From Candidatus Moraniibacteriota bacterium (GTDB lineage Bacteria > Patescibacteriota > Minisyncoccia > Moranbacterales > UBA2206), in the NCBI GenBank assembly GCA_003483065.1, contig DMWY01000018.1, positions 8,160 through 72,159 of the forward strand: a stretch of DNA of 64,000 nucleotides. The letters run 5' to 3'. The notes beneath the pieces were generated by a model. It did not search any database. It had not been told where the DNA came from and worked only from the letters and a program-made list of their open reading frames with translations. Position numbers and translations under genes: made by a program. Position 1 is the first letter of the stretch, and the number at the start of each line of letters is the position of its first letter. Shown one piece after another: positions 1 through 64,000 of this stretch.

Positions 1-799
1 AACATTTCACAATATCTTCAGGGGTTCCCACCCCCAAAGCAAAACGCAAAGCATTTTCTGGGATAAATTTGGCAGTTTCTCGCACCACCTCTTCCATAAA
101 ATTTCCCTGCGAATCAATATGTCTCGCGCCAAAACCATAGCCATCGAAACCTATTTTCACTAACTCCTGCGTGCAATGCTTTCGCAGATCTAAATATTCC
201 CCACCCTGAATAACCCCAAAAATCAAAGGTCTATCCGCCTCAGATATTTTTCTTTTTTCAATTTGTCTTTCATATTCATCTTTGCACCTCTTTGCCCAAC
301 TAATTGTTCGCTCAACTGCCATCGCAATTTTTTCGCGTGGATAATCATTAGGTGGCGGATCATCCAAGCAAACCATCATATCCACCCCTAAATCAAATTG
401 AATTTGAATGGCAATTTCCGGTGTCAAAATATGTTTTGAACCATCAGTGGGCGAACGAAAAATAACTTCATTGTCAGTAATTTTTCCCAGTTTTGGATTT
501 TTATGAATCAAAGAAAAAACCTGATAACCACCAGAATCGGATAACAAGGGTTTTGGCCAATTCATAAAATTATGCGCGTCACCAGCTTGTTTTATAATTT
601 CCATCCCAGGATTTAAAAATAGGTGATAAGTATTAATGAGAATCGCTTCCAGCCCAATTTCTTCTAAGATTTCATTGTCAATTGAACGCACAAATCCGCG
701 CGTCGCGTCAGGCATAAAAAACGGAGTGTTCACTTCTCCGTTTTTGAGTCTAATTTTCCCCACTCGACTATTTTGCCTTTTCGAAATTATCTCAAACAT
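1..799 (-). CDS. tgt: Queuine tRNA-ribosyltransferase (tRNA-guanine transglycosylase), C-terminally truncated by window edge
   Basis: Reverse-strand translation from ATG at 799..797 gives MFEIISKRQNSRVGKIRLKNGEVNTPFFMPDATRG...LLSDSGGYQVFSL...MVCLDD, the classic Tgt motifs. GGAG RBS upstream. The ORF runs off the window start, which is why it is absent from the ORF track. Confidence 0.9.
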   Translation of the reverse strand, partial: MFEIISKRQNSRVGKIRLKNGEVNTPFFMPDATRGFVRSIDNEILEEIGLEAILINTYHLFLNPGMEIIKQAGDAHNFMNWPKPLLSDSGGYQVFSLIHKNPKLGKITDNEVIFRSPTDGSKHILTPEIAIQIQFDLGVDMMVCLDDPPPNDYPREKIAMAVERTISWAKRCKDEYERQIEKRKISEADRPLIFGVIQGGEYLDLRKHCTQELVKIGFDGYGFGARHIDSQGNFMEEVVRETAKFIPENALRFALGVGTPEDIVKC

Positions 800-965
800 A
801 CTCCATTTTTTTATCTCTCTTAAGAGACTGTTTTGTTAAAGTATAAAAACTCCTGTTTGAAAATGTGATTTTTCTCTAAAAATTTTCTTATCCGCCGTCG
901 ATTGAGGAAAATTTTTAGCCAGAAAAATCACATTTGAGTTAGTTTTTATATTTTAGCAAACGGTC

Positions 966-2864
966 TCAACCTTCTACCCTATTCCCTCCCACAATCGAAC
1001 TATCTTCTGTGAGATTAGTATTTTTTGCCTCATATTCTCCCTTGATATCCTCTCCAGTGAAAAGATCCTTGGCAAATATATTTGTTTTTTCCAAAAGCCC
1101 GACTTCTCTGCCAACTTGATCCGGCGATGGAGTTATCTTTACCTGAAAAGCCACCTCGGGCGAAGGCAAAAGAAGCCCGGTGCCTGATTTCATATTTCCA
1201 ATTGTCCAAACCATTTCATTAGTTCTAGAATTATAATTCAAATTTGCACCCTCTGGAAAAATTTTTCCAGTCATCTGCGCATTAGTCGGGAGAGTCGCGA
1301 CAACCTTAGCGCCAGAAACATCATTAGAAATATTCAATGCTTTCCAATGAATTGTATAGGTTGTCTCTTGGCCAACTTTTGGTGGAATTGGACCAAAATT
1401 TGGAATGCTCTTGTCAGCATAATATCCCTTGACACTCACCGCCACCTTTGAGTTAACTTTCATATTAATCTCATTGCTGGAAATTATTTTGTTCATAGAA
1501 ATTGGCGTTGGCACATCCGGACTGTCAATTTTCGCCACACTATGAATGATAAAATTTTTGTCTTTTTCTTCTCCTACTGGAAAAGTATTGGAAACTTTAA
1601 CAGTAAAATTCAACATCCCGCTTTGATTAGCGCCCAAATTGACCAACTCGGATATATCCGAAGCTTTCCAAGTAATTATCTTTTTATTTATGTCAAAACT
1701 TCCATTTTTCAATCTTAGCGATGAATAATCCAGTAGCGCGCTATCTATTTCTTCAGTAATGATAACGTCGCGGAGCCCCACATTACCATTGTTTTTATAG
1801 GCAATTTCAAATTCCAAAGTATCGCCCGCATTCACAACAAGATTATCTTTTTTATTCACTCTTTGCGCTATTGTCAACGGAGAAAAAATCATTTTCGTCT
1901 CCGCGCTTTCACTGTTGTATGCCACAAATTCATTTTGATTAGACACTCCAATCTCAGCCGAAACCGTTTTGATATTATCTCTCTCACCTTCCAACTTTCC
2001 GCTTACGACTATTTTTCCACTTTGCCCGGCTGAAAGATTCCCAATGTCCCAAGTGTTATTATCAGTGGAGGTTTTCGGACTAGCCGAAGAAAAAGTGAAT
2101 TGATCCGGATATTTTATTTTTATCACCAAACCATCTATTGTTTCCCCACCATCATTTCGATAATTTATCTGGTAGTCCACCGCGTCGCCACTTGAAGCAT
2201 TTTGTGGAGCCAATACTTCCAAAGTAATCGGGGCAGAATTAACCGTCACACCTAATTGATAATTAGCCTGAAATTGGCTAGAATAGCCGGCCGGATTATA
2301 TGACATTGAAGCCTTGAGATAGATGAGAGCTCCTTTTGGACTATAGGCTTTTCCGTTTAAAACAATTTTTCCTTGAGTTTTGCCTTTGATTGTTCCAATG
2401 TTGAAACTTCCGGAAGTTAGATTGTCAGACTTGAAATTTGGATTATTTTCCGGCTTGAAATTTTCCGGATAATTTATTTTTATAACTGCATTGTTTATAG
2501 TCAGCCGATTGTCATTTTTATAATTTATTTCATAAGTCAAAAGTTTTCCACTGTTTACTTGCATTGGGCCGGAAATTTCAATTGTAGCATTGCCCGATTG
2601 AAAAAGCATTTGCCGAACTAGCATAAACACCGCCATCAAAATAATTATCCCAATGACAATTGCACCAGCAATCACGCCTTTTTTGATAGCCTTTTTTTCA
2701 GCCTTATCCAATCCGGTTTTTTTTGCCCACAAATCACTCTCGCCTTTTTTCATTTCTCCTGTGTCCTTGGCAAGCGACGGATCATACTTACTAATCTCAT
2801 GATCCGACAAATTCTCCGGCGCATCTTTTTTGTATAAATTATTCTTAATATCTTGAAGTGACAT
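966..2864 (-). CDS. Membrane-anchored cell-surface repeat protein (DUF11/CARDB-like beta-sandwich repeats)
   Basis: 632 aa with an N-terminal TM helix (IAGAIVIGIIILMAVFML). Three or more roughly 110-aa repeats carry recurring motifs (YEINYKNDNRLTINNAVIKINYPENF / VDYQINYRNDGGETIDGLVIKIKYPDQF / LEFEIAYKNNGNVGLRDVIITEEID). Confidence 0.6.
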   Translation of the reverse strand: MSLQDIKNNLYKKDAPENLSDHEISKYDPSLAKDTGEMKKGESDLWAKKTGLDKAEKKAIKKGVIAGAIVIGIIILMAVFMLVRQMLFQSGNATIEISGPMQVNSGKLLTYEINYKNDNRLTINNAVIKINYPENFKPENNPNFKSDNLTSGSFNIGTIKGKTQGKIVLNGKAYSPKGALIYLKASMSYNPAGYSSQFQANYQLGVTVNSAPITLEVLAPQNASSGDAVDYQINYRNDGGETIDGLVIKIKYPDQFTFSSASPKTSTDNNTWDIGNLSAGQSGKIVVSGKLEGERDNIKTVSAEIGVSNQNEFVAYNSESAETKMIFSPLTIAQRVNKKDNLVVNAGDTLEFEIAYKNNGNVGLRDVIITEEIDSALLDYSSLRLKNGSFDINKKIITWKASDISELVNLGANQSGMLNFTVKVSNTFPVGEEKDKNFIIHSVAKIDSPDVPTPISMNKIISSNEINMKVNSKVAVSVKGYYADKSIPNFGPIPPKVGQETTYTIHWKALNISNDVSGAKVVATLPTNAQMTGKIFPEGANLNYNSRTNEMVWTIGNMKSGTGLLLPSPEVAFQVKITPSPDQVGREVGLLEKTNIFAKDLFTGEDIKGEYEAKNTNLTEDSSIVGGNRVEG

Positions 2865-2990
2865 AGATTTATCTTTATTTTTTATACTACTATAATACTA
2901 GATTTCTTGATTTTTAACAATACAATCCTCATCTCTCTAAAGTTGAACTTTTTTGCATTTTATATTTTACATTTTAATTTCAGCCTTGCG

Positions 2991-3187
2991 ACGGCGACGA
3001 TAAAAATTGAAGTTTACGAACGTTAAGAATTTACTCATTCTGTGCCTAAAGGGAGTTAGTAAATTTAGTGAGTAAACTGAAAATTTTTCGTCGTAGGAGC
3101 TCGGCTGAGAGTTCTTTTTGTTACTTTTTCTTGCGGAAAGAAAAAGTAAGGCTAAGTTTTTTAGAAAAAGAAAAATGGCGAGGAGCC
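2991..3187 (+). repeat. Structured intergenic repeat family R200, copy 1 (divergent left arm)
   Basis: Shares the conserved core cgttaagaatttactcat...ttagtaaatttag and the second hairpin ttgttactttttcttgcggaaagaaaaagtaag...ggcgaggag with the copies at 27377 and 37232. Its outer arms (cgacgataaaaattgaagttt / aaactgaaaatttttcgtcg) differ in sequence but remain complementary to each other. Confidence 0.7.
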
Positions 3188-3921
3188 TAATTCGTTATCC
3201 ACCTCACCGCTTCTCGCACAATAATTTTCAAATTATTCAAATTATTCAAATTCTTTTTTTCCAATTTTATCTTGCCAAGATTTTCCATTTTATTTTCCAG
3301 CACAATCCGAATGAATTTCACCCCTTCATCATTTATTCTGATTTTTTTTGTCTCTTGTTTGGCACAGTTTGAACAAATTATTCCGCCCCTCTCCGCACTG
3401 AAATAATTTTCTCCAGAAATTAGTTTGCCGGCGCAAACAGCACATTTTTTGGCCTCTTGTTTGTAGCCTAAATTTTGCAATAATTTAAAGATAAAACCAA
3501 GAGTATAAATATCAAATTTCAAAATATCCTTTTCGGCTTTGCCAGCCTCATCATTCATCATCAATAGATATTCCAATAAAAGTTGGAAAGTTTTTTCATC
3601 CTTTTCTTCCTGCGTCATCAAACGATTGAAAATTTTCATCACACCAAAAACTTTCTCCAGTGCAAAAATATTTTCTTTGATTGCCAAAAAATTTTCCATC
3701 GGGATTACGCCCGTGATATTACCTCTCCCCTTGCCCTTAGCCAAAAAAATTTCACACTGCGTTATAGATTCCAAATTGCCCGCCAATTTTGCATTGGGCT
3801 TTTTGACCCCAATTGCCCGCGCCAAAATCCGCCCGGCTTCTCGAGTGTAAACCACATAAACACGGTCAGTTTCGCCCGTGTCAATCTTATTTAGCACAAT
3901 CGCATTATATTTATATTCCAT
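3187..3921 (-). CDS. recO: DNA repair protein RecO
   Basis: N-terminal OB-fold region (MEYKYNAIVLNKIDTGETDRVYVVYTRE) and C-terminal zinc finger (CAVCAGK...GIICSNC). The ORF track starts 4 codons upstream at an ATG that lies inside the TIR of the adjacent MITE-like repeat. The MEYK start fits RecO N-termini better. Confidence 0.8.
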   Translation of the reverse strand: MEYKYNAIVLNKIDTGETDRVYVVYTREAGRILARAIGVKKPNAKLAGNLESITQCEIFLAKGKGRGNITGVIPMENFLAIKENIFALEKVFGVMKIFNRLMTQEEKDEKTFQLLLEYLLMMNDEAGKAEKDILKFDIYTLGFIFKLLQNLGYKQEAKKCAVCAGKLISGENYFSAERGGIICSNCAKQETKKIRINDEGVKFIRIVLENKMENLGKIKLEKKNLNNLNNLKIIVREAVRWITN

Positions 3922-3927
3922 ATTCCT

Positions 3928-4006
3928 TGTCATCCTGAACTTGTTTCAGGATCTCTAATATTAGCTACATCAGGTGCTGAAACCCGCCGGCCAGCGAGGT
4001 AAATTC
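3928..4006. repeat. MITE-like palindromic element, TGTCAT...ATGACA family 2, copy 1
   Basis: tgtcatcctgaacttgtttcaggatct...gctgaaacccgccggccagcgaggtaaattcagtatgaca. It has 12-bp imperfect terminal inverted repeats. A GC-rich mini-palindrome sits in the second hairpin loop. The copy at 29231 has the same outer sequence. Confidence 0.7.
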
Positions 4007-4059
4007 AGTATGACACGTTTTATCATAAGCTTCTATATCCCTATTCTACTATCTTTCCC

Positions 4060-4130
4060 TAAAAACAAAAAGGCGCCCGTCGCAATGAATCTGCAACGAG
4101 ACGCCTCTTCTGAATTTTTCAGAAAACGGG
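4060..4130 (-). terminator. Putative rho-independent terminator after receiver-like gene
   Basis: Minus strand reads aggcgtctcgttgcagattcattgcgacgggcgcct followed by ttttgttttt. Confidence 0.4.
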
Positions 4131-4135
4131 ATTTT

Positions 4136-4492
4136 TTAAAGTAGCCTCCTAACTACTTCGGTGATTTCCCTTCCTCCAGCCGGCTTTGCCAAAAAAGCAT
4201 TAACACAAAAAATCATTGCCAGATTTTGCGCATTAACACTTCCGGAGTAAACAAAAATATTTGTTTGGGGTGATTTTCTCTGACAAAATCTTATAATATC
4301 TACTCCGCCTTTTTTGATTCCAACAATAATCAGGTCAGGCTTATAACTGATTATTCTTTGTCTCTGCTCGTCTCGATCATCTGAGACGATAATCTCACCC
4401 GCAAAACCAGCCGAAAGAATTTGTCTTCTGATTAAATCATTTGTGGCACTGTCTAAATATGCCACTAAAATTATCCCCGACTTTTCTTCCAT
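4136..4492 (-). CDS. Degenerate receiver (CheY-like) domain protein lacking the phospho-acceptor Asp
   Basis: 118 aa with the receiver fold pattern (..ILVAYLDS..PDLIIVGIKK..FLAKP) but Gly where the phosphorylatable Asp is expected. AGGGAG RBS. Confidence 0.5.
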   Translation of the reverse strand: MEEKSGIILVAYLDSATNDLIRRQILSAGFAGEIIVSDDRDEQRQRIISYKPDLIIVGIKKGGVDIIRFCQRKSPQTNIFVYSGSVNAQNLAMIFCVNAFLAKPAGGREITEVVRRLL

Positions 4493-4504
4493 TCTTTTTT
4501 CTCC

Positions 4505-4873
4505 CTATAGGGTTAAAATTAGATTTTCCACTGCTTCCCTGATAACTTCCAATGGAAACGGTTTCAATAAAAACACATCGTATCCAATGGAAAAATCTTC
4601 TTCTTTTTCTGAACCAGACATATAAATAACACCCATCTCCGACATAATCTCTTTTGCTTTTTTTATCAACCTTGCCCCATTCATTTCGGGCATTTGGCTA
4701 TCCGAAATCAGAAGATCGATTTTTTTGTCTTCCAATTTCATATTTTTTATGAAGTCTAAAGCAAAAAGTGGAAATGAGAAATCAAAAACTTCATATCCCA
4801 ATTCTCCTAGATATAAGGAGAGCGTAGTTAAAATTAAATCACTATCATCAACCACGACTATTGTTTTGACCAT
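4505..4873 (-). CDS. Stand-alone response regulator receiver domain protein
   Basis: VVVDDSD...LLISDSQMPEMNG...LLKPF gives the canonical DD / D / K receiver residues. Strong AAGGAGGGG RBS before MVKT. The ORF track has a longer alternative-start extension. Confidence 0.7.
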   Translation of the reverse strand: MVKTIVVVDDSDLILTTLSLYLGELGYEVFDFSFPLFALDFIKNMKLEDKKIDLLISDSQMPEMNGARLIKKAKEIMSEMGVIYMSGSEKEEDFSIGYDVFLLKPFPLEVIREAVENLILTL

Positions 4874-5033
4874 ATCTCCCCTCCTTATATATTCAAGAAA
4901 GTATTTATTCAATTTTTAAGATTAACTAAAAGCCTACCGTTTTAGGCTTCCCCACATTCAAGCATATTTTGAATTTTTAGTCAAACAAAAACCCCGTTTT
5001 GGCGGAGTTTTTGTCTTATTTGAGCCTAAATTG

Positions 5034-8000
5034 CTATTTAATTTCTGCTCTTTGAGTAGCTTTTTTCCTAGTAAAATAGAAAATAGCATATAGCACCACA
5101 CCTCCAATTATCGCTGTCCAAGGAAGCCATTTGTAAAGTCGACATACTTCATAGAAGTACCAGACAAACAAAATCACAGCCAATTCTATCACTTGAGACA
5201 CCCAAGGCAAATTCTTTCCTTCTTTGAACTTGTTGAAAGTAGAAAAACTAAATATTCCTGCATATGCGAGTAGCATTAGAATCCAAACCCACAAAGGCCA
5301 TTCTTTGCAATTCTTTTCCGCCCCAGCCACTTCTGGATTAGATTGAACGCCCTCGACTTGTCCACCCTGATTATTCTCTTCATTCGGAGTCGGTTGTGTT
5401 TCTTGCCCACCTCCCGTTGTCGCTGGAAGTGTTCCTCCTGTTACGATAGCCACATTTTCGTCTTCATCGCTTCCATTATCTTCATTTCGAGAATAATCAT
5501 TATCGTATTTGCATATAACATTTGAACCGGAAGCTAAATTGATAGTGACTTTCTTTTTACTTTTCACAAAAGTTGCTAAGTTCGTTGAATCACTACAACG
5601 AATTTTGTCAAAAGACCAGTGGTCACTATTCAAGGATCCTTCTGTGACTGAATATGTGCCAGGGACCAAAAATTCACTTGTCCATGCATCATCCTGCCCC
5701 AACTTAAATGTGCCAGCGAAACTTGAGGAGAAAGGAAACTTTCTGCTGGTGTCATGATCAACTCTCTTAATGATTGTGATTTTTCCTAATTGCTGATTGC
5801 CGAAATTATATTCCGGTCCACTCACATAATTTTGCGATTCCTGGAATTCATAAGAATTTCCATCAGGAAGATTTATCGTGTAGCAATTCGATTCACTCGG
5901 GAAAGTTTGTCTCCAACCATCTTTTTGCGTCTCACAAACCTTGTATTCTCCTGGCAATAATTTTTCAAACCAATACCAACCAAAATGTTGATCGCTACCA
6001 TCCGTATTCATTGTTTTCATTGGCTCACTGTTATATCCCTCTCCATTTGACTGATAGAGATTAATAGTCCAGCCAGAAAGCAAGGACTCTGTTTCATCTT
6101 TTACCCCATCTCCATCCGCATCGCTCCATTTATATCCATGAATTGTGCTTAGTTTGGTATTGGTAATAGTACATTCTTTGGTTTCACCAGCTTCCACACT
6201 CACATCTGCGCAAGTATTCTCGGTCTGTTGCCAATTATTTGGAAGATTCTTTTCTAAAACAGAATATGTTCCCGGTGTCACTTCATAATCTGCTGATTTG
6301 GCAGTTAAAATCGATTGATTTGAATCAGAAATAACAGTGCCTTTTTCAGTACTAATAGAAGTATCAAAAGATGTTTCGTCATTAGCTGGATTGGTTATCT
6401 TATTAACAATCAAATGTCCGTTTCTATTATTAGTAATTGTACAAACAATATCTTCGTCCTTATTCACTGTGATTCCAGAAAGACTTGTCCCAGCTCCTGA
6501 AGCTATAATTTCATCACCATTTTTACATTCAATTGAAGATGAGTAATCTGAAAGATCAGTTGGTATCCAAACAAGATGATGGTTTATCCATTCAAAATGA
6601 CCCGCGGCGGTTTCTGAAACACTATGCGTTCCAGTTTTCACTGTTTTTTTCCAAGTTGAATCACCATCACTTGCAAGCAATCTTTCAATGTCTCCGTCAA
6701 TTTTCAAATTAAATCTGCCTTCGTCATCAGATGGATTGAGATTTTTCACAACCTTGATCGTTCCAGTGTTTCTGGTGTTTTGAATTGTGCAAGTGACGTC
6801 CTCATCCTCTCCAACATTGATTCCAGAAAGACTTGTTCCTTGTCCTGAAGAAACTTCCACTGTTTCATAATGACAATGACCATAGTGGCAATAGTCAATT
6901 TCTTGACGAGTGCATCTTATCGAAGATGTATAATCTGCCAAATCTGTTGCGCCATAACCTTCTTCCGAAACGCTATGTGCTCCAGTTATCACTGTTTGTG
7001 TTCCTGTTGTGCCATTGTCGCCTTTATTAGTTCCTTTGACAGTTTCATCAATCAGCAAATTAAATCGTCCCGAATCAAAACTCAAATTTGAATGTAAATC
7101 TTTGACAACTTTTATAGTTCCCGTTGCCAATTCAACTTTAATATTAAATGATTTATTTGAAGTATTCCCAGCAGAATCACTCGCACTGCAAGTTACTACA
7201 GTTGTTCCGATTGGAAAAATTGAACCGGATACTGGAATACAATTCACTTCAATATCTCCATCCACTGCATCATTTGCTGTTGGATTTACATATGTGACAA
7301 TCTTTCCACTAGGATCAGTGGTTTTGGTGTTTATATTTGCAGGCATTCCGGAAATAACTGGAGGAGTTGTGTCTTGAACTGTCACAGTGAATGAACCGCT
7401 GGCTATATTTCCCGCCGTGTCAGTCGCACTACAAGCAACAGTGGTTGTTCCAATTGGAAAAGTTGAACCGGAAACTGGGTTGCAAGTCACGACAGGATGA
7501 GCAGGATTAGCATCATCAGCAATAGCAACAAAAGAAACCATAGCTCCGCTTGAATTTGTCGCTTCAGTGGTAATATTGGCTGGTAAATTTAGAGTCGGAG
7601 AAGTTGTGTCAGAATAATCATAAGCAATTTTTATTTGCACATTATCAACATAAGCTGTTTGATGACCAACAGGAGATCTTCTAACAGATAAAACGACACC
7701 AAAATCAGCATCATTCACTTGCTCTGGTGTCCAAGTTGTTCCCCATAGATTAGTTTCTCCTCCGTAGATTGCAACAGCATCCGTTGCTGGCCAATATTCA
7801 CCACGAAAATAATTAGATCCCACCACTGCTCCAGTATTGTCTACAAGCCTAACTAAATGATCTTGAACTGCGTTTGAAGAAGAAGCTTTTCGCTCTATTG
7901 AAACTTGGATTCCCGTGATAGTTGCTCCGGCTGGTACAGAAAAACCAAAATCAGAAACCTTGAGATAGTTGGAAACATGCCCAGAGCTTGTAAGATTGGC

Positions 8001-8945
8001 ATAAGCATATTGATTATCAGAGGTCTTGGCTTTATCTGGGTTCCTCCATTTAAAATCATTACCAACCCAACTATTAATTGATTCATCTGGATTCATTTCT
8101 ACATAAAATATCGTAAAATGATCCAAGCTTACTGAAACTTTTTTGTCTTCAATTTTTATGTCATCTTCAGAAACTGTTTTTGCATCTTCTAGCTCTGATT
8201 CTTTTTCCGCATATTTAATTTGCACATTATCTTGACCTTTTGGTTTTGGAAGAGTCAAATCATACTCAAAAGTTCCGTCTTCCATATCAGAAGTAATATC
8301 ATAAGCTTTGTTGGAAAGCGCATTAAGACTCGCTACTTGTTCATCTGTTAATTTTATTTCTTCAATCGAAAGTTTTCCAGAATTTTCTGGCAATTTTGTG
8401 AAAGTGACCGTCACGTGATCATTTTGTGGAGCAACATATTTTTCATTGAGTTTTACATCTTCGGTGGTTGTTTCTTTGTCACCATCCCTTGACCAAATGT
8501 CTTTTTCCGATTCCTCATCTTTTGCATCCCCATTGGAACCTCCTTCTGTTGAATTTTCCTTCTCTGGCGCAACAATTGATGCCGCCTCAGGAGTGATTTG
8601 TCCTTCGCCTGTGATTTCAATGTTTTCTGTGTTTTCCGCTTCTTCTTTCACTTCTTGAATAAGTTCTTCTTTATCCTCATCTACAATTTCCTCCTTTAAA
8701 TCATCTTTTATTTCTTCTTTAACTTTAGTGTCCTTTTTTTCTTCCTTTTCCTTCTCTTCCTCTGAAGAAGAATCATCTTTTGATGAAATAGACTCTTCTG
8801 CGCTAGGCGAAGAGGCATTATCCTCGGCAATTGCCACCATTATTCCCCCTGGTTGAAAAAATACCAATGAAAAAATGGTAAACACATAAAGTGCTTTTTG
8901 CGCCCATTTTTTCAAACTTTTTTTGACTTTTCTTATAGTCTTCAT
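5034..8945 (-). CDS. Giant secreted/cell-surface protein with HYR (hyalin-repeat) Ig-like domains and a C-terminal multi-TM anchor
   Basis: 1303 aa. N-terminal signal/TM segment, acidic Ser/Glu-rich linker, two HYR-like units (PVVTCNPVSGSTFPIGTTTVACSATDTAGN / VNCIPVSGSIFPIGTTVVTCSASDSAGN), repeated TGTIKVVK blocks and three C-terminal TM helices. Confidence 0.7.
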   Translation of the reverse strand: MKTIRKVKKSLKKWAQKALYVFTIFSLVFFQPGGIMVAIAEDNASSPSAEESISSKDDSSSEEEKEKEEKKDTKVKEEIKDDLKEEIVDEDKEELIQEVKEEAENTENIEITGEGQITPEAASIVAPEKENSTEGGSNGDAKDEESEKDIWSRDGDKETTTEDVKLNEKYVAPQNDHVTVTFTKLPENSGKLSIEEIKLTDEQVASLNALSNKAYDITSDMEDGTFEYDLTLPKPKGQDNVQIKYAEKESELEDAKTVSEDDIKIEDKKVSVSLDHFTIFYVEMNPDESINSWVGNDFKWRNPDKAKTSDNQYAYANLTSSGHVSNYLKVSDFGFSVPAGATITGIQVSIERKASSSNAVQDHLVRLVDNTGAVVGSNYFRGEYWPATDAVAIYGGETNLWGTTWTPEQVNDADFGVVLSVRRSPVGHQTAYVDNVQIKIAYDYSDTTSPTLNLPANITTEATNSSGAMVSFVAIADDANPAHPVVTCNPVSGSTFPIGTTTVACSATDTAGNIASGSFTVTVQDTTPPVISGMPANINTKTTDPSGKIVTYVNPTANDAVDGDIEVNCIPVSGSIFPIGTTVVTCSASDSAGNTSNKSFNIKVELATGTIKVVKDLHSNLSFDSGRFNLLIDETVKGTNKGDNGTTGTQTVITGAHSVSEEGYGATDLADYTSSIRCTRQEIDYCHYGHCHYETVEVSSGQGTSLSGINVGEDEDVTCTIQNTRNTGTIKVVKNLNPSDDEGRFNLKIDGDIERLLASDGDSTWKKTVKTGTHSVSETAAGHFEWINHHLVWIPTDLSDYSSSIECKNGDEIIASGAGTSLSGITVNKDEDIVCTITNNRNGHLIVNKITNPANDETSFDTSISTEKGTVISDSNQSILTAKSADYEVTPGTYSVLEKNLPNNWQQTENTCADVSVEAGETKECTITNTKLSTIHGYKWSDADGDGVKDETESLLSGWTINLYQSNGEGYNSEPMKTMNTDGSDQHFGWYWFEKLLPGEYKVCETQKDGWRQTFPSESNCYTINLPDGNSYEFQESQNYVSGPEYNFGNQQLGKITIIKRVDHDTSRKFPFSSSFAGTFKLGQDDAWTSEFLVPGTYSVTEGSLNSDHWSFDKIRCSDSTNLATFVKSKKKVTINLASGSNVICKYDNDYSRNEDNGSDEDENVAIVTGGTLPATTGGGQETQPTPNEENNQGGQVEGVQSNPEVAGAEKNCKEWPLWVWILMLLAYAGIFSFSTFNKFKEGKNLPWVSQVIELAVILFVWYFYEVCRLYKWLPWTAIIGGVVLYAIFYFTRKKATQRAEIK

Positions 8946-9192
8946 AGATTTAATTTAGATAATTACCTTATTAAAAAAACAAAAAACAACCAAAACTGAC
9001 TGCCCCTAAAAAGGCAACAAGCTTTAGTTGTTCTTCCACAGCTAAAATTCTTCTGCTAGTTGTGCTCATTTCACCCGTATTTAAAACACTTTAACAGATT
9101 TAATCTACTACAGATATCAGATTTTGTCCAGCGTTTTGCCACTATTGACAAAAATAAAATATATGCCTTAATGTTTTTCCAAAAGTCAAAAA

Positions 9193-9216
9193 AACCACCC
9201 AAGCGGTGGAATTTTT
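9193..9216. terminator. Bidirectional hairpin terminator
   Basis: aaaaaaaccacccaagcggtggaattttttg: a GC stem flanked by an A-run and a T-run. Confidence 0.5.
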
Positions 9217-9443
9217 TGTTTTTGTTTTTATCTCTCGATATAACGAGATAAGGCAAGGAATCTAGCCTTTCTTTTTTTTAGGCTTGTTCGGCCTATTACT
9301 TGTTTATTAAATTCTTTCTATATTTACCCTATGGAATAATATTATATAAAACTCCAATCATATTTTAAAATTAAAGATAACCTATGGTCTTAAGAATATT
9401 CTAAGTCCGTATTCCATAGGGTGAAAATTCTATTTTTTCTTGT

Positions 9444-10256
9444 TTAAACTTGTTGGACATTTTTCTTCATTCCGTGAGCCATATATATTTTGTCGCAAGC
9501 TACTGCCAAAAAAGAAATTGGGAGAAGGGCAATTGATCCAAGGAAAAGTAATGCCGAAGCTACTGACAAAACATTCGATACATTCGGCCAAACTTTTTCG
9601 GGATTAATTTTGACAGTGTTTTTGTTTTCTGGGATTGTTTTAGTTAGCGTTTCTTCTTTTATCGCTAAAACTTGTGGCAGAATTCCTGCTCCCCTCTCGA
9701 GCAAATCAGAACTTTTTTGCATTATGAAATTTTCGCCATCTTTTGAAGCCATAAGCGCTCCCGCTCTAGTTCCAAATTCTTGCACTGTGATAAGTGACAT
9801 TTCACCATCTATCTCTCCTGCGCCAAACGCTACACCAATTTCTTTGTAATCAGGATTCAAAATATTTTTTCGGTGCGTCGGGCTTTTCATCCAAGCTGAT
9901 TGTTGCTCTTCGGCGCTGGTATAATTGATGGCTAAATTTTCACCGGCGAATTGATAGTCGTAGTTCTCGCGTGCAAACCAGTGCCATGGAGTTTTTCCAC
10001 TTGGTGAAGTATGCGCGAAATAACTATTCTTGATCATATCATTGAGTTTGTCATTAGCCACCCTGGAAAGTGCTTCGTTTTGACTAAGTGGTGCCAAGCC
10101 TTCTTTCTCTCGAGCGATGTTTACCAGTTGGATAACTTTTCCAGGATTTATTTCACTCGCCATTATCGGCACAGCAAAAATAAAGAACATAATTGCAATT
10201 GCAACCACCTCCACAAAACATTCTTCTATTAATTTGATTTTTAATCTCTTAATCAT
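9444..10256 (-). CDS. CAP/SCP/PR-1 domain protein, membrane-anchored
   Basis: YFAHTSPSGKTPWHW...GENLA...WMKSPTHRKNIL...YKEIGVA, with an N-terminal TM helix and C-terminal hydrophobic segments. Confidence 0.7.
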   Translation of the reverse strand: MIKRLKIKLIEECFVEVVAIAIMFFIFAVPIMASEINPGKVIQLVNIAREKEGLAPLSQNEALSRVANDKLNDMIKNSYFAHTSPSGKTPWHWFARENYDYQFAGENLAINYTSAEEQQSAWMKSPTHRKNILNPDYKEIGVAFGAGEIDGEMSLITVQEFGTRAGALMASKDGENFIMQKSSDLLERGAGILPQVLAIKEETLTKTIPENKNTVKINPEKVWPNVSNVLSVASALLFLGSIALLPISFLAVACDKIYMAHGMKKNVQQV

Positions 10257-10267
10257 CTTTTTGTTTT

Positions 10268-10330
10268 TGTATTTTATTCGTAGATTCCTGCCTACCGGCA
10301 GGCAGGCGCATTAAATTCGTAGATTCGCAT
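10268..10330 (-). promoter_or_regulatory. Operator-like site: direct repeats attcgtagattc flanking a GC palindrome, upstream of the CAP-domain gene
   Basis: attcgtagattc cctgcctaccggcaggcagg cgcattaa attcgtagattcgcatcgg. The 18-mer attcgtagattcgcatcg recurs exactly at 54884 upstream of nusG. Confidence 0.4.
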
Positions 10331-10349
10331 CGGTTAAAAATAATAAAAT

Positions 10350-10372
10350 CCGGGCTTTTCACCCGGCTTTCA
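10350..10372 (-). terminator. Rho-independent terminator (second of a tandem pair)
   Basis: Minus strand: agccgggtgaaaagcccgg followed by attttattattttt. Confidence 0.6.
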
Positions 10373-10462
10373 ACACTTTTGTGGCTTCCGCCAGCTGGCG
10401 GATTAACCACTTACATAACCATTATAGCAGACTTTTGACCTTTTGGCAAGCTTAGAAAAAAA

Positions 10463-10497
10463 CAACGGCGGTTTGCGAAAGATTCGCGAAACCGCCG
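10463..10497 (-). terminator. Rho-independent terminator downstream of the ileS operon
   Basis: Minus strand: ccggcggtttcgcgaatctttcgcaaaccgccg followed by ttgttttttt. The stem is 14 bp and nearly perfect. Confidence 0.75.
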
Positions 10498-10512
10498 GTA
10501 AGGATTGAAAAA

Positions 10513-10614
10513 AAATTATCCACGCTTAGCCCCCCAGAAAATATAGGAGGCCCAAATAATGAGAACTGCTCCAGCCAGATACATTCCGACCCTCATAAAA
10601 TCAACCATGTTTTC
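10513..10614 (-). CDS. Putative 33-aa single-TM membrane peptide
   Basis: MENMVDFMRVGMYLAGAVLIIWASYIFWGAKRG, preceded by AAGGAGG 6 nt upstream. Too short for the ORF track. Confidence 0.35.
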
Positions 10615-10634
10615 CATATTTCCTCCTTGCCAAG

Positions 10635-10949
10635 TTATTTCTTTATAATTTTAAATCCCAATAATAATATTGAACGAGAATCAATACGATCACCCTTATC
10701 AAATATTAGTAAAAAATCTCTCGTGAATCCCAGAATTTTATTTTTTCTGCCATTTCTGTTTATAACATCCCCAATTTCGATATCAAGATCATTAATAATC
10801 TTTCTTCTTTTTTCCGTAGCATCAGATATTTTCTTACCTATGATGTCTGCATTTACACCCTCATAGATAAAATTATATCTTTGCTCTTGATCCTCTTTTG
10901 GTTTTTTATCTAAATATTTGTTTCTTGTTGAGGTTATATTGCAAGACAT
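10635..10949 (-). CDS. Hypothetical protein
   Basis: 104-aa ORF immediately downstream of ileS on the same strand. No recognisable motif. Confidence 0.4.
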   Translation of the reverse strand: MSCNITSTRNKYLDKKPKEDQEQRYNFIYEGVNADIIGKKISDATEKRRKIINDLDIEIGDVINRNGRKNKILGFTRDFLLIFDKGDRIDSRSILLLGFKIIKK

Positions 10950-10969
10950 TTATCCGCTCTCCATCCCTA

Positions 10970-13900
10970 TTAAATTTTCCTAACCCCAATTTCCAATTTT
11001 TCTCCATCTACCTCAAAAGTTTTTTTGAGATCTCCGGATATTTCATTGGAAGACAATATGCCATTCGCCAAAGTTTCTTTGGCGATTAATTTCTTGAGAT
11101 CTATATTGTTAAAGATCAATGATTCACCACTATAAACTATTTCAATTCGATTGTCAACTTCATAGCCCGCCTCTTTTCTCATTTCTTGAATGAAACGAAT
11201 CACCTCTCGTGCTTGGCCTTCGAGTTTGAGTTCGAGGGTGATTTCGGTATTTAATTTTATATTTTCAACACTAGAACTAGATTGCGCATCATCCATTTTA
11301 AATTCCCCAACAAACTTAACTTCCTTAATATTTAATTCTTCTTTTATTATATCTAAAAATTCCGCTCGTAATTCGCAATTGGTAATTAGTAATTCAGATA
11401 GAGGCTGACGAACTTTTATCCCCGCTTTTGCTCGCAGTTGCAATGCTTCTGTGATAATATTTCTCGTTTCTTCCATTTCCTTATTTAATCTTTCATCAAT
11501 CAATTTTTCATCAGCGATTGGAAAATCTTGCAAGTGTACAGACGCAAAATTTTGCGTCTCTACGGCGCTGGATAAATTCCGATAAATTTCCTCAGAGATA
11601 AACGGCGTAAACGGCGCCATCAATTTTGAAAGGGTTATTAAAACATAATGCAAGGTTTCATAGGCCTCATTTTTATCACCATCATTTTCCGATTTCCAAA
11701 ATCGCTTTCGACTTCGACGAATATACCAATTGGAAAGGTTATCCACAAAAACTTCAATTGATTTTGCAGAACTATAAACATCATACGCCTCTAATTTTTC
11801 ATCTACATTTTTGATAAGCATTTGCATTTCAGAAATAATCCACTTATCAAGAAGATTTTTTGTATCTTGTATCTTGTATCTTGTATCTTGCGGTTGAAAA
11901 CCGTCTATATTTGCATACATCACAAAAAATGAATATGAATTCCAAAGCATGCGAAAAACTCGATTCATAATATCTTTCATATTTTTGATATCAAATTTTT
12001 TCGGAAGTCCTGGTTGATTGATGGTATAGAGCATCCAGCGAAGCATATCTGCTCCATATTCATCCATAACCTTCATTGGTTCAATGACATTGCCTTTTGA
12101 CTTAGACATTTTTTTGCCTTTAGCATCCAAAATATGCCCGAGACAAATAACATTTTTGAAAGCATAGCCGGTTGGAACTTTTCCGGATTCGTTGAGTAAT
12201 GTAGCAATTGCGTGCAGAGTGTAGAACCACCCACGAGTTTGATCCACTGCTTCGGAAATATAATCAGCCGGAAAAAACTTTCCACTTTCAACTTTTTCTT
12301 TTTCTTCCATGCTAGCTGAAGCAGGATAATAGAATTGAGCTAACGGCATCGAGCCTGAATCAAACCAAACGTCCAAAACTTCTGGCACTTTTTTCATTTC
12401 TTCTCCGCAGACACATTCAAATTTAACTTCGTCTATATATGGTTTGTGTAAATCCTCAATTTTTTGACCAGATAAATCTTCCAGTTCTTTTTGCGATTCA
12501 ATAACTTTCAATTCTCCACATTTTTCACATTTCCAAATTGGCAAAGGAGTTCCCCAATAACGTTCTCGGGAGATTGCCCAGTCTTTGACACCCTTCAACC
12601 ATTCACCAAAACGACCCTCTCTGAAATGCTCCGGAATCCAATTTATCTTCTCATTATTTTTTACTAATTTTTCTGAAAATTCACTCATTCGGATAAACCA
12701 TGATGGCTTGGCATAATAAATCAAAGGGGTATCGCATCTCCAACAAAATGGATAATCATGTTCATACAATTCTTCTTTGAAAAGCAACTCGCGCTTTTTC
12801 AAGTCCTCTAGAATTAATTCATCGACTGCATATTTGTTTTTTTCATTTTTCTTTTTAACTGGAATTCCAAATCCAGGAACTTCCGCTGACATTTTTCCTT
12901 CCGTGTCCACGGTAATCAGAGTTGGTAAGTCATTTTCGCGTCCAACATTACTATCATCCTCTCCAAAGGCCGGGGCGATATGCACTATTCCCGTTCCATC
13001 TTGTGTCGTCACAAAATCACCCGAGACAACTCGGTAAGCTTTTTTGTCAGAATCATTAGTTTTATAAAGCGGTTCGTATTCAAGGCCGATTAAGTCATTA
13101 CCACTCATATCATCATGCACTATTTCCATTTCTTTGTCTTTGAATATTTTTTCAATCAAATCGCTAGCGACGATAATCAATTCTGAAATATCTTTTATCC
13201 GAAGCGACGTATATTTTACATTTTTGTTAACCGCTAATGCAACATTGCCTGGGAGTGTCCAAGGTGTAGTCGTCCAAACTAAAATGTAAGCGCTGTCCTT
13301 AGTTTTATATTTACCTCCTCCGAATTCTTGTTCTGGCTTTAATTTAAATTTAACAAAAACTGAATTGTCTTTCACGACCTGATAACCCTGCGCCACTTCA
13401 TGAGAAGAAAGTGCTGTTCCACAACGATAACAATATGGCACAACTTTGTGACCTTGATAAATCAAGCTTTCTCCATTCTTATTTTTAGTTTTGAAAATTT
13501 GCGCAATCACCCACCAAACTGATTCGATATATTTATTTTCATATGTGACATAAGGTTTTTTCATATCCACCCAATATGCCATTCTTTGCGTGAGTTTTTC
13601 CCAAAGATCTCGATAGAGCCAAACTGATTCTTTGCATTTCTTGTTAAATTCAATGACACTTTCTCTCGGATTTCCCGGTATAATATTTTCAATTTCTTGT
13701 TTGTTTTTTAGTCCCAATGCTTTTTCCACTTGCAATTCAACTGGCAAACCATGTGTATCCCAACCAGCTTTTCTTTCCACTCGATAGCCTTTCATTGTTT
13801 TGTAGCGCGGAATGATATCTTTGAACGCTCGCGCTAAAACATGATGAAGCCCAGGAACACCATTGGCCGTCGGTGGCCCTTCATAAAACACAAAAGATTT

Positions 13901-14014
13901 ATCCTCCGGATTTTTCTCTACTGACTTTTGAAATATCTCATTCTCTTCCCAAAATTTCAAAATTTCTTCTTCCATCTTAGGAAATGATTGCTTCACCTCA
14001 ACTTTTTTAAACAT
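10970..14014 (-). CDS. ileS: Isoleucine--tRNA ligase (type 2, eukaryote-like)
   Basis: HIGH-class motifs (PPTANGVPGLHH) and KMSKSKGN. N-terminus MFKKVEVKQSFPKMEEEILKFW is typical of type-2 IleRS. The ORF track extends 12 codons upstream from a TTG. Contains an in-frame (caagata)x4 heptamer array at 11861..11888. Confidence 0.9.
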   Translation of the reverse strand: MFKKVEVKQSFPKMEEEILKFWEENEIFQKSVEKNPEDKSFVFYEGPPTANGVPGLHHVLARAFKDIIPRYKTMKGYRVERKAGWDTHGLPVELQVEKALGLKNKQEIENIIPGNPRESVIEFNKKCKESVWLYRDLWEKLTQRMAYWVDMKKPYVTYENKYIESVWWVIAQIFKTKNKNGESLIYQGHKVVPYCYRCGTALSSHEVAQGYQVVKDNSVFVKFKLKPEQEFGGGKYKTKDSAYILVWTTTPWTLPGNVALAVNKNVKYTSLRIKDISELIIVASDLIEKIFKDKEMEIVHDDMSGNDLIGLEYEPLYKTNDSDKKAYRVVSGDFVTTQDGTGIVHIAPAFGEDDSNVGRENDLPTLITVDTEGKMSAEVPGFGIPVKKKNEKNKYAVDELILEDLKKRELLFKEELYEHDYPFCWRCDTPLIYYAKPSWFIRMSEFSEKLVKNNEKINWIPEHFREGRFGEWLKGVKDWAISRERYWGTPLPIWKCEKCGELKVIESQKELEDLSGQKIEDLHKPYIDEVKFECVCGEEMKKVPEVLDVWFDSGSMPLAQFYYPASASMEEKEKVESGKFFPADYISEAVDQTRGWFYTLHAIATLLNESGKVPTGYAFKNVICLGHILDAKGKKMSKSKGNVIEPMKVMDEYGADMLRWMLYTINQPGLPKKFDIKNMKDIMNRVFRMLWNSYSFFVMYANIDGFQPQDTRYKIQDTKNLLDKWIISEMQMLIKNVDEKLEAYDVYSSAKSIEVFVDNLSNWYIRRSRKRFWKSENDGDKNEAYETLHYVLITLSKLMAPFTPFISEEIYRNLSSAVETQNFASVHLQDFPIADEKLIDERLNKEMEETRNIITEALQLRAKAGIKVRQPLSELLITNCELRAEFLDIIKEELNIKEVKFVGEFKMDDAQSSSSVENIKLNTEITLELKLEGQAREVIRFIQEMRKEAGYEVDNRIEIVYSGESLIFNNIDLKKLIAKETLANGILSSNEISGDLKKTFEVDGEKLEIGVRKI

Positions 14015-14055
14015 AAATTTATAAATTAAAAATAAAAAAACCTTACACAAAAAAA

Positions 14056-14235
14056 TGCATAAGGACGTTTGAAAAACGTGGTACCACCTTAGTTTTCATG
14101 TTTCATGCTACATGTTGCATGCTTCATGACTTATTCCTGCTATCACGGGCTTACCCGGTGAAGTCTACTTCTCACCGATGAGGCGAGTTTCTTTTCACAG
14201 CTCCGGAGTGATCTCTCCATCAAAGCCTTTCTTCT
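14056..14235 (-). promoter_or_regulatory. T-box riboswitch leader (Ile specifier candidate) with terminator, upstream of ileS
   Basis: Minus strand carries AACTAAGGTGGTACCACG, matching the T-box consensus AAUUAGGGUGGNACCGCG. It is followed by the helix AAGG...ACGTTTTTCAAACGT...CCTT and TTTTTTT. Upstream is a stem with loop TCATC (ATC Ile codon) and GA-rich Stem-I-like sequence (GGAGAGATCACTCCGGAGCTGTGAAAAGAAACTCGCC). Confidence 0.65.
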
Positions 14236-14269
14236 ATATACTAATACAAATCTCAAAAAACACAATGGT

Positions 14270-14752
14270 TTATATTTTTCCAAAAATATTTTTATTATTC
14301 GAATAAAACTCCCAGCCAATCATTATCTCCCGTTCAATACTGGAAATAAAATCTATCTCGGAAAGATTATTAATTGATTGCCATTTCCATTCGCTGTGTT
14401 CCCTTTCGTCAATCACGGGATTTTTTCCGTTGACATAAGAATGCCAGAAACACACAAATTTCATTCCAGGAATTTTTTTCTGTTCTAGCTCCAGTGTTTC
14501 AATCTCATAAGTTCCAAAAACTAAAACTCGATCGATAACAATTCCCAATTCTTCTTTTATTTGCCTACCTATCGCTTCTTCAAAATTTTCTCCAATATAA
14601 ACTTGTCCGCCACCACATTCCCACTTGCCTGGATACAATCTTCTACTGTCTTGTCTTTTCACAATCAAAACTTCAATGTCATTTTCTGTTTCCCGAAAAC
14701 ATATTCCCGCTACATGCACTTCTATTTTGTGTTGTTGTTGCTCTCTAGACAT
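14270..14752 (-). CDS. NUDIX hydrolase
   Basis: NUDIX box GKWECGGGQVYIGENFEEAIGRQIKEELGI (GX5EX7REUXEEXGU). Confidence 0.8.
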   Translation of the reverse strand: MSREQQQHKIEVHVAGICFRETENDIEVLIVKRQDSRRLYPGKWECGGGQVYIGENFEEAIGRQIKEELGIVIDRVLVFGTYEIETLELEQKKIPGMKFVCFWHSYVNGKNPVIDEREHSEWKWQSINNLSEIDFISSIEREIMIGWEFYSNNKNIFGKI

Positions 14753-15927
14753 TATTTATTTTTTTCAAAACTTTTATACACTTCCAAAGTCTCTCGCGCG
14801 CATTTTTCCCAATTGAATTTTTCCACTTGCTTCTTCCCTTTTTCTCGAAAATCATTTTTGAGATTTTCGTCTGTGGCAAATTTTGTCATTGCCTCAGCTA
14901 ACTCTTGCGTGTTAATTGGGTCAATTTGATAGGCGGCGTCTCCGGCTACTTCCGGAATGGACGAAACATTTGAGACAATGGCTGGTGTGCCCGTAGCAAA
15001 AGCTTCGAGCACTGTCATACCAAAACCTTCATAGAGTGACGGCATCACAAAGAAATCAGCATTTTTGAAAAGTGGCACTAGTTCATCACCAACCACATAA
15101 CCAGTGAAAAACACATCCTTAGAAAGATCAAGGTCTTTTACTATTTGCTTATATTCCTGTGCCAACCAACCATTCTTTCCGGCTAGGATAAGCTTGTGTT
15201 CACATTTGCCTTTGATTTTTTGACATTTTTCTTTGAAAATTTTGAATGCCTCTAGAAGTCGGGTAATATTTTTGATCGGCTCAATTGTTCCCAAAAACAA
15301 AATGTATTTCTTGTCAGTTGGAATTCCATATTTTTCCAAAACTTTTTCGCGGGTTAGCTTTGACTCTTCAAAAAGTCGTTTGTCAAAACCAACATTGATA
15401 ACTTTGATTTTTTCGGCTGGATATTTGAAAATATTTTTAATGTCTTTTTTGGTTGATTCAGAGACGGCAATTATCTTGTCAGCTTTGCTCACCATAATAC
15501 TCATCACGGCTCGCGCCTTGGTGCTTTTTAGTTTCGGAAAAACATCCGGCACCTTATAGACTGCCAAATCATGCGCTGTTACGATGGTTTTTCCGCGATA
15601 CCCAACCGGAATTCGACTCATCGGCGACGTTGAATGAACTACATCCAAATTTTCTTTCATCAGAGTCGCCGTGCCCAAAATTTCGTTGTAAGCTCCCGGC
15701 AAATATTTCTTATAATCCGAAAATGGATAGAATTTTATCTTCACATTCGACTGAGCAAATTTTTTCACATCTTTTTCTCGCACACGAAAATCAAAAAACA
15801 AAACATACTCGTTCACTTTGTCGATTTTCAAAAGATGTCGAATAAGTTGATAGGTATAGTGCCCCACTCCAATCGCTTCACCCTTCTCTGGATTCAAAAT
15901 TGTGCGCGCGTCAATTCCGATCTTCAT
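14752..15927 (-). CDS. Glycosyltransferase family 4 (GT-B, retaining)
   Basis: C-terminal EGFGMTVLEAFATGTPAIVS motif typical of GT4/GT1 enzymes. Confidence 0.8.
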   Translation of the reverse strand: MKIGIDARTILNPEKGEAIGVGHYTYQLIRHLLKIDKVNEYVLFFDFRVREKDVKKFAQSNVKIKFYPFSDYKKYLPGAYNEILGTATLMKENLDVVHSTSPMSRIPVGYRGKTIVTAHDLAVYKVPDVFPKLKSTKARAVMSIMVSKADKIIAVSESTKKDIKNIFKYPAEKIKVINVGFDKRLFEESKLTREKVLEKYGIPTDKKYILFLGTIEPIKNITRLLEAFKIFKEKCQKIKGKCEHKLILAGKNGWLAQEYKQIVKDLDLSKDVFFTGYVVGDELVPLFKNADFFVMPSLYEGFGMTVLEAFATGTPAIVSNVSSIPEVAGDAAYQIDPINTQELAEAMTKFATDENLKNDFREKGKKQVEKFNWEKCARETLEVYKSFEKNK

Positions 15928-15962
15928 AGTTTTGTCTTAGTTAATTAATTTAGCTTTTTTTC

Positions 15963-16076
15963 CTTACGAATTACGAACTTTTACAAATGTACTAATGTGG
16001 ACTGAGTACTTTTTTATTATTTCAATTTAATTATTCGTATTTCGTACATTCGTACCGATTCGTAATTCGTAAGGGT
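15963..16076. repeat. Small TIR-bounded element (perfect 16-bp inverted repeats ccttacgaattacgaa) with internal TACGAAT heptad repeats
   Basis: 15963 ccttacgaattacgaa...ttcgtaattcgtaagg 16076. The interior reads ttcgtatttcgtacattcgtaccgattcgtaattcgtaa. The CCTTACGAA terminus also bounds the 26156..26594 segment. Confidence 0.6.
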
Positions 16077-16078
16077 TA

Positions 16079-17710
16079 TCACATCTTTTCTGGAGAATTT
16101 ACTCCTAACAATCTGAGAACTTCTCCTAACACTATTCTAACAGCATTTATGAGGTTTAGTCTAGCGCTAGTTAGCTCTGGATTTTCATCATCTAGCACCT
16201 TGCAATCATTGTAAAAAGAATGAAATTTATCCGCCAATTTTATCGCATAATACGGCAATTTATGCACTTCATAACTTTCGGAAACATCCTCAATGATTTG
16301 CGGAAATTTGTCGAGTTCTCGAATTAAACTCAATTCTTTTTTATGAGTTAGTAATGACAAATCTACCTTATTCCTCCTCTCCTCTTGGGAGAGGATGTCC
16401 CGACAAAGTCGGGACAGGAGAGGGCTCTCTTTCACCTTCTCTAAGATACTACAAATTCTAGCGTGCGCATATTGCACATAGAAGACTGGATTTTTTTCAG
16501 ATCTTTCTTTTGCCAAACCAAGATCGAAAGTCATATGAGTGTTAGCATCATACATCAAAAAGAAAAATCGCACGGCGTCCAAACCAACTTCATCTATCAG
16601 CTCATCAATATATACAACATTCCCAGCACGCTTGCTCATTTTTGCTTCTTTGCCATCTTTCACAAGACGCACCAATTGCACAATCACAAACTTGAGTTCT
16701 CCCTTGAACCCAAGGGCTTCGGCTGCTGCGCGAAATCTCAAAATATAGCCATGATGATCAGCGCCCCAAACTTCAATTATTTTTTCAAATTTTCTGTCTA
16801 TTTTATTCAAGATATATCCACAATCCGAGGCAAAATATGTTTTTTGTCCGTCTTTTTTAACAAGCACTCGATCTTTGTCATCGCCAAATTTTGTCGTCTT
16901 AAGCCACATCGCTCCATCATTTTCAAAAGTTAATTCTTTCTTTTTCAATTTTTCAATCGCCTTATCAATATAGCCATCTTCATAAAGAGATTTTTCTGAC
17001 ATCCAGCTATCAAAATTAATTTTCATCTTTTCTTTGATTGTTTTTTTGATAATCTCATCCAGCACAATCTTGGCCGACTTTTCTCCAATTTCTTTGATAT
17101 CTTTTATTTTTGCAAATTTTTTATTCAATTGATCAATATATTCCCCGGAATATGCCGCCTCCTCATCCTTCAAAACACTGTGACCTAATTTGAGCAATTG
17201 CTCTCCAGCATCATTCACATAATATTCATTAACATTTTCATAACCCGCCTTTTCCAAAACTTTTCCAATCACATCTCCGAAAAATCCTCCTCGACCATTG
17301 CCCAGATGAAGCGGTCCAGTCGGGTTGGCAGAAATAAATTCATTGTTAACTTTTTTTCCTTTTCCAGTTTTGCCTTCGCCAAACTTATTTTCTCTTTCAT
17401 TTATCTCTCGAACTTTGTCCTGCAAATATTCTTTAGACAAATAGAAATTTATATACCCCGGTACAACAACTTCCACTTTCTCAAAAAATTGCTGTACGGA
17501 CAGGTCGCGACCTGTCCCTACCAAAAAATTTTTAATCTCCTCAGCTACTGTTATCGGATTTTTCTTGGCACTCTTACTCAAAACCATCGCCACATTAGTC
17601 GTATAATCACCAAAAGCTTCAAGCTTCGGATAGTCAACATCAACCTCACCTATTTCATAACCGAGGTCTTTCACCGCTTTTTCTATAAGTTTTTGAATTT
17701 CTTGTTTCAT
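16079..17710 (-). CDS. argS: Arginine--tRNA ligase
   Basis: N-terminal Arg-tRNA-binding domain, HIGH motif (PTGPLHLGNGRG), and C-terminal DALR anticodon-binding region. Carries the in-frame palindromic insertion at 16373..16424. Confidence 0.9.
   Translation of the reverse strand: MKQEIQKLIEKAVKDLGYEIGEVDVDYPKLEAFGDYTTNVAMVLSKSAKKNPITVAEEIKNFLVGTGRDLSVQQFFEKVEVVVPGYINFYLSKEYLQDKVREINERENKFGEGKTGKGKKVNNEFISANPTGPLHLGNGRGGFFGDVIGKVLEKAGYENVNEYYVNDAGEQLLKLGHSVLKDEEAAYSGEYIDQLNKKFAKIKDIKEIGEKSAKIVLDEIIKKTIKEKMKINFDSWMSEKSLYEDGYIDKAIEKLKKKELTFENDGAMWLKTTKFGDDKDRVLVKKDGQKTYFASDCGYILNKIDRKFEKIIEVWGADHHGYILRFRAAAEALGFKGELKFVIVQLVRLVKDGKEAKMSKRAGNVVYIDELIDEVGLDAVRFFFLMYDANTHMTFDLGLAKERSEKNPVFYVQYAHARICSILEKVKESPLLSRLCRDILSQEERRNKVDLSLLTHKKELSLIRELDKFPQIIEDVSESYEVHKLPYYAIKLADKFHSFYNDCKVLDDENPELTSARLNLINAVRIVLGEVLRLLGVNSPEKM
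16373..16424 (+). repeat. In-frame palindromic insertion element (PIE) copy A, inside argS
   Basis: cctcctctcctcttgggagagg atgtcccgacaaagtcgggacag gagaggg. Arms cctctcc/ggagagg plus an internal hairpin gtcccgac/gtcgggac. Encodes PLLSRLCRDILSQEERR within ArgRS with no stop. Confidence 0.75.
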
Positions 17711-17756
17711 AACTATATACTAACTCAACTTGCCCTTAAAATCAATATTTTCAAAA

Positions 17757-17790
17757 AAGCTTCAAGAAAATCTTGAAGCTTTTATTTTTC
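17757..17790 (-). terminator. Hairpin terminator downstream of Cys-rich secreted protein gene
   Basis: agcttcaag aaaat cttgaagct flanked by an A-run and ttttatttttc. Confidence 0.6.
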
Positions 17791-17813
17791 ATAGAATATT
17801 CCTAATATTTTTG

Positions 17814-18602
17814 CTAAAACAAACCCCCTAGCCAATTCATTATCCTTGCAAAAAATCCAACTCTTTCACACTCGCCATCAACAAGATTGTATCCGCCCTT
17901 GCAAACATACTCACATTTTGGTTCGTTTCCCTCGGGAACACTACAAGATTCAACCAATTCTTTCTTAGTGTAATAAAATACTTTTTCATCATCTTTTGGG
18001 CATAGTTCAGAATTTTTTGGCATTTCTCCAATGCAAGGAACTGTACTAATTTTTGAATCGACAGGCAAACCGATAAGTTCATTGTTTGAATTTTCGTTCC
18101 CCTTTGAATTATCTTGATTTTTAGAATTTTTATTCTGAGTTTGGCTATTGGCATTATTGCAATCGCGTGGCCAAGGCATTTTACACAAACCACTAAAATC
18201 CTCCATGCAATCCGCGAATGCTATCTTTGCGGTACAAAAATCTTTTTCATTAGAAATTTTATTATTACCAAACAGAAAGGCTCCTTGCTTATTATCACAC
18301 TCTTCATATTTAGCTAAGACTCTTTGAGAATAATCCCAACATTCATCTTCTTTTAAGGCACACCCTTCTAAGCATCCTCCTTTCACATAACCCCCTTCGC
18401 TGCTAGGACAAGAAACTTTACATTTATGCTCTAAATCAAGGCACTTATTAGCTTCTTCGGCAGCACAATCATGCATTTTATTAATAAATTCAACACCCGA
18501 GCCCGGAACAGCAGCAACAGTATAGAATGGTGAAAATAAAATAAAAAACGAAAAAAATATTTTTATCACTTTAATTTTTATCATATTATTTAGCTTGATC
18601 AA
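17814..18602 (-). CDS. Secreted cysteine-rich protein
   Basis: N-terminal signal peptide (KIFFSFFILFSPFYTVAAVPG), more than 20 Cys and a low-complexity N/Q/S linker. Confidence 0.5.
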   Translation of the reverse strand: MIKLNNMIKIKVIKIFFSFFILFSPFYTVAAVPGSGVEFINKMHDCAAEEANKCLDLEHKCKVSCPSSEGGYVKGGCLEGCALKEDECWDYSQRVLAKYEECDNKQGAFLFGNNKISNEKDFCTAKIAFADCMEDFSGLCKMPWPRDCNNANSQTQNKNSKNQDNSKGNENSNNELIGLPVDSKISTVPCIGEMPKNSELCPKDDEKVFYYTKKELVESCSVPEGNEPKCEYVCKGGYNLVDGECERVGFFARIMNWLGGLF

Positions 18603-19725
18603 TTTTTTTCTGTCCCTCGTTATATGCCTCCGCTATTTGATCTTCTATGCTTTTGTGCCTTTCATCATATTTATCACTGACATATTTTTGACATTCATCA
18701 GAGACTTCATTTCTTAAACGTATGCCAAGAGAAATATTGGTGCTTTCATTGCCAAGCTTGAGCGTACAAGAACTATGACTATTTGTCACTGAAATTTGGC
18801 TCATACTATTGGCATTTACCTTATTTATAGCGCAAGTAGCTTCCGACATTTTATTCATAACATTATTGAGCTCTTCTGAACTTCTCGCTGAATAATAAAC
18901 TCCGCCACCATTTTGGGAAATATTTTTGAGTTGACTTTCCGCTGTTCCGCCAACATTAAAACCGATGACATTGGTTATCAATTTTATATTATTACCGTTT
19001 AATTCTTTCGCTTTAGAAACTGGATTGCCACCACAAGTTTCTTCGCCATCACTAATTAGCAGGACTGAATTTTGATATTGATCTCCTGGATATTTCGCCA
19101 AAATATCACTAGCTTTTTGCAAAGAATCAGCTATTGGTGTCCAGCCAGTCGCTTGTAAAAGGGAAACTTTTGAAGTTATCACATCTAGCTTGATTTTATC
19201 CAACCAATAAATTTCTTCTATGCCGGCGCAAGAAACAGCTTTGTCGCTAGCACTATTACTTCCTTTGTGACCATAAGCAATAATGGAAACATTCACCTCT
19301 TCATTTAAATTTTTCACAAAATTCAAAGCCGCTTCCTTAGCAATTTCAATTTTAGATTTTCCACCAATTTTTGGTGCCATAGAACCAGAAGAGTCCAGAA
19401 TTAAAACTAAATTTTTCTTTTTGTTTGTATTATTTTTATTATCGCAAGTCGCTGTGTCCACCTTTCCATAACAATCCTCATATGTTTTTCCGTATTTGGA
19501 AATAAGCGCATCGTACTCAGCGTCACATTTAGTGTTATTAGAAAGATCTTGATTCTCCGCAGAAGCCGTATTTGTATCTGCCACCGGAGCTGTATTTTTT
19601 GCACTATTTATCTCAGGAGAAGTTTCGCTAGTCGTCTTTTGTTCTACAGTTGAACTATTTTTAGCTCCACAACCAGAAAAAATAATTACCGACGTTGCAA
19701 GTATTAGAAATAACATTTTTTTCAT
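18586..19725 (-). CDS. Lipoprotein with von Willebrand factor A (vWA) domain
   Basis: Lipobox LILATSVIIFSGC. vWA MIDAS motif LVLILDSSGSMAPKIGGKSKIEIAKEA. Confidence 0.7.
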   Translation of the reverse strand: MKKMLFLILATSVIIFSGCGAKNSSTVEQKTTSETSPEINSAKNTAPVADTNTASAENQDLSNNTKCDAEYDALISKYGKTYEDCYGKVDTATCDNKNNTNKKKNLVLILDSSGSMAPKIGGKSKIEIAKEAALNFVKNLNEEVNVSIIAYGHKGSNSASDKAVSCAGIEEIYWLDKIKLDVITSKVSLLQATGWTPIADSLQKASDILAKYPGDQYQNSVLLISDGEETCGGNPVSKAKELNGNNIKLITNVIGFNVGGTAESQLKNISQNGGGVYYSARSSEELNNVMNKMSEATCAINKVNANSMSQISVTNSHSSCTLKLGNESTNISLGIRLRNEVSDECQKYVSDKYDERHKSIEDQIAEAYNEGQKKIDQAK

Positions 19726-19767
19726 ATTTTTGTTTTTATCTTATAAAATAAAATTTTACTTTCTTAT

Positions 19768-19848
19768 TATACCATACACTTCCTCACCGGCCGGAAACTT
19801 TTTCGGTGGATTTCACAGGGGCCGTGTTTTTTGAGGGCGTCCATGTTT
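19768..19848 (-). repeat. Duplicated copy of the rnhB 3' end (encodes MDALKKHGPCEIHRKSFRPVRKCMV*), directly downstream of fic
   Basis: About 76 of 81 nt are identical to 20831..20911, which is the genuine rnhB C-terminus. Confidence 0.8.
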
Positions 19849-20771
19849 TATTTTCTATTCAAAATATCAAAACCACTAGTCACTGCATCACAGATGAAAT
19901 TTTCCAGTTGAGTGAAATCATTTTTGAGTTGCGCTGCCCGAAGATAGGCATAATATAATCGTTTGTTTTCTTGTTTTATCACGGCTGGAGCAATATTGCT
20001 CTTTAGAAACATTGCCACTAAAATCAATCTTCCAATTCGTCCGTTGCCATCAGAAAATGGATGGATTTGCTCAAATCTGGCGTGAATATCGGAAGCATGA
20101 CTAATTATATCTTTTGGTTTTTTATTTAAATCTACAAAAAGACTTTCCATTAATTTTGTAATCTTGAGATAATTCGCCGTTGGCACATTTGAGCCAACAA
20201 TTCGCACTCCGTGACGACGATAAATTCCAGCATCGTCTCTAATTCCATTCATTAGAATACTATGCAATTTCAAAACCAACGCCTCATCTATTTTTTTTAT
20301 ATTCTCTAATTGTCTAAAAAGATATTTCAAAGCCGTTTGATGATTTTTAACCTCAAATTGTTCCACTAAACTTTTGTCTGGTATTGTTCTGTTATTAAAC
20401 ATAATGTCAGCAGTTTCATCCTCCGACAAAGTTGACCCTTCTATTTTGTTGGAATTATAGGTAAGGGAAAGCATAAATTGATCACGGATGTCTGGATTTT
20501 TCGAAATAGTTCTCAGAATATTTTTATGCCTTGCTGATTCTTTGATAATCAATTCTTTTTTGGCCAATAAAACGGTTCCGGGAATTGTTTTTTGCCCAGT
20601 ATATTCAAGATACATCGCATCGATAGAATCTTGTTGTTTTTTTCTTGGCTTGGATTTTCCATTCCACCAATTATTGAGTGCCACAAAAGAAACGCCTATT
20701 TTAGCCGCCATTTTGGTCTGAGTGAGACCTGATAAATCCTGGATGATTTTTAGCTTATCTTTCGTATTCAT
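19848..20771 (-). CDS. fic: Fic/DOC family protein with N-terminal HTH
   Basis: Fic motif HPFSDGNGRIGRL (HPFx[DE]GNGR). N-terminal HTH (LSGLTQTKMAAKIGVSFVALNNWWNG). Flanked by roughly 80-bp direct repeats. Confidence 0.85.
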   Translation of the reverse strand: MNTKDKLKIIQDLSGLTQTKMAAKIGVSFVALNNWWNGKSKPRKKQQDSIDAMYLEYTGQKTIPGTVLLAKKELIIKESARHKNILRTISKNPDIRDQFMLSLTYNSNKIEGSTLSEDETADIMFNNRTIPDKSLVEQFEVKNHQTALKYLFRQLENIKKIDEALVLKLHSILMNGIRDDAGIYRRHGVRIVGSNVPTANYLKITKLMESLFVDLNKKPKDIISHASDIHARFEQIHPFSDGNGRIGRLILVAMFLKSNIAPAVIKQENKRLYYAYLRAAQLKNDFTQLENFICDAVTSGFDILNRK

Positions 20772-20829
20772 AAAGCTATTATACTAAACTTTATAAAGTT
20801 TGTCAATATTATAAGTTTTTATAAAGTTT

Positions 20830-21513
20830 CTATACCATACACTTCCTCACTGGTCGGAAACTTTTGCGGTGGATTTCGCAGGGGCCGTGTTTTTTGAGAG
20901 CGTCCATATGTATTTTTGTTCCATAGCCTTTATGCTGAGCAAAATTATATTCAGGATAAATTTTGTGCATTTCTTCCATCATGCGGTCACGCGTCACCTT
21001 GGCATAAATCGAAGCGGCGGAAATTGATTTGATCAGTTTATCCCCACTCACAATTGCTCTTTGCTCAAAAGAAAAGTTGGGAATTTTTTTGTTGCCGTCT
21101 AAAAGAATTATTAATTTAGAATTATCAAAATCTTGAATTTTAGTTTTCAATTGTGAAACCGCACTTTTCATCGCGAGAAAAGAAGCTTCCAAGATATTCA
21201 CCCGATCAATCGTCCGATGATCACAAATTCCCACTCCCACATGAAAATTCTCCCCTATAAAATCAAACAGGCTTTCTCTCTGTTTTTCCGAGAGCATTTT
21301 GGAATCGCGGATAAGATTGAATTTTTCCAAATCCTTCTCGCCCTTAGGGAGAGGATGTCGTGTACTCACGACAGGAGAGGGAACACGCAAAGCTACCGCA
21401 CACGCCACAACAGGCCCAGCCAGTGGTCCTCTTCCCACCTCATCAATCCCGATGATAATTTCATATCCTTCGGCGCTTAATTTTTCCTCTAACTCAAATG
21501 TTGACTTTATCAT
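20830..21513 (-). CDS. rnhB: Ribonuclease HII
   Basis: IGIDEVGRGPLAGPVVACAV...DSK RNase HII motifs. Carries the in-frame palindromic insertion at 21333..21381. Confidence 0.9.
   Translation of the reverse strand: MIKSTFELEEKLSAEGYEIIIGIDEVGRGPLAGPVVACAVALRVPSPVVSTRHPLPKGEKDLEKFNLIRDSKMLSEKQRESLFDFIGENFHVGVGICDHRTIDRVNILEASFLAMKSAVSQLKTKIQDFDNSKLIILLDGNKKIPNFSFEQRAIVSGDKLIKSISAASIYAKVTRDRMMEEMHKIYPEYNFAQHKGYGTKIHMDALKKHGPCEIHRKSFRPVRKCMV
21333..21381 (+). repeat. In-frame palindromic insertion element (PIE) copy B, inside rnhB
   Basis: ccttctcgcccttagggagagg atgtcgtgtactcacgacag gagaggg. Inner hairpin gtcgtg/cacgac is compensatory relative to copies C and D. Encodes RVPSPVVSTRHPLPKGE. Confidence 0.75.
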
Positions 21514-21648
21514 AAGATTATTATATCCTTAAATATACTTTTTTAACAGCCTGATTTAACATAATCGGCTTTAAAGAAAGTATATTTTTTATTCTTTTAC
21601 AACATTAAGTGGCAATAATGCCAAAAACTTTTCCTTTAAGGAGAAAAA

Positions 21649-21987
21649 ATGGTGAAAACAGAAAAAAAAGTAGCGGAAGAAAATAGTGGTAAAAAACTTA
21701 TCATTTTCATCTTCACTTTATTGTTTGCAATTGCAATAGTGAAGACAGTTCAATTTTCCTATAATCATTTAACAACAAATAAGGGGGTGGAGTTATATTA
21801 TTTACAAAATAAGGCCGCCCTGATTGAAAATGGAACGTTGGTCTTAAAAAAAATAACCGCCGGATTTAACAAGAAGATAGATGAGATATCAAAAACAAGG
21901 GAAAAGTATCCCGCCGGCGAACCCATTCCAAAAAAAATTGACCTCTGTAAAATAATTGCAGGAAAGGAGGTGATCCATGATCATTGA
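21649..21987 (+). CDS. Hypothetical small membrane protein (first gene of a two-gene module)
   Basis: 112 aa, one TM helix, AGGAG RBS. Stop overlaps the next start (ATGA). Confidence 0.5.
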   Translation: MVKTEKKVAEENSGKKLIIFIFTLLFAIAIVKTVQFSYNHLTTNKGVELYYLQNKAALIENGTLVLKKITAGFNKKIDEISKTREKYPAGEPIPKKIDLCKIIAGKEVIHDH

Positions 21988-22225
21988 TTTAAATAAGGGC
22001 GACGTGGTCAAATTGCCAAACAATATTACGGCGCGCCTATTCAACATCTTTACAATAACACCAAGGGAAGTCTCTTATATTTTGAAAGATGTTGCATCGG
22101 GAAAATTTTATCTAAGAATTTTCCAAAAAACAGACGAGGGCGTCAACCTAGAAGATTGCATAATAAATGTTGTGCCTAGCAAAAAAACACCAGCCTATTT
22201 TGCCATTTATCCATATAAGCGATAA
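21977..22225 (+). CDS. Hypothetical protein (second gene of a two-gene module)
   Basis: 82 aa, AAGGAGG RBS, followed by a strong terminator. Confidence 0.5.
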   Translation: MIIDLNKGDVVKLPNNITARLFNIFTITPREVSYILKDVASGKFYLRIFQKTDEGVNLEDCIINVVPSKKTPAYFAIYPYKR

Positions 22226-22239
22226 TGCACAAGCTCCCT

Positions 22240-22301
22240 CAGACAAATTCACTCAGCTCAACGAGCCGAATTTGTCTGGGGGCTTTTTTATTTCTAAAAA
22301 T
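22240..22301 (+). terminator. Strong rho-independent terminator (nested hairpin)
   Basis: ccctcagacaaattc actcagctcaacgagccg aatttgtctggggg followed by cttttttatttc. Confidence 0.75.
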
Positions 22302-22467
22302 TATGTTATACTCAAAACAAGAATAACTTCCCCTGCAAAACCCAAGGGTCATCCCGGGCTATGAGGAGAACAAAATCATATGAAAATAATTACACTATTT
22401 TTTAAAGTCTGGGCTAGCAATTAAATTTGACTAGTCTTTTATTTCGCTCAAATTTTATAACTTTTAA

Positions 22468-22557
22468 TTTTGTAATTTTTAAATAATACTTTAATTTCTA
22501 ATGTTTAAAAATTTAAGAATTAAGATTTATTTATAAAATTAAAAATTCAAAAATTAA
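22468..22557 (+). repeat. AT-rich roughly 95-bp repeat, copy A (immediately upstream of dnaE)
   Basis: aattttgtaatttttaaataat...ttctaatgttt aaaaat ttaagaa ttaagatttattta aaaattaa aatt. Near-identical to 61281..61377. Confidence 0.7.
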
Positions 22558-22566
22558 AAATTGCTT

Positions 22567-25500
22567 ATGCCAAAGTTCACTCACCTCCACGTCCACACTC
22601 ACTATAGTTTACTCGACGGTCTAGCTAAAGTCGATGAGATTCTTGATCGTGCCAAAGAACTTGGGATGGACTCTCTTGCCATTACTGATCACGGCGTACT
22701 TTACGGCGCCATTGAGTTTTATATCAAAGCCAAAGAACGCGGGATAAAACCCATCATCGGTTGTGAGATGTATCTGACATCTGGAGATTATTTGAGCAAA
22801 AATAACACCCGAGAAGACAAAACTCGCTATCACTTGATTTTGCTCGCCAAAAATGAAATCGGCTACAAAAATCTGATGAAACTAATTTCCGTGGCACACT
22901 TGGAAGGTTTCTATTATAAACCGCGAATCAACAAAGCACTTTTGCGAAAATATAGCGAGGGACTAATCGGACTATCCGCTTGCGCGCAAGGAGAAATTCC
23001 AGAAACCGTTATAAACGGAAAAATTGAAGATGCTGAGAAGCTAGCCCTGGAATATCAAGAAATTTTTGGCAAAGGTAATTTCTATTTGGAAATTCAACAT
23101 CATCCAAAAATGACTAACCAAAAAATTGCCAACGATGCGTTGATTGGAATTTCCAAAAAATTCGACATCCCTCTGGTCGCCACTAACGATATCCATTATA
23201 TAAACAAAGAAGACAACGTAATTCAAGATATTTTGCTCTGTATTCAGACTAACCGCAAAGTTACGGAAACTAATCGGATGAATTTTATGGATTTTGAGCT
23301 TTATCTCAAAAGCCCCGAGGAAATGGCTGAGCATTTCAAGGAAGTTCCGAAGGCACTATCAAACACTCAAGAAATTGTGGACAAATGCAATTTAGAAATA
23401 ACTCTCGGCGAAACTCAACTCCCTCATTTTGATGTGCCCGAAGGATATACGGCCGAAACATATCTTTTGAAAATTACCCAAGACGGTCTCAAAAAAAGAT
23501 TTGGTGAAAACATAACCGAAGAACATCGGCATAGAATGGATTACGAATTAGATATAATTCAAAAAACTGGTTTTGCATCATACTTTCTTATCGTGCAAGA
23601 TTTTGTAAACTGGGCCAAAGAGCAAGGCATCGTGGTGGGTCCAGGACGTGGCAGTGCGGCGGGAAGTTTTGTGTCCTATCTTATCGGCATCACTAACATC
23701 GATCCGATAAAATATGATTTACTGTTTGAAAGATTTTTGAACCCCGAGAGAATCTCCATGCCCGATGTGGATATGGACTTTGCTGACGACCGTCGAGATG
23801 AAGTTTTGGAATATGTCAGGCAAAAATATGGCAACGATCATGTAGCTCAAATTATCACTTTCGGAACTATGGCTGCGCGCGCGGCCATTCGAGACGCCGG
23901 ACGAGCTCTCGGACTCCCCTATGATTTTTGCGACAAAACTGCCAAAATGATTCCGATGTTTTCCACAATTTCTGATGCTCTGGAGTCAGTGAAAGAATTT
24001 AGTGATTTGCACAAAAATGATGAGGGTGGAAAAAAATTAATTGATAGCGCCTCACGCTTGGAAGGCGTCGTGCGTCATGCTTCGATGCATGCTTGTGGAG
24101 TGGTTATTACTAAAGAACCCGTGACAGAATATACCCCTTTGCAAAAAATCACTGGCAAGGGTGATGGCACCGTGACGCAATATTCCTCTTCAACTAAATA
24201 TAGTTTTGTAGAAAAAATTGGCCTCCTTAAGATGGATTTTCTGGGGCTAAAAAATCTCACCATTATCCAAAATGCTTTGAAAATTGTGAAAAAAACTTAT
24301 GGCCAAGATATTGATATCAACGACATTCCGCTAGAAGATGAAAAAACTTTCAAACTTTTGCAAGAAGCCAGAACTACGGGAGTGTTTCAATTGGAAAGTT
24401 CCGGCATGAAAAGATATTTGAAACTTTTAAAACCAAATGTTTTGGAAGACATCATTGCTATGGTGGCGCTCTACCGCCCCGGACCAATGGACTGGATTCC
24501 GGACTTCATTTCCAGAAAACATGGTGAGAAAGAAATCAAATATCTGCACCCTAATTTGAAACCAATCTTGGAAAAAACTTATGGCGTAGCGGTCTATCAA
24601 GAACAAGTTATGCAGATTGCTCAAGCTTTGGCTGGTTTCACGCTTGGTGAAGCGGATGTGCTTCGAAAAGCCATGGGCAAAAAAATCTTTGCGCTTATTC
24701 AGGAACAAAAACATAAATTCATTGAAGGCTGTATGAAGCAAGGCATCGCCGGCACGGTGGGCGAAAAAGTTTTTGCCTATATTGAACCTTTTGCGGGGTA
24801 CGGATTTAACAGAAGTCACGCCGCTTGCTATGCCTTGGTTGGATACCAAACAGCCTACCTCAAAGCACATTTTCCAGCCGAATTTATGGCGGCCCTGCTC
24901 ACTTCTGATCAAGACAACATCGATCGCGTGGCGATTGAAATTGCTGAATGTCGAGAAATGGGTATTGAGGTTTTACCACCTAATGTCAATGAAAGTTTTG
25001 AGCAATTTGCGGTTATAACAGACGCAGAAAATAATACTAAAAAAATTCGCTTTGGACTAAACGCCGTTAAAAATGTTGGCCACACTATTGCCCATGAAAT
25101 TGTGGAAGAAAGAAAAAGGAATGGAAAATTTTTGAGTCTTAATGATTTCATAGAAAGAGTGCGCCACAAAGATCTCAACAAAAAATCCATTGAGGCTCTT
25201 TCCAAAGTTGGCGCGTTAGAAGAATTTTCCGAAAGAAATTCCATCATCGCTTCCATTGAAAATATCTTGGCGCATTCTAAAAATATTGAGAAGCTCAAAA
25301 ATTCCAATCAGACCAGTCTTTTTGGAGACGCTGACATCAAATTACCACCGATAAAATTAGAAGTCTCGATAGAAGCTTCTAAAAAAGAGAAGCTAACTTG
25401 GGAAAAAGAACTTCTCGGACTTTATATTAGCGATCATCCCGTCAAAGACTATCAGGAATATTTTGAAAAAATGGCCTTGCCAATTCGAAACATTGGCGCA

Positions 25501-26118
25501 GAGTCAGTTGGGCAAATGGTGTCGGTGGGTGGGATAATTTCCAAGATAAAAAAGATTTTTCTCAAAAATCAAAAAACAATGATGTTTGTCACGCTGGAAG
25601 ATATGAATTCCACCATGGAAATTCTGGTTTTTCCAAAAGTTTTGGAAGCAACCGGATCGATCTGGCAAGAGGAAAAAATAATTTTGGCGAGTGGAAAAAT
25701 TTCTGACAAAGATGGTAGTTTCAAATTACTCTGCGACACAGTCAAGGTCGTCAACGAAAATGAATTGGAAAATTTCAAAAGAATTCTACACACCCAAAGA
25801 AACAACGGCGGTGAGCCTACAAAAAAATCCCTTCCCAATCCTCCTCTCCCCTCGGGAGAGGATGTCGCGTACTCGCGACAGGAGAGGGAGAATCTTAGTA
25901 AGTCTTCCAAACTCATCATCACCCTCCCACCAAATTTCGACAAAGCCATCCTCAAAAATCTTTCTTCCCTGTTTGATCGTTGCGAACTAGGCGCTATGAA
26001 AGTATACTTATCTATCAACAACTCAAAACTTGAAACACCCTATTGCATCCAAAATACCGCGGAACTCGAAAAAGCCTTGAAGATAATTGTGCCAGAAGGG
26101 AAAGTGGAGATTTGGTAG
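22567..26118 (+). CDS. dnaE: DNA polymerase III alpha subunit
   Basis: PHP domain N-terminus ([13 protein letters not shown]), polymerase core ([27 protein letters not shown]), OB fold. Carries the in-frame palindromic insertion at 25840..25888. Confidence 0.95.
   Translation: [1183 protein letters not shown]
25840..25888 (+). repeat. In-frame palindromic insertion element (PIE) copy C, inside dnaE
   Basis: cctcctctcccctcgggagagg atgtcgcgtactcgcgacag gagaggg. Encodes [17 protein letters not shown] near the DnaE C-terminus. Confidence 0.8.
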
Positions 26119-26125
26119 AAATAAA

Positions 26126-26153
26126 AAGCGCCGTTGATTTTATCAACGACGCT
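26126..26153 (+). terminator. dnaE terminator hairpin
   Basis: agcgccgttgat ttt atcaacgacgct. Confidence 0.5.
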
Positions 26154-26155
26154 TG

Positions 26156-26594
26156 AACTTACGAAAGCCTTCAGCATCTTTTGCAGATTATTGCCACGGT
26201 CTTTTTTTGACGAACCTAGTCGAATTCCGTCGACACGGGTAAAGCATGACTTTATGCCAGTCACAGGCTCTTTTAGGTCAGATCGATTGCAATACAATCC
26301 TGCAGAATCAACTAATTAAACTGTGGTGCTATTCCTAATGACCACATATCAAATTTAATTCCTTCTAGTGCTGGTCGCACGTAGGCGCCAGATATAGGGT
26401 GGCAATTCATAATCTTAAATGCTTGAGAATAAATTTTAACTCAACGCATAAGACTATGTCCAATCCTATCATAGAATTAAACTCTTTATGTTTCATTAGA
26501 GCGGCACTCGCCCTCTATGATGAGACGAGCTACTTTAACCACAGACAACTAATTGCCTTGCAAGAAGGCTCACTGCATTTATTTCTTTCGTAAG
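26156..26594. repeat. GC-richer roughly 440-bp segment bounded by perfect inverted termini cttacgaaag / ctttcgtaag, candidate MITE or structured ncRNA
   Basis: Ends pair over 430 nt. Internal palindromes (gtcgaattccgtcgac). No credible ORF. Base composition departs from flanking DNA. The termini share CCTTACGAA with the 15963..16076 element. Confidence 0.45.
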
Positions 26595-26722
26595 GTACTA
26601 CTTTTTAGTTTACTTGGCATTATAGCATACTAATAAATTTTGTCAAGACAAACATTCCGTTATACTATAAATTTCCTTATATAAGCCATTTTTAGCCTAC
26701 TTCAATTTTTCAACTAAAATTT

Positions 26723-27277
26723 TTAGCCTATTTTCCTCACTTCTCCTCTTATCTTTTTATACTCCGGTACCATTTTTACCACGAGATTCCAAAAATCCCT
26801 GGAATGATTGAATTCGCCAAGGTGGCAGAGTTCATGGACGATTATGTAGTCGCAAAGTTTTTCGGAAAGATAGATTATCCGATAGCTGAAATTTAGGTTT
26901 CCCGATCTGGAACAACTCCCCCAGCGAGTCTTTTGATTGCGAATAGAAACTCGACCATATGAAAAACCATAGAACTCATTGAAATATTTCAATTTCTTTT
27001 CAGCGATTTCTCGCGCCAGCTTTTTATATTTCAAATAATCTTTTCTCGTTGCCGGTGGCAAAGCCGATTCCTTATTTTGGAAATGTTTTATCTTCCCAAG
27101 AATCCAATCCGCCTTTTCTCTCACAAACCTCATCGCAATTTCCTCACTGAGTCGCCACGGCACACTTACCACCAAAGTCGCATCATTTCTGATTGTGAGT
27201 CGCATGCACTTTGAACGTCGACTTTTTTTGAAAGTATATGAGATTCTTTCTTGATTTAATATTATTTCTTTTTGCAT
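26723..27277 (-). CDS. YgjP-like metal-dependent hydrolase (DUF45 / WLM-like HExxH)
   Basis: C-terminal IIVHELCHLGEFNHSRDFW zinc-metallohydrolase motif. Confidence 0.7.
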   Translation of the reverse strand: MQKEIILNQERISYTFKKSRRSKCMRLTIRNDATLVVSVPWRLSEEIAMRFVREKADWILGKIKHFQNKESALPPATRKDYLKYKKLAREIAEKKLKYFNEFYGFSYGRVSIRNQKTRWGSCSRSGNLNFSYRIIYLSEKLCDYIIVHELCHLGEFNHSRDFWNLVVKMVPEYKKIRGEVRKIG

Positions 27278-27376
27278 AAGGCTACAAAATTACAAAATTT
27301 TACAAAAATACAAATATACAAAAAATTACACTCAGATAAATTAATTATAGCAGGTATCTTGTATTTTGTATTTAAA

Positions 27377-27590
27377 CCCACCCTATAAAATAAAGAAAAA
27401 TAAATTGAGATTTTAGCGCGTTAAGAATTTACTCATCAGCGATTGACGGGGGCTTAGTAAATTTAGCGAAAAAATCGAAAATTTATTTCTTTATTTTATT
27501 TGGGTGGCCGCTTTCTTTTGTTACTTTTCTTTGAGGCAAAGAAAAGTAAGTGGAGAACTTTTTTTGGCTCGAGAGAAAAAGTACGAAGAA
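27377..27590 (+). repeat. Structured intergenic repeat family R200, copy 2
   Basis: cccaccctataaaataaagaaaaataaatt...aatttatttctttattttatttgggtgg form roughly 28-bp arms around the conserved core gcgttaagaatttactcat / ttagtaaatttagcgaaaaaatcgaaaattt. A second hairpin follows (ttacttttctttgaggcaaagaaaagtaa). Confidence 0.75.
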
Positions 27591-27646
27591 CCATAAAAAA
27601 AGATTCCGATTGCTCGGAATCTTTTTGAAATTCTACTTGAGTCAGA

Positions 27647-27928
27647 TTATAATACAGCTTCCTTAACAGCTTTTGCTAATCTAAACTTTGCTACAGTCTT
27701 AGCAGCAATGTTGATTTTTTCTCCTGTAGCTGGATTGATTCCAACTCGAGCTTTTCTGTGCATCTTTACCAATTTTCCAAATCCAGGAAGAACAAATTCT
27801 CCGTTCTTCTTTACTTCGCTGTAGGCCATTTCAGTAAGTGTGTCCATAAAGGCCACTACTTCCTTTTTCGCAAGACCTGTTTTTTCTGCCAACGCGCTCA
27901 TGATTTGAGCTTTTGTCATTTTTGCCAT
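27647..27928 (-). CDS. hup: DNA-binding protein HU
   Basis: 93 aa. GFGKLVKMHRKARVGINPATGEKINIAAK matches the HU beta-arm signature. Confidence 0.9.
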   Translation of the reverse strand: MAKMTKAQIMSALAEKTGLAKKEVVAFMDTLTEMAYSEVKKNGEFVLPGFGKLVKMHRKARVGINPATGEKINIAAKTVAKFRLAKAVKEAVL

Positions 27929-28107
27929 CGCTTTTTTTGCTTCATTCTTTTTTGTGAGAAAAGAATGAAACTTAATTAATTATTATTTATATCCCCTAAT
28001 TACCCTTGTATTATAAGGCTTTTTGAAAAGTCGCGCAATAGGCACTTTCCGCCAAGCTAAATTTACGCTATAATAAGATTATTAAACAAACTAAAATTTC
28101 AAAAAAT

Positions 28108-29175
28108 ATGAAACATAATTTAAACTCGACATACCTTCTAATTCTCATTGTTTTGGCTGGAATATGCGCTTATTTGGTCTTTAAGCCCTTTTTAGTGGCA
28201 CTTTTTTTGGCCTTTATCCTTTCCCAACTTTTCAAAAAATGGTACGAAAAAATCAATCAAAAATTTGGTGGTCGATCTTCCTTGGCCTCTCTTGCACTTT
28301 GTATTATTTTATTTTTCATTTTAGTTATTCCATTCTTTCTCACTGCCAGCTTAATTGCCAAAGAAGCCACCGATCTCTACCAAGATATTCAAAAAACTGA
28401 TTGGCAAGCTCAGCTTCAATCTTTTTCCACTTCACCAATTCTCAAAAGTGTTGGAATGAATTTTCCAGTAATAGACTTGCAAAATATTACGGCTCAAGAT
28501 TCGGAAGGGATAACCGGTAATCTTCAGAGTGTTGGGAATTTCATTTTTTCCGCGGTGAAAAAAACCTACCAAGGCGTAACTCATTTTGTTTTTATAACTT
28601 TTGTGGTTTTCTTTTCTCTCTATTATCTTTTCAAAGATGGCGATGCGATTATAAAAAAAATAATGGCACTTAGCCCGCTCAAAGATTCACAGGAGAGCCA
28701 GCTTTTGAAAAATTTCATTTCAGTTTCCAAGGCTACGCTAAAAGGTTCGCTTGTTATCGCCATTATCCAAGGAGCCTTGATGACTATTCTCTTTTTATTC
28801 ACAGGCGTGCCCTCACCTGTTATTTGGGGAGTAATCACTGTGCTATTCTCTCTTATTCCAATGGTTGGCGCCGGCCTAGTTTGGCTTCCAGCAGGAATCA
28901 TTATGCTTCTCCTAGGAAATATTTGGCAAGGATTAACGATACTTATTTTTGGAGCCTTGGTTGTGAGCACTATTGATAATTTCCTTCGCCCGAAACTTGT
29001 AGGGAAAGAAACTAGCCTTCACCCAATTCTCGTTTTTCTTTCCACTATCGGCGGTATCGCACTTTTTGGTCTAGTCGGCATCCTTCTTGGACCAGTCATT
29101 ATAGTTCTTTTCATTTCTCTTCTTGATATTTATCAAATTGAATTCAAAGATGAGTTGGAAAAAATGAATCAATAG
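28108..29175 (+). CDS. AI-2E family transporter (UPF0118/PerM-like)
   Basis: 355 aa with 7-8 TM segments. N-terminal pattern ALFLAFILSQLFKKWYEKI and C-terminal GPVIIVLFISLLD are typical of the family. Confidence 0.6.
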   Translation: MKHNLNSTYLLILIVLAGICAYLVFKPFLVALFLAFILSQLFKKWYEKINQKFGGRSSLASLALCIILFFILVIPFFLTASLIAKEATDLYQDIQKTDWQAQLQSFSTSPILKSVGMNFPVIDLQNITAQDSEGITGNLQSVGNFIFSAVKKTYQGVTHFVFITFVVFFSLYYLFKDGDAIIKKIMALSPLKDSQESQLLKNFISVSKATLKGSLVIAIIQGALMTILFLFTGVPSPVIWGVITVLFSLIPMVGAGLVWLPAGIIMLLLGNIWQGLTILIFGALVVSTIDNFLRPKLVGKETSLHPILVFLSTIGGIALFGLVGILLGPVIIVLFISLLDIYQIEFKDELEKMNQ

Positions 29176-29230
29176 AAATATTTTTGCAAGTTAAAAACCA
29201 CAGCACTAGGCCGTGGTTTTTTATAATATT

Positions 29231-29315
29231 TGTCATCCTGAACTTGCCGTGCCTCGCCGGCAGGCGGGTTTCAGGATCTATTTTTTTAAGATGCTGAAAT
29301 AAATTCAGCATGACA
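29231..29315. repeat. MITE-like palindromic element, TGTCAT...ATGACA family 2, copy 2
   Basis: tgtcatcctgaacttg ccgtgcctcgccggcaggcggg tttcaggatct...gctgaaataaattcagcatgaca. Same outer sequence as copy 1. The GC-rich mini-palindrome sits in the first hairpin loop, not the second. Confidence 0.7.
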
Positions 29316-29319
29316 TCTT

Positions 29320-30114
29320 TTATTTCACTTCAAAATTTACTCCCATATTCACCACAATGTCTTGCGTGCCGGAGGAGATTTGCGGTGGAGTACTAGATTT
29401 GGCTTCGGCAGATCCCCCCATTCCAAGTGCTATTGGGGAATTAGCATAATCATAATTATCCGCAGTCATTGGCGCGTCTTCATACCAACTCACCACTTTC
29501 CCAAGTCTTCGAATTCCAGCCGCTTTCGCCAAAGCGCCAGCTTTTTGTCGCGCATCTTCTAGCGCCAAGACTCTCGCTTTTTGTTTCAAGATACTGATGT
29601 CATCAATATAATAATTCACGCCTTGAATCTCATTAGTACCATTGTCGCCTGCTGTCATCACAACACTATTCACAGTTTCAGAATTCTCATCCACTTTTCT
29701 CACTTTGATTGAAATATTTTGACTGGCATTATAGCCAGAAACTTTTGAGGTGCCATCTTTATAATCATAATTTGGATACAGATTATAATTTTGCGTTTTG
29801 ATGTCATCCACTGGAATTCCCAAAGCCAAAACCGCGTCACTTATTTTTTTGATCTTCACATTCAATTGTTCCAGTGCTTCTCCTGCGCTTCCTGCTCTGT
29901 CCACTCGCACGCCCAGCGTCACACTCGCCGTATCCGGTTTATATTCCACTTTCCCCTGCCCATAAACCGTCACTTGATTTTGAATTGGATTTACTAGTCT
30001 CTCCCGCACTAGCGAAACCACCGCCACAACCGTGACAAGAACTAGTCCCGCCAAGATAAGATAGAAACTATATTTCTTCTTATTAAATTCTTCTTTGATG
30101 TTTACTGTCTCCAT
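29320..30114 (-). CDS. SIMPL domain protein (DUF541; BP26/OMP28-like periplasmic protein)
   Basis: N-terminal TM anchor, then YGQGKVEYKPDTASVTLGVRV...QNISIKVRKVD, the characteristic SIMPL pattern. Confidence 0.7.
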   Translation of the reverse strand: METVNIKEEFNKKKYSFYLILAGLVLVTVVAVVSLVRERLVNPIQNQVTVYGQGKVEYKPDTASVTLGVRVDRAGSAGEALEQLNVKIKKISDAVLALGIPVDDIKTQNYNLYPNYDYKDGTSKVSGYNASQNISIKVRKVDENSETVNSVVMTAGDNGTNEIQGVNYYIDDISILKQKARVLALEDARQKAGALAKAAGIRRLGKVVSWYEDAPMTADNYDYANSPIALGMGGSAEAKSSTPPQISSGTQDIVVNMGVNFEVK

Positions 30115-30156
30115 TTTATTTTAAATTAATAATTACAACTTTAAAATTTCTATTTT

Positions 30157-30235
30157 TGTCATCCTCGCGAATGCGGGGATCCAGTCTTAAATCATTAAGT
30201 TTCTACACTAGATTCCCGCCTAGGCGGGAATGACA
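30157..30235. repeat. MITE-like palindromic element, TGTCAT...ATGACA family 3, copy 1
   Basis: tgtcatcc tcgcgaatgcgggg atccagtc...ctacactagattcc cgcctaggcggg aatgaca. Partner copy at 42034..42129. Confidence 0.7.
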
Positions 30236-30369
30236 GAATTTTACATTACTATTATACCACAGAATTTAAAATTGACATTACTCCATTTTTACGCTAATCT
30301 ACATTTTCAAAAAGCTCCTCGTAAAATCACGGGGAATTAACCTTAATAGAAATTTAGGAGGTGGATACC

Positions 30370-30612
30370 ATGAAAGGAGTTACATCATTCGATTCCATTA
30401 GACTAGTTACTCATGCGGTGTGGTTAACGCTAGATGATCTTGATCAGTTAACTGACAAGGAAATCATCGATTATGGCGATGCGTTAGGTGCCACCGTCGG
30501 GCAAGGCGATAATAAAATGATCCTTGTCCAAATCAAAGAAAAATCTCAGCGTTTTCTTTATGTTTGGGAATTGAGGGATTCGCTATATGATTATTTTTTA
30601 AAAAATTCCTGA
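30370..30612 (+). CDS. Hypothetical protein
   Basis: AGGAGG RBS 8 nt upstream of ATG. Followed by a strong terminator. No recognisable motif. Confidence 0.5.
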   Translation: MKGVTSFDSIRLVTHAVWLTLDDLDQLTDKEIIDYGDALGATVGQGDNKMILVQIKEKSQRFLYVWELRDSLYDYFLKNS

Positions 30613-30615
30613 TTT

Positions 30616-30662
30616 CCCCTTAGGCTTCCGAGAGAACATCTCGGGAGCCTAAAATTTTTTTT
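30616..30662 (+). terminator. Rho-independent terminator
   Basis: aggcttccgagagaacatctcgggagcct followed by aaaatttttttt. Confidence 0.7.
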
Positions 30663-30722
30663 AAATTGACATTCCTCTCATTTTTTGCTACCATAAGTTT
30701 TCAAATAATTAATGAATAATCT

Positions 30723-31799
30723 ATGAAAAAATCAATATTTGCCGTTATAATCATTGCTATTATTTTTGGAGGAATGTTTTTTTTGCGTCAAAAAAATAGC
30801 TCTCAGGATGAAATCATAAAGACTCCTCCGGCGCCTACCTTAGTCAAAGTCAAAACCGCTAAAGATAGCAAGAGCCTCAAAGAAATCACCGAATATCCCG
30901 CTATTATTTCCAGCGACAGTGAAGCCACACTAAGCGCCAAAAATTCTGGAATTGTAGTTTCGGCTAACATTGATCTGGGAAAATTTGCCTCAAAAGGTCA
31001 AAATTTGGTCAAAATTGACGATATGGGATCTAATTTAACTTTAGGGAAAAATAATTTCGAAAGCGTTCAGGTTCAGCAATTGGAAATTGCCCTAAAGCAA
31101 GCCAAAAAATCCGAAGATTTGGCGGATGAAAATTATGATGACGACAAAAATGAAAGCACAAAAATTGCACGAGACATTGCCAAGCTTCAAGTTAAAAATG
31201 CCGAACTATCACTTCTTTCTGCCATCGACAGCCGTAATATCGCTTCTCCGATTGCAGGCCAGATAACTGAAAAATTTGTTTCCGTTGGCGATTTAGTTTC
31301 TTTTGGCCAGCCTTTGGCAAAAATAACTAATACTAGTCTGATTAAATTCCAATTTTATGTGGAAAAAGAAAAATTAGCTGATTTGAAAATTGGTCAATCA
31401 CTAGAAATATTAAGCGACGAGCAGGAAAATATTCCCGCTAAAATTATCCGCATTTCTCCATCAGCTGATCCAGCTACCAAAAGATTTCTAATTGAGGCCA
31501 AACCAAATCAAAAGATTACTTCTCCAATCGGAACAATTCTAACTGCTAAAATAGAAATCGAAAGAAAGCCGGGGAAAGAGTCCTCATTCATTCTTCCAAT
31601 TCCCGCTGTTATCATTAGTCAAAATGAGAACTATATTTTCATTGCTGAAAATGAAAAGGCTAGAAAGATTAATGTTTCGATTGAAAAAATAATTGGCGAA
31701 ACGGCTGAAATCAAAGCTGATCTTGCGCCAGAAGACAAAATTATCCTTGAGGGCAACAAATTTCTTGCTCAAGACTCTCTTATAAAAATTGAAGAATAA
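30723..31799 (+). CDS. RND efflux periplasmic adaptor (membrane fusion protein, HlyD/AcrA family)
   Basis: N-terminal TM, biotin-lipoyl-like hairpin (ISSDSEATLSAKNSGIVVSANIDLGKFASKGQNLVKID...IASPIAGQITEKFVSVGDLVSFGQPLAKI). Confidence 0.8.
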   Translation: MKKSIFAVIIIAIIFGGMFFLRQKNSSQDEIIKTPPAPTLVKVKTAKDSKSLKEITEYPAIISSDSEATLSAKNSGIVVSANIDLGKFASKGQNLVKIDDMGSNLTLGKNNFESVQVQQLEIALKQAKKSEDLADENYDDDKNESTKIARDIAKLQVKNAELSLLSAIDSRNIASPIAGQITEKFVSVGDLVSFGQPLAKITNTSLIKFQFYVEKEKLADLKIGQSLEILSDEQENIPAKIIRISPSADPATKRFLIEAKPNQKITSPIGTILTAKIEIERKPGKESSFILPIPAVIISQNENYIFIAENEKARKINVSIEKIIGETAEIKADLAPEDKIILEGNKFLAQDSLIKIEE

Positions 31800-31806
31800 A
31801 AATATT

Positions 31807-34800
31807 ATGAATAATAAAGAAATACAAGAAAGCTGTCCCCAGAATGATTCGTCACTTTCTTCTGATTCGGCTTATTTGGAAAAATTGGAGTTTGATCCAG
31901 CACTCAAAAAAACTTGGCTTAATTTTTTTGTGTCTAATTTTCGCGTAGTAGTTCTACTTATCATCCTTCTTTCTAGTTGGGGAATTTATTCTTTCATAAA
32001 TTTGCCCCTAGAATCCAATCCGGAAGTCAAAATTCCTTTTGCAGTTGTGACCACTGTTTTTCCTGGTGCTTCTCCGTCTGATGTTGAAGAATTAGTGACT
32101 AAAAAATTAGAAACGGCTATTTCGGGAGTTAAGGGGATAAAAAAAATCACTTCCGATTCCACCAATTCTTTCTCTGCTATTTCGGTGGAATTTGATACTT
32201 CAGAAAATCAAGATGATGCTTTGCGCAATCTAAAAGATAGGGTTGCTACAGTCAAAGACTTGCCGGAAGATGCCAATGATCCGCAGACGAATGAAATTTC
32301 CTTCGACAGCACCCCGATTTTTACTTTTTCTATTTCAGGAAATTATGATGACTTCACGCTCAGGACACAAGCGGAAAAGATTAAAGATGAACTGGAAAAG
32401 ATTTCTGGCGTGCAAGAAGTTAATATTTTCGGAGGCGATGAAAAAGAATTTGAAATTGCTTATGATCCGCAAAAATTGACTTACTATAACATCACTGTTG
32501 GCCAAGCCAATCAGGTCGTAGCTTCACTTAATCATATTTTCCCAGGAGGAAATTTTGAAGGAGAAAAATTCAACTATCCCGTGAGCGTTGACGGTAGATT
32601 TTTTAACGCCGAAAAATTAGGCAATATTCCACTGACTCATATTCAAAATGGAAATATTTTGTATCTCAAAGATGTCGCCAAAGTTTCAGAAAAATCCATC
32701 AAAAAAACCATTTATTCCCGACTTTCTATAAACGGCCAAGAACCTCAAAGTGCAGTGACAGTGAGTTTGGTCAAAAAAACTGGCGGTTCAATTGTTGATA
32801 TTGTTGATGAAGCCAAAAAAGTTATTGCGACTCAACTGGAAACTTTTCCTCCCGGAACAACCTACCAAATAACTACTGATTTTTCAGAAATAATCAGAAA
32901 GGATTTTAAGCAACTCACTCACGATTTTGTCCTCACCTTGATTTTAGTTTTTGGAATTCTCTTTTTAATCGTCGGTCTCAAAGAAGCCATTGTGGCAGGA
33001 CTAGCTATTCCATTGGTCTTTTTCGCTACTTTTGGCGTAATGGTCCAAACAGGAATTTCTCTTAATTTTCTTTCTATATTTTCCCTTATCCTTTCTTTAG
33101 GACTTCTCGTAGATGATGCTATCGTCGTTGTGAGCGCTACGAAACAATATTTGAAAACTGGAAAATTCACTCCGGAAGAAGCTGTGCTTTTGGTGCTTCG
33201 CGACTTTAAAGTCGTTTTGACCTCAACTACGCTGGCTACTACTTGGGCATTTTTGCCTTTGCTTTTGTCAACTGGAATTATCGGTTCATTTATCAAATCT
33301 ATTCCCATTACTGTTTCCGTCACTCTGATTTCTTCTCTGATTATTGCATTAGCCATCAATCATCCCCTAGCCGCTGTTTTGGAAAGAATCCGACTTACCA
33401 AAAAATTCTTCTTCGTTATTGAATTTTTTCTTTTGGCAATTTTTGCAAGCCTAATTTATTTTGGTGGTTTTTGGAATTATCTTTTCGGCGCTATTTTTGC
33501 ATTTATCTTTCTGTGGCTAATGCATTGGTATGAAAAAGGCGGAGAAGAAAAATTAGAAAGCAATAAGATACTTGCTGAAAAAGAATGGTACGACGATGAT
33601 TTGATTAAGCTAAAATTAAAAACCCAAGGGGAAAGCAAGGATATGAGTTTTGCCAGTCGACTAATTCACGGCATTATTCATTTTGACAAAGTTATCCCAA
33701 TTTATGAAAAATATCTAAGAATGGCAATTTGCACCAAAAAAAGACGTACTATTGTCCTTTTTGCCACTGCGCTACTTTTCATCTCTTCTGTCCTCCTGCC
33801 AATTTTTGGAATTGTTCCAATGGAATTTTTCCCCGCTTCAGATGAAAATAATTTATATATTAATGTAGAAAAAGCGGTCGGTTTGAATTTAGATGAAACT
33901 GACAAAACTGTCCAGGAATTGGAAAGGAGATTATTGAATTATAAGGAAATTATCAATTTCTCCACTGTCACAGGAAAACAAGGTGCTTCCCCAAGTGGTG
34001 GAGGAGATTTTTCTAGTGGTTCTTCCAACAAAGCCTCTATCACAATCACTCTATCAGACAAAGAAGCTCGTGAAATAACCTCCTATGATTTAGCCAAAAA
34101 AATTAGAGATGATTTTTCTAATATTCAAGAGGCTGATATCACTGTCGAATCTGCTCAGGGTGGTCCGCCATCAGGCTCAGCTTTTGAAGCGCAAATTATT
34201 GGTGATGATTTACAAGAATTAGATCGCGTTGCCAATGAACTAAAACCCATCCTCGCGTCAATCTCTGGCGTAGTGGATATAAAATCATCTCTGAAAGACG
34301 CTCCGGCGCAATATACTTTTTTGCTTGATCCGATAAAACTAGCTTTTCATAATCTAAGTGCGCCAAATGTTGGCACAACTATTCGCACTGCTATTTCTGG
34401 AACGGAGATTAGTACTATAATTGAAGATAACAAAGAAATTTCCATCAATGCTCGTTTTGACGAGAAAAAAATTCCAACACTGGAAACTATTCAAAATCTT
34501 GAAATTACCAATTCCAACGGACAACCAATTTTCATAAAAGATGTAGCCAAAGTCGAGCTCAAACCTTCCGTTGACACCATCACAAGAATTGATCAAAAAA
34601 GAGCAGTGGTTCTCAGTGCTGGAGTTGAAGGAGGAGTGAGATCAAATGAGGTGGTAGCCCAGTTTCAAAAGAAATTGAAAAATGATTATGTTTTGCCGGA
34701 AGGCTATGTCATTACTTATGGCGGAGAAAATGAACAAAATGCCGAGTCAGTTCTTTCCATCATTCGCGCCATGGCCATTGCCGGAATTCTCATTGTTTCC

Positions 34801-35238
34801 ACTCTCATCATTCAATTCAACTCCTTCAAAAAAGCTATGATTGTGCTCATCACCCTGCCACTCGCCCTCATCGGCGTTTTCTATGGTTTGGCAATTTTCG
34901 GTGTCGCCCTTTCTTTCCCAGGACTAATTGGAATTCTGGCGCTTTTTGGTATCGTAGTGAAAAACGCCATTATTCTCATTGACAAAATAAACTTGAACAT
35001 TAAATTTGGTATTCCTTTTTATGATTCTATTATAGACGCCGGCAAATCTCGCCTAGAAGCCATTTTCATCACTTCCATCGCCACAATTTTTGGCCTCATC
35101 CCCATCACTCTTTCTGACGCCACTTGGATGGCGCTGGGCAGTGCTGTCATTTTCGGCCTAATGTTTTCTTCATTCTTAACCTTATTTGTTGTCCCGCTTT
35201 TATATGTCAGCTGGATTTCACAGAAAGAAAGATTTTAG
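31807..35238 (+). CDS. RND efflux transporter permease (AcrB/HAE1 family)
   Basis: About 1140 aa with 12 TM helices in a 1+5 / 1+5 arrangement and two large periplasmic loops. Typical AcrB C-terminal region. Translationally coupled to the adaptor. Confidence 0.85.
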   Translation: MNNKEIQESCPQNDSSLSSDSAYLEKLEFDPALKKTWLNFFVSNFRVVVLLIILLSSWGIYSFINLPLESNPEVKIPFAVVTTVFPGASPSDVEELVTKKLETAISGVKGIKKITSDSTNSFSAISVEFDTSENQDDALRNLKDRVATVKDLPEDANDPQTNEISFDSTPIFTFSISGNYDDFTLRTQAEKIKDELEKISGVQEVNIFGGDEKEFEIAYDPQKLTYYNITVGQANQVVASLNHIFPGGNFEGEKFNYPVSVDGRFFNAEKLGNIPLTHIQNGNILYLKDVAKVSEKSIKKTIYSRLSINGQEPQSAVTVSLVKKTGGSIVDIVDEAKKVIATQLETFPPGTTYQITTDFSEIIRKDFKQLTHDFVLTLILVFGILFLIVGLKEAIVAGLAIPLVFFATFGVMVQTGISLNFLSIFSLILSLGLLVDDAIVVVSATKQYLKTGKFTPEEAVLLVLRDFKVVLTSTTLATTWAFLPLLLSTGIIGSFIKSIPITVSVTLISSLIIALAINHPLAAVLERIRLTKKFFFVIEFFLLAIFASLIYFGGFWNYLFGAIFAFIFLWLMHWYEKGGEEKLESNKILAEKEWYDDDLIKLKLKTQGESKDMSFASRLIHGIIHFDKVIPIYEKYLRMAICTKKRRTIVLFATALLFISSVLLPIFGIVPMEFFPASDENNLYINVEKAVGLNLDETDKTVQELERRLLNYKEIINFSTVTGKQGASPSGGGDFSSGSSNKASITITLSDKEAREITSYDLAKKIRDDFSNIQEADITVESAQGGPPSGSAFEAQIIGDDLQELDRVANELKPILASISGVVDIKSSLKDAPAQYTFLLDPIKLAFHNLSAPNVGTTIRTAISGTEISTIIEDNKEISINARFDEKKIPTLETIQNLEITNSNGQPIFIKDVAKVELKPSVDTITRIDQKRAVVLSAGVEGGVRSNEVVAQFQKKLKNDYVLPEGYVITYGGENEQNAESVLSIIRAMAIAGILIVSTLIIQFNSFKKAMIVLITLPLALIGVFYGLAIFGVALSFPGLIGILALFGIVVKNAIILIDKINLNIKFGIPFYDSIIDAGKSRLEAIFITSIATIFGLIPITLSDATWMALGSAVIFGLMFSSFLTLFVVPLLYVSWISQKERF

Positions 35239-35289
35239 AATTTGACCTTTTGCAATTTTTGTATATAATATAGATGAAGCCTTGATGCG

Positions 35290-35456
35290 ACCCCACCAAC
35301 CGCGGAGCTTCCGCCCAAAGTTAGCGATATAACTTTTCAAAGAGCGCCCAAATGATATGGGAATTCGAGTGGAACCGTCCTAAGATAATAGGACCTCGAA
35401 ATCTAATATTATTTTGGTGCTTTTTTATTTTTAATAATTAAATAAATTTCAAATTT
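35290..35456 (+). promoter_or_regulatory. Structured thrS leader, weak T-box candidate (Thr ACC specifier?)
   Basis: Promoter-like ttgcaa...tataat at 35255..35280. Leader contains TGATG (GA motif), ccccACCAacc (ACC followed by A) and GGGAATTCGAGTGGAACCGTCC, a partial match to the T-box core with a UGGA bulge. No clean terminator. Confidence 0.3.
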
Positions 35457-37217
35457 ATGTCAAACAAAAAAACCACTCCTAACGATTTAGACATCCTTCG
35501 CCACTCAGCATCACACGTAATGGCATCAGCAGTCCTCGAAATGTTTCCAGAAGCCAAGTTTGCTATTGGCCCCTCCATTGAAAACGGCTTTTATTATGAC
35601 TTTGAGCTTCCACGAACTCTCATTCCAGAAGACTTGGAAATTCTTGAAGAAAAAATGCGAGCCATCATCAAGGCCAATCACCCTTTTGAACGTGCAGAGA
35701 TTTCTTTTGCAGATGCGCTAAAAGATTTCAAAAAAGCTAACCAACCCTACAAAGTTGAGCTTATCAAAGATCTTGAAAAATCCCAAGAAACTAATAAGCC
35801 ACTAAACCAATTAACTATTTACAAATCCGGAGTTTTTGTCGACCTCTGCAGTGGCCCACATCTTGAATCAACCGGAGAAATTCCAGCTGACGCCTTCAAG
35901 CTCACCAAAATCTCCGGTGCTTATTGGCGAGGTGATGAAAAAAATAAAATGCTTCAAAGAATTTATGGTGTGGCTTTTGGAAGCAAAAATGATTTGAAAG
36001 AATATTTGCATATGATTGAAGAAGCGGAAAAAAGAAACCATGTTAAATTAGGAAAGGAACTCCGATTATTTTCTACTCACATTGAAGGACCGGGTTTTCC
36101 ATTTTTTCATCCAAAGGGAATGATAGTTTGGAATGAGCTTATCAAGTATTGGAAAGAAGAACATACAAAAGAGAATTACCAAGAAATAAGCACGCCAATT
36201 ATTCTCAATCGAACTCTTTGGGAAAAAAGTGGCCACTGGGATCACTACAAAGATAATATGTATTTTACCAAAATTGATGAAACTGATTATGCGGTGAAAC
36301 CTATGAATTGCCCAGGAGGAATTTTAGTTTACAAATCCGATATGCATAGCTACAAAGAATTACCTCTTAAGTTAGCGGAGATTGGCCTCGTCCATCGACA
36401 TGAACTCTCCGGAACCTTAAATGGACTTTTTCGAGTGCGTATGTTTCGACAAGACGATGCTCACATCTATTGCATGGAGAATCAAATCAAGGATGAGATA
36501 ATTAAACTGACAAAAATGATTGAACGAATTTATAAAACTTTTGGATTGTCATATCATATGGAACTATCCACTCGACCAGAAAATTCAACCGGTACGGACA
36601 AGATATGGGAACAAGCTGAAAATGCCCTGAAGGATGCTTTGAATGAAATGAAAGTTGATTATAAACTAAATCCGGGAGATGGAGCTTTTTACGGACCAAA
36701 AATAGATTTTCATATTAAAGACGCTATTGGCAGAACTTGGCAATGCGGAACAATTCAGCTTGATTTTTCAATGCCGGAAAGATTCGATTTGACCTATATC
36801 GGCGAAGATGGCAAAGAACATCGACCCGTAATGCTTCATCGGGTTATTTATGGCGCAGTAGAGCGCTTCATGGGAATTCTTATTGAACACTATGCCGGTG
36901 CCTTCCCTCTTTGGCTCTCCCCTGTGCAAGTAGCAATTTTGCCAGTCAGTGAAAAGTTTGAAAAATATGCCAAAGATGTAGAGACGCAATTTATTGCCTC
37001 TGGTATTCGTGTGGAATTATATAACCAATCCGAGTCACTCGGCAAAAGAATTCGCGAAGCCGAAAAGCAAAAAATTCCATATATGCTCGTAGTCGGAGAA
37101 AAAGAAGAAGCCGACAACTCTGTAGCTGTGCGCTCCCGAGGAACGAAAGATCAAGAAGTTATGAAAGTAGAAAATTTTGTTGAAAAAATTATCGCAGAAA
37201 TTAAGGAGAAGAAATAA
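35457..37217 (+). CDS. thrS: Threonine--tRNA ligase (short form lacking N-terminal TGS domain)
   Basis: Editing/second-addition domain HSASHVMA, class II core (RVRMFRQDDAHIYC, GPKIDF), C-terminal anticodon-binding domain. Confidence 0.9.
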   Translation: MSNKKTTPNDLDILRHSASHVMASAVLEMFPEAKFAIGPSIENGFYYDFELPRTLIPEDLEILEEKMRAIIKANHPFERAEISFADALKDFKKANQPYKVELIKDLEKSQETNKPLNQLTIYKSGVFVDLCSGPHLESTGEIPADAFKLTKISGAYWRGDEKNKMLQRIYGVAFGSKNDLKEYLHMIEEAEKRNHVKLGKELRLFSTHIEGPGFPFFHPKGMIVWNELIKYWKEEHTKENYQEISTPIILNRTLWEKSGHWDHYKDNMYFTKIDETDYAVKPMNCPGGILVYKSDMHSYKELPLKLAEIGLVHRHELSGTLNGLFRVRMFRQDDAHIYCMENQIKDEIIKLTKMIERIYKTFGLSYHMELSTRPENSTGTDKIWEQAENALKDALNEMKVDYKLNPGDGAFYGPKIDFHIKDAIGRTWQCGTIQLDFSMPERFDLTYIGEDGKEHRPVMLHRVIYGAVERFMGILIEHYAGAFPLWLSPVQVAILPVSEKFEKYAKDVETQFIASGIRVELYNQSESLGKRIREAEKQKIPYMLVVGEKEEADNSVAVRSRGTKDQEVMKVENFVEKIIAEIKEKK

Positions 37218-37231
37218 ATATTCATTATTTT

Positions 37232-37450
37232 CCCCCACCCCATAAAATAAAGAATTTAAATTGAGATTTTCGAGCGTTAAGAAATTCCTCATCTTCGCTC
37301 GATGTACTCATCGAGCCTAGGAATTTTAGCGAGAAAATCGAAAATTTATTTCTTTATTTTATTTGGGTGGCCTTTTTCTTTTTTGCCACTTTTCTTTTGG
37401 GAAAAGAAAAGTGGCGAGGAGTTTTTTGAGGCAAAGAAAAAGTAAGAATA
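37232..37450 (+). repeat. Structured intergenic repeat family R200, copy 3 (between thrS and miaB)
   Basis: ccccaccccataaaataaagaatttaaatt...aatttatttctttattttatttgggtgg with the conserved core and a second hairpin gccacttttcttttgggaaaagaaaagtggc. Ends 6 nt before the miaB ATG. Confidence 0.75.
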
Positions 37451-37456
37451 GAATTT

Positions 37457-38902
37457 ATGAAATACCACATCAAAACATTTGGTTGCCAGATGAACATTTC
37501 AGATAGCGAAAGAATTGCTAGCTTTTTGGAGTCGCAAAAAATTAAACCAACCGAAGAAATAACAAAAGCTGATTTGGTTATTTTTAATACTTGTGGAATA
37601 AGACAGATGGCTGAGGATCGTGTTTATGGACAAATACATAATATCAGAAAACAAGAATCAATGATCAATGATCAACAAAAAAAGAAAACTATTATTCTCA
37701 CCGGATGTTTAGCTAATCGAAAAGATGTGCAGAGAAGATTGAAAAATAAGGTTGATTTGTTTTGTGAGATTAAAGATTTTCAAAAGGAATTTAGAAATTG
37801 GATAATTGGAAATTATTTGGAAATTGGAAATTGGAAATTGGAAATTCCGGCACAACAAAAAAACACGCCATGCTCAGATTATTTATCCATCAACCCCAAA
37901 TACAATAATTCGCATAGCGCCTTCGTGCCGGTTATGACCGGTTGCAACAATTTCTGTTCCTATTGCGTTGTGCCATACGCCAGAGGACGCGAAGTTTCAA
38001 GGCCTTCAAAGGAAATAATTATGGAAATAAAAAACCTGCTCAAAAATGGTTGCAAAGAAATAATTCTTCTTGGACAGAATGTGAATTCTTATCAGCATAT
38101 GCCCTCTCCCCAACCCTCTCCCGATTACGGGAGAGGGGGTAATTCCAATCCTTCTCCCCCTTTGGGGGAGATGTCGCGTACTCGCGACAGAGAGGGTGAC
38201 GTTGTAAATTTCCCCAAACTCTTGCAACTCATCGAAAAAATTCCCGGCCATTTTTGGATTTCTTTTATGTCTAGCCACCCGAAAGATTTTTCTTCGGAAT
38301 TAATTGAAACAATTGCGAAATCGAAAAAAATATGTGAGCATATCCATCTCCCCTTGCAAGCTGGAGACGACAAGATTCTTTTAGCAATGAATCGAAAATA
38401 CACCGCCAAAAAATATTTAAACCTAGTAGCAAAAATAAAGTCCGCTTTCGCTAAATATAAACCCAATAAATTATATTCCATCACCACCGATATAATTGTC
38501 GGTTTTCCCGGAGAAACAAAAAAACAATTTCTTGAGTCGGCGTGCGTCATGAAAAAAGTCGGCTATGATCTTGTCTATTTTGGCCAATTCTCTCCCCGCC
38601 CAGGAACTGTTGCTTTTAAAATGAAAGATAATGTTTCCAAAATCGAAAAAAAGAAACGGGAATTTTTTCTCAATGAAATCCTAAAAGAAACTGCTCTTGG
38701 AAATAATCAAAAATATCTTGGAAAAATTTTGGAGGTTCTCATTGATAAAAAGGAAGGTGCTAATTATTTCGGCCGAACTCACTCATTAAAAAATGTGAAG
38801 ATTATTTCCACACAGAAAAATTTGGTCGGAAAATTTGTAAAGGTAAAAATAACCAAAGCTAATATTTGGAATTTGGAAGCTTCTCTTTACATAAAGCCAT
38901 AA
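37457..38902 (+). CDS. miaB: tRNA (N6-isopentenyl-adenosine) methylthiotransferase MiaB-like radical SAM enzyme
   Basis: MTTase N domain (KTFGCQMNISDSE), radical SAM CxxxCxxC (GCNNFCSYCVVPYARG), C-terminal TRAM domain. Carries a tandem double in-frame palindromic insertion at 38102..38196. Confidence 0.85.
   Translation: MKYHIKTFGCQMNISDSERIASFLESQKIKPTEEITKADLVIFNTCGIRQMAEDRVYGQIHNIRKQESMINDQQKKKTIILTGCLANRKDVQRRLKNKVDLFCEIKDFQKEFRNWIIGNYLEIGNWKLEIPAQQKNTPCSDYLSINPKYNNSHSAFVPVMTGCNNFCSYCVVPYARGREVSRPSKEIIMEIKNLLKNGCKEIILLGQNVNSYQHMPSPQPSPDYGRGGNSNPSPPLGEMSRTRDREGDVVNFPKLLQLIEKIPGHFWISFMSSHPKDFSSELIETIAKSKKICEHIHLPLQAGDDKILLAMNRKYTAKKYLNLVAKIKSAFAKYKPNKLYSITTDIIVGFPGETKKQFLESACVMKKVGYDLVYFGQFSPRPGTVAFKMKDNVSKIEKKKREFFLNEILKETALGNNQKYLGKILEVLIDKKEGANYFGRTHSLKNVKIISTQKNLVGKFVKVKITKANIWNLEASLYIKP
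38102..38196 (+). repeat. In-frame palindromic insertion elements (PIE) copy D, two tandem units inside miaB
   Basis: ccctctccccaaccctctccc gattac gggagaggggg...ccttctccccctttgggggag atgtcgcgtactcgcgacag agaggg. Encodes MPSPQPSPDYGRGGNSNPSPPLGEMSRTRDREGD between the radical SAM and TRAM domains. Confidence 0.8.
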
Positions 38903-38920
38903 TTACCTTATATTATTTCT

Positions 38921-40228
38921 ATGAATATCATTGTTTCAAAATTTGGCGGTACCTCAGTGGGAAGCCCCGAAGCTATTCAAAAACTTCGCGAAATTGTCTT
39001 GGAAAAAGAAGAACGAAAAATAATCGTTGTTTCTGCCGTTTCCGGCACTACCGATCTGTTGATCAAAGCCGGCACCGAAGCCAAACAGAAAGGAGATTGG
39101 GAAATTACACTGGAAATTATCAAAAAGAAGCATTTGAAATTAATCAAAGAACTCGGGATCAAATTAGATCTGTCTGAATATTTTGAAGAATTAGAAGCTT
39201 TTCTTAACGGCATAGAATCCATTGGAGAACTCACGCCAAGAAGCCGGGATTACATTTTGTCTTTTGGTGAAAGACTAAGTTCGAAAATAATTGAAAGTTT
39301 TTTGGAAAAAAAATCCAAAGCTATCCGCATTAATTCTCGAAAACTTATAAAAACCGACAATTCTTTCAGCTCAGCCAAACTAGACATGAAAGAAACGATC
39401 AAAGCTATAAAGAAAAATTTACTACCAAAATTAAATGACTTTGACAAAATCGTCATCACCGGCTTTATCGGCTCCACTGCGCACGGAGAATACACAACTT
39501 TTTCCCGCGGAGGCTCTGATTATACGGCGGCTATTTTAGCCAATGTGCTAAATGCCACCGAACTAGAAATTTGGACCGACGTGGACGGAATTCTCACTGC
39601 TAATCCCAAAATAATTCCTCAAGCGAAAGTAATTCCAAAAATAAATTATCGCGAAGCAGCTGAACTCGCCTATTTTGGCGCCAAAGTTCTTCACCCAAAA
39701 ACCATTGAACCCGTCGTGGTCAAAGAAATTCCCGCTCGTGTAGTCAACACTTTCAATCACAAACATCGCGGAACTCTCATTACCGGCGAATCGCAAAAAA
39801 ACATCAAATCCGTTTCCAGCAAAAATGGATCCTATATAATCAATCTCTATTCGACTGAGATGCTTGGAACTTCTGGATTTATGGCAGAAATATTTTCCAT
39901 CTTTTTGAAACATGATGTCGTCATCGACGTTGTGAGCACTTCCGAGTCTAGCATTTCCGTCACGACCGAATGCGAACCAACCACGCTCCTTATAAAGGAT
40001 TTGGAAAAATATGCACTCACTGAAATCCTATATAACAAAACTATAATTTCTCTTGTTGGTGAGGGCATCAGCCAAAGAAAAAATATTCTTTCTAGACTTT
40101 TCGGCGCAGTGAAAAACCATTCTATTAAAATGGTTTCCCAAGGTGCCTCCCCTCGAAACATCACGCTCGTCGTTGACAAAAAAGATGAAAAGCTAGTTAT
40201 CCGCGCTATTTATAAAGAATTTTTTTAA
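38921..40228 (+). CDS. lysC: Aspartate kinase
   Basis: N-terminal IVSKFGGTSVGS kinase motif, C-terminal ACT domains. Confidence 0.85.
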   Translation: MNIIVSKFGGTSVGSPEAIQKLREIVLEKEERKIIVVSAVSGTTDLLIKAGTEAKQKGDWEITLEIIKKKHLKLIKELGIKLDLSEYFEELEAFLNGIESIGELTPRSRDYILSFGERLSSKIIESFLEKKSKAIRINSRKLIKTDNSFSSAKLDMKETIKAIKKNLLPKLNDFDKIVITGFIGSTAHGEYTTFSRGGSDYTAAILANVLNATELEIWTDVDGILTANPKIIPQAKVIPKINYREAAELAYFGAKVLHPKTIEPVVVKEIPARVVNTFNHKHRGTLITGESQKNIKSVSSKNGSYIINLYSTEMLGTSGFMAEIFSIFLKHDVVIDVVSTSESSISVTTECEPTTLLIKDLEKYALTEILYNKTIISLVGEGISQRKNILSRLFGAVKNHSIKMVSQGASPRNITLVVDKKDEKLVIRAIYKEFF

Positions 40229-40242
40229 TACTAGAATTTAAG

Positions 40243-40385
40243 GATTTAAGCATTTGATTGTGGAAAAGATATTAACGCAGTCGCCAGGAAAATACTTTGT
40301 ATAGATAATTCTTAATTACTGGCGAGTTATTAAATTTTATAATTACTTTCGCGACGAGCATATCTTGACACAAGCGAATGCTTAA
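40243..40385 (+). promoter_or_regulatory. Structured lysC-asd intergenic element (13-20 bp long-range helix enclosing nested hairpin)
   Basis: ggatttaagcatttgattgtg...cacaagcgaatgcttaaatcc, with inner stem gtcgccag...ctggcgag. Confidence 0.4.
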
Positions 40386-40400
40386 ATCCTACATAAAATT

Positions 40401-41405
40401 ATGCGTTTTGCAATTATCGGTGCTACGGGCATCGTCGGGAGAGAAATGATTCAATGCCTCGAAAAAAAACATTTGAAAGTTTCTGCTTTGAGATTGGCGG
40501 CTTCACCACGCTCGGTGGGGAAAATGATCAAAACCAATTTCGGAAAAATAAAAGTGGAGAAAATCAGTGAAGAACTTTTCAAAAATTCTGACATCGCCCT
40601 TTTTGCCGCCGGCTCGGAAATTAGTTTGGAGTGGGCCAAAAAAGCGGCTGAGCTTGGCTCGGTTGTTATCGATAATTCCTCATGCTTTCGCTATGACCCA
40701 CAGGTGCCACTCATTATCCCAGAAATAAATCCAAAAGAAATTTCGAAACATAGAGGCATCATCGCCAATCCCAACTGCACCACTGCTATTGCCGCTATTC
40801 CACTTTGGGAAATTGAAAAAAAATTCGGTCTGAAAAAAGTTATTATTTCCACCTATCAGGCAGTTTCCGGCGCGGGGAAAGAAGCGATGGAAGAGTTGGA
40901 AAATCAAACTCATAGTTATTGCCAAAATAAAAAGTTCACAATAGACAAATTTCAACATCAAATTCTTTTCAATCTTATTCCTCATATTGATAAGTTTCAA
41001 GAAAATGGATATACCAAAGAAGAAATGAAGGTCGTTTGGGAAACTAGAAAAATATTTTCTCGTCCTAACATTGACATTTCTTGCACGGCTGTTCGTGTGC
41101 CGGTTATGCGAGCGCACAGCGAATCAATTGTAGTTGAAACAAAAAAGAAAATCACTCCCGAAAAAATTAGAGCGATTTTCAAAAAGACTTCTGGGATAAA
41201 AGTAGTTGATGATCCAAAAAATAATTCCTACCCAATGCCACTTTTTGCCAGTTCGGATTTTTCTGTTCATGTCGGGAGAATTAGACAAAGCCTTATTTTT
41301 GGAGATTTTGGACTGGAATTTTTTGTTAGTGGCGATCAAATCTTGAAAGGCGCCGCCCTCAATGCTGTCCAAATCGCCGAGCTTTTGATGAAGAAAAAGA
41401 AATAA
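40401..41405 (+). CDS. asd: Aspartate-semialdehyde dehydrogenase
   Basis: N-terminal Rossmann motif FAIIGATGIVGREM, with the catalytic Cys context NPNCTTAIAAIPL and SGAGK. Confidence 0.9.
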   Translation: MRFAIIGATGIVGREMIQCLEKKHLKVSALRLAASPRSVGKMIKTNFGKIKVEKISEELFKNSDIALFAAGSEISLEWAKKAAELGSVVIDNSSCFRYDPQVPLIIPEINPKEISKHRGIIANPNCTTAIAAIPLWEIEKKFGLKKVIISTYQAVSGAGKEAMEELENQTHSYCQNKKFTIDKFQHQILFNLIPHIDKFQENGYTKEEMKVVWETRKIFSRPNIDISCTAVRVPVMRAHSESIVVETKKKITPEKIRAIFKKTSGIKVVDDPKNNSYPMPLFASSDFSVHVGRIRQSLIFGDFGLEFFVSGDQILKGAALNAVQIAELLMKKKK

Positions 41406-41526
41406 ATTTATTTAGTTTATTTTAGGACTTACACGTTTACCTGAAAATCTATTTATGTAGCCAGTACAATGACAGGATTATAATCAATAATTTCTATCTA
41501 TAATCTTAGTTCATTTTTTTGTAATT

Positions 41527-42006
41527 TCAGCGAACAATAGATTTGAAGGGAAATGCGTAAGTCATATCCAAAACCGCCTCAGTCGCTTCTTTGCCCTTAT
41601 TGCATCTTTCATTCGCCCTGTCTTTTGCTTGCTTCAAGTTATTCACAGTTATCACGCCAAAACCAATTGGCAAAGAAAATTTCAGCATCACGTCCATTAT
41701 CCCCCTGGAAACTTCTTGTGATATATAATAGTAATGATCAGTGTCGCCCTTTATCACGCACCCGATAGCCACCAAGCCATCATATTTTTTTTCTTTCGCT
41801 AATTTCTGACAAGCTAAGGGAATTTCATATGCACCCGGAACCCAAACAATTTCAATATTGTTTTTTTTAACCTTATTTATTCGCAAAACTTCCAGCGCGC
41901 CCTGAAGCATTTTTTCCGTGATGTCCACATTGAATTTTGAGACTATAATCGCAATTTTGAGATTGCGACCATCAATTTTATTAATTTTTTTGTTTTCTCT
42001 TTGCAT
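41527..42006 (-). CDS. ribH: 6,7-dimethyl-8-ribityllumazine synthase
   Basis: 159 aa. LKIAIIVSKFN...GAYEIPLA...VIKGDTDHY matches the lumazine synthase fold signature. Confidence 0.85.
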   Translation of the reverse strand: MQRENKKINKIDGRNLKIAIIVSKFNVDITEKMLQGALEVLRINKVKKNNIEIVWVPGAYEIPLACQKLAKEKKYDGLVAIGCVIKGDTDHYYYISQEVSRGIMDVMLKFSLPIGFGVITVNNLKQAKDRANERCNKGKEATEAVLDMTYAFPFKSIVR

Positions 42007-42033
42007 AAGTATTTATAGTTATTTAAACCCCTC

Positions 42034-42129
42034 TGTCATTCCCGTGAAAACGGGAATCCAGTCATCAAATAAATTTTATTGCAATAAATTTAGTATCTAC
42101 ACTAGATTCCTGCTTTCGCAGGAATGACA
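42034..42129. repeat. MITE-like palindromic element, TGTCAT...ATGACA family 3, copy 2 (between ribH and ribE)
   Basis: tgtcattcc cgtgaaaacggg aatccagtc...ctacactagattcc tgctttcgcagg aatgaca. Confidence 0.7.
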
Positions 42130-42137
42130 AATCGAAC

Positions 42138-42725
42138 TTATTTATTTCTTAAAAGTTTATCTACATATTTAGCTAGCACATCTGTTTCAATGTTCACGCT
42201 ATCACCTATTTTTATCTTTCCTAAATTAGTATTCTCCAAAGTATAACTCACTAGCGAAACCGAAAACCAATCTCGCCCGGTATCCACTACAGTTAAACTT
42301 ATCCCATCCACAGAAACCGACCCTTTCTCTGCTACCAAGCGCATAAATTTTGTGGGAATTTGTATTTTTATTATTTTTGATTTCTTGTCTTTTCTTATAC
42401 CCACCACAATTCCTCGCGTATCAATGTGCCCCTGCACTATGTGTCCATCCAAAAGATCCTTGAGCGCCAAACTTTTTTCTAAATTCACAGCCGTTCCTTT
42501 TTTCCAATCGCCCGCAGTAGTTTTCTCAATAGTCTCCGGCATATATTCCACTTGAAAAATTTTTGCATTAAATTTTTTAACTGTCGAACAAATTCCATTC
42601 ATAGAAATACTTTCCCCTTCCCAAATTTTCCAGCCTTTGGGTCGAGAAATTTCCACAAATAAACTTTCATTTATTTTGGAAACTTTTTCTACTGTGGATA
42701 ATTTTTTAATAATCCCGGTAAACAT
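42138..42725 (-). CDS. ribE: Riboflavin synthase alpha subunit
   Basis: MFTGIIKKLSTVEKV N-terminus and duplicated barrel (GHIVQGHIDTRGIV). Confidence 0.85.
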   Translation of the reverse strand: MFTGIIKKLSTVEKVSKINESLFVEISRPKGWKIWEGESISMNGICSTVKKFNAKIFQVEYMPETIEKTTAGDWKKGTAVNLEKSLALKDLLDGHIVQGHIDTRGIVVGIRKDKKSKIIKIQIPTKFMRLVAEKGSVSVDGISLTVVDTGRDWFSVSLVSYTLENTNLGKIKIGDSVNIETDVLAKYVDKLLRNK

Positions 42726-42727
42726 AA

Positions 42728-43072
42728 TTATTTTCTTCTTATTATTTCCAAATCTTTCTTAATTTGTTTTATTAATTCTTCACTGTTTTTAAACTTTATA
42801 ATTTCTCTAATTTTCTCAACAATCTCTACTCTCATTTCTTTGTTGTATAAATTTCCCGAAAAATCCAGTAGATGCGCTTCCAAAAGAGATTTCTCAGGAA
42901 AATAGACAATGGCGGCCTTATATTTTTTGCCTTCAAACTCAACATTTCCCGCATAAACCCCGGCCTCAAGTTTTCCACTAAAGTTCAAATTGGCCGTAGG
43001 AAAGCCTAATTTATGGCCATTTTCTTGTCCATGAATGACTTTTCCGACTATTTTCAAATGTTGGTTCTCCAT
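42728..43072 (-). CDS. Riboflavin kinase (flavokinase domain, stand-alone)
   Basis: 114 aa. GHKLGFPTANLN...YAG flavokinase motifs (RibF C-terminal domain homolog). Confidence 0.75.
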   Translation of the reverse strand: MENQHLKIVGKVIHGQENGHKLGFPTANLNFSGKLEAGVYAGNVEFEGKKYKAAIVYFPEKSLLEAHLLDFSGNLYNKEMRVEIVEKIREIIKFKNSEELIKQIKKDLEIIRRK

Positions 43073-43149
43073 AGACTAAATTCTAACAAGAGCGCCGGAT
43101 ATTGGCAAATTCATTTGCTTTTGCTAGTATGTAGTATAATCTTAATTTT

Positions 43150-44043
43150 ATGGAAAAAATCATCGTCATTCTTGGACCCACTTCTTCTGGCAAATCAGAG
43201 GTGGCAATTGCATTGGCTCAAAAATTAAACGGGGAGATAATTAGCGCTGACTCGCGCCAAATTTATCGTGGCATGGATGTTGGTACTGGAAAAATAACCA
43301 AGTCTGAACAAAAAATGGCTAAACATTATGGTATTGATATAGTAAGTCCAAAGACTGAATATAACTCGGCTAAATTCAAAAAGTATGCTAACAAAATAAT
43401 CAAAGATATTTTAGCGCGCGGAAAACTCCCGATTATTTGCGGTGGAACCGGTTTTTGGATAAAAGCGCTGGTGGATAATGTTGTCTATCCAGAAGTCGCA
43501 CCCGATTGGAAGCTGCGAGAAAAGTTAGGCAAAAAATCAACTGAAGAATTATTTAAGACACTGCAAAAACTAGATCCCCAGCGTGCCAAAAACATCGACG
43601 CCAAAAATCCCGTCCGTCTCATTCGCGCCATTGAAATTTGCAAAAGTATCGGCAAAGTGCCAGATACAAGATACAAGATACAAGATACAAGATACAAATT
43701 TGTTCAGATTGGAATAAGAATTACCAAAGAAAAACTTGATGAAAGAATTAAGCTAAGACTGCAAAAAAGATTTTCTGCAGGCATGACTAAGGAAGTCAAA
43801 AAACTCCACTTTAAAGATAAAATTAGTTGGAAAAAATTGGAAAGCTTTGGGCTTGGATACTCGCTTATTCCAAAATATTTGAAAGGTGAAATAGAATCAA
43901 AAGAAGAGCTTTTTGAACAAGTTTACCTCGCCGAAAAAAACTACGCCAAACGCCAAATGACTTGGTTTAAAAAAGATAAAAGAGTAATTTGGCTACCTGA
44001 ATACAAAGATATAGAAAAAGAAGTAAAGAAGTTTTTAATTTAA
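43150..44043 (+). CDS. miaA: tRNA dimethylallyltransferase
   Basis: P-loop ILGPTSSGKS, SADSRQIYRGMDVGTGK. Contains an in-frame (agataca)x4 heptamer array at 43664..43691. Confidence 0.9.
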   Translation: MEKIIVILGPTSSGKSEVAIALAQKLNGEIISADSRQIYRGMDVGTGKITKSEQKMAKHYGIDIVSPKTEYNSAKFKKYANKIIKDILARGKLPIICGGTGFWIKALVDNVVYPEVAPDWKLREKLGKKSTEELFKTLQKLDPQRAKNIDAKNPVRLIRAIEICKSIGKVPDTRYKIQDTRYKFVQIGIRITKEKLDERIKLRLQKRFSAGMTKEVKKLHFKDKISWKKLESFGLGYSLIPKYLKGEIESKEELFEQVYLAEKNYAKRQMTWFKKDKRVIWLPEYKDIEKEVKKFLI

Positions 44044-44046
44044 TAA

Positions 44047-44090
44047 GAGTCCCCAAGAAAGATTTCTTGAGGACCCTTGTGTTTTTCGGA
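44047..44090 (+). terminator. miaA terminator
   Basis: ccccaagaaagatttcttgagg followed by acccttgtgtttttcgg. Confidence 0.5.
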
Positions 44091-44094
44091 AGGA

Positions 44095-44271
44095 TTATTT
44101 ATTGGGTAGGTAGGGCTGAAGCGGTATATTGTGAAATTCTGCGCATCTTCTACAGATTGGCCAACCTGAACCATTGTACCCAGCGATTTCATCAAAACCA
44201 CTACACATCCTACAAAATTCTTTTTCTTCCGATAAAATATCGTAAGAAACCTCAGCCAGATCACTATCCAT
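44095..44271 (-). CDS. Hypothetical small zinc-ribbon protein (two CxxC pairs)
   Basis: 58 aa from MDSDLAEV with GGAGG RBS. CRMC...CRRC. Confidence 0.35.
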   Translation of the reverse strand: MDSDLAEVSYDILSEEKEFCRMCSGFDEIAGYNGSGWPICRRCAEFHNIPLQPYLPNK

Positions 44272-44302
44272 AATATCTCTCCTCCCAAAAAAGAACATAA
44301 AA

Positions 44303-44330
44303 AAAATCCACCTATTTGGTGGATTTCACA
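44303..44330 (-). terminator. Rho-independent terminator
   Basis: Minus strand: atccaccaaataggtggat followed by tttttttt. Confidence 0.6.
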
Positions 44331-44533
44331 TTGTCTATAAAAAATATAAAAAACTTTTTTGGTCTTTGTCTGTTTGGTTTTTTATACTTATTTTTCATAT
44401 CTAAATATAAATATACTCCTTTCTCCTAATTTTGGCAAGAGCAACTATTTCAACTTGTTTTTGACAATTTCCTGCACTATTTGCGGATTAGCTTTGCCTT
44501 TAGTCATCGCTCCGCCAAAGGCGGATCTGACGC

Positions 44534-46009
44534 TTATTCTCCTGACATTTTTTTTACTAATAATTCAGACGCAGCATTTGGATTAGCCTTTCCTTTAGTA
44601 GCCGACATAGTTTGCCCGATCAGAAACTTCAACGCATTTTCTTTCCCAGCCTTGAAATCAACCACCGATTTCTCATTCTTGGCCAAAACTTCCTCGACTA
44701 TTTTTTCCAATTCGTCTGAATTATCCATTTGCGCCAAATTTTTTTCTTCGATGATTTGCGATGGATCGCCACCTGCCTTGTACATCTCGGCAAGCACTGT
44801 TTGCGCTGCACTGGAATTTATTTTCCCCTCTGACAAAATACAAATAAACTCGGCGTAATTTTCTGGAGTGATTTTGATATCAGATAAATCATGTTCGTGT
44901 TCCCCCATGTGCTTGCGAAGTTCACCAATCATATAATTAGCAGCCAATTTAATCGCCCTTTCTTCTTGGCACACATATTCTTTGCAACTAATTTTTTCCC
45001 TAATTTCGCTCACCACATTTTCAAAATACTGCGCCAATTCTTTTTCGCAGGTTATAATTTCCACGTCAGCAATTGGCAGATCATATTCCTTTTTGAATCT
45101 TTCAAATTTTTGCTCCGGCAGTTCTGGCAATTTTCTTTTAATATTTTCCACATAAGTTTCATCAAAACTAAACGGCGGGATATCCGGTTCAGGAAAATAG
45201 CGATAATCATGCGCTGATTCTTTTTTCCTCTGTGAAACTGTCTCACCTTTGTTCGCATCCCATCCGCGAGTTTCTTGAACAATCTTTTCACCTTTATCCA
45301 ACATTTCCGTTTGTCGCTCAATTTCAAAATTGATGGCTTTTTCCACGAATTTAAAACTATTAATATTCTTCACTTCAACTTTAGTGCCAGAAAGTTTTTC
45401 CTCGCCTTCTTTATAAAGTGAAATATTAGCTTCGCAACGCATATTTCCTTTTTCCATATCCGCATCTGATATTTCAAGATATCTGCAAATCTGTTGCAGT
45501 TTTTGACAAAAAATTCGCGCTTCTTCACCCGTTTCAATGTCCGGTTCAGTCACCAGCTCCATTAGTGGCACTCCAGCGCGATTGAAATCCACCAGAGTAT
45601 ATTCCACGCCTTTTGGGTGAATGAGCTTGCCTGTGTCCTCTTCGAGATGAATGCGAGTGATTCCGATTTCTTTCCCATTTATTTTCAATTTTCCTTTTTC
45701 ACAAAATGGTTGATCATATTGGGAAATTTGATAGCCTTTTGGAATATCCGGATAAAAATAGTTCTTACGATCAAACTTTGAAATTTGACGCAAATTGCAA
45801 CCCAACGCCAAGCCAACTAACTGAACAAATTCAATTGCTTGAATGTTTGGCACCGGCAATGTTCCTGGTTGCGCTGTGCAAACAGGACAAATATCAATAT
45901 TTGGAGTCTTTTCAAGCCCCAAGCCATTCTTGCATTGGCAAAACATTTTTGATTTAGTTTTGAGTTCCACATGGATTTCCATGCCGATTACGGGAGTGTA
46001 TTTTTTCAT
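44534..46009 (-). CDS. gatB: Asp-tRNA(Asn)/Glu-tRNA(Gln) amidotransferase subunit B
   Basis: MKKYTPVIGMEIHVELKTKSKMFCQC N-terminus, GatB/YqeY C-terminal domain. Confidence 0.9.
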   Translation of the reverse strand: MKKYTPVIGMEIHVELKTKSKMFCQCKNGLGLEKTPNIDICPVCTAQPGTLPVPNIQAIEFVQLVGLALGCNLRQISKFDRKNYFYPDIPKGYQISQYDQPFCEKGKLKINGKEIGITRIHLEEDTGKLIHPKGVEYTLVDFNRAGVPLMELVTEPDIETGEEARIFCQKLQQICRYLEISDADMEKGNMRCEANISLYKEGEEKLSGTKVEVKNINSFKFVEKAINFEIERQTEMLDKGEKIVQETRGWDANKGETVSQRKKESAHDYRYFPEPDIPPFSFDETYVENIKRKLPELPEQKFERFKKEYDLPIADVEIITCEKELAQYFENVVSEIREKISCKEYVCQEERAIKLAANYMIGELRKHMGEHEHDLSDIKITPENYAEFICILSEGKINSSAAQTVLAEMYKAGGDPSQIIEEKNLAQMDNSDELEKIVEEVLAKNEKSVVDFKAGKENALKFLIGQTMSATKGKANPNAASELLVKKMSGE

Positions 46010-46013
46010 AAAT

Positions 46014-46532
46014 TTAAAATAAAATTTTCTTATATTTTAATTTGTTTAAATTTTTTTCAATATCCTTATATTTTTTTCCGCAAAGCATCCCTCCAGCGAT
46101 AAACTCTTCCTGAGTAACTTCCACCAGGCAAAATTCTGGCATTTTGAATCTATCTTTTTCTTTTTTATTTTTAAATTCAAAATCTATCAATACTAAGCCA
46201 CTCAGTCCTTCCTTGAAAATATCAATTTCTGCGATATTCTTATTATAATCATAGTAGTATCTTTTTTTAAATATTTTCCTCCCTTCTGTTTTTTTCAAAA
46301 CCTCAAACTCTTTTTCGGAAAGACTGATTGTTTGCTCTTTTTGAACCGATTTGTCGTTATCACTGATTGGTGTTTTTTTCGTCATCTCGAAACTATCTCC
46401 ATTTTTTCTAATACGCAAAACAGGATGATCGCTAGATTTTGGAATATAAATATCAATAACTTCTCTCCATTTTGATTTTTTTATATTCGCAGGAATATTT
46501 TTCGCTAAATATGTTTTTTCTAATTCAATCAT
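46014..46532 (-). CDS. CYTH domain protein (class IV adenylyl cyclase / triphosphate tunnel metalloenzyme fold)
   Basis: MIELEKTYL N-terminal ExExK motif characteristic of CYTH. Confidence 0.6.
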   Translation of the reverse strand: MIELEKTYLAKNIPANIKKSKWREVIDIYIPKSSDHPVLRIRKNGDSFEMTKKTPISDNDKSVQKEQTISLSEKEFEVLKKTEGRKIFKKRYYYDYNKNIAEIDIFKEGLSGLVLIDFEFKNKKEKDRFKMPEFCLVEVTQEEFIAGGMLCGKKYKDIEKNLNKLKYKKILF

Positions 46533-46540
46533 AAAAAGAA

Positions 46541-47041
46541 TTAATATACAACATTATATTTTAAAACCACTGAATCATCATTAATTTTTTCACAATCAAT
46601 CAATTTTAGATTAACATCAAAATCCCCCTTGAAAAGTCCCAGGCCATCACCAAAAATTTTCGGCTCGACTGTGATATGAATTTCATCCACTAATTTATGA
46701 TCCAAAAACATCCCATTAATAAATGCTCCTCCACCTAAGATAGCTGACTCGTACCCCATATCTTCCAAATCCTTCAAAACATCCTCTGGCTCACCCTTGA
46801 CCCATTTTACCCCTTCAATTTCCTTTGGATTTTCCTCTAGCGTAAAAACAACATTCAGACGCTCCTTAAGCGGAGATGGAAAAGTAGCAAAAGTTTTATC
46901 ACCCATAATCACCACTCTTGCCTCCTTGGAAACACGGGCGAAATATTTTTTGTCTTCTCGAGAAGTCCAATCTGGGAAATGATTGCTCGTTTTAGCGATC
47001 TTTCCATCTAGCGTCATTGCCATTACCATTATAATTTTCAT
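46541..47041 (-). CDS. Dihydrofolate reductase family protein (RibD C-terminal reductase-like)
   Basis: 166 aa. IMVMAMTLDGKIA...WTSREDKKYF...AILGGGAFING pattern of the DHFR/RibD_C family. Confidence 0.65.
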   Translation of the reverse strand: MKIIMVMAMTLDGKIAKTSNHFPDWTSREDKKYFARVSKEARVVIMGDKTFATFPSPLKERLNVVFTLEENPKEIEGVKWVKGEPEDVLKDLEDMGYESAILGGGAFINGMFLDHKLVDEIHITVEPKIFGDGLGLFKGDFDVNLKLIDCEKINDDSVVLKYNVVY

Positions 47042-47060
47042 AATTTAAAACTTTTAATTC

Positions 47061-47651
47061 TTATTTTTTCCAGTCGCCAGTTTTGAATCTGTTGTTTTCT
47101 GAATTAAAATGCCAGCTATTTACATCGCTCAAATAAATTTCTCTAAATATTTTTTTAGCCGTTTTTGTAAAAAGTTTTTTAGGAATTATTTTTTTACGCG
47201 ATTCTGATTTTAATTTAAATAGACTCTCATTTGCATCTTTTTGCTCCATAAGCTCTAAATCAATATCAAGATTGTCGGCATCCTTGACTATCCTTGCTTC
47301 AATCGTTTCTCTTTTTTCATTTTCTTTAAATAATTCTAAGAATTCTTTTTCAAGCGAAGTGTTTTTAAGCATATCGCGTATGGCCAAATCTTCATTTCTC
47401 TTGACATATAATCTTGACAAATAGTCCACATCTCCCGCCCGACTCTCTGCAATATCATGTAATAATGCTAATTTCAATATTTTCTCCTGATTGTTATTCT
47501 TCTCTTTTTTAGCAATAATCAAAGCCAACCACATTACCCTGAAAGTATGTTCCGCATCATTAGCTACTTTTGTTACAAAAAACCTCTGCCAAGTCCTTTG
47601 GAGGAATCTTATTTTTCCGATTTCAAACAAAAAATCCAAATCTTTGTTCAT
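47061..47651 (-). CDS. HD-domain 5'-deoxynucleotidase (YfbR-like)
   Basis: HD motif AEHTFRV...LLHDIAESRAGD...DAD. Confidence 0.7.
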   Translation of the reverse strand: MNKDLDFLFEIGKIRFLQRTWQRFFVTKVANDAEHTFRVMWLALIIAKKEKNNNQEKILKLALLHDIAESRAGDVDYLSRLYVKRNEDLAIRDMLKNTSLEKEFLELFKENEKRETIEARIVKDADNLDIDLELMEQKDANESLFKLKSESRKKIIPKKLFTKTAKKIFREIYLSDVNSWHFNSENNRFKTGDWKK

Positions 47652-47813
47652 TTTGATTTCAGTTAACTATTACGCATAATGTATAATACCACACAAAAAA
47701 GTGATAGTAAAATCACTATATCTGTTTGACTTTAATGGTCTTTATGCTATTCTAATTTGAAACCCTATTAACCTGAAACCTTAAAAAAAGAATAGACCCG
47801 AAGGAGGTCAAAC

Positions 47814-48317
47814 ATGAAAAAGCCTATCAGCGAAATCGTAAGGGGATTTTCGGAAAAACTTCCAAGATTCCCTGATGGCCGAATTAACTACACCAAATCA
47901 AACACGGCACCTGTTATCATAATTTTTGTCAAAGTTGGCGAAGAATTCTTGCTTCTAAGACGGAGCAAGAAGGTGCTTGCCTATCAAGGCAAGTGGAGTG
48001 GAAGCGCTGGCTTCCTAGATGATCAAAAACCAATTCGTGATAAAGTTTTAGAAGAGCTTGTCGACGAATTGGGTATTGACGAGAAAAAATTAAAAGAACT
48101 GATCACAAAGATCAAGATCAGTGAGTATTATGAATTTAGGGACGAACAAACCAATAGGATCTGGATTAAAAATCCAGTATTGGTTGAATTGAAAGAAAAA
48201 CCAGAAGTACGCATCAATTGGGAACACGATGCCTTTTGCTGGATTCGAAAAAATGAACTGTCCAAGTTCGACATAGTTGTCGATTTGGAACATGCCCTCG
48301 AATGCGCTTTACAATAA
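47814..48317 (+). CDS. NUDIX hydrolase
   Basis: NUDIX box GFLDDQKPIRDKVLEELVDELGI. GGAGG RBS. Confidence 0.75.
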   Translation: MKKPISEIVRGFSEKLPRFPDGRINYTKSNTAPVIIIFVKVGEEFLLLRRSKKVLAYQGKWSGSAGFLDDQKPIRDKVLEELVDELGIDEKKLKELITKIKISEYYEFRDEQTNRIWIKNPVLVELKEKPEVRINWEHDAFCWIRKNELSKFDIVVDLEHALECALQ

Positions 48318-48500
48318 ACCCTCCTTCGGTAAAACGCCGAGGATTAACTCTCAAAAAGAATTGGAGAAGGCGGACAGGCTTATATAGCTATCCGTCTTTT
48401 ATTTTCCCAAAATCATCCAAAATAGCTTTTTTATAGCTATATTGTCAACATCATATCAAAGTGATAATATGATTATATAAGATAATAATTAGTAAGCTTT

Positions 48501-49088
48501 ATGGATATCAAAATATCGAGTATTTTAGGAAGTGGAAAACTTATCCCTACGAAAGATATAGGTAAAATTGCAACTGCCTTAAAAAATAATGGCCACAAAG
48601 TTGTGCTAACTCAAGGGGTGTGGGATCTTATTCATGAAGGGCATGCCAGATATCTCCAAAAAGCCAAAGCGCTTGGAGATGTGTTGATTGTAGCTGTTGA
48701 TACTGACGAAGTGGTAAAGCATCGCAAGGGTCCTAATCGTCCAATAGTCCCAGAGAAAGAGCGAGTTAATATGATCTCACATTTAAAACATGTCGATCTG
48801 ATTGTTATGAAAGAATCAAAAACAGATCATAATAAACTAATCAGAACTATAAAACCTGATATTTTTGTTATCTCAGAGTCCACACCGTCGAATAAAAAAG
48901 GAAAAAGTTTTTTTGAGGAAGTGAAAGAAGAACACGAAAAGTTCTGTGGAGAAATTATCAACCTAAAACCACAGTCAATAACATCCACTACCGCAAGGAT
49001 TAGATTTCTGACTATTAAGGGAGCAGAAGATCTTGCAACGGAATTACAAAAATCAATAGAAAATTTCTTATATAGCAATAAAATATAA
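48501..49088 (+). CDS. Cytidylyltransferase-like nucleotidyltransferase (HxGH superfamily; RfaE domain II / RibL / TagD-like)
   Basis: LTQGVWDLIHEGHARYL (the (T/H)xGH nucleotidyltransferase motif) and ...ISES later. Confidence 0.6.
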   Translation: MDIKISSILGSGKLIPTKDIGKIATALKNNGHKVVLTQGVWDLIHEGHARYLQKAKALGDVLIVAVDTDEVVKHRKGPNRPIVPEKERVNMISHLKHVDLIVMKESKTDHNKLIRTIKPDIFVISESTPSNKKGKSFFEEVKEEHEKFCGEIINLKPQSITSTTARIRFLTIKGAEDLATELQKSIENFLYSNKI

Positions 49089-49105
49089 ATTCCCATACTA
49101 AAAAG

Positions 49106-49960
49106 ATGCCTAAAAAAAAGATTTTAATTTCGTTAGTCCCTGTTATACACATCAAATATTTAGAATTATTCAAAAAATATCCAGATCATCTTTATATCTT
49201 AGATGACACAATTCTAAAAAAATGGGACAAATTTGAAAACCTAAAAAGAGATCTACGCTCCATTGATCAAAAGACTATTTGCAATTTCGTTAGGAACTCT
49301 GGCATCCTGAAGGAAGTTGAGCTTCTGACGATGAACAATTTAAAAAATCTAACAAACTTGGAAGAAAAAAATATTTCTATCGTTATGCCAGATGAAGATG
49401 TTTCCCATTGGTTTGCAGAAGAATTTCTTCCTAACAAAAAAGTTGAATTTGAAAATGTCTTTTTAAGATGGAATAAGCCAGTATCGACTCAGGAATTAGC
49501 TATTTCCAGCGACAGGATAATCACCCAAGAAAAAGCTCATAAGGAACTTATCAAAAAAGCCAGTGAACTAAAAGAAAAAAGTGCCAATTGGTGGAGACAA
49601 ATTGGCGCCCTGATTACAGATAAAAAAGGCGCGGTAATACTTTCGGCATTCAATCGTCATGTTCCGACCCAAGAAAATATGGCGGTTTATGGAGATTTAA
49701 GAATGTGCTTTGATGCGGGCGAAAATCATCATCTATCAAACTCTATTCACGCAGAAGCCTCTCTAGTCGGAAAGGCTGCTAAGGATGGAATCAGTCTCAA
49801 CAACACCAGCTTATATGTCACCACATTCCCTTGTCCAACTTGCGCTAAATTGGTAGCAGAGGCCGGCGTCAAAAAAATTTATTATGAGAGTGGCTATTCT
49901 CTCTCTGATGCTGAGGATATTCTCAAAAATGCTGGGGTTGAAATTGTTTTAGTTAAATAG
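49106..49960 (+). CDS. dCMP/cytidine deaminase-family zinc enzyme with roughly 130-aa N-terminal extension
   Basis: C-terminal HAEASLV...TFPCPTCAKL (H-A-E / PCxxC zinc site). The N-terminal half has no recognisable motif. Confidence 0.65.
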   Translation: MPKKKILISLVPVIHIKYLELFKKYPDHLYILDDTILKKWDKFENLKRDLRSIDQKTICNFVRNSGILKEVELLTMNNLKNLTNLEEKNISIVMPDEDVSHWFAEEFLPNKKVEFENVFLRWNKPVSTQELAISSDRIITQEKAHKELIKKASELKEKSANWWRQIGALITDKKGAVILSAFNRHVPTQENMAVYGDLRMCFDAGENHHLSNSIHAEASLVGKAAKDGISLNNTSLYVTTFPCPTCAKLVAEAGVKKIYYESGYSLSDAEDILKNAGVEIVLVK

Positions 49961-49974
49961 AATTACAAAAAAAT

Positions 49975-50006
49975 CCCGCAACTAATGGCGGGATTTTTTT
50001 ATTTGT
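49975..50006. terminator. Bidirectional terminator between convergent genes
   Basis: aaaaaaatcccgcaactaatggcgggattttttt. Confidence 0.7.
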
Positions 50007-50019
50007 TAGTCTAGTATTT

Positions 50020-50460
50020 TTAGCCGATTCTTGTGATAACCGGCTCTTTATTTTTAGCAACAACTAGTTGAGCATGCAAGTGTTGCACTGTTGCGCCTGT
50101 CATGCCAGTACTGTCTGAACGCATCAAAAAAGTACTATGCGTTATCTTCAGTTTTTTCTTGACTTTTTTAATAGTATTCCATAGATCTAAAATCTCATCT
50201 TTTTTCATCTCTTCTGGATTTAGAATATGACGCTTCACCACAAAAATTAAATGCTCTCTGGTGTGTTCATATGGCCAAGCGTTTCTTGTCACCACCCAGA
50301 AATCAGTTTCCACTATGATCGGGTTGGGATGATAAGCCGGCTTTTCCTTGTCAATAAAATCATGACAAAAAGGACATATTCCATCAGTTATGATTTTTTT
50401 CATAGTTTCGATTTGTTCTTTTCTACGAGCGTTATTCAAATCTAATCCGCTTTTGTTCAT
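50020..50460 (-). CDS. HIT family protein (histidine triad nucleotide hydrolase/transferase) with N-terminal CxxC
   Basis: Histidine triad VQHLHAQLV. CPFC near the N-terminus (GalT/Ap4A-phosphorylase-like branch). Confidence 0.7.
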   Translation of the reverse strand: MNKSGLDLNNARRKEQIETMKKIITDGICPFCHDFIDKEKPAYHPNPIIVETDFWVVTRNAWPYEHTREHLIFVVKRHILNPEEMKKDEILDLWNTIKKVKKKLKITHSTFLMRSDSTGMTGATVQHLHAQLVVAKNKEPVITRIG

Positions 50461-50486
50461 ATCGTTATATTCATAAATTACATAAT

Positions 50487-51464
50487 CTAAACTGGTGTTG
50501 GAATTTTAAACCAAGGTTCAGGATTATAATCCTCGAGCACAAAATCTTCTTTGCGAAAATCCTGAATTCTCGTCACCTCTCTATTTAGTTTTAGTGTTAC
50601 AGTTGGAAAAGGTTTTGGCTTAATTGAAAGAATCTTATCCACAGATTCCGCCTGAACATCATAATAATGTGGATTAGACAAGAAATGAGTATATTTAGTA
50701 AATTTATAACCCAATAAATGTGCTACCATCAAACCCAAGGCAGACCATTCAATTAGATTAAACTGCAAGCCCACTGGAACATCAGCTGATCGCTGAGTAT
50801 GCGTCATTTCTAATTCTTTCTGCTCATCAAAAAGTACAAAATGAATAAAATTTCCATGACAAGGAGCAACAACAACTTTGCGTTTGAAACCCTGTTTTTC
50901 ATCTCCCATCGACAAAGGTGGATTCCATGTGGTCAAAACATGAGTTCTTAGAAATGGTGCTTTTTCCATTTGCCTCTGGACTGCACTGACCTGATCGAAT
51001 TCTCCCGTTGCGGATTGAAAGTGACCCAAGGAAGCTCCATAAGATCCATCCCCCAAATCACCCTCAGGTAAACCAAATATTGCACATTTTTCTTTTGTAA
51101 CCCAGTCTCTCCAGAAAACTTCCGGACAACCATATTCCTTAAGACCACTTAAGGTGCTTTGCCCATTTAAAAATGCCACCAATTCGCCTATCGAACCATA
51201 AAAAGATTTGGATAAATCACGTTCCGTCAAAACAGGAAAACCATTACTCATTTCGAATTGCAACATAGCGCCTGTTATTTCTTTTGAATTCTGATGTCCA
51301 GAAGTTGCATTCTCTGAAAGCCTCGCATGAATAGGCACCTTGTCTTTTCCTATTGTTTTAATTTTTTTAAGCAGTTCCTGATACTGAAAATCAGGAGTTC
51401 TTTCATTGAAGGGAAGATAATTTATGCCTCCAGCGTTTTTAATTTCAATTTCTTTATCTGCCAT
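50487..51464 (-). CDS. Divergent thymidylate synthase (ThyA) family protein, possible pyrimidine-nucleotide hydroxymethylase/methylase
   Basis: Retains the catalytic VVAPCHG and HTQRSADVPVGLQFNLIEWSAL (Asn, uracil-type), NGFPVLTER, ELVAFLNG and WRDW. The N-terminal phosphate-binding DRTGTGT region and the second Arg of the SRR pair appear replaced. Has a 30-aa N-terminal extension. Confidence 0.6.
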   Translation of the reverse strand: MADKEIEIKNAGGINYLPFNERTPDFQYQELLKKIKTIGKDKVPIHARLSENATSGHQNSKEITGAMLQFEMSNGFPVLTERDLSKSFYGSIGELVAFLNGQSTLSGLKEYGCPEVFWRDWVTKEKCAIFGLPEGDLGDGSYGASLGHFQSATGEFDQVSAVQRQMEKAPFLRTHVLTTWNPPLSMGDEKQGFKRKVVVAPCHGNFIHFVLFDEQKELEMTHTQRSADVPVGLQFNLIEWSALGLMVAHLLGYKFTKYTHFLSNPHYYDVQAESVDKILSIKPKPFPTVTLKLNREVTRIQDFRKEDFVLEDYNPEPWFKIPTPV

Positions 51465-51468
51465 ATTT

Positions 51469-52035
51469 TTATTTATTAATTATTTTAATTATTTTATCTA
51501 TCTCCCTGTGAAATTCTTCTAAGCTTTCGTCATTTTCAATTATATAATCAGCTTTTTTTCGTAAACATCTTGTTTGTCTTTCTGCTTCACTTTTATGATC
51601 TTTTTTGAATTTATCCAAAGTTTTAACTCCGTCGTCCGTATTCTCCAGACGCTTACAGATTCTTTCATATCTATTCTTTAAACTAGAATCTATATAAATT
51701 ATTTTTACTTCAAAATATTTTTTGAGAATTTTCAAATCAGAAAACCTTCTTATCCCGTTTATTGCAATTATTCTTTTTTTAATTTTCTTCAAATCTTGAC
51801 TAGCAACATAAGAAATAATATCTTCTCCAAAATATTCCCTCATCATCGTCGAAACTTTTTGCATATTCTCTCTGCTTTCCGGCAAATACATTCTTCCTAA
51901 AATATCACGTAGCACTTCTGAGGATCGGTAAGCATAACTCTCATATTTCTTTTCTATATACGCAGACATCTCATTTTTACCAGAAGCAATATCTCCAGAA
52001 ATAGCTAATATTATTTTCTTCTTTTGCTTATCCAT
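51469..52035 (-). CDS. Deoxynucleoside-monophosphate kinase, phage T4 gp1-like (paralog 1)
   Basis: P-loop ILAISGDIASGKN. C-terminal YIIENDESLEEF resembles the T4 dNMP kinase C-terminus (VITNDGSLEEL). Confidence 0.5.
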   Translation of the reverse strand: MDKQKKKIILAISGDIASGKNEMSAYIEKKYESYAYRSSEVLRDILGRMYLPESRENMQKVSTMMREYFGEDIISYVASQDLKKIKKRIIAINGIRRFSDLKILKKYFEVKIIYIDSSLKNRYERICKRLENTDDGVKTLDKFKKDHKSEAERQTRCLRKKADYIIENDESLEEFHREIDKIIKIINK

Positions 52036-52099
52036 ACTAGTTTCTTAATTTTACTATCTTTCCCTTCTTTGGTCAAAAATGATTTTTCTATAAATTAAA

Positions 52100-52126
52100 A
52101 ACGCCAAATTACGGCGTTTTAACGAT
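52100..52126 (-). terminator. Hairpin terminator between the two kinase genes
   Basis: aaaaacgccaaattacggcgtttt. Confidence 0.5.
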
Positions 52127-52146
52127 GATTTTTGATTCTTTGCTTT

Positions 52147-52716
52147 TTATTCATGTTTACTTGAAATTTTAGCCATCATTTTATCCACCTGCGCCTTGAG
52201 TTCTTCGGCTGTACCGTTATTGTTAAACTTAAATTCCGCCTTGCGTCCAATTTCGTGAATAGAAACTTCCGTGAGCTTGCCTTCTTCTTCTAGAAATTCT
52301 TCAAAAGTTGCCTCGCCTTCTCCATCATTTTGTTTTCTCAATTTTGTTCGCTCGTATCTAAGTTTCAAATCGGCATAAACATATACTAGATAAAAATTAT
52401 TGCCGTATTTTTTCACAAAAGGTTCAACGTCACCATGCATTCTAATTCCATCGGCAATGATAACATCCGATCCGTTTTTTTCCATGTCCGTTATCAGAGA
52501 ATCAATAATAATTGAGGGTCCATAACCCTCTTTAAGCACCAAGGCTAGTTTAGCTAAATTATCGCGCGTTACTCCAACGTGAATATCTTCCAACGTTCTT
52601 CGAAGAATTTTGGAAGTGCCATAGTGAATAGCGCCATACTTTTCAATTAAATAATCCGAAACAGTGCCTTTACCCGCACCTTTTTCGCCGATCAGACCTA
52701 AAACTATCTTAGTCAT
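52147..52716 (-). CDS. Deoxynucleoside-monophosphate kinase-like P-loop kinase (paralog 2; adenylate-kinase-type GxxGxGKGT loop)
   Basis: LIGEKGAGKGTVSDYL. Shares DGIR / LKxRYER / NNG..EEL blocks with paralog 1. Confidence 0.5.
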   Translation of the reverse strand: MTKIVLGLIGEKGAGKGTVSDYLIEKYGAIHYGTSKILRRTLEDIHVGVTRDNLAKLALVLKEGYGPSIIIDSLITDMEKNGSDVIIADGIRMHGDVEPFVKKYGNNFYLVYVYADLKLRYERTKLRKQNDGEGEATFEEFLEEEGKLTEVSIHEIGRKAEFKFNNNGTAEELKAQVDKMMAKISSKHE

Positions 52717-52829
52717 AAAAATATTTTAACCTTTTAAAACACCTACTAATTCTAGCAAAAAAATGCCGCTTCGTCAATAGAAAAAAAGCGTTTTCACGCT
52801 TTTTTCTTCTATAATCTATAAGCTACGAA

Positions 52830-53519
52830 CTATAAGCTAATTCGAATCCCCACGCCCATCGTTGAGCAAATATTTATTCCTGAAATAAGTTTTCCTTTTA
52901 GGCCTGATGGTTTAGATTTCTCAAGACTACTCACAAAAGTCTTGATATTTTCGTTTAGTTTTGCATCTTCAAAAGAAATTTTTCCCACAATTTGATGGAC
53001 ATTTCCACCATCATCATTTTTGAAAGCAGCTTTACCTTTCTTGAGTGCGGCCACTGTTTCTTTGATTTTTGTAGTCACAGTTTCAGTTTTTGGGTTTGGC
53101 ATAAGGCCCTTTGGTCCAAGAATTTTAGCCACAGGCGCCAATTTTGGCATCATTTCTGGAGTAGCAATCAAAATATCGAATTTGTCTTTGCCGGAAAAAG
53201 CTTTGCCGGATTTTATCTTTTCAATCAACTCTTCTCCACCCACAACATCTGCGCCCGCTTCCTTAGCATCCTTGGCATGAGTTGAGGTAATAACTGCGAT
53301 TAGCTTGCTTTTACCTGTTCCGTGCGGAAGATCTACTATTCCTCGAATTTGTTGATCGCCTTTTTTTGGATCGATATTAGTTTTGATATGAACTTCTACT
53401 GATTCGTCAAATTTAGCAAGCTTATTTTCTTTCATTAAGTTGACCGCCTCTTCTAGTGAATAAATTTTATTCTTATCAATTTTTTCCGCTACTGCGCGAT
53501 ATTTTTTACTTCTTTCCAT
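52830..53519 (-). CDS. rplA: 50S ribosomal protein L1
   Basis: MERSKKYRAVAEKIDKNKIYSLEEAVNLMKE...GTGKSKLIAVIT. The ORF track extends 17 codons upstream from a GTG. Confidence 0.9.
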   Translation of the reverse strand: MERSKKYRAVAEKIDKNKIYSLEEAVNLMKENKLAKFDESVEVHIKTNIDPKKGDQQIRGIVDLPHGTGKSKLIAVITSTHAKDAKEAGADVVGGEELIEKIKSGKAFSGKDKFDILIATPEMMPKLAPVAKILGPKGLMPNPKTETVTTKIKETVAALKKGKAAFKNDDGGNVHQIVGKISFEDAKLNENIKTFVSSLEKSKPSGLKGKLISGINICSTMGVGIRISL

Positions 53520-53574
53520 ATAGTTCTGTGGTAATAATGAATCTTTTTTGAAACAATTAGATTCTCCCACTTAA

Positions 53575-53670
53575 TTAATATTTATAACCCTACGAAAATA
53601 CAAATTTTTACAAAAGTACAAAATCACGAAATTATAATTTTTTGTATTTTTGTATGTTTTTGTAATTTTG
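53575..53670 (-). promoter_or_regulatory. AT-rich extended hairpin in the rplK-rplA spacer
   Basis: cctacgaaaatacaaatttttacaaaagtacaaaatcac...tttttgtatttttgtatgtttttgtaattttgtagg (imperfect inverted repeat over about 85 nt). Confidence 0.35.
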
Positions 53671-53677
53671 TAGGAAC

Positions 53678-54100
53678 TTATTCAATTTTTATTCCCATTG
53701 ATCTTGCTGTTCCGGCGATAATTTTCATTGCGCCTTCGATGTCATTTGCATTTAGATCAGGCATCTTTTTTTCGGCAATTTCTCGAAGCTTGTCTTTTGA
53801 AATTGTTCCAACCTTGTCTTTCAAAGGATTGCCTGCACCTTTTTCAATGCCGGCCGCTTTTCGCAAAAGATCAGAAGCTGGAGGAGTTTTCAAAACAAAA
53901 CTAAAGGTTCGGTCTTCAAAAACAGTGATTTCAGCTGGGATAATGTCGCCCATCTTGTCCTTGGTCGCATCATTAAACTTCACACAAAACTCTTGGATAT
54001 TTAGTCCGTGTTGCCCCAAAGCCGGTCCGACTGGAGGCGCTGGGTTAGCTTTGCCGGCTTGAATTTGTAGTTTGATAACTGTTTTAATTTTCTTTGCCAT
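53678..54100 (-). CDS. rplK: 50S ribosomal protein L11
   Basis: [35 protein letters not shown]. Confidence 0.95.
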
Positions 54101-54247
54101 AATATTATAATAATCAAGAAACAAGCTACAAGATACAAACAATATTCAATATCCAGATTTCAATTTTCAAAAAGTTTGATGTTTGAATTTTGGAATTTAG
54201 AATTTGTTTGTTTCTTGTCCCTTGTGCCTTGTGTCTTATTTTTTAAT

Positions 54248-54793
54248 TTATATCTTATTAATTTGCAAAAAGTCCAATTCTACCGGAGTTTCTCGTCCAA
54301 AAATAGAAACTAAAACTTTTATCCTTCCTTTTTCTTCATCTACTTCATCAACTTTTCCATCAAAATCTTTGAATGGTCCGTCGATAATTTTGACGCTGTC
54401 GCCCGAAACCACATCAATCTTATATTTTGGCTCCGCTACACCCATTCTTTTCTTGAGCGCTTCAATTTCTCGCGGATCAACTGGAGTAGGTGTTGTTCCT
54501 AGTCCGATAAACCCCGTAACATTGGGCGTATTTCGAACCACATACCATGAAGCGTCTGTGACGATCATATCTACCAAAACATAGCCGGGATAAATTTTTT
54601 CTTCCACCACTGTTCTTTTGCCAGTCTTGATCTTGATTTTCTTTTCAATTGGCACCATCACATCAAAAATCAAATCTTGCATATCCATCGATTCAATTCT
54701 TTGACGCAAATTTCTCGATACATTATCTTCATAACCGCTATAGGTATGAAGTACGTACCAAGCTCGGCCGTGGTGTTGACTTTGTTTTGCCAT
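54248..54793 (-). CDS. nusG: Transcription termination/antitermination factor NusG
   Basis: NGN domain (WYVLHTYSGYEDNV) and C-terminal KOW (GDSVKIIDGPFKDFDGKV). Confidence 0.9.
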   Translation of the reverse strand: MAKQSQHHGRAWYVLHTYSGYEDNVSRNLRQRIESMDMQDLIFDVMVPIEKKIKIKTGKRTVVEEKIYPGYVLVDMIVTDASWYVVRNTPNVTGFIGLGTTPTPVDPREIEALKKRMGVAEPKYKIDVVSGDSVKIIDGPFKDFDGKVDEVDEEKGRIKVLVSIFGRETPVELDFLQINKI

Positions 54794-54807
54794 AATTGTA
54801 ATAGCGA

Positions 54808-54900
54808 TGCTAATCTTGCTAATAAATGCTAATCTGCTAATTGCTAATCGTTCATATCATTCGCAATTCGCATCATTCGCATATATTCGTAGATTCGCAT
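54808..54900. repeat. Tandem short repeats in the secE-nusG spacer: (gctaat)x5 then (attcgca)x3-4 plus attcgtagattcgcatcg
   Basis: gatgctaatcttgctaataaatgctaatctgctaattgctaatcg...tcattcgcaattcgcatcattcgcatatattcgtagattcgcatcg. Confidence 0.7.
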
Positions 54901-54904
54901 CGTT

Positions 54905-55090
54905 TTATTTCAAAATAAATGTTTTTAATAAAAATCCGAAAAAATAATCCAACCCGCCCAAAAATATCGCAACGGAAAGACTAATACCAACTACAATTAT
55001 TGTATAGTTGATTGTTTTTTTGCGTGTTGGCCAGTTGACTTTTGTCAGTTCTATCTTGGCTTCTTTTAAAAATTCTAGTATTTTGTTCAT
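54905..55090 (-). CDS. secE: Preprotein translocase subunit SecE
   Basis: 61 aa with a single C-terminal TM helix, KVNWPTRKKT. Canonical position upstream of nusG. Confidence 0.85.
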   Translation of the reverse strand: MNKILEFLKEAKIELTKVNWPTRKKTINYTIIVVGISLSVAIFLGGLDYFFGFLLKTFILK

Positions 55091-55161
55091 ATTTTGAGCT
55101 TTTTTAAAAGCCCCTGTGGGCTTCTTTATTAATCTAATACTATCTTATTTTTCAATTTATG

Positions 55162-56196
55162 TCAAATATTGTCCTGTGAACCAATCGCTAGGATAGACAG
55201 TTGATAAAGAATCCGACTTCCAACGATGGCATTCCAATCACTTTTAATATCGTCTTTTTTAGATGGAGAGACTTCGCAAAGGTCAAAACCAATGATTCTT
55301 CTACCGCTTTTCACAATTTGGCGAAGGAGAAAACAGACTTGGTCAAATTCCAATCCTCCCGGCACTGGCGTTCCGGTATTAGGACAAAGAGCTGGATTTA
55401 ACCCATCAATATCAAAACTCACATAAATATTTTTTGGCAAATCCGCAATTATTTCTTGGCACATCACAGACCATTTTTCTCCAGAAAATAGCTTGTCGGA
55501 AATTTCCCGATCGCTATAACACATAATTTTCCCTTTGGATTTTTCCAAAAATTCAATTTCTTCTTCGCAAAAATCACGCGCACCAACATTTACAATTTTT
55601 TCCACCCCCTTAAGTTCACTGGCATTTCGCATAATAGAAGCGTGCGAATTTAGAAATCCTTCATACCCTTTTCGCAAATCAAGATGAGCATCGATTGTTA
55701 AAATTCCAAAATTGCCTTTTTTCGAAAGTGCTCGCATCAGTCCCAACGGACAACTATGATCCCCGCCTAACAGTCCCACAATCTTATCTTGTGAAATATT
55801 TTCTTTTGCAACTTCTTCGATCCAATCAGCCAAAACTTCCGTTCCTTCATTTACTTTTTTCCAAAGATTTTTGTTTTTTATAGGATCACCTTTCTCCAGA
55901 TGCTTTATGCAAGAAACTGCAATTTTTCGCAAATTATTGCAATATTTTTTCCATTTGTTAGAAATTGGAAACATGAAAATTCCCACCTTCCAAGCTTCTG
56001 GAAAAAATGAATCATAAAAATCAATTTGTGGAGATGCTTTGAGAATTGCCTCTGGACCAAGACTTGTCCCATCTCGAAAAGAGACTGTAATTTCACAGGG
56101 TACTGGTAGTATGACAACTTTCGCTTCTTTTTGGCTGAATGGAAGCGCAAAAATATTACCATTTGGCTTAGCAGTTTCGTTAGGATCAAATTGCAT
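55162..56196 (-). CDS. Arginase/agmatinase/formiminoglutamase family ureohydrolase
   Basis: Mn-binding motifs GGDHSCPLG, IDAHLDLR, SFDIDGLNPA. Confidence 0.8.
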   Translation of the reverse strand: MQFDPNETAKPNGNIFALPFSQKEAKVVILPVPCEITVSFRDGTSLGPEAILKASPQIDFYDSFFPEAWKVGIFMFPISNKWKKYCNNLRKIAVSCIKHLEKGDPIKNKNLWKKVNEGTEVLADWIEEVAKENISQDKIVGLLGGDHSCPLGLMRALSKKGNFGILTIDAHLDLRKGYEGFLNSHASIMRNASELKGVEKIVNVGARDFCEEEIEFLEKSKGKIMCYSDREISDKLFSGEKWSVMCQEIIADLPKNIYVSFDIDGLNPALCPNTGTPVPGGLEFDQVCFLLRQIVKSGRRIIGFDLCEVSPSKKDDIKSDWNAIVGSRILYQLSILAIGSQDNI

Positions 56197-56204
56197 AGAC
56201 TATA

Positions 56205-57032
56205 TTAAATCACAACTTTATTTACATCGATATTTTTTCCAAAAAACTTTTTACCTAAAGTTTTGAATCTATTTGTTAGATCTGTTGAATAAAAATTAAT
56301 TATTTTGTTTTTTCCCAATACTATTTCTATTTCCTTATGTCTTTCAAGATAATTCTTTAATTTTTTTGATACAATTTTTGCTTCCGAAATAATCTTAATT
56401 TTCTTTCCTGCTATTTTTCTAATTTTATTTTCCAATATCCCATAATGAGTGCATCCAAGGATTAGCGTGTCTATATTTTTGTTTTTAAAATAAGAAAGGT
56501 ACTCTTTTAGAATTAGCTCTGTTGCTTTCGAACTATATTCCCCAGCTTCTATAATAGGAACTAGTAGTGGACAAGCCTTTTGAAAAATTTTTATCCCCGG
56601 CTGAATCTTTAATAATTCTCTTTCAAACGCCCCAGACAAAACAGTTCCTTCGGTAGCAATTATACCCACCCTTCCATTTTTTGTTTTTTCTATCGCCTCT
56701 TCAGAGGCAGGAATAAGCACTCCTATTACTTTCTTATTTGGATATTTTTTTGGCAAATATTCACGCTGAATTCTGCGTAAAGCATCACAGGAAACTGTAT
56801 TACAAGCTAAGATAATAATTTCACAATTATTTTTAAAAAGAAAATCTACTGCTTGTTTCGTAAAATCATAAATGATTTCTCCTGAACGTGTGCCATATGG
56901 AGCGCGAGCAGTATCACCCAAATAAATATAATTATACTCAGGAAGTTCCCTTGCGATACTACGCAAGATATGGAGACCACCAAAACCAGAATCGAATACG
57001 CCTATAAACTTATTTCTGGTTTTTTTAGTCAT
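56205..57032 (-). CDS. murI: Glutamate racemase
   Basis: IGVFDSGFGGLHIL...ILACNTVS...GCTHY. Confidence 0.9.
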   Translation of the reverse strand: MTKKTRNKFIGVFDSGFGGLHILRSIARELPEYNYIYLGDTARAPYGTRSGEIIYDFTKQAVDFLFKNNCEIIILACNTVSCDALRRIQREYLPKKYPNKKVIGVLIPASEEAIEKTKNGRVGIIATEGTVLSGAFERELLKIQPGIKIFQKACPLLVPIIEAGEYSSKATELILKEYLSYFKNKNIDTLILGCTHYGILENKIRKIAGKKIKIISEAKIVSKKLKNYLERHKEIEIVLGKNKIINFYSTDLTNRFKTLGKKFFGKNIDVNKVVI

Positions 57033-57059
57033 AAAAATGATGCAAAATTTGGTGGGCGA

Positions 57060-57136
57060 TTCAAGATTCGAACTTGAGACCTCGTCATTATCAGTGACGC
57101 GCTCTAACCAACTGAGCTAATCGCCCGAAATATTTT
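57060..57136 (-). tRNA. tRNA-Ile (anticodon GAU), CCA encoded
   Basis: Reverse complement GGGCGATTAGCTCAGTTGGTTAGAGCGCGTCACTGATAATGACGAGGTCTCAAGTTCGAATCTTGAATCGCCCACCA folds as a cloverleaf with anticodon loop CTGATAA. Confidence 0.9.
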
Positions 57137-57150
57137 TTTTAAAAAAAATG

Positions 57151-57223
57151 TGGACCCTATCGGGCTCGAACCGATCACCCCCTGCTTGCAAAGCAGGTGC
57201 TCTACCAAATGAGCTAAGGGCCC
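57151..57223 (-). tRNA. tRNA-Ala (anticodon UGC) with G3:U70 identity pair
   Basis: Reverse complement GGGCCCTTAGCTCATTTGGTAGAGCACCTGCTTTGCAAGCAGGGGGTGATCGGTTCGAGCCCGATAGGGTCCA. Anticodon loop TTTGCAA. Acceptor stem has the G3-U70 wobble. CCA not encoded. Confidence 0.9.
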
Positions 57224-57272
57224 AAAAACTAAAATTTATTATATCAAAAGAAGAAAAAAATGGCAAGTCAAA

Positions 57273-58670
57273 CTATTTTATCATCCTAACCACCTCCCTA
57301 AATTTATCCCCTCGATCAAATTCATTAGTGAAAAGTCCAAAGCTGGCCGAGCCAGGAGAGAGAAGAATTATATCTCCTTTCTCTGCTAATGCCATTGCTA
57401 ATTCCACTGCCTTTTCCATCGACTCCGCTACTTTTAAATTTTCCAAATCTAAACAATTATCTGTTTTTTTCATTTCTGTAATTATTTCATCTGTCGATTG
57501 TCCTTTTAGAAAAACTACACCCTTCACTTTTTTGCAAATAGTTTTCGCAAATTCTGCCATATTCAAATTCTTGTTCGATCCGCCACAAATCAAAATAATT
57601 GGCTCCAAAAAAGAATTCAAAGCAGAAATTCCTGCTTCTGGCGTAGTTGCCGCCGTATCATTTATATATTTAACCCCTCCTATTTCTCTCACAAATTCCA
57701 ACCTATGCGCTACACCAGAAAATTCTATGATAGCTTTTTTGATTATCTCTATTTTTATTCCCATTGAAACAGCTACCGCTATGGCCGCCATAATATTCGC
57801 CCTGTTATGCTTTCCAATTAATTTTATTTCTTCCAAATCAATAATCTTTTTTTCATCAATTCCATTGTTGAAAAAAATACTTTCATTTTCAATATATACT
57901 CCATCCCCCTCTAAAATTTTATCTTTTGAAAATTTGATCAGGTGACTTTTTATCTCCACTTCAAAATTTTTCATATCCTCATTATCACCATTTATCACAC
58001 AGGTATCTTCTTTATTTTGAAACAAAAATATATTCTTCTTGTCTGCGATATAATCCTCCATTGATTTATAATAATTCAAATGATCTGGATAAATATTGGT
58101 AAAAACTGAAATTTTTGGGCTAATTTTAGCTCTTCTAAGAGCTGACAGGCGCCAGCTAGAAAGCTCAAAAATAACAATAGTGTCATCCTTTAATTCTTTT
58201 AATTTATCCAGAACTGAAGTTTGACCAATTCCAACTTTAATCGGATTTTTTCCAGCTACTCTCAGAATTTCATAAATCAAACTAGCTGTGGTAGTTTTCC
58301 CTTTCGTACCAGTCACTCCCACAATTTGATTTTTGCAAAGCTTAAAGAATAAACTAGAATCAACCTCCACTGGAATTTTATTTTCGAGAGCTAATTTAAT
58401 TTGTTTATTATCCCAAGGCACTGGCGGAGTTTTAATTATCATATCAGCGCTAACAAAATCTTCCGGTCGATGTTGTTGAAAAACATAAGAAATATTTTTC
58501 AAATCTTTTAATTTCTCAAGCGAAGAGGCTAATTCTTCTTTAGATTTTAAATCTGTTACTGTAATTTTCGCTCCTGCCTCAGATAAAAAACGAACGGTTC
58601 CCACACCGCCCCCATGAAGCCCTAGCCCCATAACTGTAATTTTTTTATTTTTTAAATCAGTAATTTGCAT
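57273..58670 (-). CDS. murD: UDP-N-acetylmuramoyl-L-alanine--D-glutamate ligase
   Basis: N-terminal VMGLGLHGGG, Mur ligase central GTKGKTTT and C-terminal domains. Confidence 0.9.
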   Translation of the reverse strand: MQITDLKNKKITVMGLGLHGGGVGTVRFLSEAGAKITVTDLKSKEELASSLEKLKDLKNISYVFQQHRPEDFVSADMIIKTPPVPWDNKQIKLALENKIPVEVDSSLFFKLCKNQIVGVTGTKGKTTTASLIYEILRVAGKNPIKVGIGQTSVLDKLKELKDDTIVIFELSSWRLSALRRAKISPKISVFTNIYPDHLNYYKSMEDYIADKKNIFLFQNKEDTCVINGDNEDMKNFEVEIKSHLIKFSKDKILEGDGVYIENESIFFNNGIDEKKIIDLEEIKLIGKHNRANIMAAIAVAVSMGIKIEIIKKAIIEFSGVAHRLEFVREIGGVKYINDTAATTPEAGISALNSFLEPIILICGGSNKNLNMAEFAKTICKKVKGVVFLKGQSTDEIITEMKKTDNCLDLENLKVAESMEKAVELAMALAEKGDIILLSPGSASFGLFTNEFDRGDKFREVVRMIK

Positions 58671-58675
58671 AAAAA

Positions 58676-60247
58676 CTATCTTTTTATAACGCGCCCATTC
58701 CTCATTCCCGCATATTTCCCTTCTTGAATAACCATTCTACCATTTACAAAAGAATAATCAACTCCTCGTGAATATTGATAGGGTCGGTCTTTCTCAGAAG
58801 GGCTAGAAATCTTGTCTCGGTCTAGCACTAAAACATCGGCAAAAAATCCTTTTGCCAATTTCCCTCTCTTGGCAACTCCGAATTTTTCCGCAGGATATGA
58901 TGTCATTTTTCGAATTGCTTCCTCCATGGTGATTATTTTTTCTTGCAAAACATATTTTTCCAAAACTTTGATGAAAGTTCCAAAAGATCTCGGGTGAACT
59001 AGCTCTCCAGTTTTCGCGTGATTCAAGCTATAGCCTGCCCCATTGGACGCAATCATTGAAAGTGGGTGAATGATTGCTTGTCTAATATTATCTTCGCTTA
59101 AAACTTCCATTGAAGTTATCACTCGCCCTTCTGAAGCAATCAAAATATCGACAATCGCTTCTTCTACTGTTTTGTTTTGCGAAATTGCAATATCTGTTAT
59201 TTTTCGACGCGTCAAAGTTTTGTCTAGAGAGCTGGTGGCAATTTCAATTTTCTTATATTCAAAACCGGATTTTTTCATCTCAGCTATAACTTTTGTTCGA
59301 ATGATTGGGTCTTTCAATCGATGAATCATTATCTTCCTCCCGCCTTCTGCTACCCAAGAGGGAAGCATGGCATAGAGCACTGAACCAGTATTGGTGTAGG
59401 GATAAACATCGAAAGAAATATCTATCCCCGCCTCTTTGGCGCGGGATATATGCGCCAGTGCTTCTTCCATTTTTCCCCAATTTTTTTTGCCCATCACTTT
59501 GAGATGAGCAATATGTAATTTCATTTTGACTTCTTGCCCAATTTTTATCGCCTCTTCAATTGATTCAACAACCCCCTGGGCTTCATCGCGAATATGTGTC
59601 ACATAAACTCCGCCGTATTTTTTGACAATATTAGCCAAATCTTTGAGTTCTTCCCCAGAAGCCAAACGAGCATGAGTATAAATAAGACCAGTTGAAAGTC
59701 CAAGCGCTCCCGCCTTCATTGAATCTTGAAACATTTTTTCAATAAATTTCAATTCTTTGGAATTTGGCGAACGCAATTCATCCTTCAAAATTCCCCGACG
59801 CAAATTTTCATGCCCTACCAGTGTTGCAAAATTAACTGAGAGTTTTTTCAGCTCTAATACTTTTAGAAATTCCTTGAGTGTGAGCCAATTAAAACTAATA
59901 TTTTTGAGATCTATCCATTTTTGAATTGACTCCATTGCAAGAGGCGTAGCCAATGGTGCCAAAGATGATCCACAAGCTCCACCAACAATTGTGGTGATGC
60001 CTTGATAGGCCAAACTTTCCAAATTAGGATTCAAAAATATCTGCCAATGGGTGTCAGAATGATTGTTAATATCCACAAACCCCGGACAAACAATTTTTCC
60101 GCTCGCATTGATTTCAATTTCTCCTTTTTCATTGTGCAACTCCCCAATTTTTACAATTTTATCCTCTTTAATCGCCACATCCGCCAAGAAAGGCACACTC
60201 CCCGTGCCATCAATCACATGACCATTTTTAATTAGAATATCGTACAT
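58676..60247 (-). CDS. N-acyl-D-amino-acid deacylase (D-aminoacylase) family amidohydrolase
   Basis: MYDILIKNGHVIDGTG...CPGFVDINNHSDTH metal-binding HxH, about 520 aa. Typical D-aminoacylase architecture. Confidence 0.75.
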   Translation of the reverse strand: MYDILIKNGHVIDGTGSVPFLADVAIKEDKIVKIGELHNEKGEIEINASGKIVCPGFVDINNHSDTHWQIFLNPNLESLAYQGITTIVGGACGSSLAPLATPLAMESIQKWIDLKNISFNWLTLKEFLKVLELKKLSVNFATLVGHENLRRGILKDELRSPNSKELKFIEKMFQDSMKAGALGLSTGLIYTHARLASGEELKDLANIVKKYGGVYVTHIRDEAQGVVESIEEAIKIGQEVKMKLHIAHLKVMGKKNWGKMEEALAHISRAKEAGIDISFDVYPYTNTGSVLYAMLPSWVAEGGRKIMIHRLKDPIIRTKVIAEMKKSGFEYKKIEIATSSLDKTLTRRKITDIAISQNKTVEEAIVDILIASEGRVITSMEVLSEDNIRQAIIHPLSMIASNGAGYSLNHAKTGELVHPRSFGTFIKVLEKYVLQEKIITMEEAIRKMTSYPAEKFGVAKRGKLAKGFFADVLVLDRDKISSPSEKDRPYQYSRGVDYSFVNGRMVIQEGKYAGMRNGRVIKR

Positions 60248-60256
60248 AAGTTTTAT

Positions 60257-61249
60257 TTATTTACAAATAAACTCTGCCATCTCAACCAGTCGATTGGAAT
60301 ATCCCCATTCGTTATCATACCAACCCACCACTTTCACAAGGTTTCCATTAGCCATCGTGAGAGGCAAATCCACAATAGCGCTACTTGCATTACCTTTAAA
60401 ATCCATTGAAACTAATTCTCCTTCACTCACTGCCAAAATATTTTTTAGTCCATTTTTCACAGCTTCCCTGAAAGCATTATTTATTTCTTCCACAGATGTT
60501 TCTGTTTTGACATTACAAATAAAATCAACAATGGAAACAGTTGGTGTTGGCACGCGTAGCGATATGCCATCCAATTTTCCTGCTAGATGCGTCATGACCT
60601 TCCCTACAGTTTTCGCTGCGCCCGTAGTAGTCGGGATAATGTTAAGTGCGGCTGCTCGCGCTCGACGCAAATCATCATGAGGCAAATCTTGCAAGCGCTG
60701 ATCATTAGTATATGAATGAGTGGTTGTCATAAAACCTTTTTCCACGCCAAAATTTTCATCCAAGACTTTTATCATCGGTGCCAAACAATTTGTAGTGCAA
60801 GAACCATTGGAAATAATGGTTTCATTTTTGTATTCATTTTCATTTACTCCCAAAAGATAAACTGGGGTGTCATCTTTGGCCGGCGCTGAAAGGATAACTT
60901 TTTTTGCGCCCGCGTCAATGTGTTTTTGGGCTTTTTCTTTGTTGTTAAAAACTCCGCTACATTCCAAAACCACATCCACTCCCAAATCTCCCCACGGCAA
61001 ATTCGCTGGATCCTTTTCCATGAAATATTTTATCCTCGTTCCGGAGACTATTAATTCTGAATTTTCTTCATCCACCACCACTTCTTTGCCATAAGTGCCA
61101 TAACTTGAATCATATTTCAAAAGATGCGCCGCAGTTTTGATATCCGTCAGATCATTTATCGCCACAATCTCCACATCATCTTTTTTGAAAGCGATTTTGA
61201 AACTTGGTCGACCAATTCGACCGAAACCGTTGATAGCTATCTTAATCAT
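60257..61249 (-). CDS. gap: Glyceraldehyde-3-phosphate dehydrogenase
   Basis: INGFGRIGR NAD motif, catalytic SCTTNCLAP. Confidence 0.95.
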   Translation of the reverse strand: MIKIAINGFGRIGRPSFKIAFKKDDVEIVAINDLTDIKTAAHLLKYDSSYGTYGKEVVVDEENSELIVSGTRIKYFMEKDPANLPWGDLGVDVVLECSGVFNNKEKAQKHIDAGAKKVILSAPAKDDTPVYLLGVNENEYKNETIISNGSCTTNCLAPMIKVLDENFGVEKGFMTTTHSYTNDQRLQDLPHDDLRRARAAALNIIPTTTGAAKTVGKVMTHLAGKLDGISLRVPTPTVSIVDFICNVKTETSVEEINNAFREAVKNGLKNILAVSEGELVSMDFKGNASSAIVDLPLTMANGNLVKVVGWYDNEWGYSNRLVEMAEFICK

Positions 61250-61280
61250 AATTTTTGAATTTTTGAATTTTGTAATTTTT

Positions 61281-61377
61281 AAATAATTTCTAATGTTTTA
61301 ATGTTTAAAAATTAAGAAATTAAGATTTATTTACAAAATTAAGAATTATAAAATTTAAAAATTTTCTGCTTTAATTA
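61281..61377 (+). repeat. AT-rich roughly 95-bp repeat, copy B (between hypA-like gene and gap)
   Basis: About 90% identical to 22468..22557. Contains a duplicated taatgttt unit. Confidence 0.7.
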
Positions 61378-61647
61378 TACCTCTATATTAGTTATTCTCC
61401 AATTTTCTCCCGCAATTTTTTTGATGTTGAATTTCACACCTTTAAATTCAGTGTTTTTTGCGATGCTTTCGAGTCCAAATTGCAAATTTTCCAAGGAGAT
61501 ATCTTCGGTATGCTCAGGAAATCCGTCGTGCGACAATGCGATTGTTCCAATCTCCACATTCACACTGCGAATATTCCCAAGTTTTTTTTCTTGAGTTATT
61601 ATTTTTAGCTCGTCAATTATTTCTTTGGCAAGTAAAAAGTCATGCAT
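61375..61647 (-). CDS. HypA-like hydrogenase nickel-insertion protein, N-terminal domain only (no zinc-finger)
   Basis: MHDFLLAKEIIDELKII...VNVEIGTIALS resembles the HypA N-terminus. Only 90 aa, and the C-terminal CxxC...CxxC is absent. Confidence 0.4.
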   Translation of the reverse strand: MHDFLLAKEIIDELKIITQEKKLGNIRSVNVEIGTIALSHDGFPEHTEDISLENLQFGLESIAKNTEFKGVKFNIKKIAGENWRITNIEV

Positions 61648-61703
61648 GCGAATTTTGTCTTTGAGCGATAGCGAAAAGCTACAAAATTGAGCACCCCGCA
61701 GAA

Positions 61704-61815
61704 ATTCGCTCTTGAAATATAAATTATTTAAAAACTAAGCCGTAGGCGTCTACGCACACAAATCCATACGTTACACTAATTTTTATTGGAATTTTGTGCG
61801 GGGTAATCACACTAA
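61704..61815 (-). repeat. Operon-internal repeat E, copy 1 (between SOR and hypA-like genes)
   Basis: aattcgct...aaactaagccgtaggcgtctacgcacacaaa...ttggaattttgtgcggggtaatcacac. Paired with 62250..62360. Confidence 0.6.
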
Positions 61816-61822
61816 AAACTAT

Positions 61823-62200
61823 TTATTCTTTCCACAACCCATGCACATTACAATAGGCTCTTGCTTCAATATGCTCGGCTTCCAAACAAAATTCCGCTGA
61901 TGGTTCTTGTCCTGGTTCCAAATGCTTCCTATAGACTCGATGTTCTGTGATTACTTCAATCCATTCGATATAATGCTCGGATGTCATTGGATGTGGAATT
62001 TTTCCCACACTCACAATCACTCCAATGGCTGTTCTTTCGATTACCGGCACGTGTTTTTCCATGCCTTCATCTTGAGTTTTTTCTTGCTTGAGCTCCATCG
62101 GTTGTCCACAACAAACCAACTCACCTACTCCAGTGTGAACCATTTCCACAATGTTCCCGCAAACATTGCATTTATAAATTTGATTTAACTCGGTTGCCAT
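61823..62200 (-). CDS. dfx: Desulfoferrodoxin-type superoxide reductase (2Fe-SOR)
   Basis: N-terminal desulforedoxin site KCNVCGN...CCGQPM and C-terminal neelaredoxin His/Cys site (HVPVI...EHYIEW...CNVHGLW). Confidence 0.8.
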   Translation of the reverse strand: MATELNQIYKCNVCGNIVEMVHTGVGELVCCGQPMELKQEKTQDEGMEKHVPVIERTAIGVIVSVGKIPHPMTSEHYIEWIEVITEHRVYRKHLEPGQEPSAEFCLEAEHIEARAYCNVHGLWKE

Positions 62201-62249
62201 TTTTGTCTGCGAAGTATGAGCAAGGAACGTTTAGGAGCATCCCTGCACT

Positions 62250-62360
62250 AATTCGCTATAAATAATTATGTTAATTATAAACTAAGCCGAAGGCGACCAC
62301 GCGCACAAAACCAAATACTAAATTAAATTTTAATTGGAATTAGTGCGGGACACCACAATC
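62250..62360 (-). repeat. Operon-internal repeat E, copy 2 (between hydrogenase large subunit and SOR genes)
   Basis: aattcgct...aaactaagccgaaggcgaccacgcgcacaaaa...ttggaattagtgcgggacaccacaatc. Confidence 0.6.
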
Positions 62361-63620
62361 TCAATGCACTGCACAACTTATACAAGGATCATAGGCTCGA
62401 ATAAAAGCCCGCAATTTTCGTTCGCGTGCCTTGCCTTTTAATTTTATGATTCCTGGAATATACCCAGCAATATCTTCTTCTAAATTAGACAAAACTTGCG
62501 CCGTCGGTGTAATTATGTTCACATTTCTAATATACCCCTTAGCATCAATTTCTGTGTGATAATAGAGAGTGCCTCTTGGAGCTTCCACGGCCGCTGCCCC
62601 CGAGCCCTCTCTAATTTCATACGGCCTCGTGAGAACTTTTTCCAAATCTGAATTTAAAATTTGTTTGATAAGATGCGAGGATTCTTCGATGGCATGAATT
62701 ACTTCCACCATTTGACATAGGATATTGTTGAAAGGATTATAATTAGGAAATTTCAATTCTAAACTACCAAGATATTTATGCGCCTCTGGTCGCAATTTTT
62801 TTCGGTTCAAGTTGATTCTAGCAATTGCTCCTACCATATAACTTTTTCCGTCATGTTCCACTCTTTTTATAATCTCTCTTTGTTTTTGCAATTCGTGAAA
62901 ATTATTCTCAAAACTACCCACGGGAATGTTGAGTCCCTGATTGGAAATAATATCTCCGTCATAAACTGCATACTTAGCCGGCGCTGACAAGCAAACGTAT
63001 TCTGTTTCTCGAGAAAATTCCGGCAGTTTTATTTTTCTGAAAAAATTTCCTAGCATAGACGCATCTTGCAAAATTTCACTAGAAGAAAAAACTAATTTTC
63101 TGAATTCTTCGCTATCCGGTATTCTTTTGAATCCGCCGACTTCATTGGTAAGTGGATGAATTACTCGTCCGCCAATCACTCTCACAATCTCCATTCCATA
63201 TTCGCGAATTCGCATGGCTATTTTTGTCTCCTTGGGATATTTTTCCACTAATTTTAAATCATTATCCATATCCAAAAAATCCGCTAGCGACAAAAAGAAA
63301 AGGTGCAGTGCATGCGAATGGATAATTTGTCCCAGCTCCATAATTTCACGAAGTTTTTTTGTTTCTTCACTCACGATTATTCCAAAAGCATTTTCAATAG
63401 ATTTTATAGCCGTTATATTATGTACTACCGGACAAATTCCACAAATTCTTTGTGCCACTACGGGCATATCGCTAAAGTGTCGACCAATCAAAACACCTTC
63501 GATAAGACGAATTCCTTCTTGAATTTCTAATTTAGAAGACTTAACATCCCCCTGAAGAACACTCGCCATAAATCCGGCGTGTCCTTCCATTTTTGCAATG
63601 TGATTAATTTTAATTTGCAT
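62361..63620 (-). CDS. [NiFe]-hydrogenase large subunit (small cytosolic group-3-like)
   Basis: N-terminal RICGICPVVH (RxCGxCxxxH) and C-terminal DPCISCAVH (DPCxxCxxH) Ni-Fe ligand motifs. 419 aa. Confidence 0.85.
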   Translation of the reverse strand: MQIKINHIAKMEGHAGFMASVLQGDVKSSKLEIQEGIRLIEGVLIGRHFSDMPVVAQRICGICPVVHNITAIKSIENAFGIIVSEETKKLREIMELGQIIHSHALHLFFLSLADFLDMDNDLKLVEKYPKETKIAMRIREYGMEIVRVIGGRVIHPLTNEVGGFKRIPDSEEFRKLVFSSSEILQDASMLGNFFRKIKLPEFSRETEYVCLSAPAKYAVYDGDIISNQGLNIPVGSFENNFHELQKQREIIKRVEHDGKSYMVGAIARINLNRKKLRPEAHKYLGSLELKFPNYNPFNNILCQMVEVIHAIEESSHLIKQILNSDLEKVLTRPYEIREGSGAAAVEAPRGTLYYHTEIDAKGYIRNVNIITPTAQVLSNLEEDIAGYIPGIIKLKGKARERKLRAFIRAYDPCISCAVH

Positions 63621-63636
63621 ACATTTATAAGTATTA

Positions 63637-64000
63637 TTATATCATCTTAACGCTCTTCTCTTCGATATCATCTCTGAGTCCATAAATTTCTGTTGCATTT
63701 TCAAATTCTTCTTCTGTCATCATGGTTTTTAGTGTAGCGCGCATCGCTGAAACATTCCCATTCGGACGAAGCCCCCGACAGCCTTGGCACATCATGCGCG
63801 AGCTTGGACAAACTGCATTGCAACCACCCAAAATCATTGGACCAAAGCATGGTTTTTTGTCGAGAAGAAGACAACGATTGCCCGCTTTTTTGCATTCCAC
63901 ACAAACTGGCTGATCGGGAATAACTGGAATATTATTTTTCAATAATTCCGGCATATATTTCAAAAATTCCTGTGCGGATATTGGACAGCCAGGAAAAACA
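63637..64000 (-). CDS. [NiFe]-hydrogenase small subunit, N-terminally truncated by window edge
   Basis: The ORF continues in frame past the reported TTG start to the window end (...VFPGCPISAQEFLKYMPELL). Multiple Cys clusters (CVECKK...CFGP...GGCNAVCPSS...CQGC) are typical of the FeS small subunit. Confidence 0.7.
   Translation of the reverse strand, partial: VFPGCPISAQEFLKYMPELLKNNIPVIPDQPVCVECKKAGNRCLLLDKKPCFGPMILGGCNAVCPSSRMMCQGCRGLRPNGNVSAMRATLKTMMTEEEFENATEIYGLRDDIEEKSVKMI

Follow-up and report, generated by a model that had tools for sequence, protein, structure and literature searches.

A two-hairpin repeat within housekeeping genes of a Moranbacteria genome belongs to a module that brackets DUF559 nuclease genes

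The repeat and its host genes

The window analyzed here, a 64-kb stretch of a groundwater Moranbacteria genome from the Candidate Phyla Radiation (CPR), carries a repeat of about 50 bases that folds into two hairpins and lies in frame within four essential genes, identified by Pfam as those for arginyl-tRNA synthetase (ArgRS; 16079..17710, minus strand), RNase HII (20830..21513, minus strand), DNA polymerase III alpha (DnaE; 22561..26118, plus strand, with the ATG at 22567 probably being the true start) and a MiaB-type radical-SAM methylthiotransferase (37457..38902, plus strand). The initial annotation had placed a two-hairpin element at these four sites, with two units in the MiaB gene, and had listed the inner-stem variants gtcgcg/cgcgac, gtcgtg/cacgac and gtcccgac/gtcgggac; all sites, units and variants were recovered. 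The frameshifts that it had named as a possible sign of pseudogenes were not found, as all four open reading frames (ORFs) run uninterrupted. The density amounts to about one site per 16 kb.

The unit is 49–52 nt long and comprises, in this order, CCTCTCC(C), a 3–5-nt loop, GGGAGAGG and an A, followed by TGTC, 3–5 variable base pairs, a loop, the complement and GACA, a G and GAGAGGG. The arms farthest apart, CCTCTCC and GGAGAGG, form an inverted repeat and pair with each other in alternative folds, in the manner of the terminal inverted repeats of a MITE, and none of the six frames of the element contains a stop codon. GGAGAGG occurs seven times in the 64 kb, every time within these elements, and the 13-mer GGGAGAGGATGTC exactly three times; with up to two mismatches, five occurrences were found against 0.74 expected. 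A folding check proposed with the initial annotation yielded z-scores for the window copies of −3.1 to −7.7 as DNA and of −2.2 to −8.1 as RNA.

The ArgRS copy (16373..16424) has its CCTCTCC arm at 16376-16382, GGGAGAGG at 16387-16394, an inner hairpin with the stem CCCGAC/GTCGGG at 16395-16416 and the third arm, GGAGAGGG, at 16417-16424; it is read from the minus strand, as SPLLSRLCRDILSQEERR. In the RNase HII copy (21333..21381), the first hairpin is imperfect (CCTTCTCGCCC), the inner stem is GTG/CAC and the minus-strand reading is PSPVVSTRHPLPKGEKD (residues 45-61). The DnaE copy (25840..25888), with the inner stem GCG/CGC, is close to the family consensus and is read from the plus strand as PPLPSGEDVAYSRQERE (residues 1094-1110). 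The MiaB site (38102-38196) combines a plain, reverse-type three-arm module without a second hairpin (CCCTCTCC-CCAA-CCCTCTCCC-GATTAC-GGGAGAGGG; 38102..38139), which has the same form as the modules downstream of DUF559 genes described below, with a slightly diverged two-hairpin unit (CCTTCTCCCCC-TTT-GGGGGAG-ATGTCGCGTACTCGCGACAG-AGAGGG; 38150..38196). It is true, as had been pointed out, that all four sites share the plus orientation while their hosts lie on both strands, but this uniformity lacks statistical significance (p = 0.125). In relatives, orientation with respect to GC skew was weakly biased (43:24, at non-independent sites) and thus lends no support to single-strand, replication-coupled transposition.

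In ArgRS, the insert occupies loop 1 of the DALR anticodon-binding domain; in RNase HII, it separates strand 35-42 from helix 59-67 and precedes the DSK motif; in DnaE, it follows the OB fold; and in MiaB, it comes after LLGQNVNSY, where the B. uniformis protein has a two-residue turn. In alignments to PDB homologs, the ArgRS, RNase HII and MiaB inserts appear as gaps, while PDB homologs gave no alignment for DnaE; for RNase HII, the sole segment that AlphaFold models with a pLDDT below 50 (residues 46-54) falls inside the insert. Judged by these alignments and the model, the insertion points are compatible with the respective folds and would lie in surface or variable regions, in line with the surface loops anticipated in the initial annotation. 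Several unrelated palindrome families were found at the same protein-loop hot spots.

An empty allele is available for MiaB, in which the full inserted segment of 114 nt (38093..38206, plus strand) is represented by 15 nt, ATTGATGGAAAAAAT (IDGKN); these are replaced in the filled allele rather than interrupted, and no target-site duplication is visible between the two. The contig carrying this allele (L183) is 100% identical to the window over 35634-37933 and 38334-39534, but differs from it in a conversion patch of about 250 nt (37999..38251) by 34 mismatches and a 99-nt indel, so that the presence of the element varies between otherwise identical strains. No clean insertion junction was seen, and the flanking markers were exchanged together with the insert. 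The event looks more like a loss of the element via import of an empty allele. The MiaB site is empty in a 91%-identical ortholog, ArgRS lacks the insert in both L101 and L102, and in L099 half of the DnaE site has been deleted; the ArgRS and DnaE junctions allowed no clean alignment. These empty sites in close orthologs bear out the view that the segments are lineage-specific insertions.

Copies in related genomes and at orthologous sites

When 185,579 species genomes were scanned with a pattern comprising the conserved flanks only, which left the inner stem unconstrained, 104 matches were obtained, mostly from Moranbacteria and Parcubacteria, and a tally of these matches gives approximately 8–12 strict copies per related metagenome-assembled genome (for example PCRW01, JAURXY01 and CACYKF01). 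Nearly all 104 possess the 5′ hairpin, which the pattern did not constrain either, and a paired inner stem. The inner sequences fall into 42 distinct ones, of which 28 have three or more nested end pairs and most others two, compared to 5% expected for random 10-mers; the second hairpin shows 36 double-sided changes with 98.6% of cells paired, a score reached by none of 500 shuffles, and TGTC and GACA are base-paired in 37/37 sequences.

The family thus has the further copies that the initial annotation had suggested searching for, both genic and intergenic. Forty of 67 low-GC copies (60%) lie within ORFs of at least 150 residues, in all six orientation and phase classes, with DnaG, LigA, UvrD, LeuRS, GluRS, KsgA, Pth, MiaA, UppP and an RlmN-like radical-SAM protein as additional hosts by Pfam. 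This genic fraction is lower than the 79% obtained under random placement (p = 4e-4), which fits purifying selection. No transposase was found among the ORFs adjoining clustered copies.

Given that all six frames are used, the encoded peptides vary, whereas the DNA remains conserved, supporting the earlier proposal that the constraint acts on nucleic-acid structure rather than on the peptide; that this constraint reflects selection is less certain, since the stem covariation could also have a mechanistic origin, such as palindrome correction or cassette swapping. The same observation bears on the notion that the segments are ancestral or selected parts of the proteins, or shared low-complexity coding, rather than inserted DNA. 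They are in frame, and orthologous copies are common to several species, but the same DNA yields unrelated peptides in its six frames, orthologs of 91–95% identity have empty sites, distant homologs lack the segments, and the segment forms a low-confidence loop in the RNase HII model, so that we give this explanation hardly any credence.

Copies are retained at orthologous sites across species, and there they are conserved above the neutral rate. The DnaE element is identical at 54/54, 52/54 and 51/54 positions, compared to 71%, 69% and 60% at four-fold degenerate sites, the RNase HII element at 50/51 positions, compared to 61%, and the MiaB insert is about 97% identical, compared to 79-90% for the gene body. 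This conservation could alternatively reflect a host function, with the arms serving as a beneficial DNA signal for uptake, nucleoid organization, recombination, replication or pausing of transcription or translation, a thought that gains some appeal from the persistence of copies across species and from the reliance of CPR bacteria on DNA uptake. We nevertheless consider it improbable: the element is polymorphic even between identical strains, has decayed or been deleted in some close relatives, is less frequent in genes than random placement predicts and is sparse, and a free, covarying inner stem would not be expected of a simple sequence signal; the association with a selfish-type nuclease gene, detailed in the following section, points the opposite way as well. 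Inserts of this kind inflate protein lengths, yield spurious peptides of low complexity and interrupt metagenome assemblies where patches vary between strains, and should be allowed for in the annotation and binning of CPR genomes.

Association with DUF559 nuclease genes

While the 64-kb window contains no DUF559 gene, an element lies within 110 nt of 10/11 DUF559 ORFs at loci of relatives selected by the element. Typically it is found 28-82 nt upstream, on the strand of the gene, and an inverted copy or variant follows downstream. In a protein-first test, we picked 80 loci by DUF559 homology alone and sought the generic three-arm module around them. A three-arm unit was present upstream of DUF559 at 48/76 loci (63%) and an inverted one downstream at 43/78 (55%), with units on both sides at 32; the background frequency is 0.012-0.014 per 150 nt (approximately 1.3%), which corresponds to a 45-fold enrichment on both sides. 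At 27/57 loci, the third arm is positioned 4-14 nt ahead of the DUF559 start codon. The strict two-hairpin core adjoins just 1/80 of the protein-chosen loci, and the link is consequently based on the generalized three-arm architecture together with the 10 element-selected loci. The repeat is a subfamily of this wider module, which encloses small DUF559 nuclease genes in members of several bacterial phyla; the connection appears to be previously undescribed. Neither this membership nor the architecture shared with whalefall-1 (see below) figured in the initial annotation.

DUF559 sequences match PDB 3HRL (9e-31) and, in the catalytic fold of Vsr-like/EDxHD homing endonucleases, the mobile-intron endonuclease I-Bth0305I (PDB 3R3P; 5.6e-4), as well as the PADLOC homing-endonuclease model and Vsr. 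DUF559 is a very large family without assigned function and, to our knowledge, without demonstrated transposase or homing activity. In contrast to the physical association, mobilization of the repeat by the DUF559 nuclease is something we infer; the enzyme is a testable partner, and the two-sided enrichment permits a direct biochemical test. It is also conceivable, if rather unlikely, that the repeats spread by other means, through an unseen RAYT-like or other transposase or as template-switch palindromes, and merely offer a landing site in or beside which DUF559 genes preferentially insert. The similarity of DUF559 to a homing endonuclease would suit such a scenario, as would its position between inverted modules, as though it had split a palindromic dimer, and the unrelated palindrome families at the same loop hot spots suggest that hairpins can be generated or targeted independently of DUF559. 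However, solo copies are single modules and not the forward-plus-reverse dimers expected of such a target, no transposase was seen beside clustered copies, and the sequence of the outer arms is conserved across phyla together with DUF559, which is more easily explained by protein recognition.

The same order of parts recurs in whalefall-1 (RF01762), described as a non-coding RNA from whale-fall metagenomes only and without gene association (Weinberg et al. 2010; PMC2864571), the consensus of which reads CUCUCC-loop-GGAGAG-ACAGA-hairpin-UCAG-GGUGAGG. Model positions 1-56 align over their full length to our elements, including both helices and a purine-rich tail complementary to the 5′ arm, with 27.8 bits for the best relative (L103) and 12.1 bits for the DnaE copy of the window; the gathering score is 37, and no Rfam family matches the window at its gathering threshold. 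In light of this architecture and of the strong RNA folds, one could regard the copies as a whalefall-1-type small RNA or cis-regulatory leader, and an RNA role is plausible upstream of DUF559, where the third arm takes the position of a Shine-Dalgarno sequence. As an explanation of the copies, however, this seems very unlikely, given scores so far below threshold, window copies that lie inside ORFs, in sense in two genes and in antisense in two, and relatives' copies in all six frames. Our copies are repeats at the DNA level that occur within ORFs and next to DUF559. The "non-coding RNA" of Rfam may itself be a DNA repeat or the leader of DUF559 units.

Relation to known repeats and a possible mode of spread

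The initial annotation had likened the element to Rickettsia palindromic elements (RPEs; Ogata et al. 2000, in the account given in PMC10969869), and this comparison holds well: in both cases a palindromic family has entered many unrelated housekeeping genes without disturbing their reading frames, at fold-compatible positions, copies lie between genes as well as within them, and the genome is small and AT-rich. By their description, RPEs are longer (about 100-150 nt, compared to about 50 nt here) and reside in Rickettsia rather than in CPR Moranbacteria and Parcubacteria; the present repeat further stands apart by its three arms and second hairpin, its use of all six frames, its association with DUF559 and orthologous copies that are held near consensus rather than simply decaying. 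Protein-coding selfish palindromes, long a Rickettsia curiosity, are thereby extended to the CPR, where their hosts are genes for replication, repair and translation, in genomes that are usually regarded as streamlined. The novelty that had been claimed applies to this host lineage but not to the kind of element, as intragenic REPs outside Rickettsia are on record: members of the GTAG/CGTC super-families, which include the short RPE-4 and RPE-6, add 20-30 residues to the products of dnaE, DNA ligase, uvrD and tRNA-synthetase genes, and no dedicated transposase is known for the CGTC REPs (Di Nocera et al. 2013; PMC3733652). Our family likewise places short hairpin repeats in such genes, but its consensus lacks the unpaired GTAG or CGTC tag of REPs, which are imperfect palindromes of 20-40 bp, TGTC being paired within the second hairpin, its stems are GC-rich without AT first pairs, it forms a fixed two-hairpin, three-arm unit instead of a single hairpin or head-to-head dimer, and it is 60% genic, whereas REPs are predominantly extragenic.

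A dispersed short palindrome, together with one small gene enclosed between inverted copies of that palindrome, is also the hallmark of REP/REPIN-RAYT systems, and by analogy the present system most plausibly works in this manner, although the bracketed gene encodes a DUF559 PD-(D/E)XK (Vsr-like) nuclease and not an IS200/IS605-type Y1 transposase. Similarly, MITEs share the inverted terminal arms, and DUF559 units carry the same ends, but a target-site duplication is absent at MiaB and DUF559 is not a known transposase.

On balance, we consider it probable, though by no means certain, that the repeat is a selfish, REP/RPE-like element that originated from the termini of DUF559 mini-elements and that surface loops of proteins can accommodate. 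It would be a non-autonomous palindrome behaving like REPs, MITEs and RPEs and built from three arms, of which one is the pyrimidine arm CCTCTCC and the other two are its complement, GGAGAGG, with the second hairpin and its freely covarying stem between the two purine arms. In their home context, the modules would form inverted terminal copies around a DUF559 gene, the upstream one also resembling a 5′ leader with the third arm as ribosome-binding site. Solo copies would have dispersed from there through Moranbacteria and Parcubacteria genomes, with genic ones persisting only in surface loops, at which 13-33 additional residues are tolerated by the host protein, helped by the lack of stop codons in all six frames. 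Copies would be held near consensus, and gained or lost by short-patch recombination; recognition of the conserved arms by the DUF559 nuclease, followed by nicking and repair or gene conversion, could drive their copying or homogenization.

More speculatively, DUF559 proteins might be the dedicated nucleases of an entire cross-phylum superfamily of three-arm repeats, including whalefall-1 and the common PSPxxGRGxGEG-coding hairpins, whose CCTCTCC/GGAGAGG arms they would recognize as a hairpin or cruciform; repair of the nicks would copy and homogenize the repeats by short-patch gene conversion, and surface loops of essential CPR proteins would be continually remodeled. If so, this would constitute a second partnership of the REP-RAYT type, based on a Vsr-type nicking enzyme.

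The exchange of insert presence and absence along with flanking markers in a short tract is further reminiscent of homing endonuclease genes, but the window copies have no nuclease gene, the tract looks like loss and not gain, and there is no intron or intein context. Very short mobile units with two hairpins, found in coding and non-coding DNA, also exist in fungal mitochondria; we know of no nuclease gene described in association with these double-hairpin elements, which, unlike the present family, are organellar, and are unrelated to it in sequence.

A conserved family of three-arm, two-hairpin repeats

All four sites at which the initial annotation placed a palindromic element of about 50 nt are present as it described them, in the genes for ArgRS (16373-16424), RNase HII (21333-21381), DnaE (25840-25888) and MiaB (38102-38196). 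Each unit opens with a pyrimidine arm, CCTCTCC(C), followed by a loop of 3-5 nt, GGGAGAGG and a single A; hairpin 2 then consists of four outer pairs, TGTC/GACA, around 3-5 variable inner pairs, and the unit closes with a G and a third arm, GAGAGGG. Two alternative folds are available, either hairpin 1 together with hairpin 2, or a pairing of the 5' arm with the third arm that encloses hairpin 2, and the folds of the units beat shuffled controls both as DNA (z = -3.1 to -7.7) and as RNA (z = -2.2 to -8.1). All seven occurrences of GGAGAGG in the 64 kb fall within elements, and the 13-mer GGGAGAGGATGTC occurs exactly three times without mismatch, with five matches at up to two mismatches, compared to 0.74 expected. 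The MiaB site is composite: its first unit (38102-38139) lacks hairpin 2, runs arm-arm-loop-complement and equals the plain reverse form of the module that flanks DUF559 genes (see below); the second (38150-38196) is a diverged two-hairpin unit.

Frameshifts, which would have made pseudogenes of the hosts, are absent: the ORFs of ArgRS, RNase HII, DnaE and the MiaB-type enzyme run through without interruption, and the junction-spanning peptides predicted from the inserts include ALRVPSPVVSTR, HPLPKGEK and NSYQHMPSPQPSPDYGR. An assembly artefact is unlikely, since the identical RNase HII protein is found on 15 independently assembled contigs, the longest being a 75-kb Rifle groundwater scaffold, and an NCBI Candidatus Moranbacteria MAG encodes a protein with 100% identity to MiaB.

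The further copies that the annotation had suggested seeking in related genomes do exist. A pattern in which only the flanks of hairpin 2 were fixed (GAGAGGATGTC, 8-14 free bases, GACAGGAGAG) was run against 185,579 species-representative genomes and gave 104 matches in 92 stretches. Candidatus Moranbacteria and other Parcubacteria MAGs account for the majority; by a tally of the scan listing, single MAGs contain about 8-12 strict copies. A second subfamily occurs in MAGs from rumen and horse gut, and Peregrinibacteria, Phycisphaerales and Betaproteobacteria have one or a few copies each; among 2.9 million viral contigs there was no match. Roughly four of the 104 matches are chance-like, with unpaired inner sequences, and nearly all others possess the 5' hairpin, which the pattern left unconstrained. 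At least three nested pairs form from the ends in 28 of the 42 distinct inner sequences and two in most others (random 10-mers: 5% expected). Hairpin 2 covaries: across 37 distinct copies there are 36 double-sided changes and 98.6% of cells are paired, and none of 500 shuffles attained the covariation score; the pairs at its two most variable stem positions are GC/CG/AU/UA and CG/GC/UA. Hairpin 1, whose 3' arm is fixed by the search pattern, shows no covariation in the same copies.

Insertion into tolerant loops and exchange between alleles

Genic copies occur in all frames, in tolerant loops, and at sites that are empty in other genomes. In low-GC genomes, 40 of 67 copies, a set that includes orthologous and hence non-independent sites, fall in reading frames that stay open for 150 aa or more, with each orientation and every phase represented. 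The canonical element is stop-free in all six frames, so that the same DNA appears as six different peptides (LLSLRERMSRTRDRRG, PPLPSGEDVAYSRQERE, SSSPFGRGCRVLATGEG, PSPVASTRHPLPKGEEE, LSCREYATSSPKGRGG and PLLSRVRDILSQRERR). Other hosts, confirmed by Pfam, are DnaG, LigA, UvrD/PcrA, LeuRS, GluRS, KsgA, Pth, MiaA, UppP and an RlmN-like radical-SAM enzyme. Random placement in the same loci would make 79% of copies genic, and the observed 60% falls short of this (p = 4e-4), a deficit to be expected under purifying selection against the majority of insertions into genes.

Rather than ancestral protein regions, a possibility that the annotation had raised against itself, the segments are gaps in alignments with solved homologs, of 17 residues in RNase HII, about 30 in MiaB and 13 in ArgRS; the DnaE copy lies past the OB fold, where the PDB alignment stops short of the insert. 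In the AlphaFold model of the window's RNase HII (mean pLDDT 87.5), the sole segment below 50 comprises residues 46-54, within the insert, which follows strand 35-42 and precedes helix 59-67. Three close-relative genomes have a filled RNase HII site and four a filled DnaE site; in the related contig L099, which encodes a 95% identical DnaE, the DnaE site is 27 nt shorter and its right half AT-decayed. The ArgRS site is empty in two relatives (L101 and L102), and in L099 it carries an extra 21-nt hairpin nested within the element. A 91%-identical MiaB ortholog and several others have an empty site (NSYIDGKN-NFPK), and two more distant orthologs carry the tandem insert as well.

The ArgRS enzymes of the related contigs L037, L100, L101 and L102 are just 42-46% identical overall to that of the window (16079-17710), where DnaE reaches 86-94% (L100-L102) and RNase HII 82-92% (all four). 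Despite this low identity, the ArgRS DNA around the element site is nearly identical to the window, and the gene therefore appears to be mosaic or replaced in this lineage.

Orthologous copies are far better conserved than the neutral, four-fold sites of the same gene. For DnaE, the window shares 71%, 69% and 60% of four-fold sites with L084, L078 and L101, and 54, 52 and 51 of the 54 element positions; for RNase HII, compared with L037, the values are 61% and 50 of 51. The MiaB insert is about 97% identical to that of L184, with 79-90% in the gene body. Where orthologous copies differ, it is mostly the whole inner hairpin that is swapped.

A filled and an empty MiaB allele can be compared between near-identical strains. 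Contig L183, from the same aquifer and a different sample, is 100% identical to the window over the 2.3 kb and 1.2 kb flanking a patch of about 250 nt (37999-38251), the sole difference between those flanks, which comprises 34 mismatches and a 99-nt indel and in which the window has 114 nt in place of 15 nt of the empty allele. This pair shows no target-site duplication. Two further MiaB alleles indicate that the patch of L183 is the foreign one, and the event is thus best read, from these alignments, as an import of an empty allele by which the element was lost; a homing-type gain was discarded, as the flanks point to the empty allele as the import. Whichever the direction, presence and absence at MiaB are exchanged by short-patch recombination. 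A second strongly divergent stretch, at the end of L183 (1-300; window 35334-35633; 96 mismatches and a 6-nt indel), covers the start of the ThrRS gene together with the spacer upstream of it, where the two strains are elsewhere 100% identical, and is possibly another recombination tract.

DUF559 genes bracketed by inverted modules

Two possible signs of transposition were set aside. IS200/IS605-type single-strand transposition would show as a replication-strand bias, and the orientation of copies relative to local GC skew is only 43:24, at non-independent sites. The neighbours of clustered copies are not transposases: they are ABC-type permeases in L053 and, in L080, a 116-aa ORF, surrounded by the cluster, that matches the Pfam family DUF559 (E = 9e-39). 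A profile search detected DUF559 ORFs in 11 element-selected loci, and about 180 kb of other sequence yielded no such ORF; the loci come from Moranbacteria, Peregrinibacteria, gut MAGs and Phycisphaerales. Of the 11 ORFs, 10 have an element no more than 110 nt away, typically (7 loci) 28-82 nt upstream on the same strand; downstream, an inverted copy or variant follows 20-40 nt past the stop codon. The 64-kb window has no DUF559 gene, and the locus at which an empty site orthologous to a whole DUF559 unit was sought lies outside it.

Because these loci had been selected by the element, we also worked in the opposite direction, starting from 80 metagenome loci picked by DUF559 homology alone (46-76% identity). 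The strict or relaxed two-hairpin core appeared in only one of the 80, and we therefore widened the search to the three-arm unit. In nearly all 80, a generalised module, CCCTCTCC-loop-GGGAGAGG-spacer-GGGAGAGG/GGGTGAGGG, lies upstream and its reverse complement downstream. A generic detector, permissive but controlled by its background rate in other parts of the same loci (0.012-0.014 per 150 nt), found the module upstream in 48/76, inverted downstream in 43/78 and on both sides in 32. The form seen in the window, with its extra hairpin in the spacer, occurs in L103, L106 and L107 among these protein-selected loci.

At DUF559 genes the third arm is probably a ribosome-binding site, since 4-14 nt separate it from the first in-frame start codon in 27 of 57 loci (L103-L182, L009, L015, L043 and L093); the CCTCTCC arm can pair with the third arm, sequestering the predicted Shine-Dalgarno sequence, or with a decoy arm. 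An RNA function of the element is accordingly plausible upstream of DUF559, but it does not hold for copies within ORFs on both strands, and we give it very little credence.

Against the PDB, the DUF559 profile matches 3HRL (9e-31) and 3R3P (5.6e-4), which is the catalytic domain of I-Bth0305I, a mobile-intron homing endonuclease, and it also matches a PADLOC homing-endonuclease model (1.6e-4) and Vsr (2e-3). In our reading, units of module, DUF559 and inverted module would be minimal selfish elements and solo modules their non-autonomous derivatives; the predicted nuclease would recognise the conserved arms, and repair of its cuts would copy or homogenise modules. Such recognition and repair would explain why the arms are conserved across phyla, why the inner stem is free to vary and why orthologous copies are so well conserved. 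A host function could also account for the last of these, and we consider it distinctly improbable. The main rival reverses causality, DUF559 being a homing gene whose targets are repeats already in place, which we regard as unlikely. That the element is a selfish repeat tolerated in loops we hold with high confidence; DUF559 as its driver is a tentative proposal, to which we give slightly less than even weight, and the combination of tolerated repeat and DUF559-driven copying is the account we moderately favour.

In Rfam, the window matches no family at gathering threshold. Whalefall-1 (RF01762) aligns over its full length to elements below that threshold (27.8 bits in L103 and 12.1 for the DnaE copy; gathering score 37), and its consensus has the same parts in the same order; the sub-threshold score sets the element apart from it. 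Whalefall-1 is a presumed non-coding RNA, found in whale-fall metagenomes only and without gene association (Weinberg et al. 2010, PMC2864571). Sub-threshold matches lie at 1410-1461 of L103, in the module upstream of DUF559, at 100-169 and 497-567 of L080, the latter just beyond the DUF559 stop, and at 1126-1194 of L160. The whalefall-1 "RNA" may itself be a repeat or leader that accompanies DUF559.

The element's behaviour is that of Rickettsia RPEs (PMC10969869), from which it differs in size and host. It likewise behaves as do REPs that several bacteria carry within their dnaE, ligase, uvrD and tRNA-synthetase genes (PMC3733652), but differs from REPs in tag, in not being a single hairpin and in not being mainly extragenic, and from MITEs in lacking a target-site duplication. 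Our literature search found nothing tying CPR/Patescibacteria to MITE, REP or RPE repeats and only unrelated papers for the core 13-mer; the DUF559 papers, in the parts available, do not appear to concern repeats. A more novel reading of the element, a partnership of DUF559 and repeat, is possible.

Other repeats in the same loops and in spacers

By lineage, the RNase HII and MiaB loops hold differing repeat-derived peptides: the element, the element in another frame, other types (AT-rich NFQFPISNFQ, CHPELVSGS, PSPxGRGxGEG) or none. At the RNase HII site, the hairpins of four close relatives are perfect, 14-17 bp long and unrelated in sequence (z = -5.5 to -10.7); L100 has a fifth perfect hairpin, 21 bp long (z = -7.3), at its ArgRS site. 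At the codon position aligned to 21333-21381, L099, L100, L101, L102 and L028 each carry a different perfect palindrome or AT-rich repeat; a hairpin of some kind seems to be present in the loop in every case, never the same one. One hairpin, CAAGGTTCGACCTT, recurs at the ArgRS site of another genome and therefore represents a separate family. An AT-rich second repeat of the TTGGAAATTGGAAA type, the source of the NFQFPISNFQ peptides in many RNase HII orthologs, is read in frame in the window's MiaB (37790-37837, aa 112-130, FRNWIIGNYLEIGNWKLEI), with related repeats at 22450-22560 and 61242-61363.

The hairpin nested in the ArgRS copy of L099 is GC-rich, CCTGCCTCGCTGGCAGGCGGG, and a near-identical one lies in an intergenic region of the window (29228-29282), in the loop of a palindrome, TGTCATCCTGAAC...GTTTCAGGATC; small hairpins therefore insert into other hairpins. 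An intergenic hairpin pair at 42034-42129, TGTCATTCCCGTGAAAACGGGAATCC and GATTCCTGCTTTCGCAGGAATGACA, belongs to another widespread type. A further intergenic repeat of about 200 nt is present three times (2985-3190, 27383-27590 and 37239-37460, with 77% column identity), one copy immediately 5' of MiaB; it ends in a terminator-like hairpin, GTTACTTTTCTTTG-AGG-CAAAGAAAAGTAA, and has no Rfam match. Short heptamer arrays (TACAAGA/TCTTGTA) and related ACAAAAT repeats lie on both strands in intergenic spacers (11855-11890, 27276-27341, 43651-43698, 53584-53672 and 54106-54139). Between a glycosyltransferase gene and ArgRS (15962-16074) there is a 34-nt inverted repeat rich in TTACGAATTACGAA, and L015 has a similar motif after its DUF559 unit.

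Follow-up and report, generated by a model that had tools for sequence, protein, structure and literature searches.

Organization of the rnhB–fic locus

The window analyzed here, a stretch of 64,000 nt, comes from a groundwater Moranbacteria genome. It harbors an intact rnhB gene that is followed by a small inserted cassette, and the cassette is flanked by two direct repeats of the rnhB 3' end, termed copy A and copy B (Table 1). Each copy is 78 nt long and consists of 25 codons (MDALKKHGPCEIHRKSFRPVRKCMV) and a stop codon, and the starts of the two copies are 1063 nt apart. In the window genome (W) the copies differ at five internal positions and in the third base of the stop codon, and all of these differences lie at codon position 3 and are synonymous. 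The variable third codon positions in the repeat argue against a conserved RNA structure. Copy B begins 3 nt past the fic stop codon and is in frame with fic.

Table 1. Features of the rnhB–fic locus in window coordinates. Handles beginning with L denote compared genomes, contigs or loci.
Feature	Position	Strand	Basis or remark
rnhB (RNase HII, 227 aa), intact target gene	20830..21513	-	ORF; Pfam RNase_HII 5.9e-32; NCBIfam ribonuclease HII 1.7e-67
Repeat copy A	20830..20907	-	Functional last 25 codons and TAG stop of rnhB
Inserted cassette, 985 nt, GC 33%	19845..20829	-	Absent from empty sites L042, L025, L040 and L024, bar one repeat copy
Cassette control region	20772..20829	-	Promoter match and alignment
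Putative operator O1, AAACTTTATAAAAAC	20815-20829	-	Control region of cassette
-35 element, TTGACA	20801-20806	-	Cassette promoter
Putative operator O2, AAACTTTATAAAGTTT, perfect 16-nt palindrome	20786-20801	-	Control region of cassette
-10 element, TATAAT	20778-20783	-	Cassette promoter
fic, 307-aa protein with XRE-type HTH and Fic domain	19848..20771	-	Pfam Fic 4.8e-19, HTH_3 3e-5
Repeat copy B	19767..19844	-	Orphan rnhB end, 25 codons and TAA stop; continuous with native downstream flank
Native downstream flank: 41-nt intergenic region and vWA lipoprotein gene	18586..19766	-	Pfam VWA 1e-14; comparison with L042

An initial annotation of this DNA had described the direct repeat that duplicates the rnhB 3' end, the orphan 25-codon copy and the five internal mismatches, and all of these are real. 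Its limits for the repeat (20831..20911 and 19768..19848) came near the actual ones but included 4 extra bases that are not homologous. Likewise, it had placed a segment of 920 bp with only the HTH-Fic gene between the repeats; fic is indeed the sole ORF there, but the segment measures 985 nt and also holds the promoter region. The possibility that the repeat is a common terminator-type sequence does not hold. The 64-kb window contains a 43-nt core of the repeat exactly two times; the number expected from shuffled sequences is 0. A chance repeat or an assembly artefact could be suspected from the AT-rich context and from some short contigs that break at the locus, but nothing further points this way. 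Several independent assemblies of the same organism have the identical arrangement and the locus is therefore not an assembly artefact; together with the shuffles and the recurrence of the structure in other species, four in all, this refutes an accidental origin, to which we assign practically no probability.

The cassette contains two operator-like sites, a perfect sigma-70 promoter and the single HTH-Fic ORF, and nothing else. After the -10 element only 6 nt precede the fic ATG, a leaderless-type layout. The control region varies at 2/58 positions among three species, and the same layout of operators and promoter recurs at most other fic loci, other phyla included, with sequence variants in some of them. 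The HTH domain probably autoregulates fic at the palindromes. Since the cassette has its edges at O1 on one side and 3 nt past the fic stop codon on the other, there is no room for an att or attC site. Integron gene cassettes carry an attC site and are promoterless, whereas here only 3 nt separate the fic stop codon from the repeat and the cassette has its own promoter with a 12/12 consensus match.

The HTH-Fic protein

The Fic domain has the active-site motif HPFSDGNGRIGR at residue 237, fitting HxFx(D/E)GNGRxxR. In the same chain, N-terminal to the core, lies the inhibitory motif SNKIEG (residue 107), fitting (S/T)xxxE(G/N), with E111 as the inhibitory glutamate, and this stretch aligns with solved class II Fic and FICD chains (PDB matches). 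Because of the N-terminal position of the inhibitory motif, the protein was assigned to class II. As judged from these motifs it is a putative self-inhibited class II AMPylase, a type that is listed among single-gene phage-defence candidates. The PADLOC models PDC-S04 and SoFic match it with 7.8e-44 and 1.2e-32, respectively. The NCBIfam SoFic equivalog gives 32 bits against a cut-off of 550, and the protein also scores far under the cut-off of NCBIfam mob_myst_B. The PDC-S04 papers simply list the candidate.

A role of Fic in defence or addiction is plausible. The cassette has a single ORF and so lacks the separate adjoining antitoxin gene that type II toxin–antitoxin systems possess, and the antitoxin motif SxxxE(G/N) is absent from the 25-aa orphan. 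As to vehicles, a pattern scan of IMG/VR viral contigs revealed no Fic relative, and the PLSDB plasmid matches to the Fic protein reach at most 36% identity. Literature searches yielded no relevant description of a Fic cassette between flanking repeats.

Empty and occupied rnhB sites in related genomes

Related genomes without the cassette (fic-) establish that it was inserted. In L042 the gene order is dnaE-rnhB-TAA-vWA, and the sequence 3' of the rnhB stop codon at this empty site is collinear and nearly identical with the flank after copy B. In L025, L040 and L024/L028 rnhB runs directly into argS. The insertion proposed in the initial annotation is thus borne out by an uninterrupted rnhB that is followed by the vWA gene in L042 and by argS in the others. 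The insertion left rnhB intact. Three further species (L013 = L054, L015 = L060, and L055) carry the cassette at the same place (fic+) in the order rnhB-A-spacer-fic-B; both the 1063-nt spacing and the junctions are identical to those of the window.

The distribution of the cassette is patchy and does not follow the flanking genes. In a tree of dnaE 4-fold sites, which covers four fic+ and four fic- genomes of a recombining neighbourhood, occupied and empty sites interleave: W and L013 (both fic+) group with the empty L042, L055 (fic+) with the empty L025, the empty L040 with the empty L024, while L015 (fic+) stands apart. The fic tree pairs W with L013 and L015 with L055 and is incongruent with the dnaE groups. 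Between genomes the fic genes are 65-80% identical at 4-fold sites (20-35% divergence).

One contig was considered as an excision product and rejected. The 1.36-kb contig L004 from the same strain combines an identical rnhB with an A/B-hybrid end that is directly followed by argS. The tail of this contig and the L040 (fic-) flank are identical, and over 35 nt the contig matches copy A exactly. A chimeric assembly or a recombinant between species, with an L040-like organism as the partner, is therefore the more likely origin of L004.

Fic cassettes at other loci and the question of a recombinase

Elsewhere, in Yonathbacteria, other Moranbacteria and a Gammaproteobacteria MAG, homologues of the Fic protein lie between duplicated stretches of different targets, 37-96 nt in length. 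The direct repeats measure 37 nt at L056 (end of a convergent HypF-like gene), 68 nt at L061 (end of a convergent GT4 gene), 43 nt at L063, 44 nt at L069 and 39 + 96 nt at L081. Their orientation relative to the target gene varies, and at L056 the last 5 codons of the target gene are replaced, so that the gene end is not regenerated. For the L061 locus an independent empty site is available in L075. As a control, 228 random 924-nt placements gave 1 match that could not be traced to a real fic flank. Not every copy of the gene has such repeats: in 7-9 of 15 fic contexts, among them a Nitrospirota homologue behind rpoC (L016), no flanking repeat was found, and the duplication is therefore not obligatory. 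The empty sites, and the recurrence of the cassette at further genes beside different long duplications, identify fic as a mobile gene without a recombinase of its own.

The initial annotation had interpreted the locus as an integrase-type, site-specific insertion. An insertion that leaves rnhB intact stands, as does the observation that no integrase lies within the repeats, where the single Fic ORF is found. The integrase/att mechanism does not. According to such a scheme the cassette would be an integrative element, or the remnant of one, whose attP mimics the rnhB 3' end and whose tyrosine or serine recombinase is encoded elsewhere or has been lost. The regenerated 3' end of the target gene, the identical junctions in four genomes and the patchy distribution would all fit. 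However, neither an integrase nor a transposase is present in the cassette or within 6 kb on either side, where the neighbours are housekeeping genes, and a scan of the 20 largest ORFs without annotation between 1 and 44 kb of the window likewise revealed no recombinase. No cassette sequence extends beyond the operator and the stop codon, and instead of one reused att core the other cassettes are flanked by unrelated targets of varying length, in either orientation, the L056 end not being regenerated. [quoted passage not shown]

The variable long duplications at several unrelated loci could also speak for independent de novo insertions in each lineage, by a staggered break or another target-duplicating process, with the repeat idle afterwards. 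This is the original idea for restriction-modification (RM) systems (PMC2853133). Here four lineages share exactly the same two rnhB junctions, and the copies A and B do not look like sequences that were once identical and then drifted, with up to 16 nucleotide differences between them that are all synonymous outside the first four codons of B. We consider recurrent de novo insertion quite improbable, more so than the site-specific scheme. Further removed is the idea that the HTH-Fic cassette is an autonomous single-gene mobile element, in which operator-bound HTH-Fic, or host factors recruited by it, would direct insertion into conserved gene ends with a 37-96-nt duplication. This is a speculative and very improbable scenario. 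If true, it would be a new transposition-like mechanism that would also explain the insertions of RM and other defence genes with long target duplications.

History of the two repeat copies

Copies A and B are allelic forms of the rnhB end rather than a duplicated sequence that decayed in place. When codons 5-25 of A and B are compared in four genomes and the counts pooled, 28 nucleotide differences are synonymous and 0 are non-synonymous. This pattern rejects a model in which the orphan arose by duplication in situ and then decayed neutrally (W, P = 0.004; L013, P = 4e-5; L015, P = 0.003). Gene conversion from A to B within a genome was also considered and is unsupported because of the number of differences and their synonymous nature outside the first four codons of B.

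The non-synonymous changes in B are confined to its first 4 codons (MDTL, MDMF, IDMF). The motif in these codons is common to L015 and L055, whose fic genes are mutually closest. The four fic+ genomes all have the same 3' end of A (GTG AGG AAG ... TAG), which appears to be linked to the cassette. B varies at its 3' end, where it matches alleles found in fic- genomes; B of L015 equals the L042 type and B of L055 is close to the L025 type. The fic cassettes are old and the orphans young. Two repeat copies that are distinct functional alleles, and an orphan far younger than the cassette, imply repeated homology-guided re-integration.

An alternative source of the 28:0 pattern could be selection on the orphan peptide. 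In this case a single ancient insertion would have been inherited vertically and lost precisely several times, while the orphan was kept because it is functional, either as a 25-aa peptide made by re-initiation at TAA-AAC-ATG or, after read-through, as an extension of the Fic C-terminus, perhaps in the role of an RNase HII-derived decoy or partner. The orphan ORF is intact and in frame with fic in 3/4 genomes, and fic and the flanking genes show divergence of similar magnitude. Against this, the ATG of the L055 orphan has become ATT and a 1-nt deletion is present in addition, there is no ribosome-binding site ahead of the orphan ATG, and among the matches listed at least 120 homologues are all about 307 aa long and none is extended. 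At its 3' end, B carries haplotypes that match different fic- genomes and not one lineage. Furthermore, the orphans at other loci are ends of unrelated proteins and lie upstream of fic on the opposite strand, and yet they too show only synonymous differences. A functional orphan in an anciently inserted cassette is accordingly improbable in our view, a little less so than recurrent de novo insertion but more so than the site-specific scheme.

[quoted passage not shown] The cassette would have entered the rnhB 3' end once, creating the junction, and rnhB would have kept a complete end (A), with the second copy (B) left behind the cassette. Later on related Moranbacteria would have lost the cassette and gained it again, repeatedly, through recombination inside the highly conserved 78 nt of the rnhB end. 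Two routes are conceivable and would give the same product: in one, an excised circle integrates by a single, Campbell-type crossover; in the other, a linear fragment integrates by two crossovers, with copy B as its sole right-hand homology. The inner halves, that is the 3' part of A and the 5' edge of B, would travel with the cassette, while the outer halves would be the recipient's own rnhB end, and recombination between A and B would remove the cassette without a scar. The re-integration may be of the RecA type or rely on another homology-guided process. Speaking against this reading, arms of 37-80 nt are short for RecA-mediated integration, and neither an excision product nor a circular junction was observed. 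Microhomology at the junctions amounts to 2-6 nt at most.

Comparison with known systems

With its Fic motif and the inhibitory SNKIEG the protein resembles the class II Fic AMPylases. The HMMs of SoFic and PDC-S04 both match it, the NCBIfam SoFic score being far below the cut-off. The TIGRFAM 'mobile mystery protein A/B' pairs likewise combine an XRE-type HTH with a Fic domain; in these pairs the HTH is a separate gene, whereas here it is fused to Fic.

Defence and toxin genes turn over fast in bacterial genomes, often with no visible mobility machinery, and their movement is poorly understood. Integrase-mediated genomic islands use the 3' ends of tRNA, tmRNA or protein genes, for instance SCCmec at rlmH. 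The rnhB locus shares with such islands the 3' end of a conserved gene as target, the intact gene and the direct repeats derived from the target. Unlike them, it has no integrase that could be found, no fixed att core and a length of only 985 nt, and the duplications at other loci are variable.

Cassettes can also move without a recombinase by homologous recombination of the host. In Campbell-type insertion-duplication a single crossover integrates a circle bearing part of the target, and that part is thereby duplicated; work on transformation-generated merodiploids is reportedly related to this process. The 'minimal mobile elements' of Neisseria are exchanged between competent bacteria by flanking homologous recombination. 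CPR bacteria are thought to depend on DNA uptake. The rnhB–fic cassette resembles these systems in its recombinase-free movement. The differences are that the homology is only 37-80 nt, that a conserved gene end is duplicated instead of whole flanking genes being used, and that no circle was observed.

The only named precedent that we found is the 'insertion with long target duplication', described for RM systems that lack mobility genes, most of them in species with natural competence (PMC2853133); a mechanism for it is still lacking. Furuta, Abe & Kobayashi 2010 (PMC2853133) cite Nobusato et al. 2000 for it. Furuta et al. 2010 defined such events by direct repeats of >30 bp that are single at an aligned empty site, the absence of transposase, integrase and phage genes, an insert of <20 kb and an RM cargo. 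The rnhB locus has 78-nt direct repeats, empty sites in L042, L025, L040 and L024 (and L075 versus L061 at the second locus), and a 985-nt insert with one Fic ORF amid housekeeping genes; its cargo is HTH-Fic and not an RM system. The rnhB–fic insertion is thus the same kind of event with a different cargo. Both are small selfish or defence units without a mobility gene, and both have direct repeats of variable length above 30 bp, single at the empty site of a relative and often on gene 3' ends (PMC2853133). The RM units carry a nuclease, while the unit described here is a single HTH-Fic gene in a CPR bacterium, and because it has no nuclease the double-strand-break idea put forward for RM systems is not obviously applicable. 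The phenomenon is hence not tied to nuclease cargo. Repeated homology-guided re-integration, which is implied here, has not been described for RM units. The rnhB locus offers a very clean and compact case, a single gene in 985 nt with precisely defined boundaries and with empty sites, in several lineages of CPR bacteria. Here the duplicated end of a highly conserved gene might act as a homology arm that the cassette carries along and that allows scarless loss and repeated re-integration across species.

Results

The minus strand of the window carries rnhB, fic, a vWA lipoprotein gene, a 262-aa ORF and argS in this order. The source genome is low in GC (36.6%) and comes from groundwater, a Rifle metagenome set includes a 75-kb scaffold identical to the window, and annotation assigns the relatives to Candidatus Moranbacteria, a CPR lineage. 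The end of rnhB (copy A) recurs 1063 nt downstream (copy B), beginning 3 nt past the fic stop and in frame with fic.

Features of the rnhB-fic locus in the window
Feature	Position	Strand	Description
rnhB	20830-21513	-	RNase HII gene; ORF list and profile match
fic	19848-20771	-	HTH-Fic ORF, 307 aa
vWA lipoprotein gene	18586-19725	-	ORF list and profile match
Copy A	20830-20907	-	last 25 codons of rnhB and stop
Copy B	19767-19844	-	second copy of the rnhB end
Cassette	19845-20829	-	985 nt between the repeat copies
Hairpin	20861-20884	+	terminator-like, then T-run; antisense to rnhB end
vWA gene and 262-aa ORF	17814-19725		gene pair between rnhB end and argS

A 43-nt core of the repeat occurs exactly twice in the window, in A and B, where chance would predict no occurrence. 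The copies differ at five internal positions and in the stop codon (TAG versus TAA), all of them synonymous and in third codon positions. The same structure is found unchanged in several independent assemblies. The initial annotation had described a direct repeat of the rnhB 3' end flanking fic; the comparison and the independent assemblies bear this out, with a length of 78 nt rather than about 81 nt. The antisense hairpin has an equivalent in copy B.

Searching metagenomes with a degenerate DNA pattern for the peptide HGPCEIHRKSFRPV returned 35 loci, each with a single match, always where an rnhB gene ends. The peptide is kept in RNase HII proteins only about 40% identical overall to that of the window (comparison loci L019-L053). 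Five of the 35 show the dnaE synteny of the window without fic and represent four genomes, as L024 and L028 are the same sequence. In L042, rnhB ends in TAA, and next to it come the same intergenic sequence and vWA gene as after copy B in the window; in L025, L040 and L024/L028, argS comes after rnhB. These sites show that the cassette at the rnhB end is an insertion. The uninterrupted order of rnhB and vWA gene predicted for relatives is present in L042 and favors insertion, and it was rightly claimed that the insertion keeps the rnhB end. A reading as an integrase/att element finds no support: neither the cassette nor the 6 kb on each side of it contains an integrase or transposase gene, the 20 largest unannotated ORFs scanned (1 to 44 kb of the window) all encode housekeeping or surface proteins, and the cassette has no space for an att or attC site.

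The cassette starts immediately past the rnhB stop with an operator-like site, AAACTTTATAAAAAC, followed by a sigma-70 promoter, 6 nt and the fic ATG, a leaderless-type layout. The promoter is a 12/12 match (TTGACA-17-TATAAT) with a perfect palindrome, AAACTTTATAAAGTTT, in its spacer. The 58-nt control region is nearly invariant, with two variable positions across three aligned genomes. Two short independent contigs (L002, L007) both end at one base, window 20764, 8 nt into fic; this near-invariant region, common to co-occurring species, probably breaks assemblies there. The cassette holds no second gene. Its product combines an XRE-type HTH with a Fic domain. The canonical active site HPFSDGNGRIGR and an inhibitory motif, SNKIEG, upstream of it place the protein in the class II, self-inhibited type of Fic. 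Among PADLOC models, the candidate defence family PDC-S04 and SoFic match it, and its scores fall far short of the NCBIfam thresholds for both SoFic and 'mobile mystery protein B'.

The arrangement rnhB-A-spacer-fic-B, with identical 1063-nt spacing and both junctions, is also present in three other species: L013 (= UBA2206), L015 (= GCA_049303905.1) and L055 (UBA4824). Identical junctions across species argue for a single origin of the rnhB junction rather than separate de novo insertions. The presence of fic is patchy: four-fold sites of dnaE group the window and L013 (with fic) with L042 (without), L055 (with) with L025 (without), and L040 with L024 (both without), while L015 (with) stands alone. 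The fic genes pair differently from dnaE, window with L013 and L015 with L055.

The vWA gene and 262-aa ORF are themselves an indel: the window, L015 and L042 have them, and L013, L055, L025, L040 and L024 lack them, with argS directly next; the rnhB-argS interval is thus a small variable hotspot. Between L025 (3666-5396) and L055 (5041-6660), argS is mosaic, with 78-90% DNA similarity over the initial ~45 residues and the 3' part and an unrelated central part, which suggests recombination breakpoints within an essential gene. Overall protein identity is 45%, against 97.5% for the dnaE proteins of the same pair. With this mosaic, the indel and a conflict between the rnhB and dnaE trees, the neighbourhood is clearly recombinogenic.

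Among the four genomes with the cassette, fic differs by 20-35% at 4-fold sites. Pooled over codons 5-25, A and B differ by 28 synonymous and 0 non-synonymous nucleotide changes, besides one 1-nt deletion in L055. A single duplication of B in place followed by drift should have made about two thirds of the differences non-synonymous (window, P = 0.004; L013, P = 4e-5; L015, P = 0.003), and given the synonymous-only differences this model is rejected. The comparison points to an old cassette and a young orphan. The main rival explanation takes the conserved orphan for a selected micro-ORF; it is weakened by the decay of the orphan in L055 and by the orphans at other loci, which are unrelated and oppositely oriented. 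Only codons 1-4 of B carry non-synonymous changes (MDTL, MDMF, IDMF), and this altered edge is common to L015 and L055, whose fic genes are mutually closest. The 3' part of A (GTG AGG AAG ... TAG) is uniform across all genomes with fic. In B the 3' parts vary, and they correspond to alleles found in genomes that lack fic: that of L015 is of the L042 type, that of L055 close to the L025 type.

Homologues of the Fic protein number in the thousands (~307 aa, 56-93% identity) and occur in CPR groups, Nitrospirota, Omnitrophota and a Gammaproteobacteria MAG; on viral contigs and plasmids no close relative was found. Most homologues keep the operator/promoter layout, some with sequence variants. In 6 of 15 distinct contexts examined, long direct repeats bracket the cassette.

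Direct repeats bracketing the cassette
Context	Repeat	Gene end	Mismatches
rnhB	78 nt
L056	37 nt	convergent HypF-like gene	two, both synonymous
L061	68 nt	convergent glycosyltransferase gene, last 21 codons and stop	one, synonymous
L063	43 nt
L069	44 nt
L081	outer 39 nt, and 96 nt taking in the cassette's own promoter

As a control, 228 random 924-nt placements within the same loci gave 3 matches, two at or adjoining the real fic cassette and one in an unrelated repeat. In L056 the last five codons of the HypF-like gene are replaced, not regenerated. L061 has an independent empty site, L075 (GW2011_GWA1_44_13), whose glycosyltransferase end and flank match the L061 orphan copy at 77/78 positions. 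From this orphan end to an epimerase gene, L061 has a further ~1.5-kb stretch with a 386-aa ORF (2589-3749); absent from L075, this stretch is a second insertion at the same spot. In L081 (2347-2493 and 3453-3595) the repeat after fic holds a second operator/promoter copy (96 nt, 97% identity) nested in the outer repeat, an arrangement that may be left over from a tandem cassette or a circular-permuted integration. In repeat-free contexts as little as 6 nt can separate the cassette from the gene beside it (L083), and such packing defines the mobile unit as exactly 'first operator to stop codon', without terminal repeats of its own. Neighbours of Fic homologues (L067/L068, 4184-5083; L080, 1387-2286) and of the empty site (L075, 1788-2958) include a second unrelated Fic gene, an RVT_1 reverse-transcriptase gene and two tandem RelB-YafQ pairs, and look like small defence/addiction gene clusters.

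Discussion

We propose, with a probability of roughly 60%, that a recombinase-free HTH-Fic cassette first inserted with a long target duplication and is now repeatedly lost and re-integrated at the conserved rnhB end through homology of the repeat. The simplest reading of A and B is that they are two different functional alleles of this end. The cassette would carry along the 3' part of A and the 5' edge of B, the remainder of B being the recipient's own rnhB end, recently orphaned. An excised circle could integrate by a Campbell-type crossover within the 78-nt homology, or a linear fragment could do so with B as sole right-hand homology; since downstream genes vary among these genomes, no arm other than B may be available in many cases. 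If A and B recombined, the cassette would be excised and rnhB left intact. We infer these steps of allele travel, re-integration and excision; neither an excision junction nor a circle junction was found. The extreme conservation of the C-terminal motif would make the rnhB end a good cross-species landing pad.

One contig, L004 (ERZ5996431 NODE_123560), joins window-type rnhB to an L040-type downstream flank inside the conserved rnhB end (1197-1357). It was rejected as an excision product, since a chimeric origin involving an L040-like organism explains it best: the assembly may have misjoined the two across a run of 35 nt that they share, or the two species may truly have recombined.

Among described phenomena, 'insertion with long target duplication' comes closest. 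It is reported for restriction-modification units without mobility genes, whose flanking repeats exceed 30 bp, vary in length, are single copy at the empty site and in many cases overlap the ends of genes (PMC2853133). These cases come mostly from naturally competent species and their mechanism is unsolved (PMC2853133). The rnhB-fic locus shares every one of these structural features, but its cargo differs, and as Fic AMPylases are not nucleases, the idea of a break-induced event proposed for restriction-modification systems is hard to transfer. The rnhB-fic cassette lacks a defining feature of each of three other types: classical integrase islands, integron cassettes and two-gene toxin-antitoxin modules. 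The cassette, of interest because it is compact and testable, is a new variation on a known, mechanistically unsolved type of insertion.

Follow-up and report, generated by a model that had tools for sequence, protein, structure and literature searches.

The spacer between the convergent dnaE and hydrolase genes of the window (the whole 64,000-nt stretch analysed here) is likely to encode, on the minus strand between 26119 and 26646, a structured noncoding RNA that is transcribed independently, is probably stable and represents a new family. A structured RNA gene had been one of the readings offered by the first-pass annotation for the interval 26156-26594. That reading is now supported by a promoter, a terminator and conservation in a second lineage, but the extent given was too small and the minus strand has to be specified. 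The second lineage is represented by a diverged orthologue at the same locus, JGI contig Ga0209575_10000656 (L097), which a metagenome scan detected, the query being a pseudo-protein composed of two stop-free frames; an identical copy is present in L098.

The spacer and its inverted repeat

The source of the window is a groundwater Candidatus Moranbacteria genome (Patescibacteria/CPR). The best relatives of its dnaE are Moranbacteria MAGs, and contigs with DNA identical to the window occur in ENA, JGI and Logan (e.g. ANAN16 scaffold_830). Gene coordinates and domains bear out the described position of the segment: dnaE (plus strand, 22561-26118; PHP/DNA_pol3_alpha domains) converges with a YgjP-like metallohydrolase gene (minus strand, 26723-27277; PF01863), and 604 nt separate the two. 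The segment had also been described as GC-enriched. Its GC content of 40.0% (42.8% in the first half, 36.6% in the second) lies 10-15 points above other spacers (25-31% in those nearby), so the description holds relative to other intergenic DNA. It does not hold relative to coding DNA, which is equal in GC (39-41% for dnaE and the hydrolase gene; window average 36.6%).

The segment is bounded by a perfect inverted repeat, CTTACGAAAG at 26158-26167 and CTTTCGTAAG at 26585-26594, complementary at 10/10 positions and with 417 nt between the arms. The complementary ends were thus confirmed, except that the left arm begins at 26158 rather than at 26156, 2 nt off. Many internal inverted repeats were found as well, in keeping with the several palindromes noted earlier. 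The MFE z-score of the segment was -5.6 for the plus strand and -6.0 for the minus strand. By themselves, the inverted repeat and the fold energy make a weak observation: a 10-nt perfect repeat is at about chance level (it is 1 of 11 repeats in 1 kb), and comparably low z-scores occurred at 2 of 26 other sampled window positions. The observation gains meaning because a promoter and a terminator flank the segment and because it is conserved in a second lineage.

Elsewhere in the window, the 441 nt at 48000-48440, spanning a 167-aa ORF and the following spacer, had a z-score of about -6.5, and the 441 nt at 38000-38440, within a 481-aa ORF, had one of about -4.3 (20 shuffles only in each case). 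Part of a GC-rich double-hairpin repeat, about 58 nt long (ATCCTCCTCTCCCCTCGGGAGAGGATGTCGCGTACTCGCGACAGGAGAGGGA), recurs in the latter region. This repeat lies in frame in at least two protein-coding genes, at 25832-25890 in dnaE and at 21325-21382 in the RNase HII ORF, with 88% identity between these two copies and partial copies at 38170-38190 and 16372-16399. It is also present in dnaE of two relatives (L009 and L010), the matching dnaE linker is variable in two others (L011 and L012), and it resembles the in-frame palindromic elements of Rickettsia. Just upstream of dnaE (plus strand, 21649-22225), two small genes of 112 aa and 82 aa without a Pfam family overlap by 11 nt in a toxin-antitoxin-like arrangement, part of which is conserved in L009.

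A promoter and a terminator on the minus strand

The minus strand holds a unit larger than the interval first flagged, running from a promoter (26646-26619) through an ORF-less body to a terminator (26154-26117):

26119-26613, minus strand: predicted whole transcript, about 495 nt (promoter/terminator scan and L097 alignments; ends inferred)
26641-26646, minus strand: -35 hexamer TTGACA (promoter scan; 6/6 kept in L097)
26619-26627, minus strand: extended -10 element TGCTATAAT (promoter scan; 9/9 kept in L097)
26117-26154, minus strand: intrinsic terminator with a 13-bp stem (6 G-C pairs) and a 3-nt loop, then UUUUUAUUU (promoter/terminator scan)

The promoter is a perfect TTGACA-16-TGnTATAAT of the sigma-70-type consensus and lies 19 nt upstream of the 10-bp closing helix; transcription would start near 26613. 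The distance between the -35 and -10 boxes is 16 nt in the window and 17 nt in L097, and the sequence of this spacer has diverged. Two promoters matching at 12/12 positions were found in the 64-kb window, versus about 0.13 expected by chance. The only other one (20778-20806, minus strand) stands immediately upstream of an ATG at 20771, an arrangement that may mean a leaderless mRNA. A promoter of like type, with 11/12 matches and the TG extension, serves the tRNA-Ala/Ile operon.

At the other end, the terminator hairpin starts 3 nt past the repeat arm, and its U-tract adjoins the dnaE stop codon. The hairpin has no T-run on its plus-strand side, and the terminator is therefore oriented for the minus strand. 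What is generally expected of an RNA gene, namely its own promoter and an intrinsic terminator on one strand, kept in the orthologue, was found at this locus. The L097 version of the predicted transcript is about 415 nt long.

Conservation of the unit against a diverged background

We quantified the divergence of each part of the unit and of the flanking genes. The comparison involves two distinct sequences only, the window and L097 (L098 being identical to L097):

dnaE 4-fold degenerate sites: 39% different (164/417)
Hydrolase 4-fold sites: 42% different
dnaE codon position 1 and position 2: 6.7% and 2.5% different
Promoter region outside both boxes: 41% different (20/49), 59% identical
-35 and extended -10 boxes: 0/15 different
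Terminator and tail (26119-26155): 0/37 different
RNA body: 5.7% different (21/371 aligned nt), 94.3% identical

The RNA body differed significantly both from the promoter surroundings (Fisher, p = 2e-10) and from the dnaE 4-fold sites (p = 2e-31), and just outside the transcript, on both sides, identity fell to 79-85%. On this comparison the RNA body is under strong purifying selection at the nucleotide level. A recent horizontal copy cannot explain the conservation of the body, because neutral-looking divergence sits inside the unit, between the promoter boxes. What can account for the pattern, as far as two sequences indicate, is purifying selection acting on body and terminator as well as on the promoter boxes. 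Unpaired and paired positions of the predicted structure were both conserved, with substitutions at 6.5% and 4.8% of them, respectively.

Predicted fold and the substitutions within it

The minus-strand MFE fold consists of five elements: a closing helix, a rod, an apical hairpin domain, a 3' three-way-junction domain and a small hairpin. Its parts are as follows:

26585-26594, minus strand: closing helix P1, 5' strand (CUUACGAAAG on the RNA), which is the right repeat arm; identical in L097
26158-26167, minus strand: closing helix P1, 3' strand (CUUUCGUAAG on the RNA), which is the left repeat arm; identical in L097
26288-26577, minus strand: long imperfect rod of stacked helices, about 290 nt (MFE structure)
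26504-26533, minus strand: GC-rich side hairpin on the rod (GUAGCUCGUCUC...GAGGGCGAGUGC); stem invariant in L097, one loop substitution
26394-26469, minus strand: apical hairpin domain (AUAGG/CCUAU, CAUAGUCUUA/UAAGAUUAUG, UUGAG/CUCAA); missing from L097
26371-26391, minus strand: GC-rich hairpin CUGGCGC-CUACGU-GCGACCAG at the top of the rod (MFE structure)
26209-26284, minus strand: 3' domain, predicted three-way junction; the most conserved stretch, with 59 consecutive identical nt
26168-26199, minus strand: small 3' hairpin (CC.UGGCA...UGCUG..GG) after an A-rich linker; three single-sided changes, all pairing-preserving

In the MFE structure the rod is built of helices of 6-12 bp, among them UCUUGCA/UGCAGGA, CAAUUAGUUG/UAAUUAGUUG, CUGUGGU/ACCACAG, CUAAUGA/UCAUUAG and GAGUUUAAUUCU/GGAAUUAAAUUU, and carries two GC-rich side hairpins; the predicted internal loops are small, without a large central bubble. 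The rod helices were also predicted independently for L097. Seven single-sided substitutions between the two rods preserve pairing and one breaks it; four of the pairing-preserving changes fall in the helix CAAUUAGUUG/UAAUUAGUUG. In the hairpin at 26371-26391, L097 has U·G in place of one C-G pair and has lost 1 nt. In the 3' domain, the GUCGA/UCGAC hairpin shows one U-A to U·G change, and the MFE structure of L097 folds 26209-26284 partly differently.

Overall, L097 folds on its own into largely matching helices (z = -4.7, versus -6.0 for the window), and 94 of 133 comparable base pairs were predicted independently in both sequences. The 76-nt indel between the two (window 26394-26469; A2 columns 151-226) matches predicted helices 8 and 9 (columns 152-227), such that L097 lacks exactly one predicted apical hairpin domain.

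All 13 substitutions at predicted paired sites are transitions. Pairing is kept at 12 of these sites by exchange between G·U and Watson-Crick pairs and broken at one, in counts that are biased toward the structure because it was predicted from the window sequence. Ten of the substitutions fall in Watson-Crick pairs of the window, and 9 of these give G·U and not A·C (binomial p = 0.011). If the plus strand is read instead, pairing in L097 would survive at just 4 of the 13 substituted sites. Strand-biased mutation is not the explanation, because C/U differences (7 at paired and 4 at unpaired sites) are balanced by A/G differences (6 and 3, respectively). There were no two-sided compensatory changes, with only two distinct sequences compared. 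Within the predicted structure, then, the substitutions preserve minus-strand base pairs, a pattern expected of RNA pairing but not of symmetric DNA.

A variable slot between dnaE and the hydrolase gene

In the window's own species, the segment was unchanged on all 11 retrieved contigs except for one SNP (26341 A>T in L005), an uninformative change that would disrupt the last base pair of one helix. At this locus, the RNA unit is missing from about 95 related Moranbacteria loci, including the closest dnaE relatives. No homologue of the segment was found by blastn/nhmmer at the dnaE loci of 80 GTDB species representatives retrieved via dnaE, and a two-sequence profile run over 107 loci (1.1 Mb) detected only the window's own species and L097/L098. 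Of the 14 members of the hydrolase 90% cluster, all but P0132, which sits on a 736-nt contig, were accounted for at the locus and included no further carriers, and the RNA was absent from three outgroup hydrolase loci.

The stop codons of dnaE and the hydrolase gene lie 5-25 nt apart in seven relatives (L009, L010, L013, L092, L099, L104 and L106), the first three of which have a dnaE up to 97% identical to that of the window at the protein level. Compared with such relatives, the window is about 550-615 nt longer between the two genes. In L011 and L094-96 the same interval carries a cargo unrelated to the RNA, two small ORFs and a gene for a 220-aa membrane protein, and the L011 cargo proteins gave no tblastn match to the segment. 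L101-L103 have other genes there. The interval between dnaE and the hydrolase gene is therefore a variable accessory slot, which in sister lineages holds nothing or unrelated small genes. By its distribution at this locus, the RNA appears to be an accessory gene. Since it is missing from about 95 related loci, it would be dispensable, and it may have arisen recently or be specific to certain lineages. The L097 hydrolase differs in its C-terminus and has a terminator of its own, together with a remnant of the window-type 3' end; this arrangement points to past recombination at the slot.

The cargo just mentioned occupies 9531-10990 in L011 and 3553-5241 in L094, as ORFs of 66/92 aa and 100/43 aa followed by the 220-aa multi-pass membrane protein, which has no Pfam family. 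L012 has a putative nucleotidyltransferase/HEPN-like pair at 9544-10230, judged from the ORF sequences.

Upstream of the RNA promoter we observed a further conserved module:

26677-26736, minus strand: conserved 60-nt module overlapping the hydrolase stop codon; conserved in L097, L011 and L102

It contains two direct repeats of TAGGCTAAAAAT (26688-26699 and 26719-26730), and a degenerate third copy is found at 26601-26615, shortly past the predicted start of transcription. The L097 version of the module is 93% identical and the L011 version 86%; in L011 the cargo is a different one, and the module stands ahead of the promoter for the 220-aa membrane protein. L102 is more distant, and there the module comes straight after the hydrolase gene. 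Its presence in L011 and L102 indicates that the module is an older feature of the hydrolase 3' region. To judge from these loci, it now seems to sit upstream of whichever cargo fills the slot, and it is possibly an operator. A copy of TAGGCTAAAAAT with one mismatch also lies at 20746-20757, near the other perfect promoter of the window.

Searches against known RNA families and proteins

Rfam 15 (4227 models) includes RNase P, tmRNA, SRP, 6S, ROOL, GOLLD, OLE and raiA as well as group I/II introns and small ribozymes. At gathering thresholds it returned two tRNAs only over the whole window. At E<=10, the locus and its L097 orthologue gave weak, terminator-driven or chance-like matches far below threshold, and 6S RNA (RF00013) gave none in either orthologue. 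ARAGORN reported tRNA-Ile and tRNA-Ala alone in the window and no tmRNA, and the P4-type motif GGAAAGUCC is absent from the segment sequence. The first-pass annotation had recognised no signature of RNase P, tmRNA, SRP or 6S, and the Rfam and ARAGORN results agree with it. As a side observation, tRNA-Ile(GAT) and tRNA-Ala(TGC) stand side by side at 57050-57223 (minus strand), an order familiar from the spacers of rRNA operons, but the 64-kb window yielded no rRNA.

These results bear on the possibility that the RNA is a highly diverged housekeeping RNA missed by Rfam in CPR, such as a 6S/Ms1-like rod, RNase P RNA or tmRNA. The sensitivity of Rfam for CPR lineages may be limited, the fold is rod-like with paired 5' and 3' ends, and the promoter is very strong, as for stable RNAs. 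Nevertheless, neither orthologue matched any such family at E<=10 with permissive filters, ARAGORN found no tmRNA and the P4-type motif is lacking. The rod moreover has small internal loops in place of a large central bubble, and absence at this locus from the closest relatives is unusual for a housekeeping RNA. We therefore regard a housekeeping identity as very unlikely.

Searches beyond Rfam gave a similar picture. Phage and plasmid collections yielded no match in a distant-mode search, and viral contigs yielded none to the repeat-pair pattern, to three conserved 18-20-mers or to a pseudo-protein. Counted by eye, there was no GGA enrichment of the CsrA type (about 5-6 GGA versus about 5 expected). 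Nothing relevant was found in the literature on structured RNAs of CPR or Moranbacteria.

The earlier statement that the segment has no convincing ORF was upheld by ORF scans and a protein search. Under genetic codes 11, 4 and 25, no ORF of more than 32 codons is contained in the transcript, and six-frame translations revealed no stop-free frame through the segment. A concatenated six-frame pseudo-protein, meant to catch a decayed gene or spurious ORF calls over homologous RNAs, had no match at E<=10 among 5.8 billion proteins. ORF extents differ between the window and L097, and none is conserved in extent. The indels between the two measure 1, 1, 1, 1, 2, 4 and 76 nt, and the six small ones cannot be reconciled with a conserved reading frame.

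In another explanation, the segment is what is left of an accessory cassette in decay, or serves to encode one or several very small proteins. This would fit a slot that is filled by protein-coding cargo in sister lineages and a GC content equal to that of coding DNA. It would also accommodate a 20-aa ORF with a TTG start (26548-26486), which is intact and identical in both lineages. However, the segment has no protein similarity in any frame, and a sequence in decay would not stay 94% conserved at the nucleotide level across all 370 nt. The 20-aa ORF has no good ribosome-binding site and lies in a stretch conserved at every position, which leaves no codon-position signal; the other small ORFs are broken by indels. 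To this explanation we give hardly any credence.

The inverted repeat as a probable closing helix rather than transposon ends

An ORF-less mobile element had been put forward as an equally possible reading. In this explanation the segment is a MITE whose 10-bp terminal repeats are transposase binding sites, related to the element at 15963-16076. That element measures 114 bp, lies between two minus-strand genes, and has 16-nt terminal inverted repeats (CCTTACGAATTACGAA / TTCGTAATTCGTAAGG) and five internal TTCGTA repeats. The segment resembles MITEs in its terminal inverted repeat (perfect at 10/10 nt), in the lack of an ORF and in its presence/absence polymorphism, and nine nucleotides (CCTTACGAA) are common to its ends and to those of the 15963-16076 element. 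The shared termini are thus real, but the match is not statistically compelling: for the 8-mer, at least 4 matches occurred in 9 of 100 shuffles, and 1.1 Mb of related DNA showed no enrichment of the 9-mer CCTTACGAA.

Absence from relatives with clean flanks had been named as favouring a MITE. Such absence was indeed observed in close relatives, but what these relatives lack is the promoter-to-terminator unit in its entirety, from 26122 to about 26676, and not just the repeat-bounded 437 bp. The bases next to the repeats (...GCTTGAA| and |GTACTAC..., that is, TTGAA and GTACT) form no target-site duplication. The segment is single-copy both in the 64-kb window and in 1.1 Mb from 107 related loci, and its repeat-pair pattern was not found in viral contigs. 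It occupies the same position with 94% identity in two lineages that are about 39% divergent at neutral sites, and it differs from MITEs in its nucleotide-level purifying selection and RNA-type substitutions, whose strand asymmetry is not predicted for a DNA-level element. With no target-site duplication, no second copy in the window or the 1.1 Mb of related loci, and strand-specific substitutions, the mobile element lost its equal standing and is exceedingly improbable. The repeat arms, identical in both lineages, behave as a closing helix rather than as transposon ends.

Scarcely credible, too, is a DNA-level, cis-acting spacer (an insulator and bidirectional terminator, or a replication-terminus or recombination site): the segment sits exactly between convergent genes that otherwise nearly abut and has a strong hairpin at the dnaE stop, but a terminator needs no conserved, promoter-driven body of about 440 nt, and the strand-specific G·U pattern favours RNA over DNA. 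A replication terminus or origin was rejected separately, as GC skew is negative and monotonic across the window, with no extremum here.

Possible role and comparison with known RNAs

We return to the structured noncoding RNA as the preferred reading. As predicted, the RNA would fold into a long multi-helix rod with two side hairpins, an optional apical domain and a 3' three-way-junction domain, and its clamped ends and terminator hairpin would make it a stable RNA acting in trans. At a speculative guess, and a doubtful one, it could be a protein-binding scaffold or a sequestering RNA rather than an antisense regulator or a ribozyme. We prefer this kind of role because the ends are clamped, the promoter is strong, and unpaired as well as paired positions are conserved. 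On a broader proposal our opinion is evenly divided: that the RNA is the founding member of a new Moranbacteria (CPR)-specific class of large (>400 nt) structured noncoding RNA, a self-contained unit in an accessory slot, whose role (RNP scaffold, protein sponge or ribozyme) has no described counterpart.

CPR/Patescibacteria have tiny, densely packed genomes with very few characterised noncoding RNAs. In such a genome it is costly to keep an RNA of about 500 nt whose conservation equals that of dnaE first codon positions and whose promoter is one of the two perfect 12/12 promoters of the 64-kb window; the RNA is therefore presumably important for the lineages that carry it. The alternation with protein-coding cargo in one slot offers a natural comparison for studying its function.

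6S RNA forms a rod, about 180-200 nt long, whose large central bubble imitates an open promoter. Like 6S RNA and mycobacterial Ms1, which are rods that bind RNA polymerase, the RNA described here has a very strong promoter and is predicted to fold into a long imperfect rod with its ends paired in a closing helix, and it is presumably stable. It differs from them in its length (415-495 nt versus roughly 180-300 nt), in the lack of a predicted large central bubble and of an Rfam match, and in not being conserved at its locus among close relatives.

ROOL, GOLLD, OLE and raiA are large orphan structured bacterial noncoding RNAs of 400-800 nt, whose function could not be deduced from sequence; for OLE, ROOL and GOLLD, both architecture and function have repeatedly proved surprising. 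The present RNA belongs to the general category of large orphan bacterial noncoding RNAs and shows none of the features that define membership of ROOL, GOLLD or OLE. Unlike these families and raiA, it has no covariance-model similarity, comes from a CPR/Patescibacteria host, is known from two lineages, and has no phage, tRNA or partner-protein genes as neighbours. It shares with all four the size class, a many-helix architecture, independent transcription and a position as a GC-richer island in AT-rich intergenic DNA, and with ROOL and GOLLD a patchy, accessory-like distribution. A new RNA of this kind would extend the list of large orphan RNAs to CPR.
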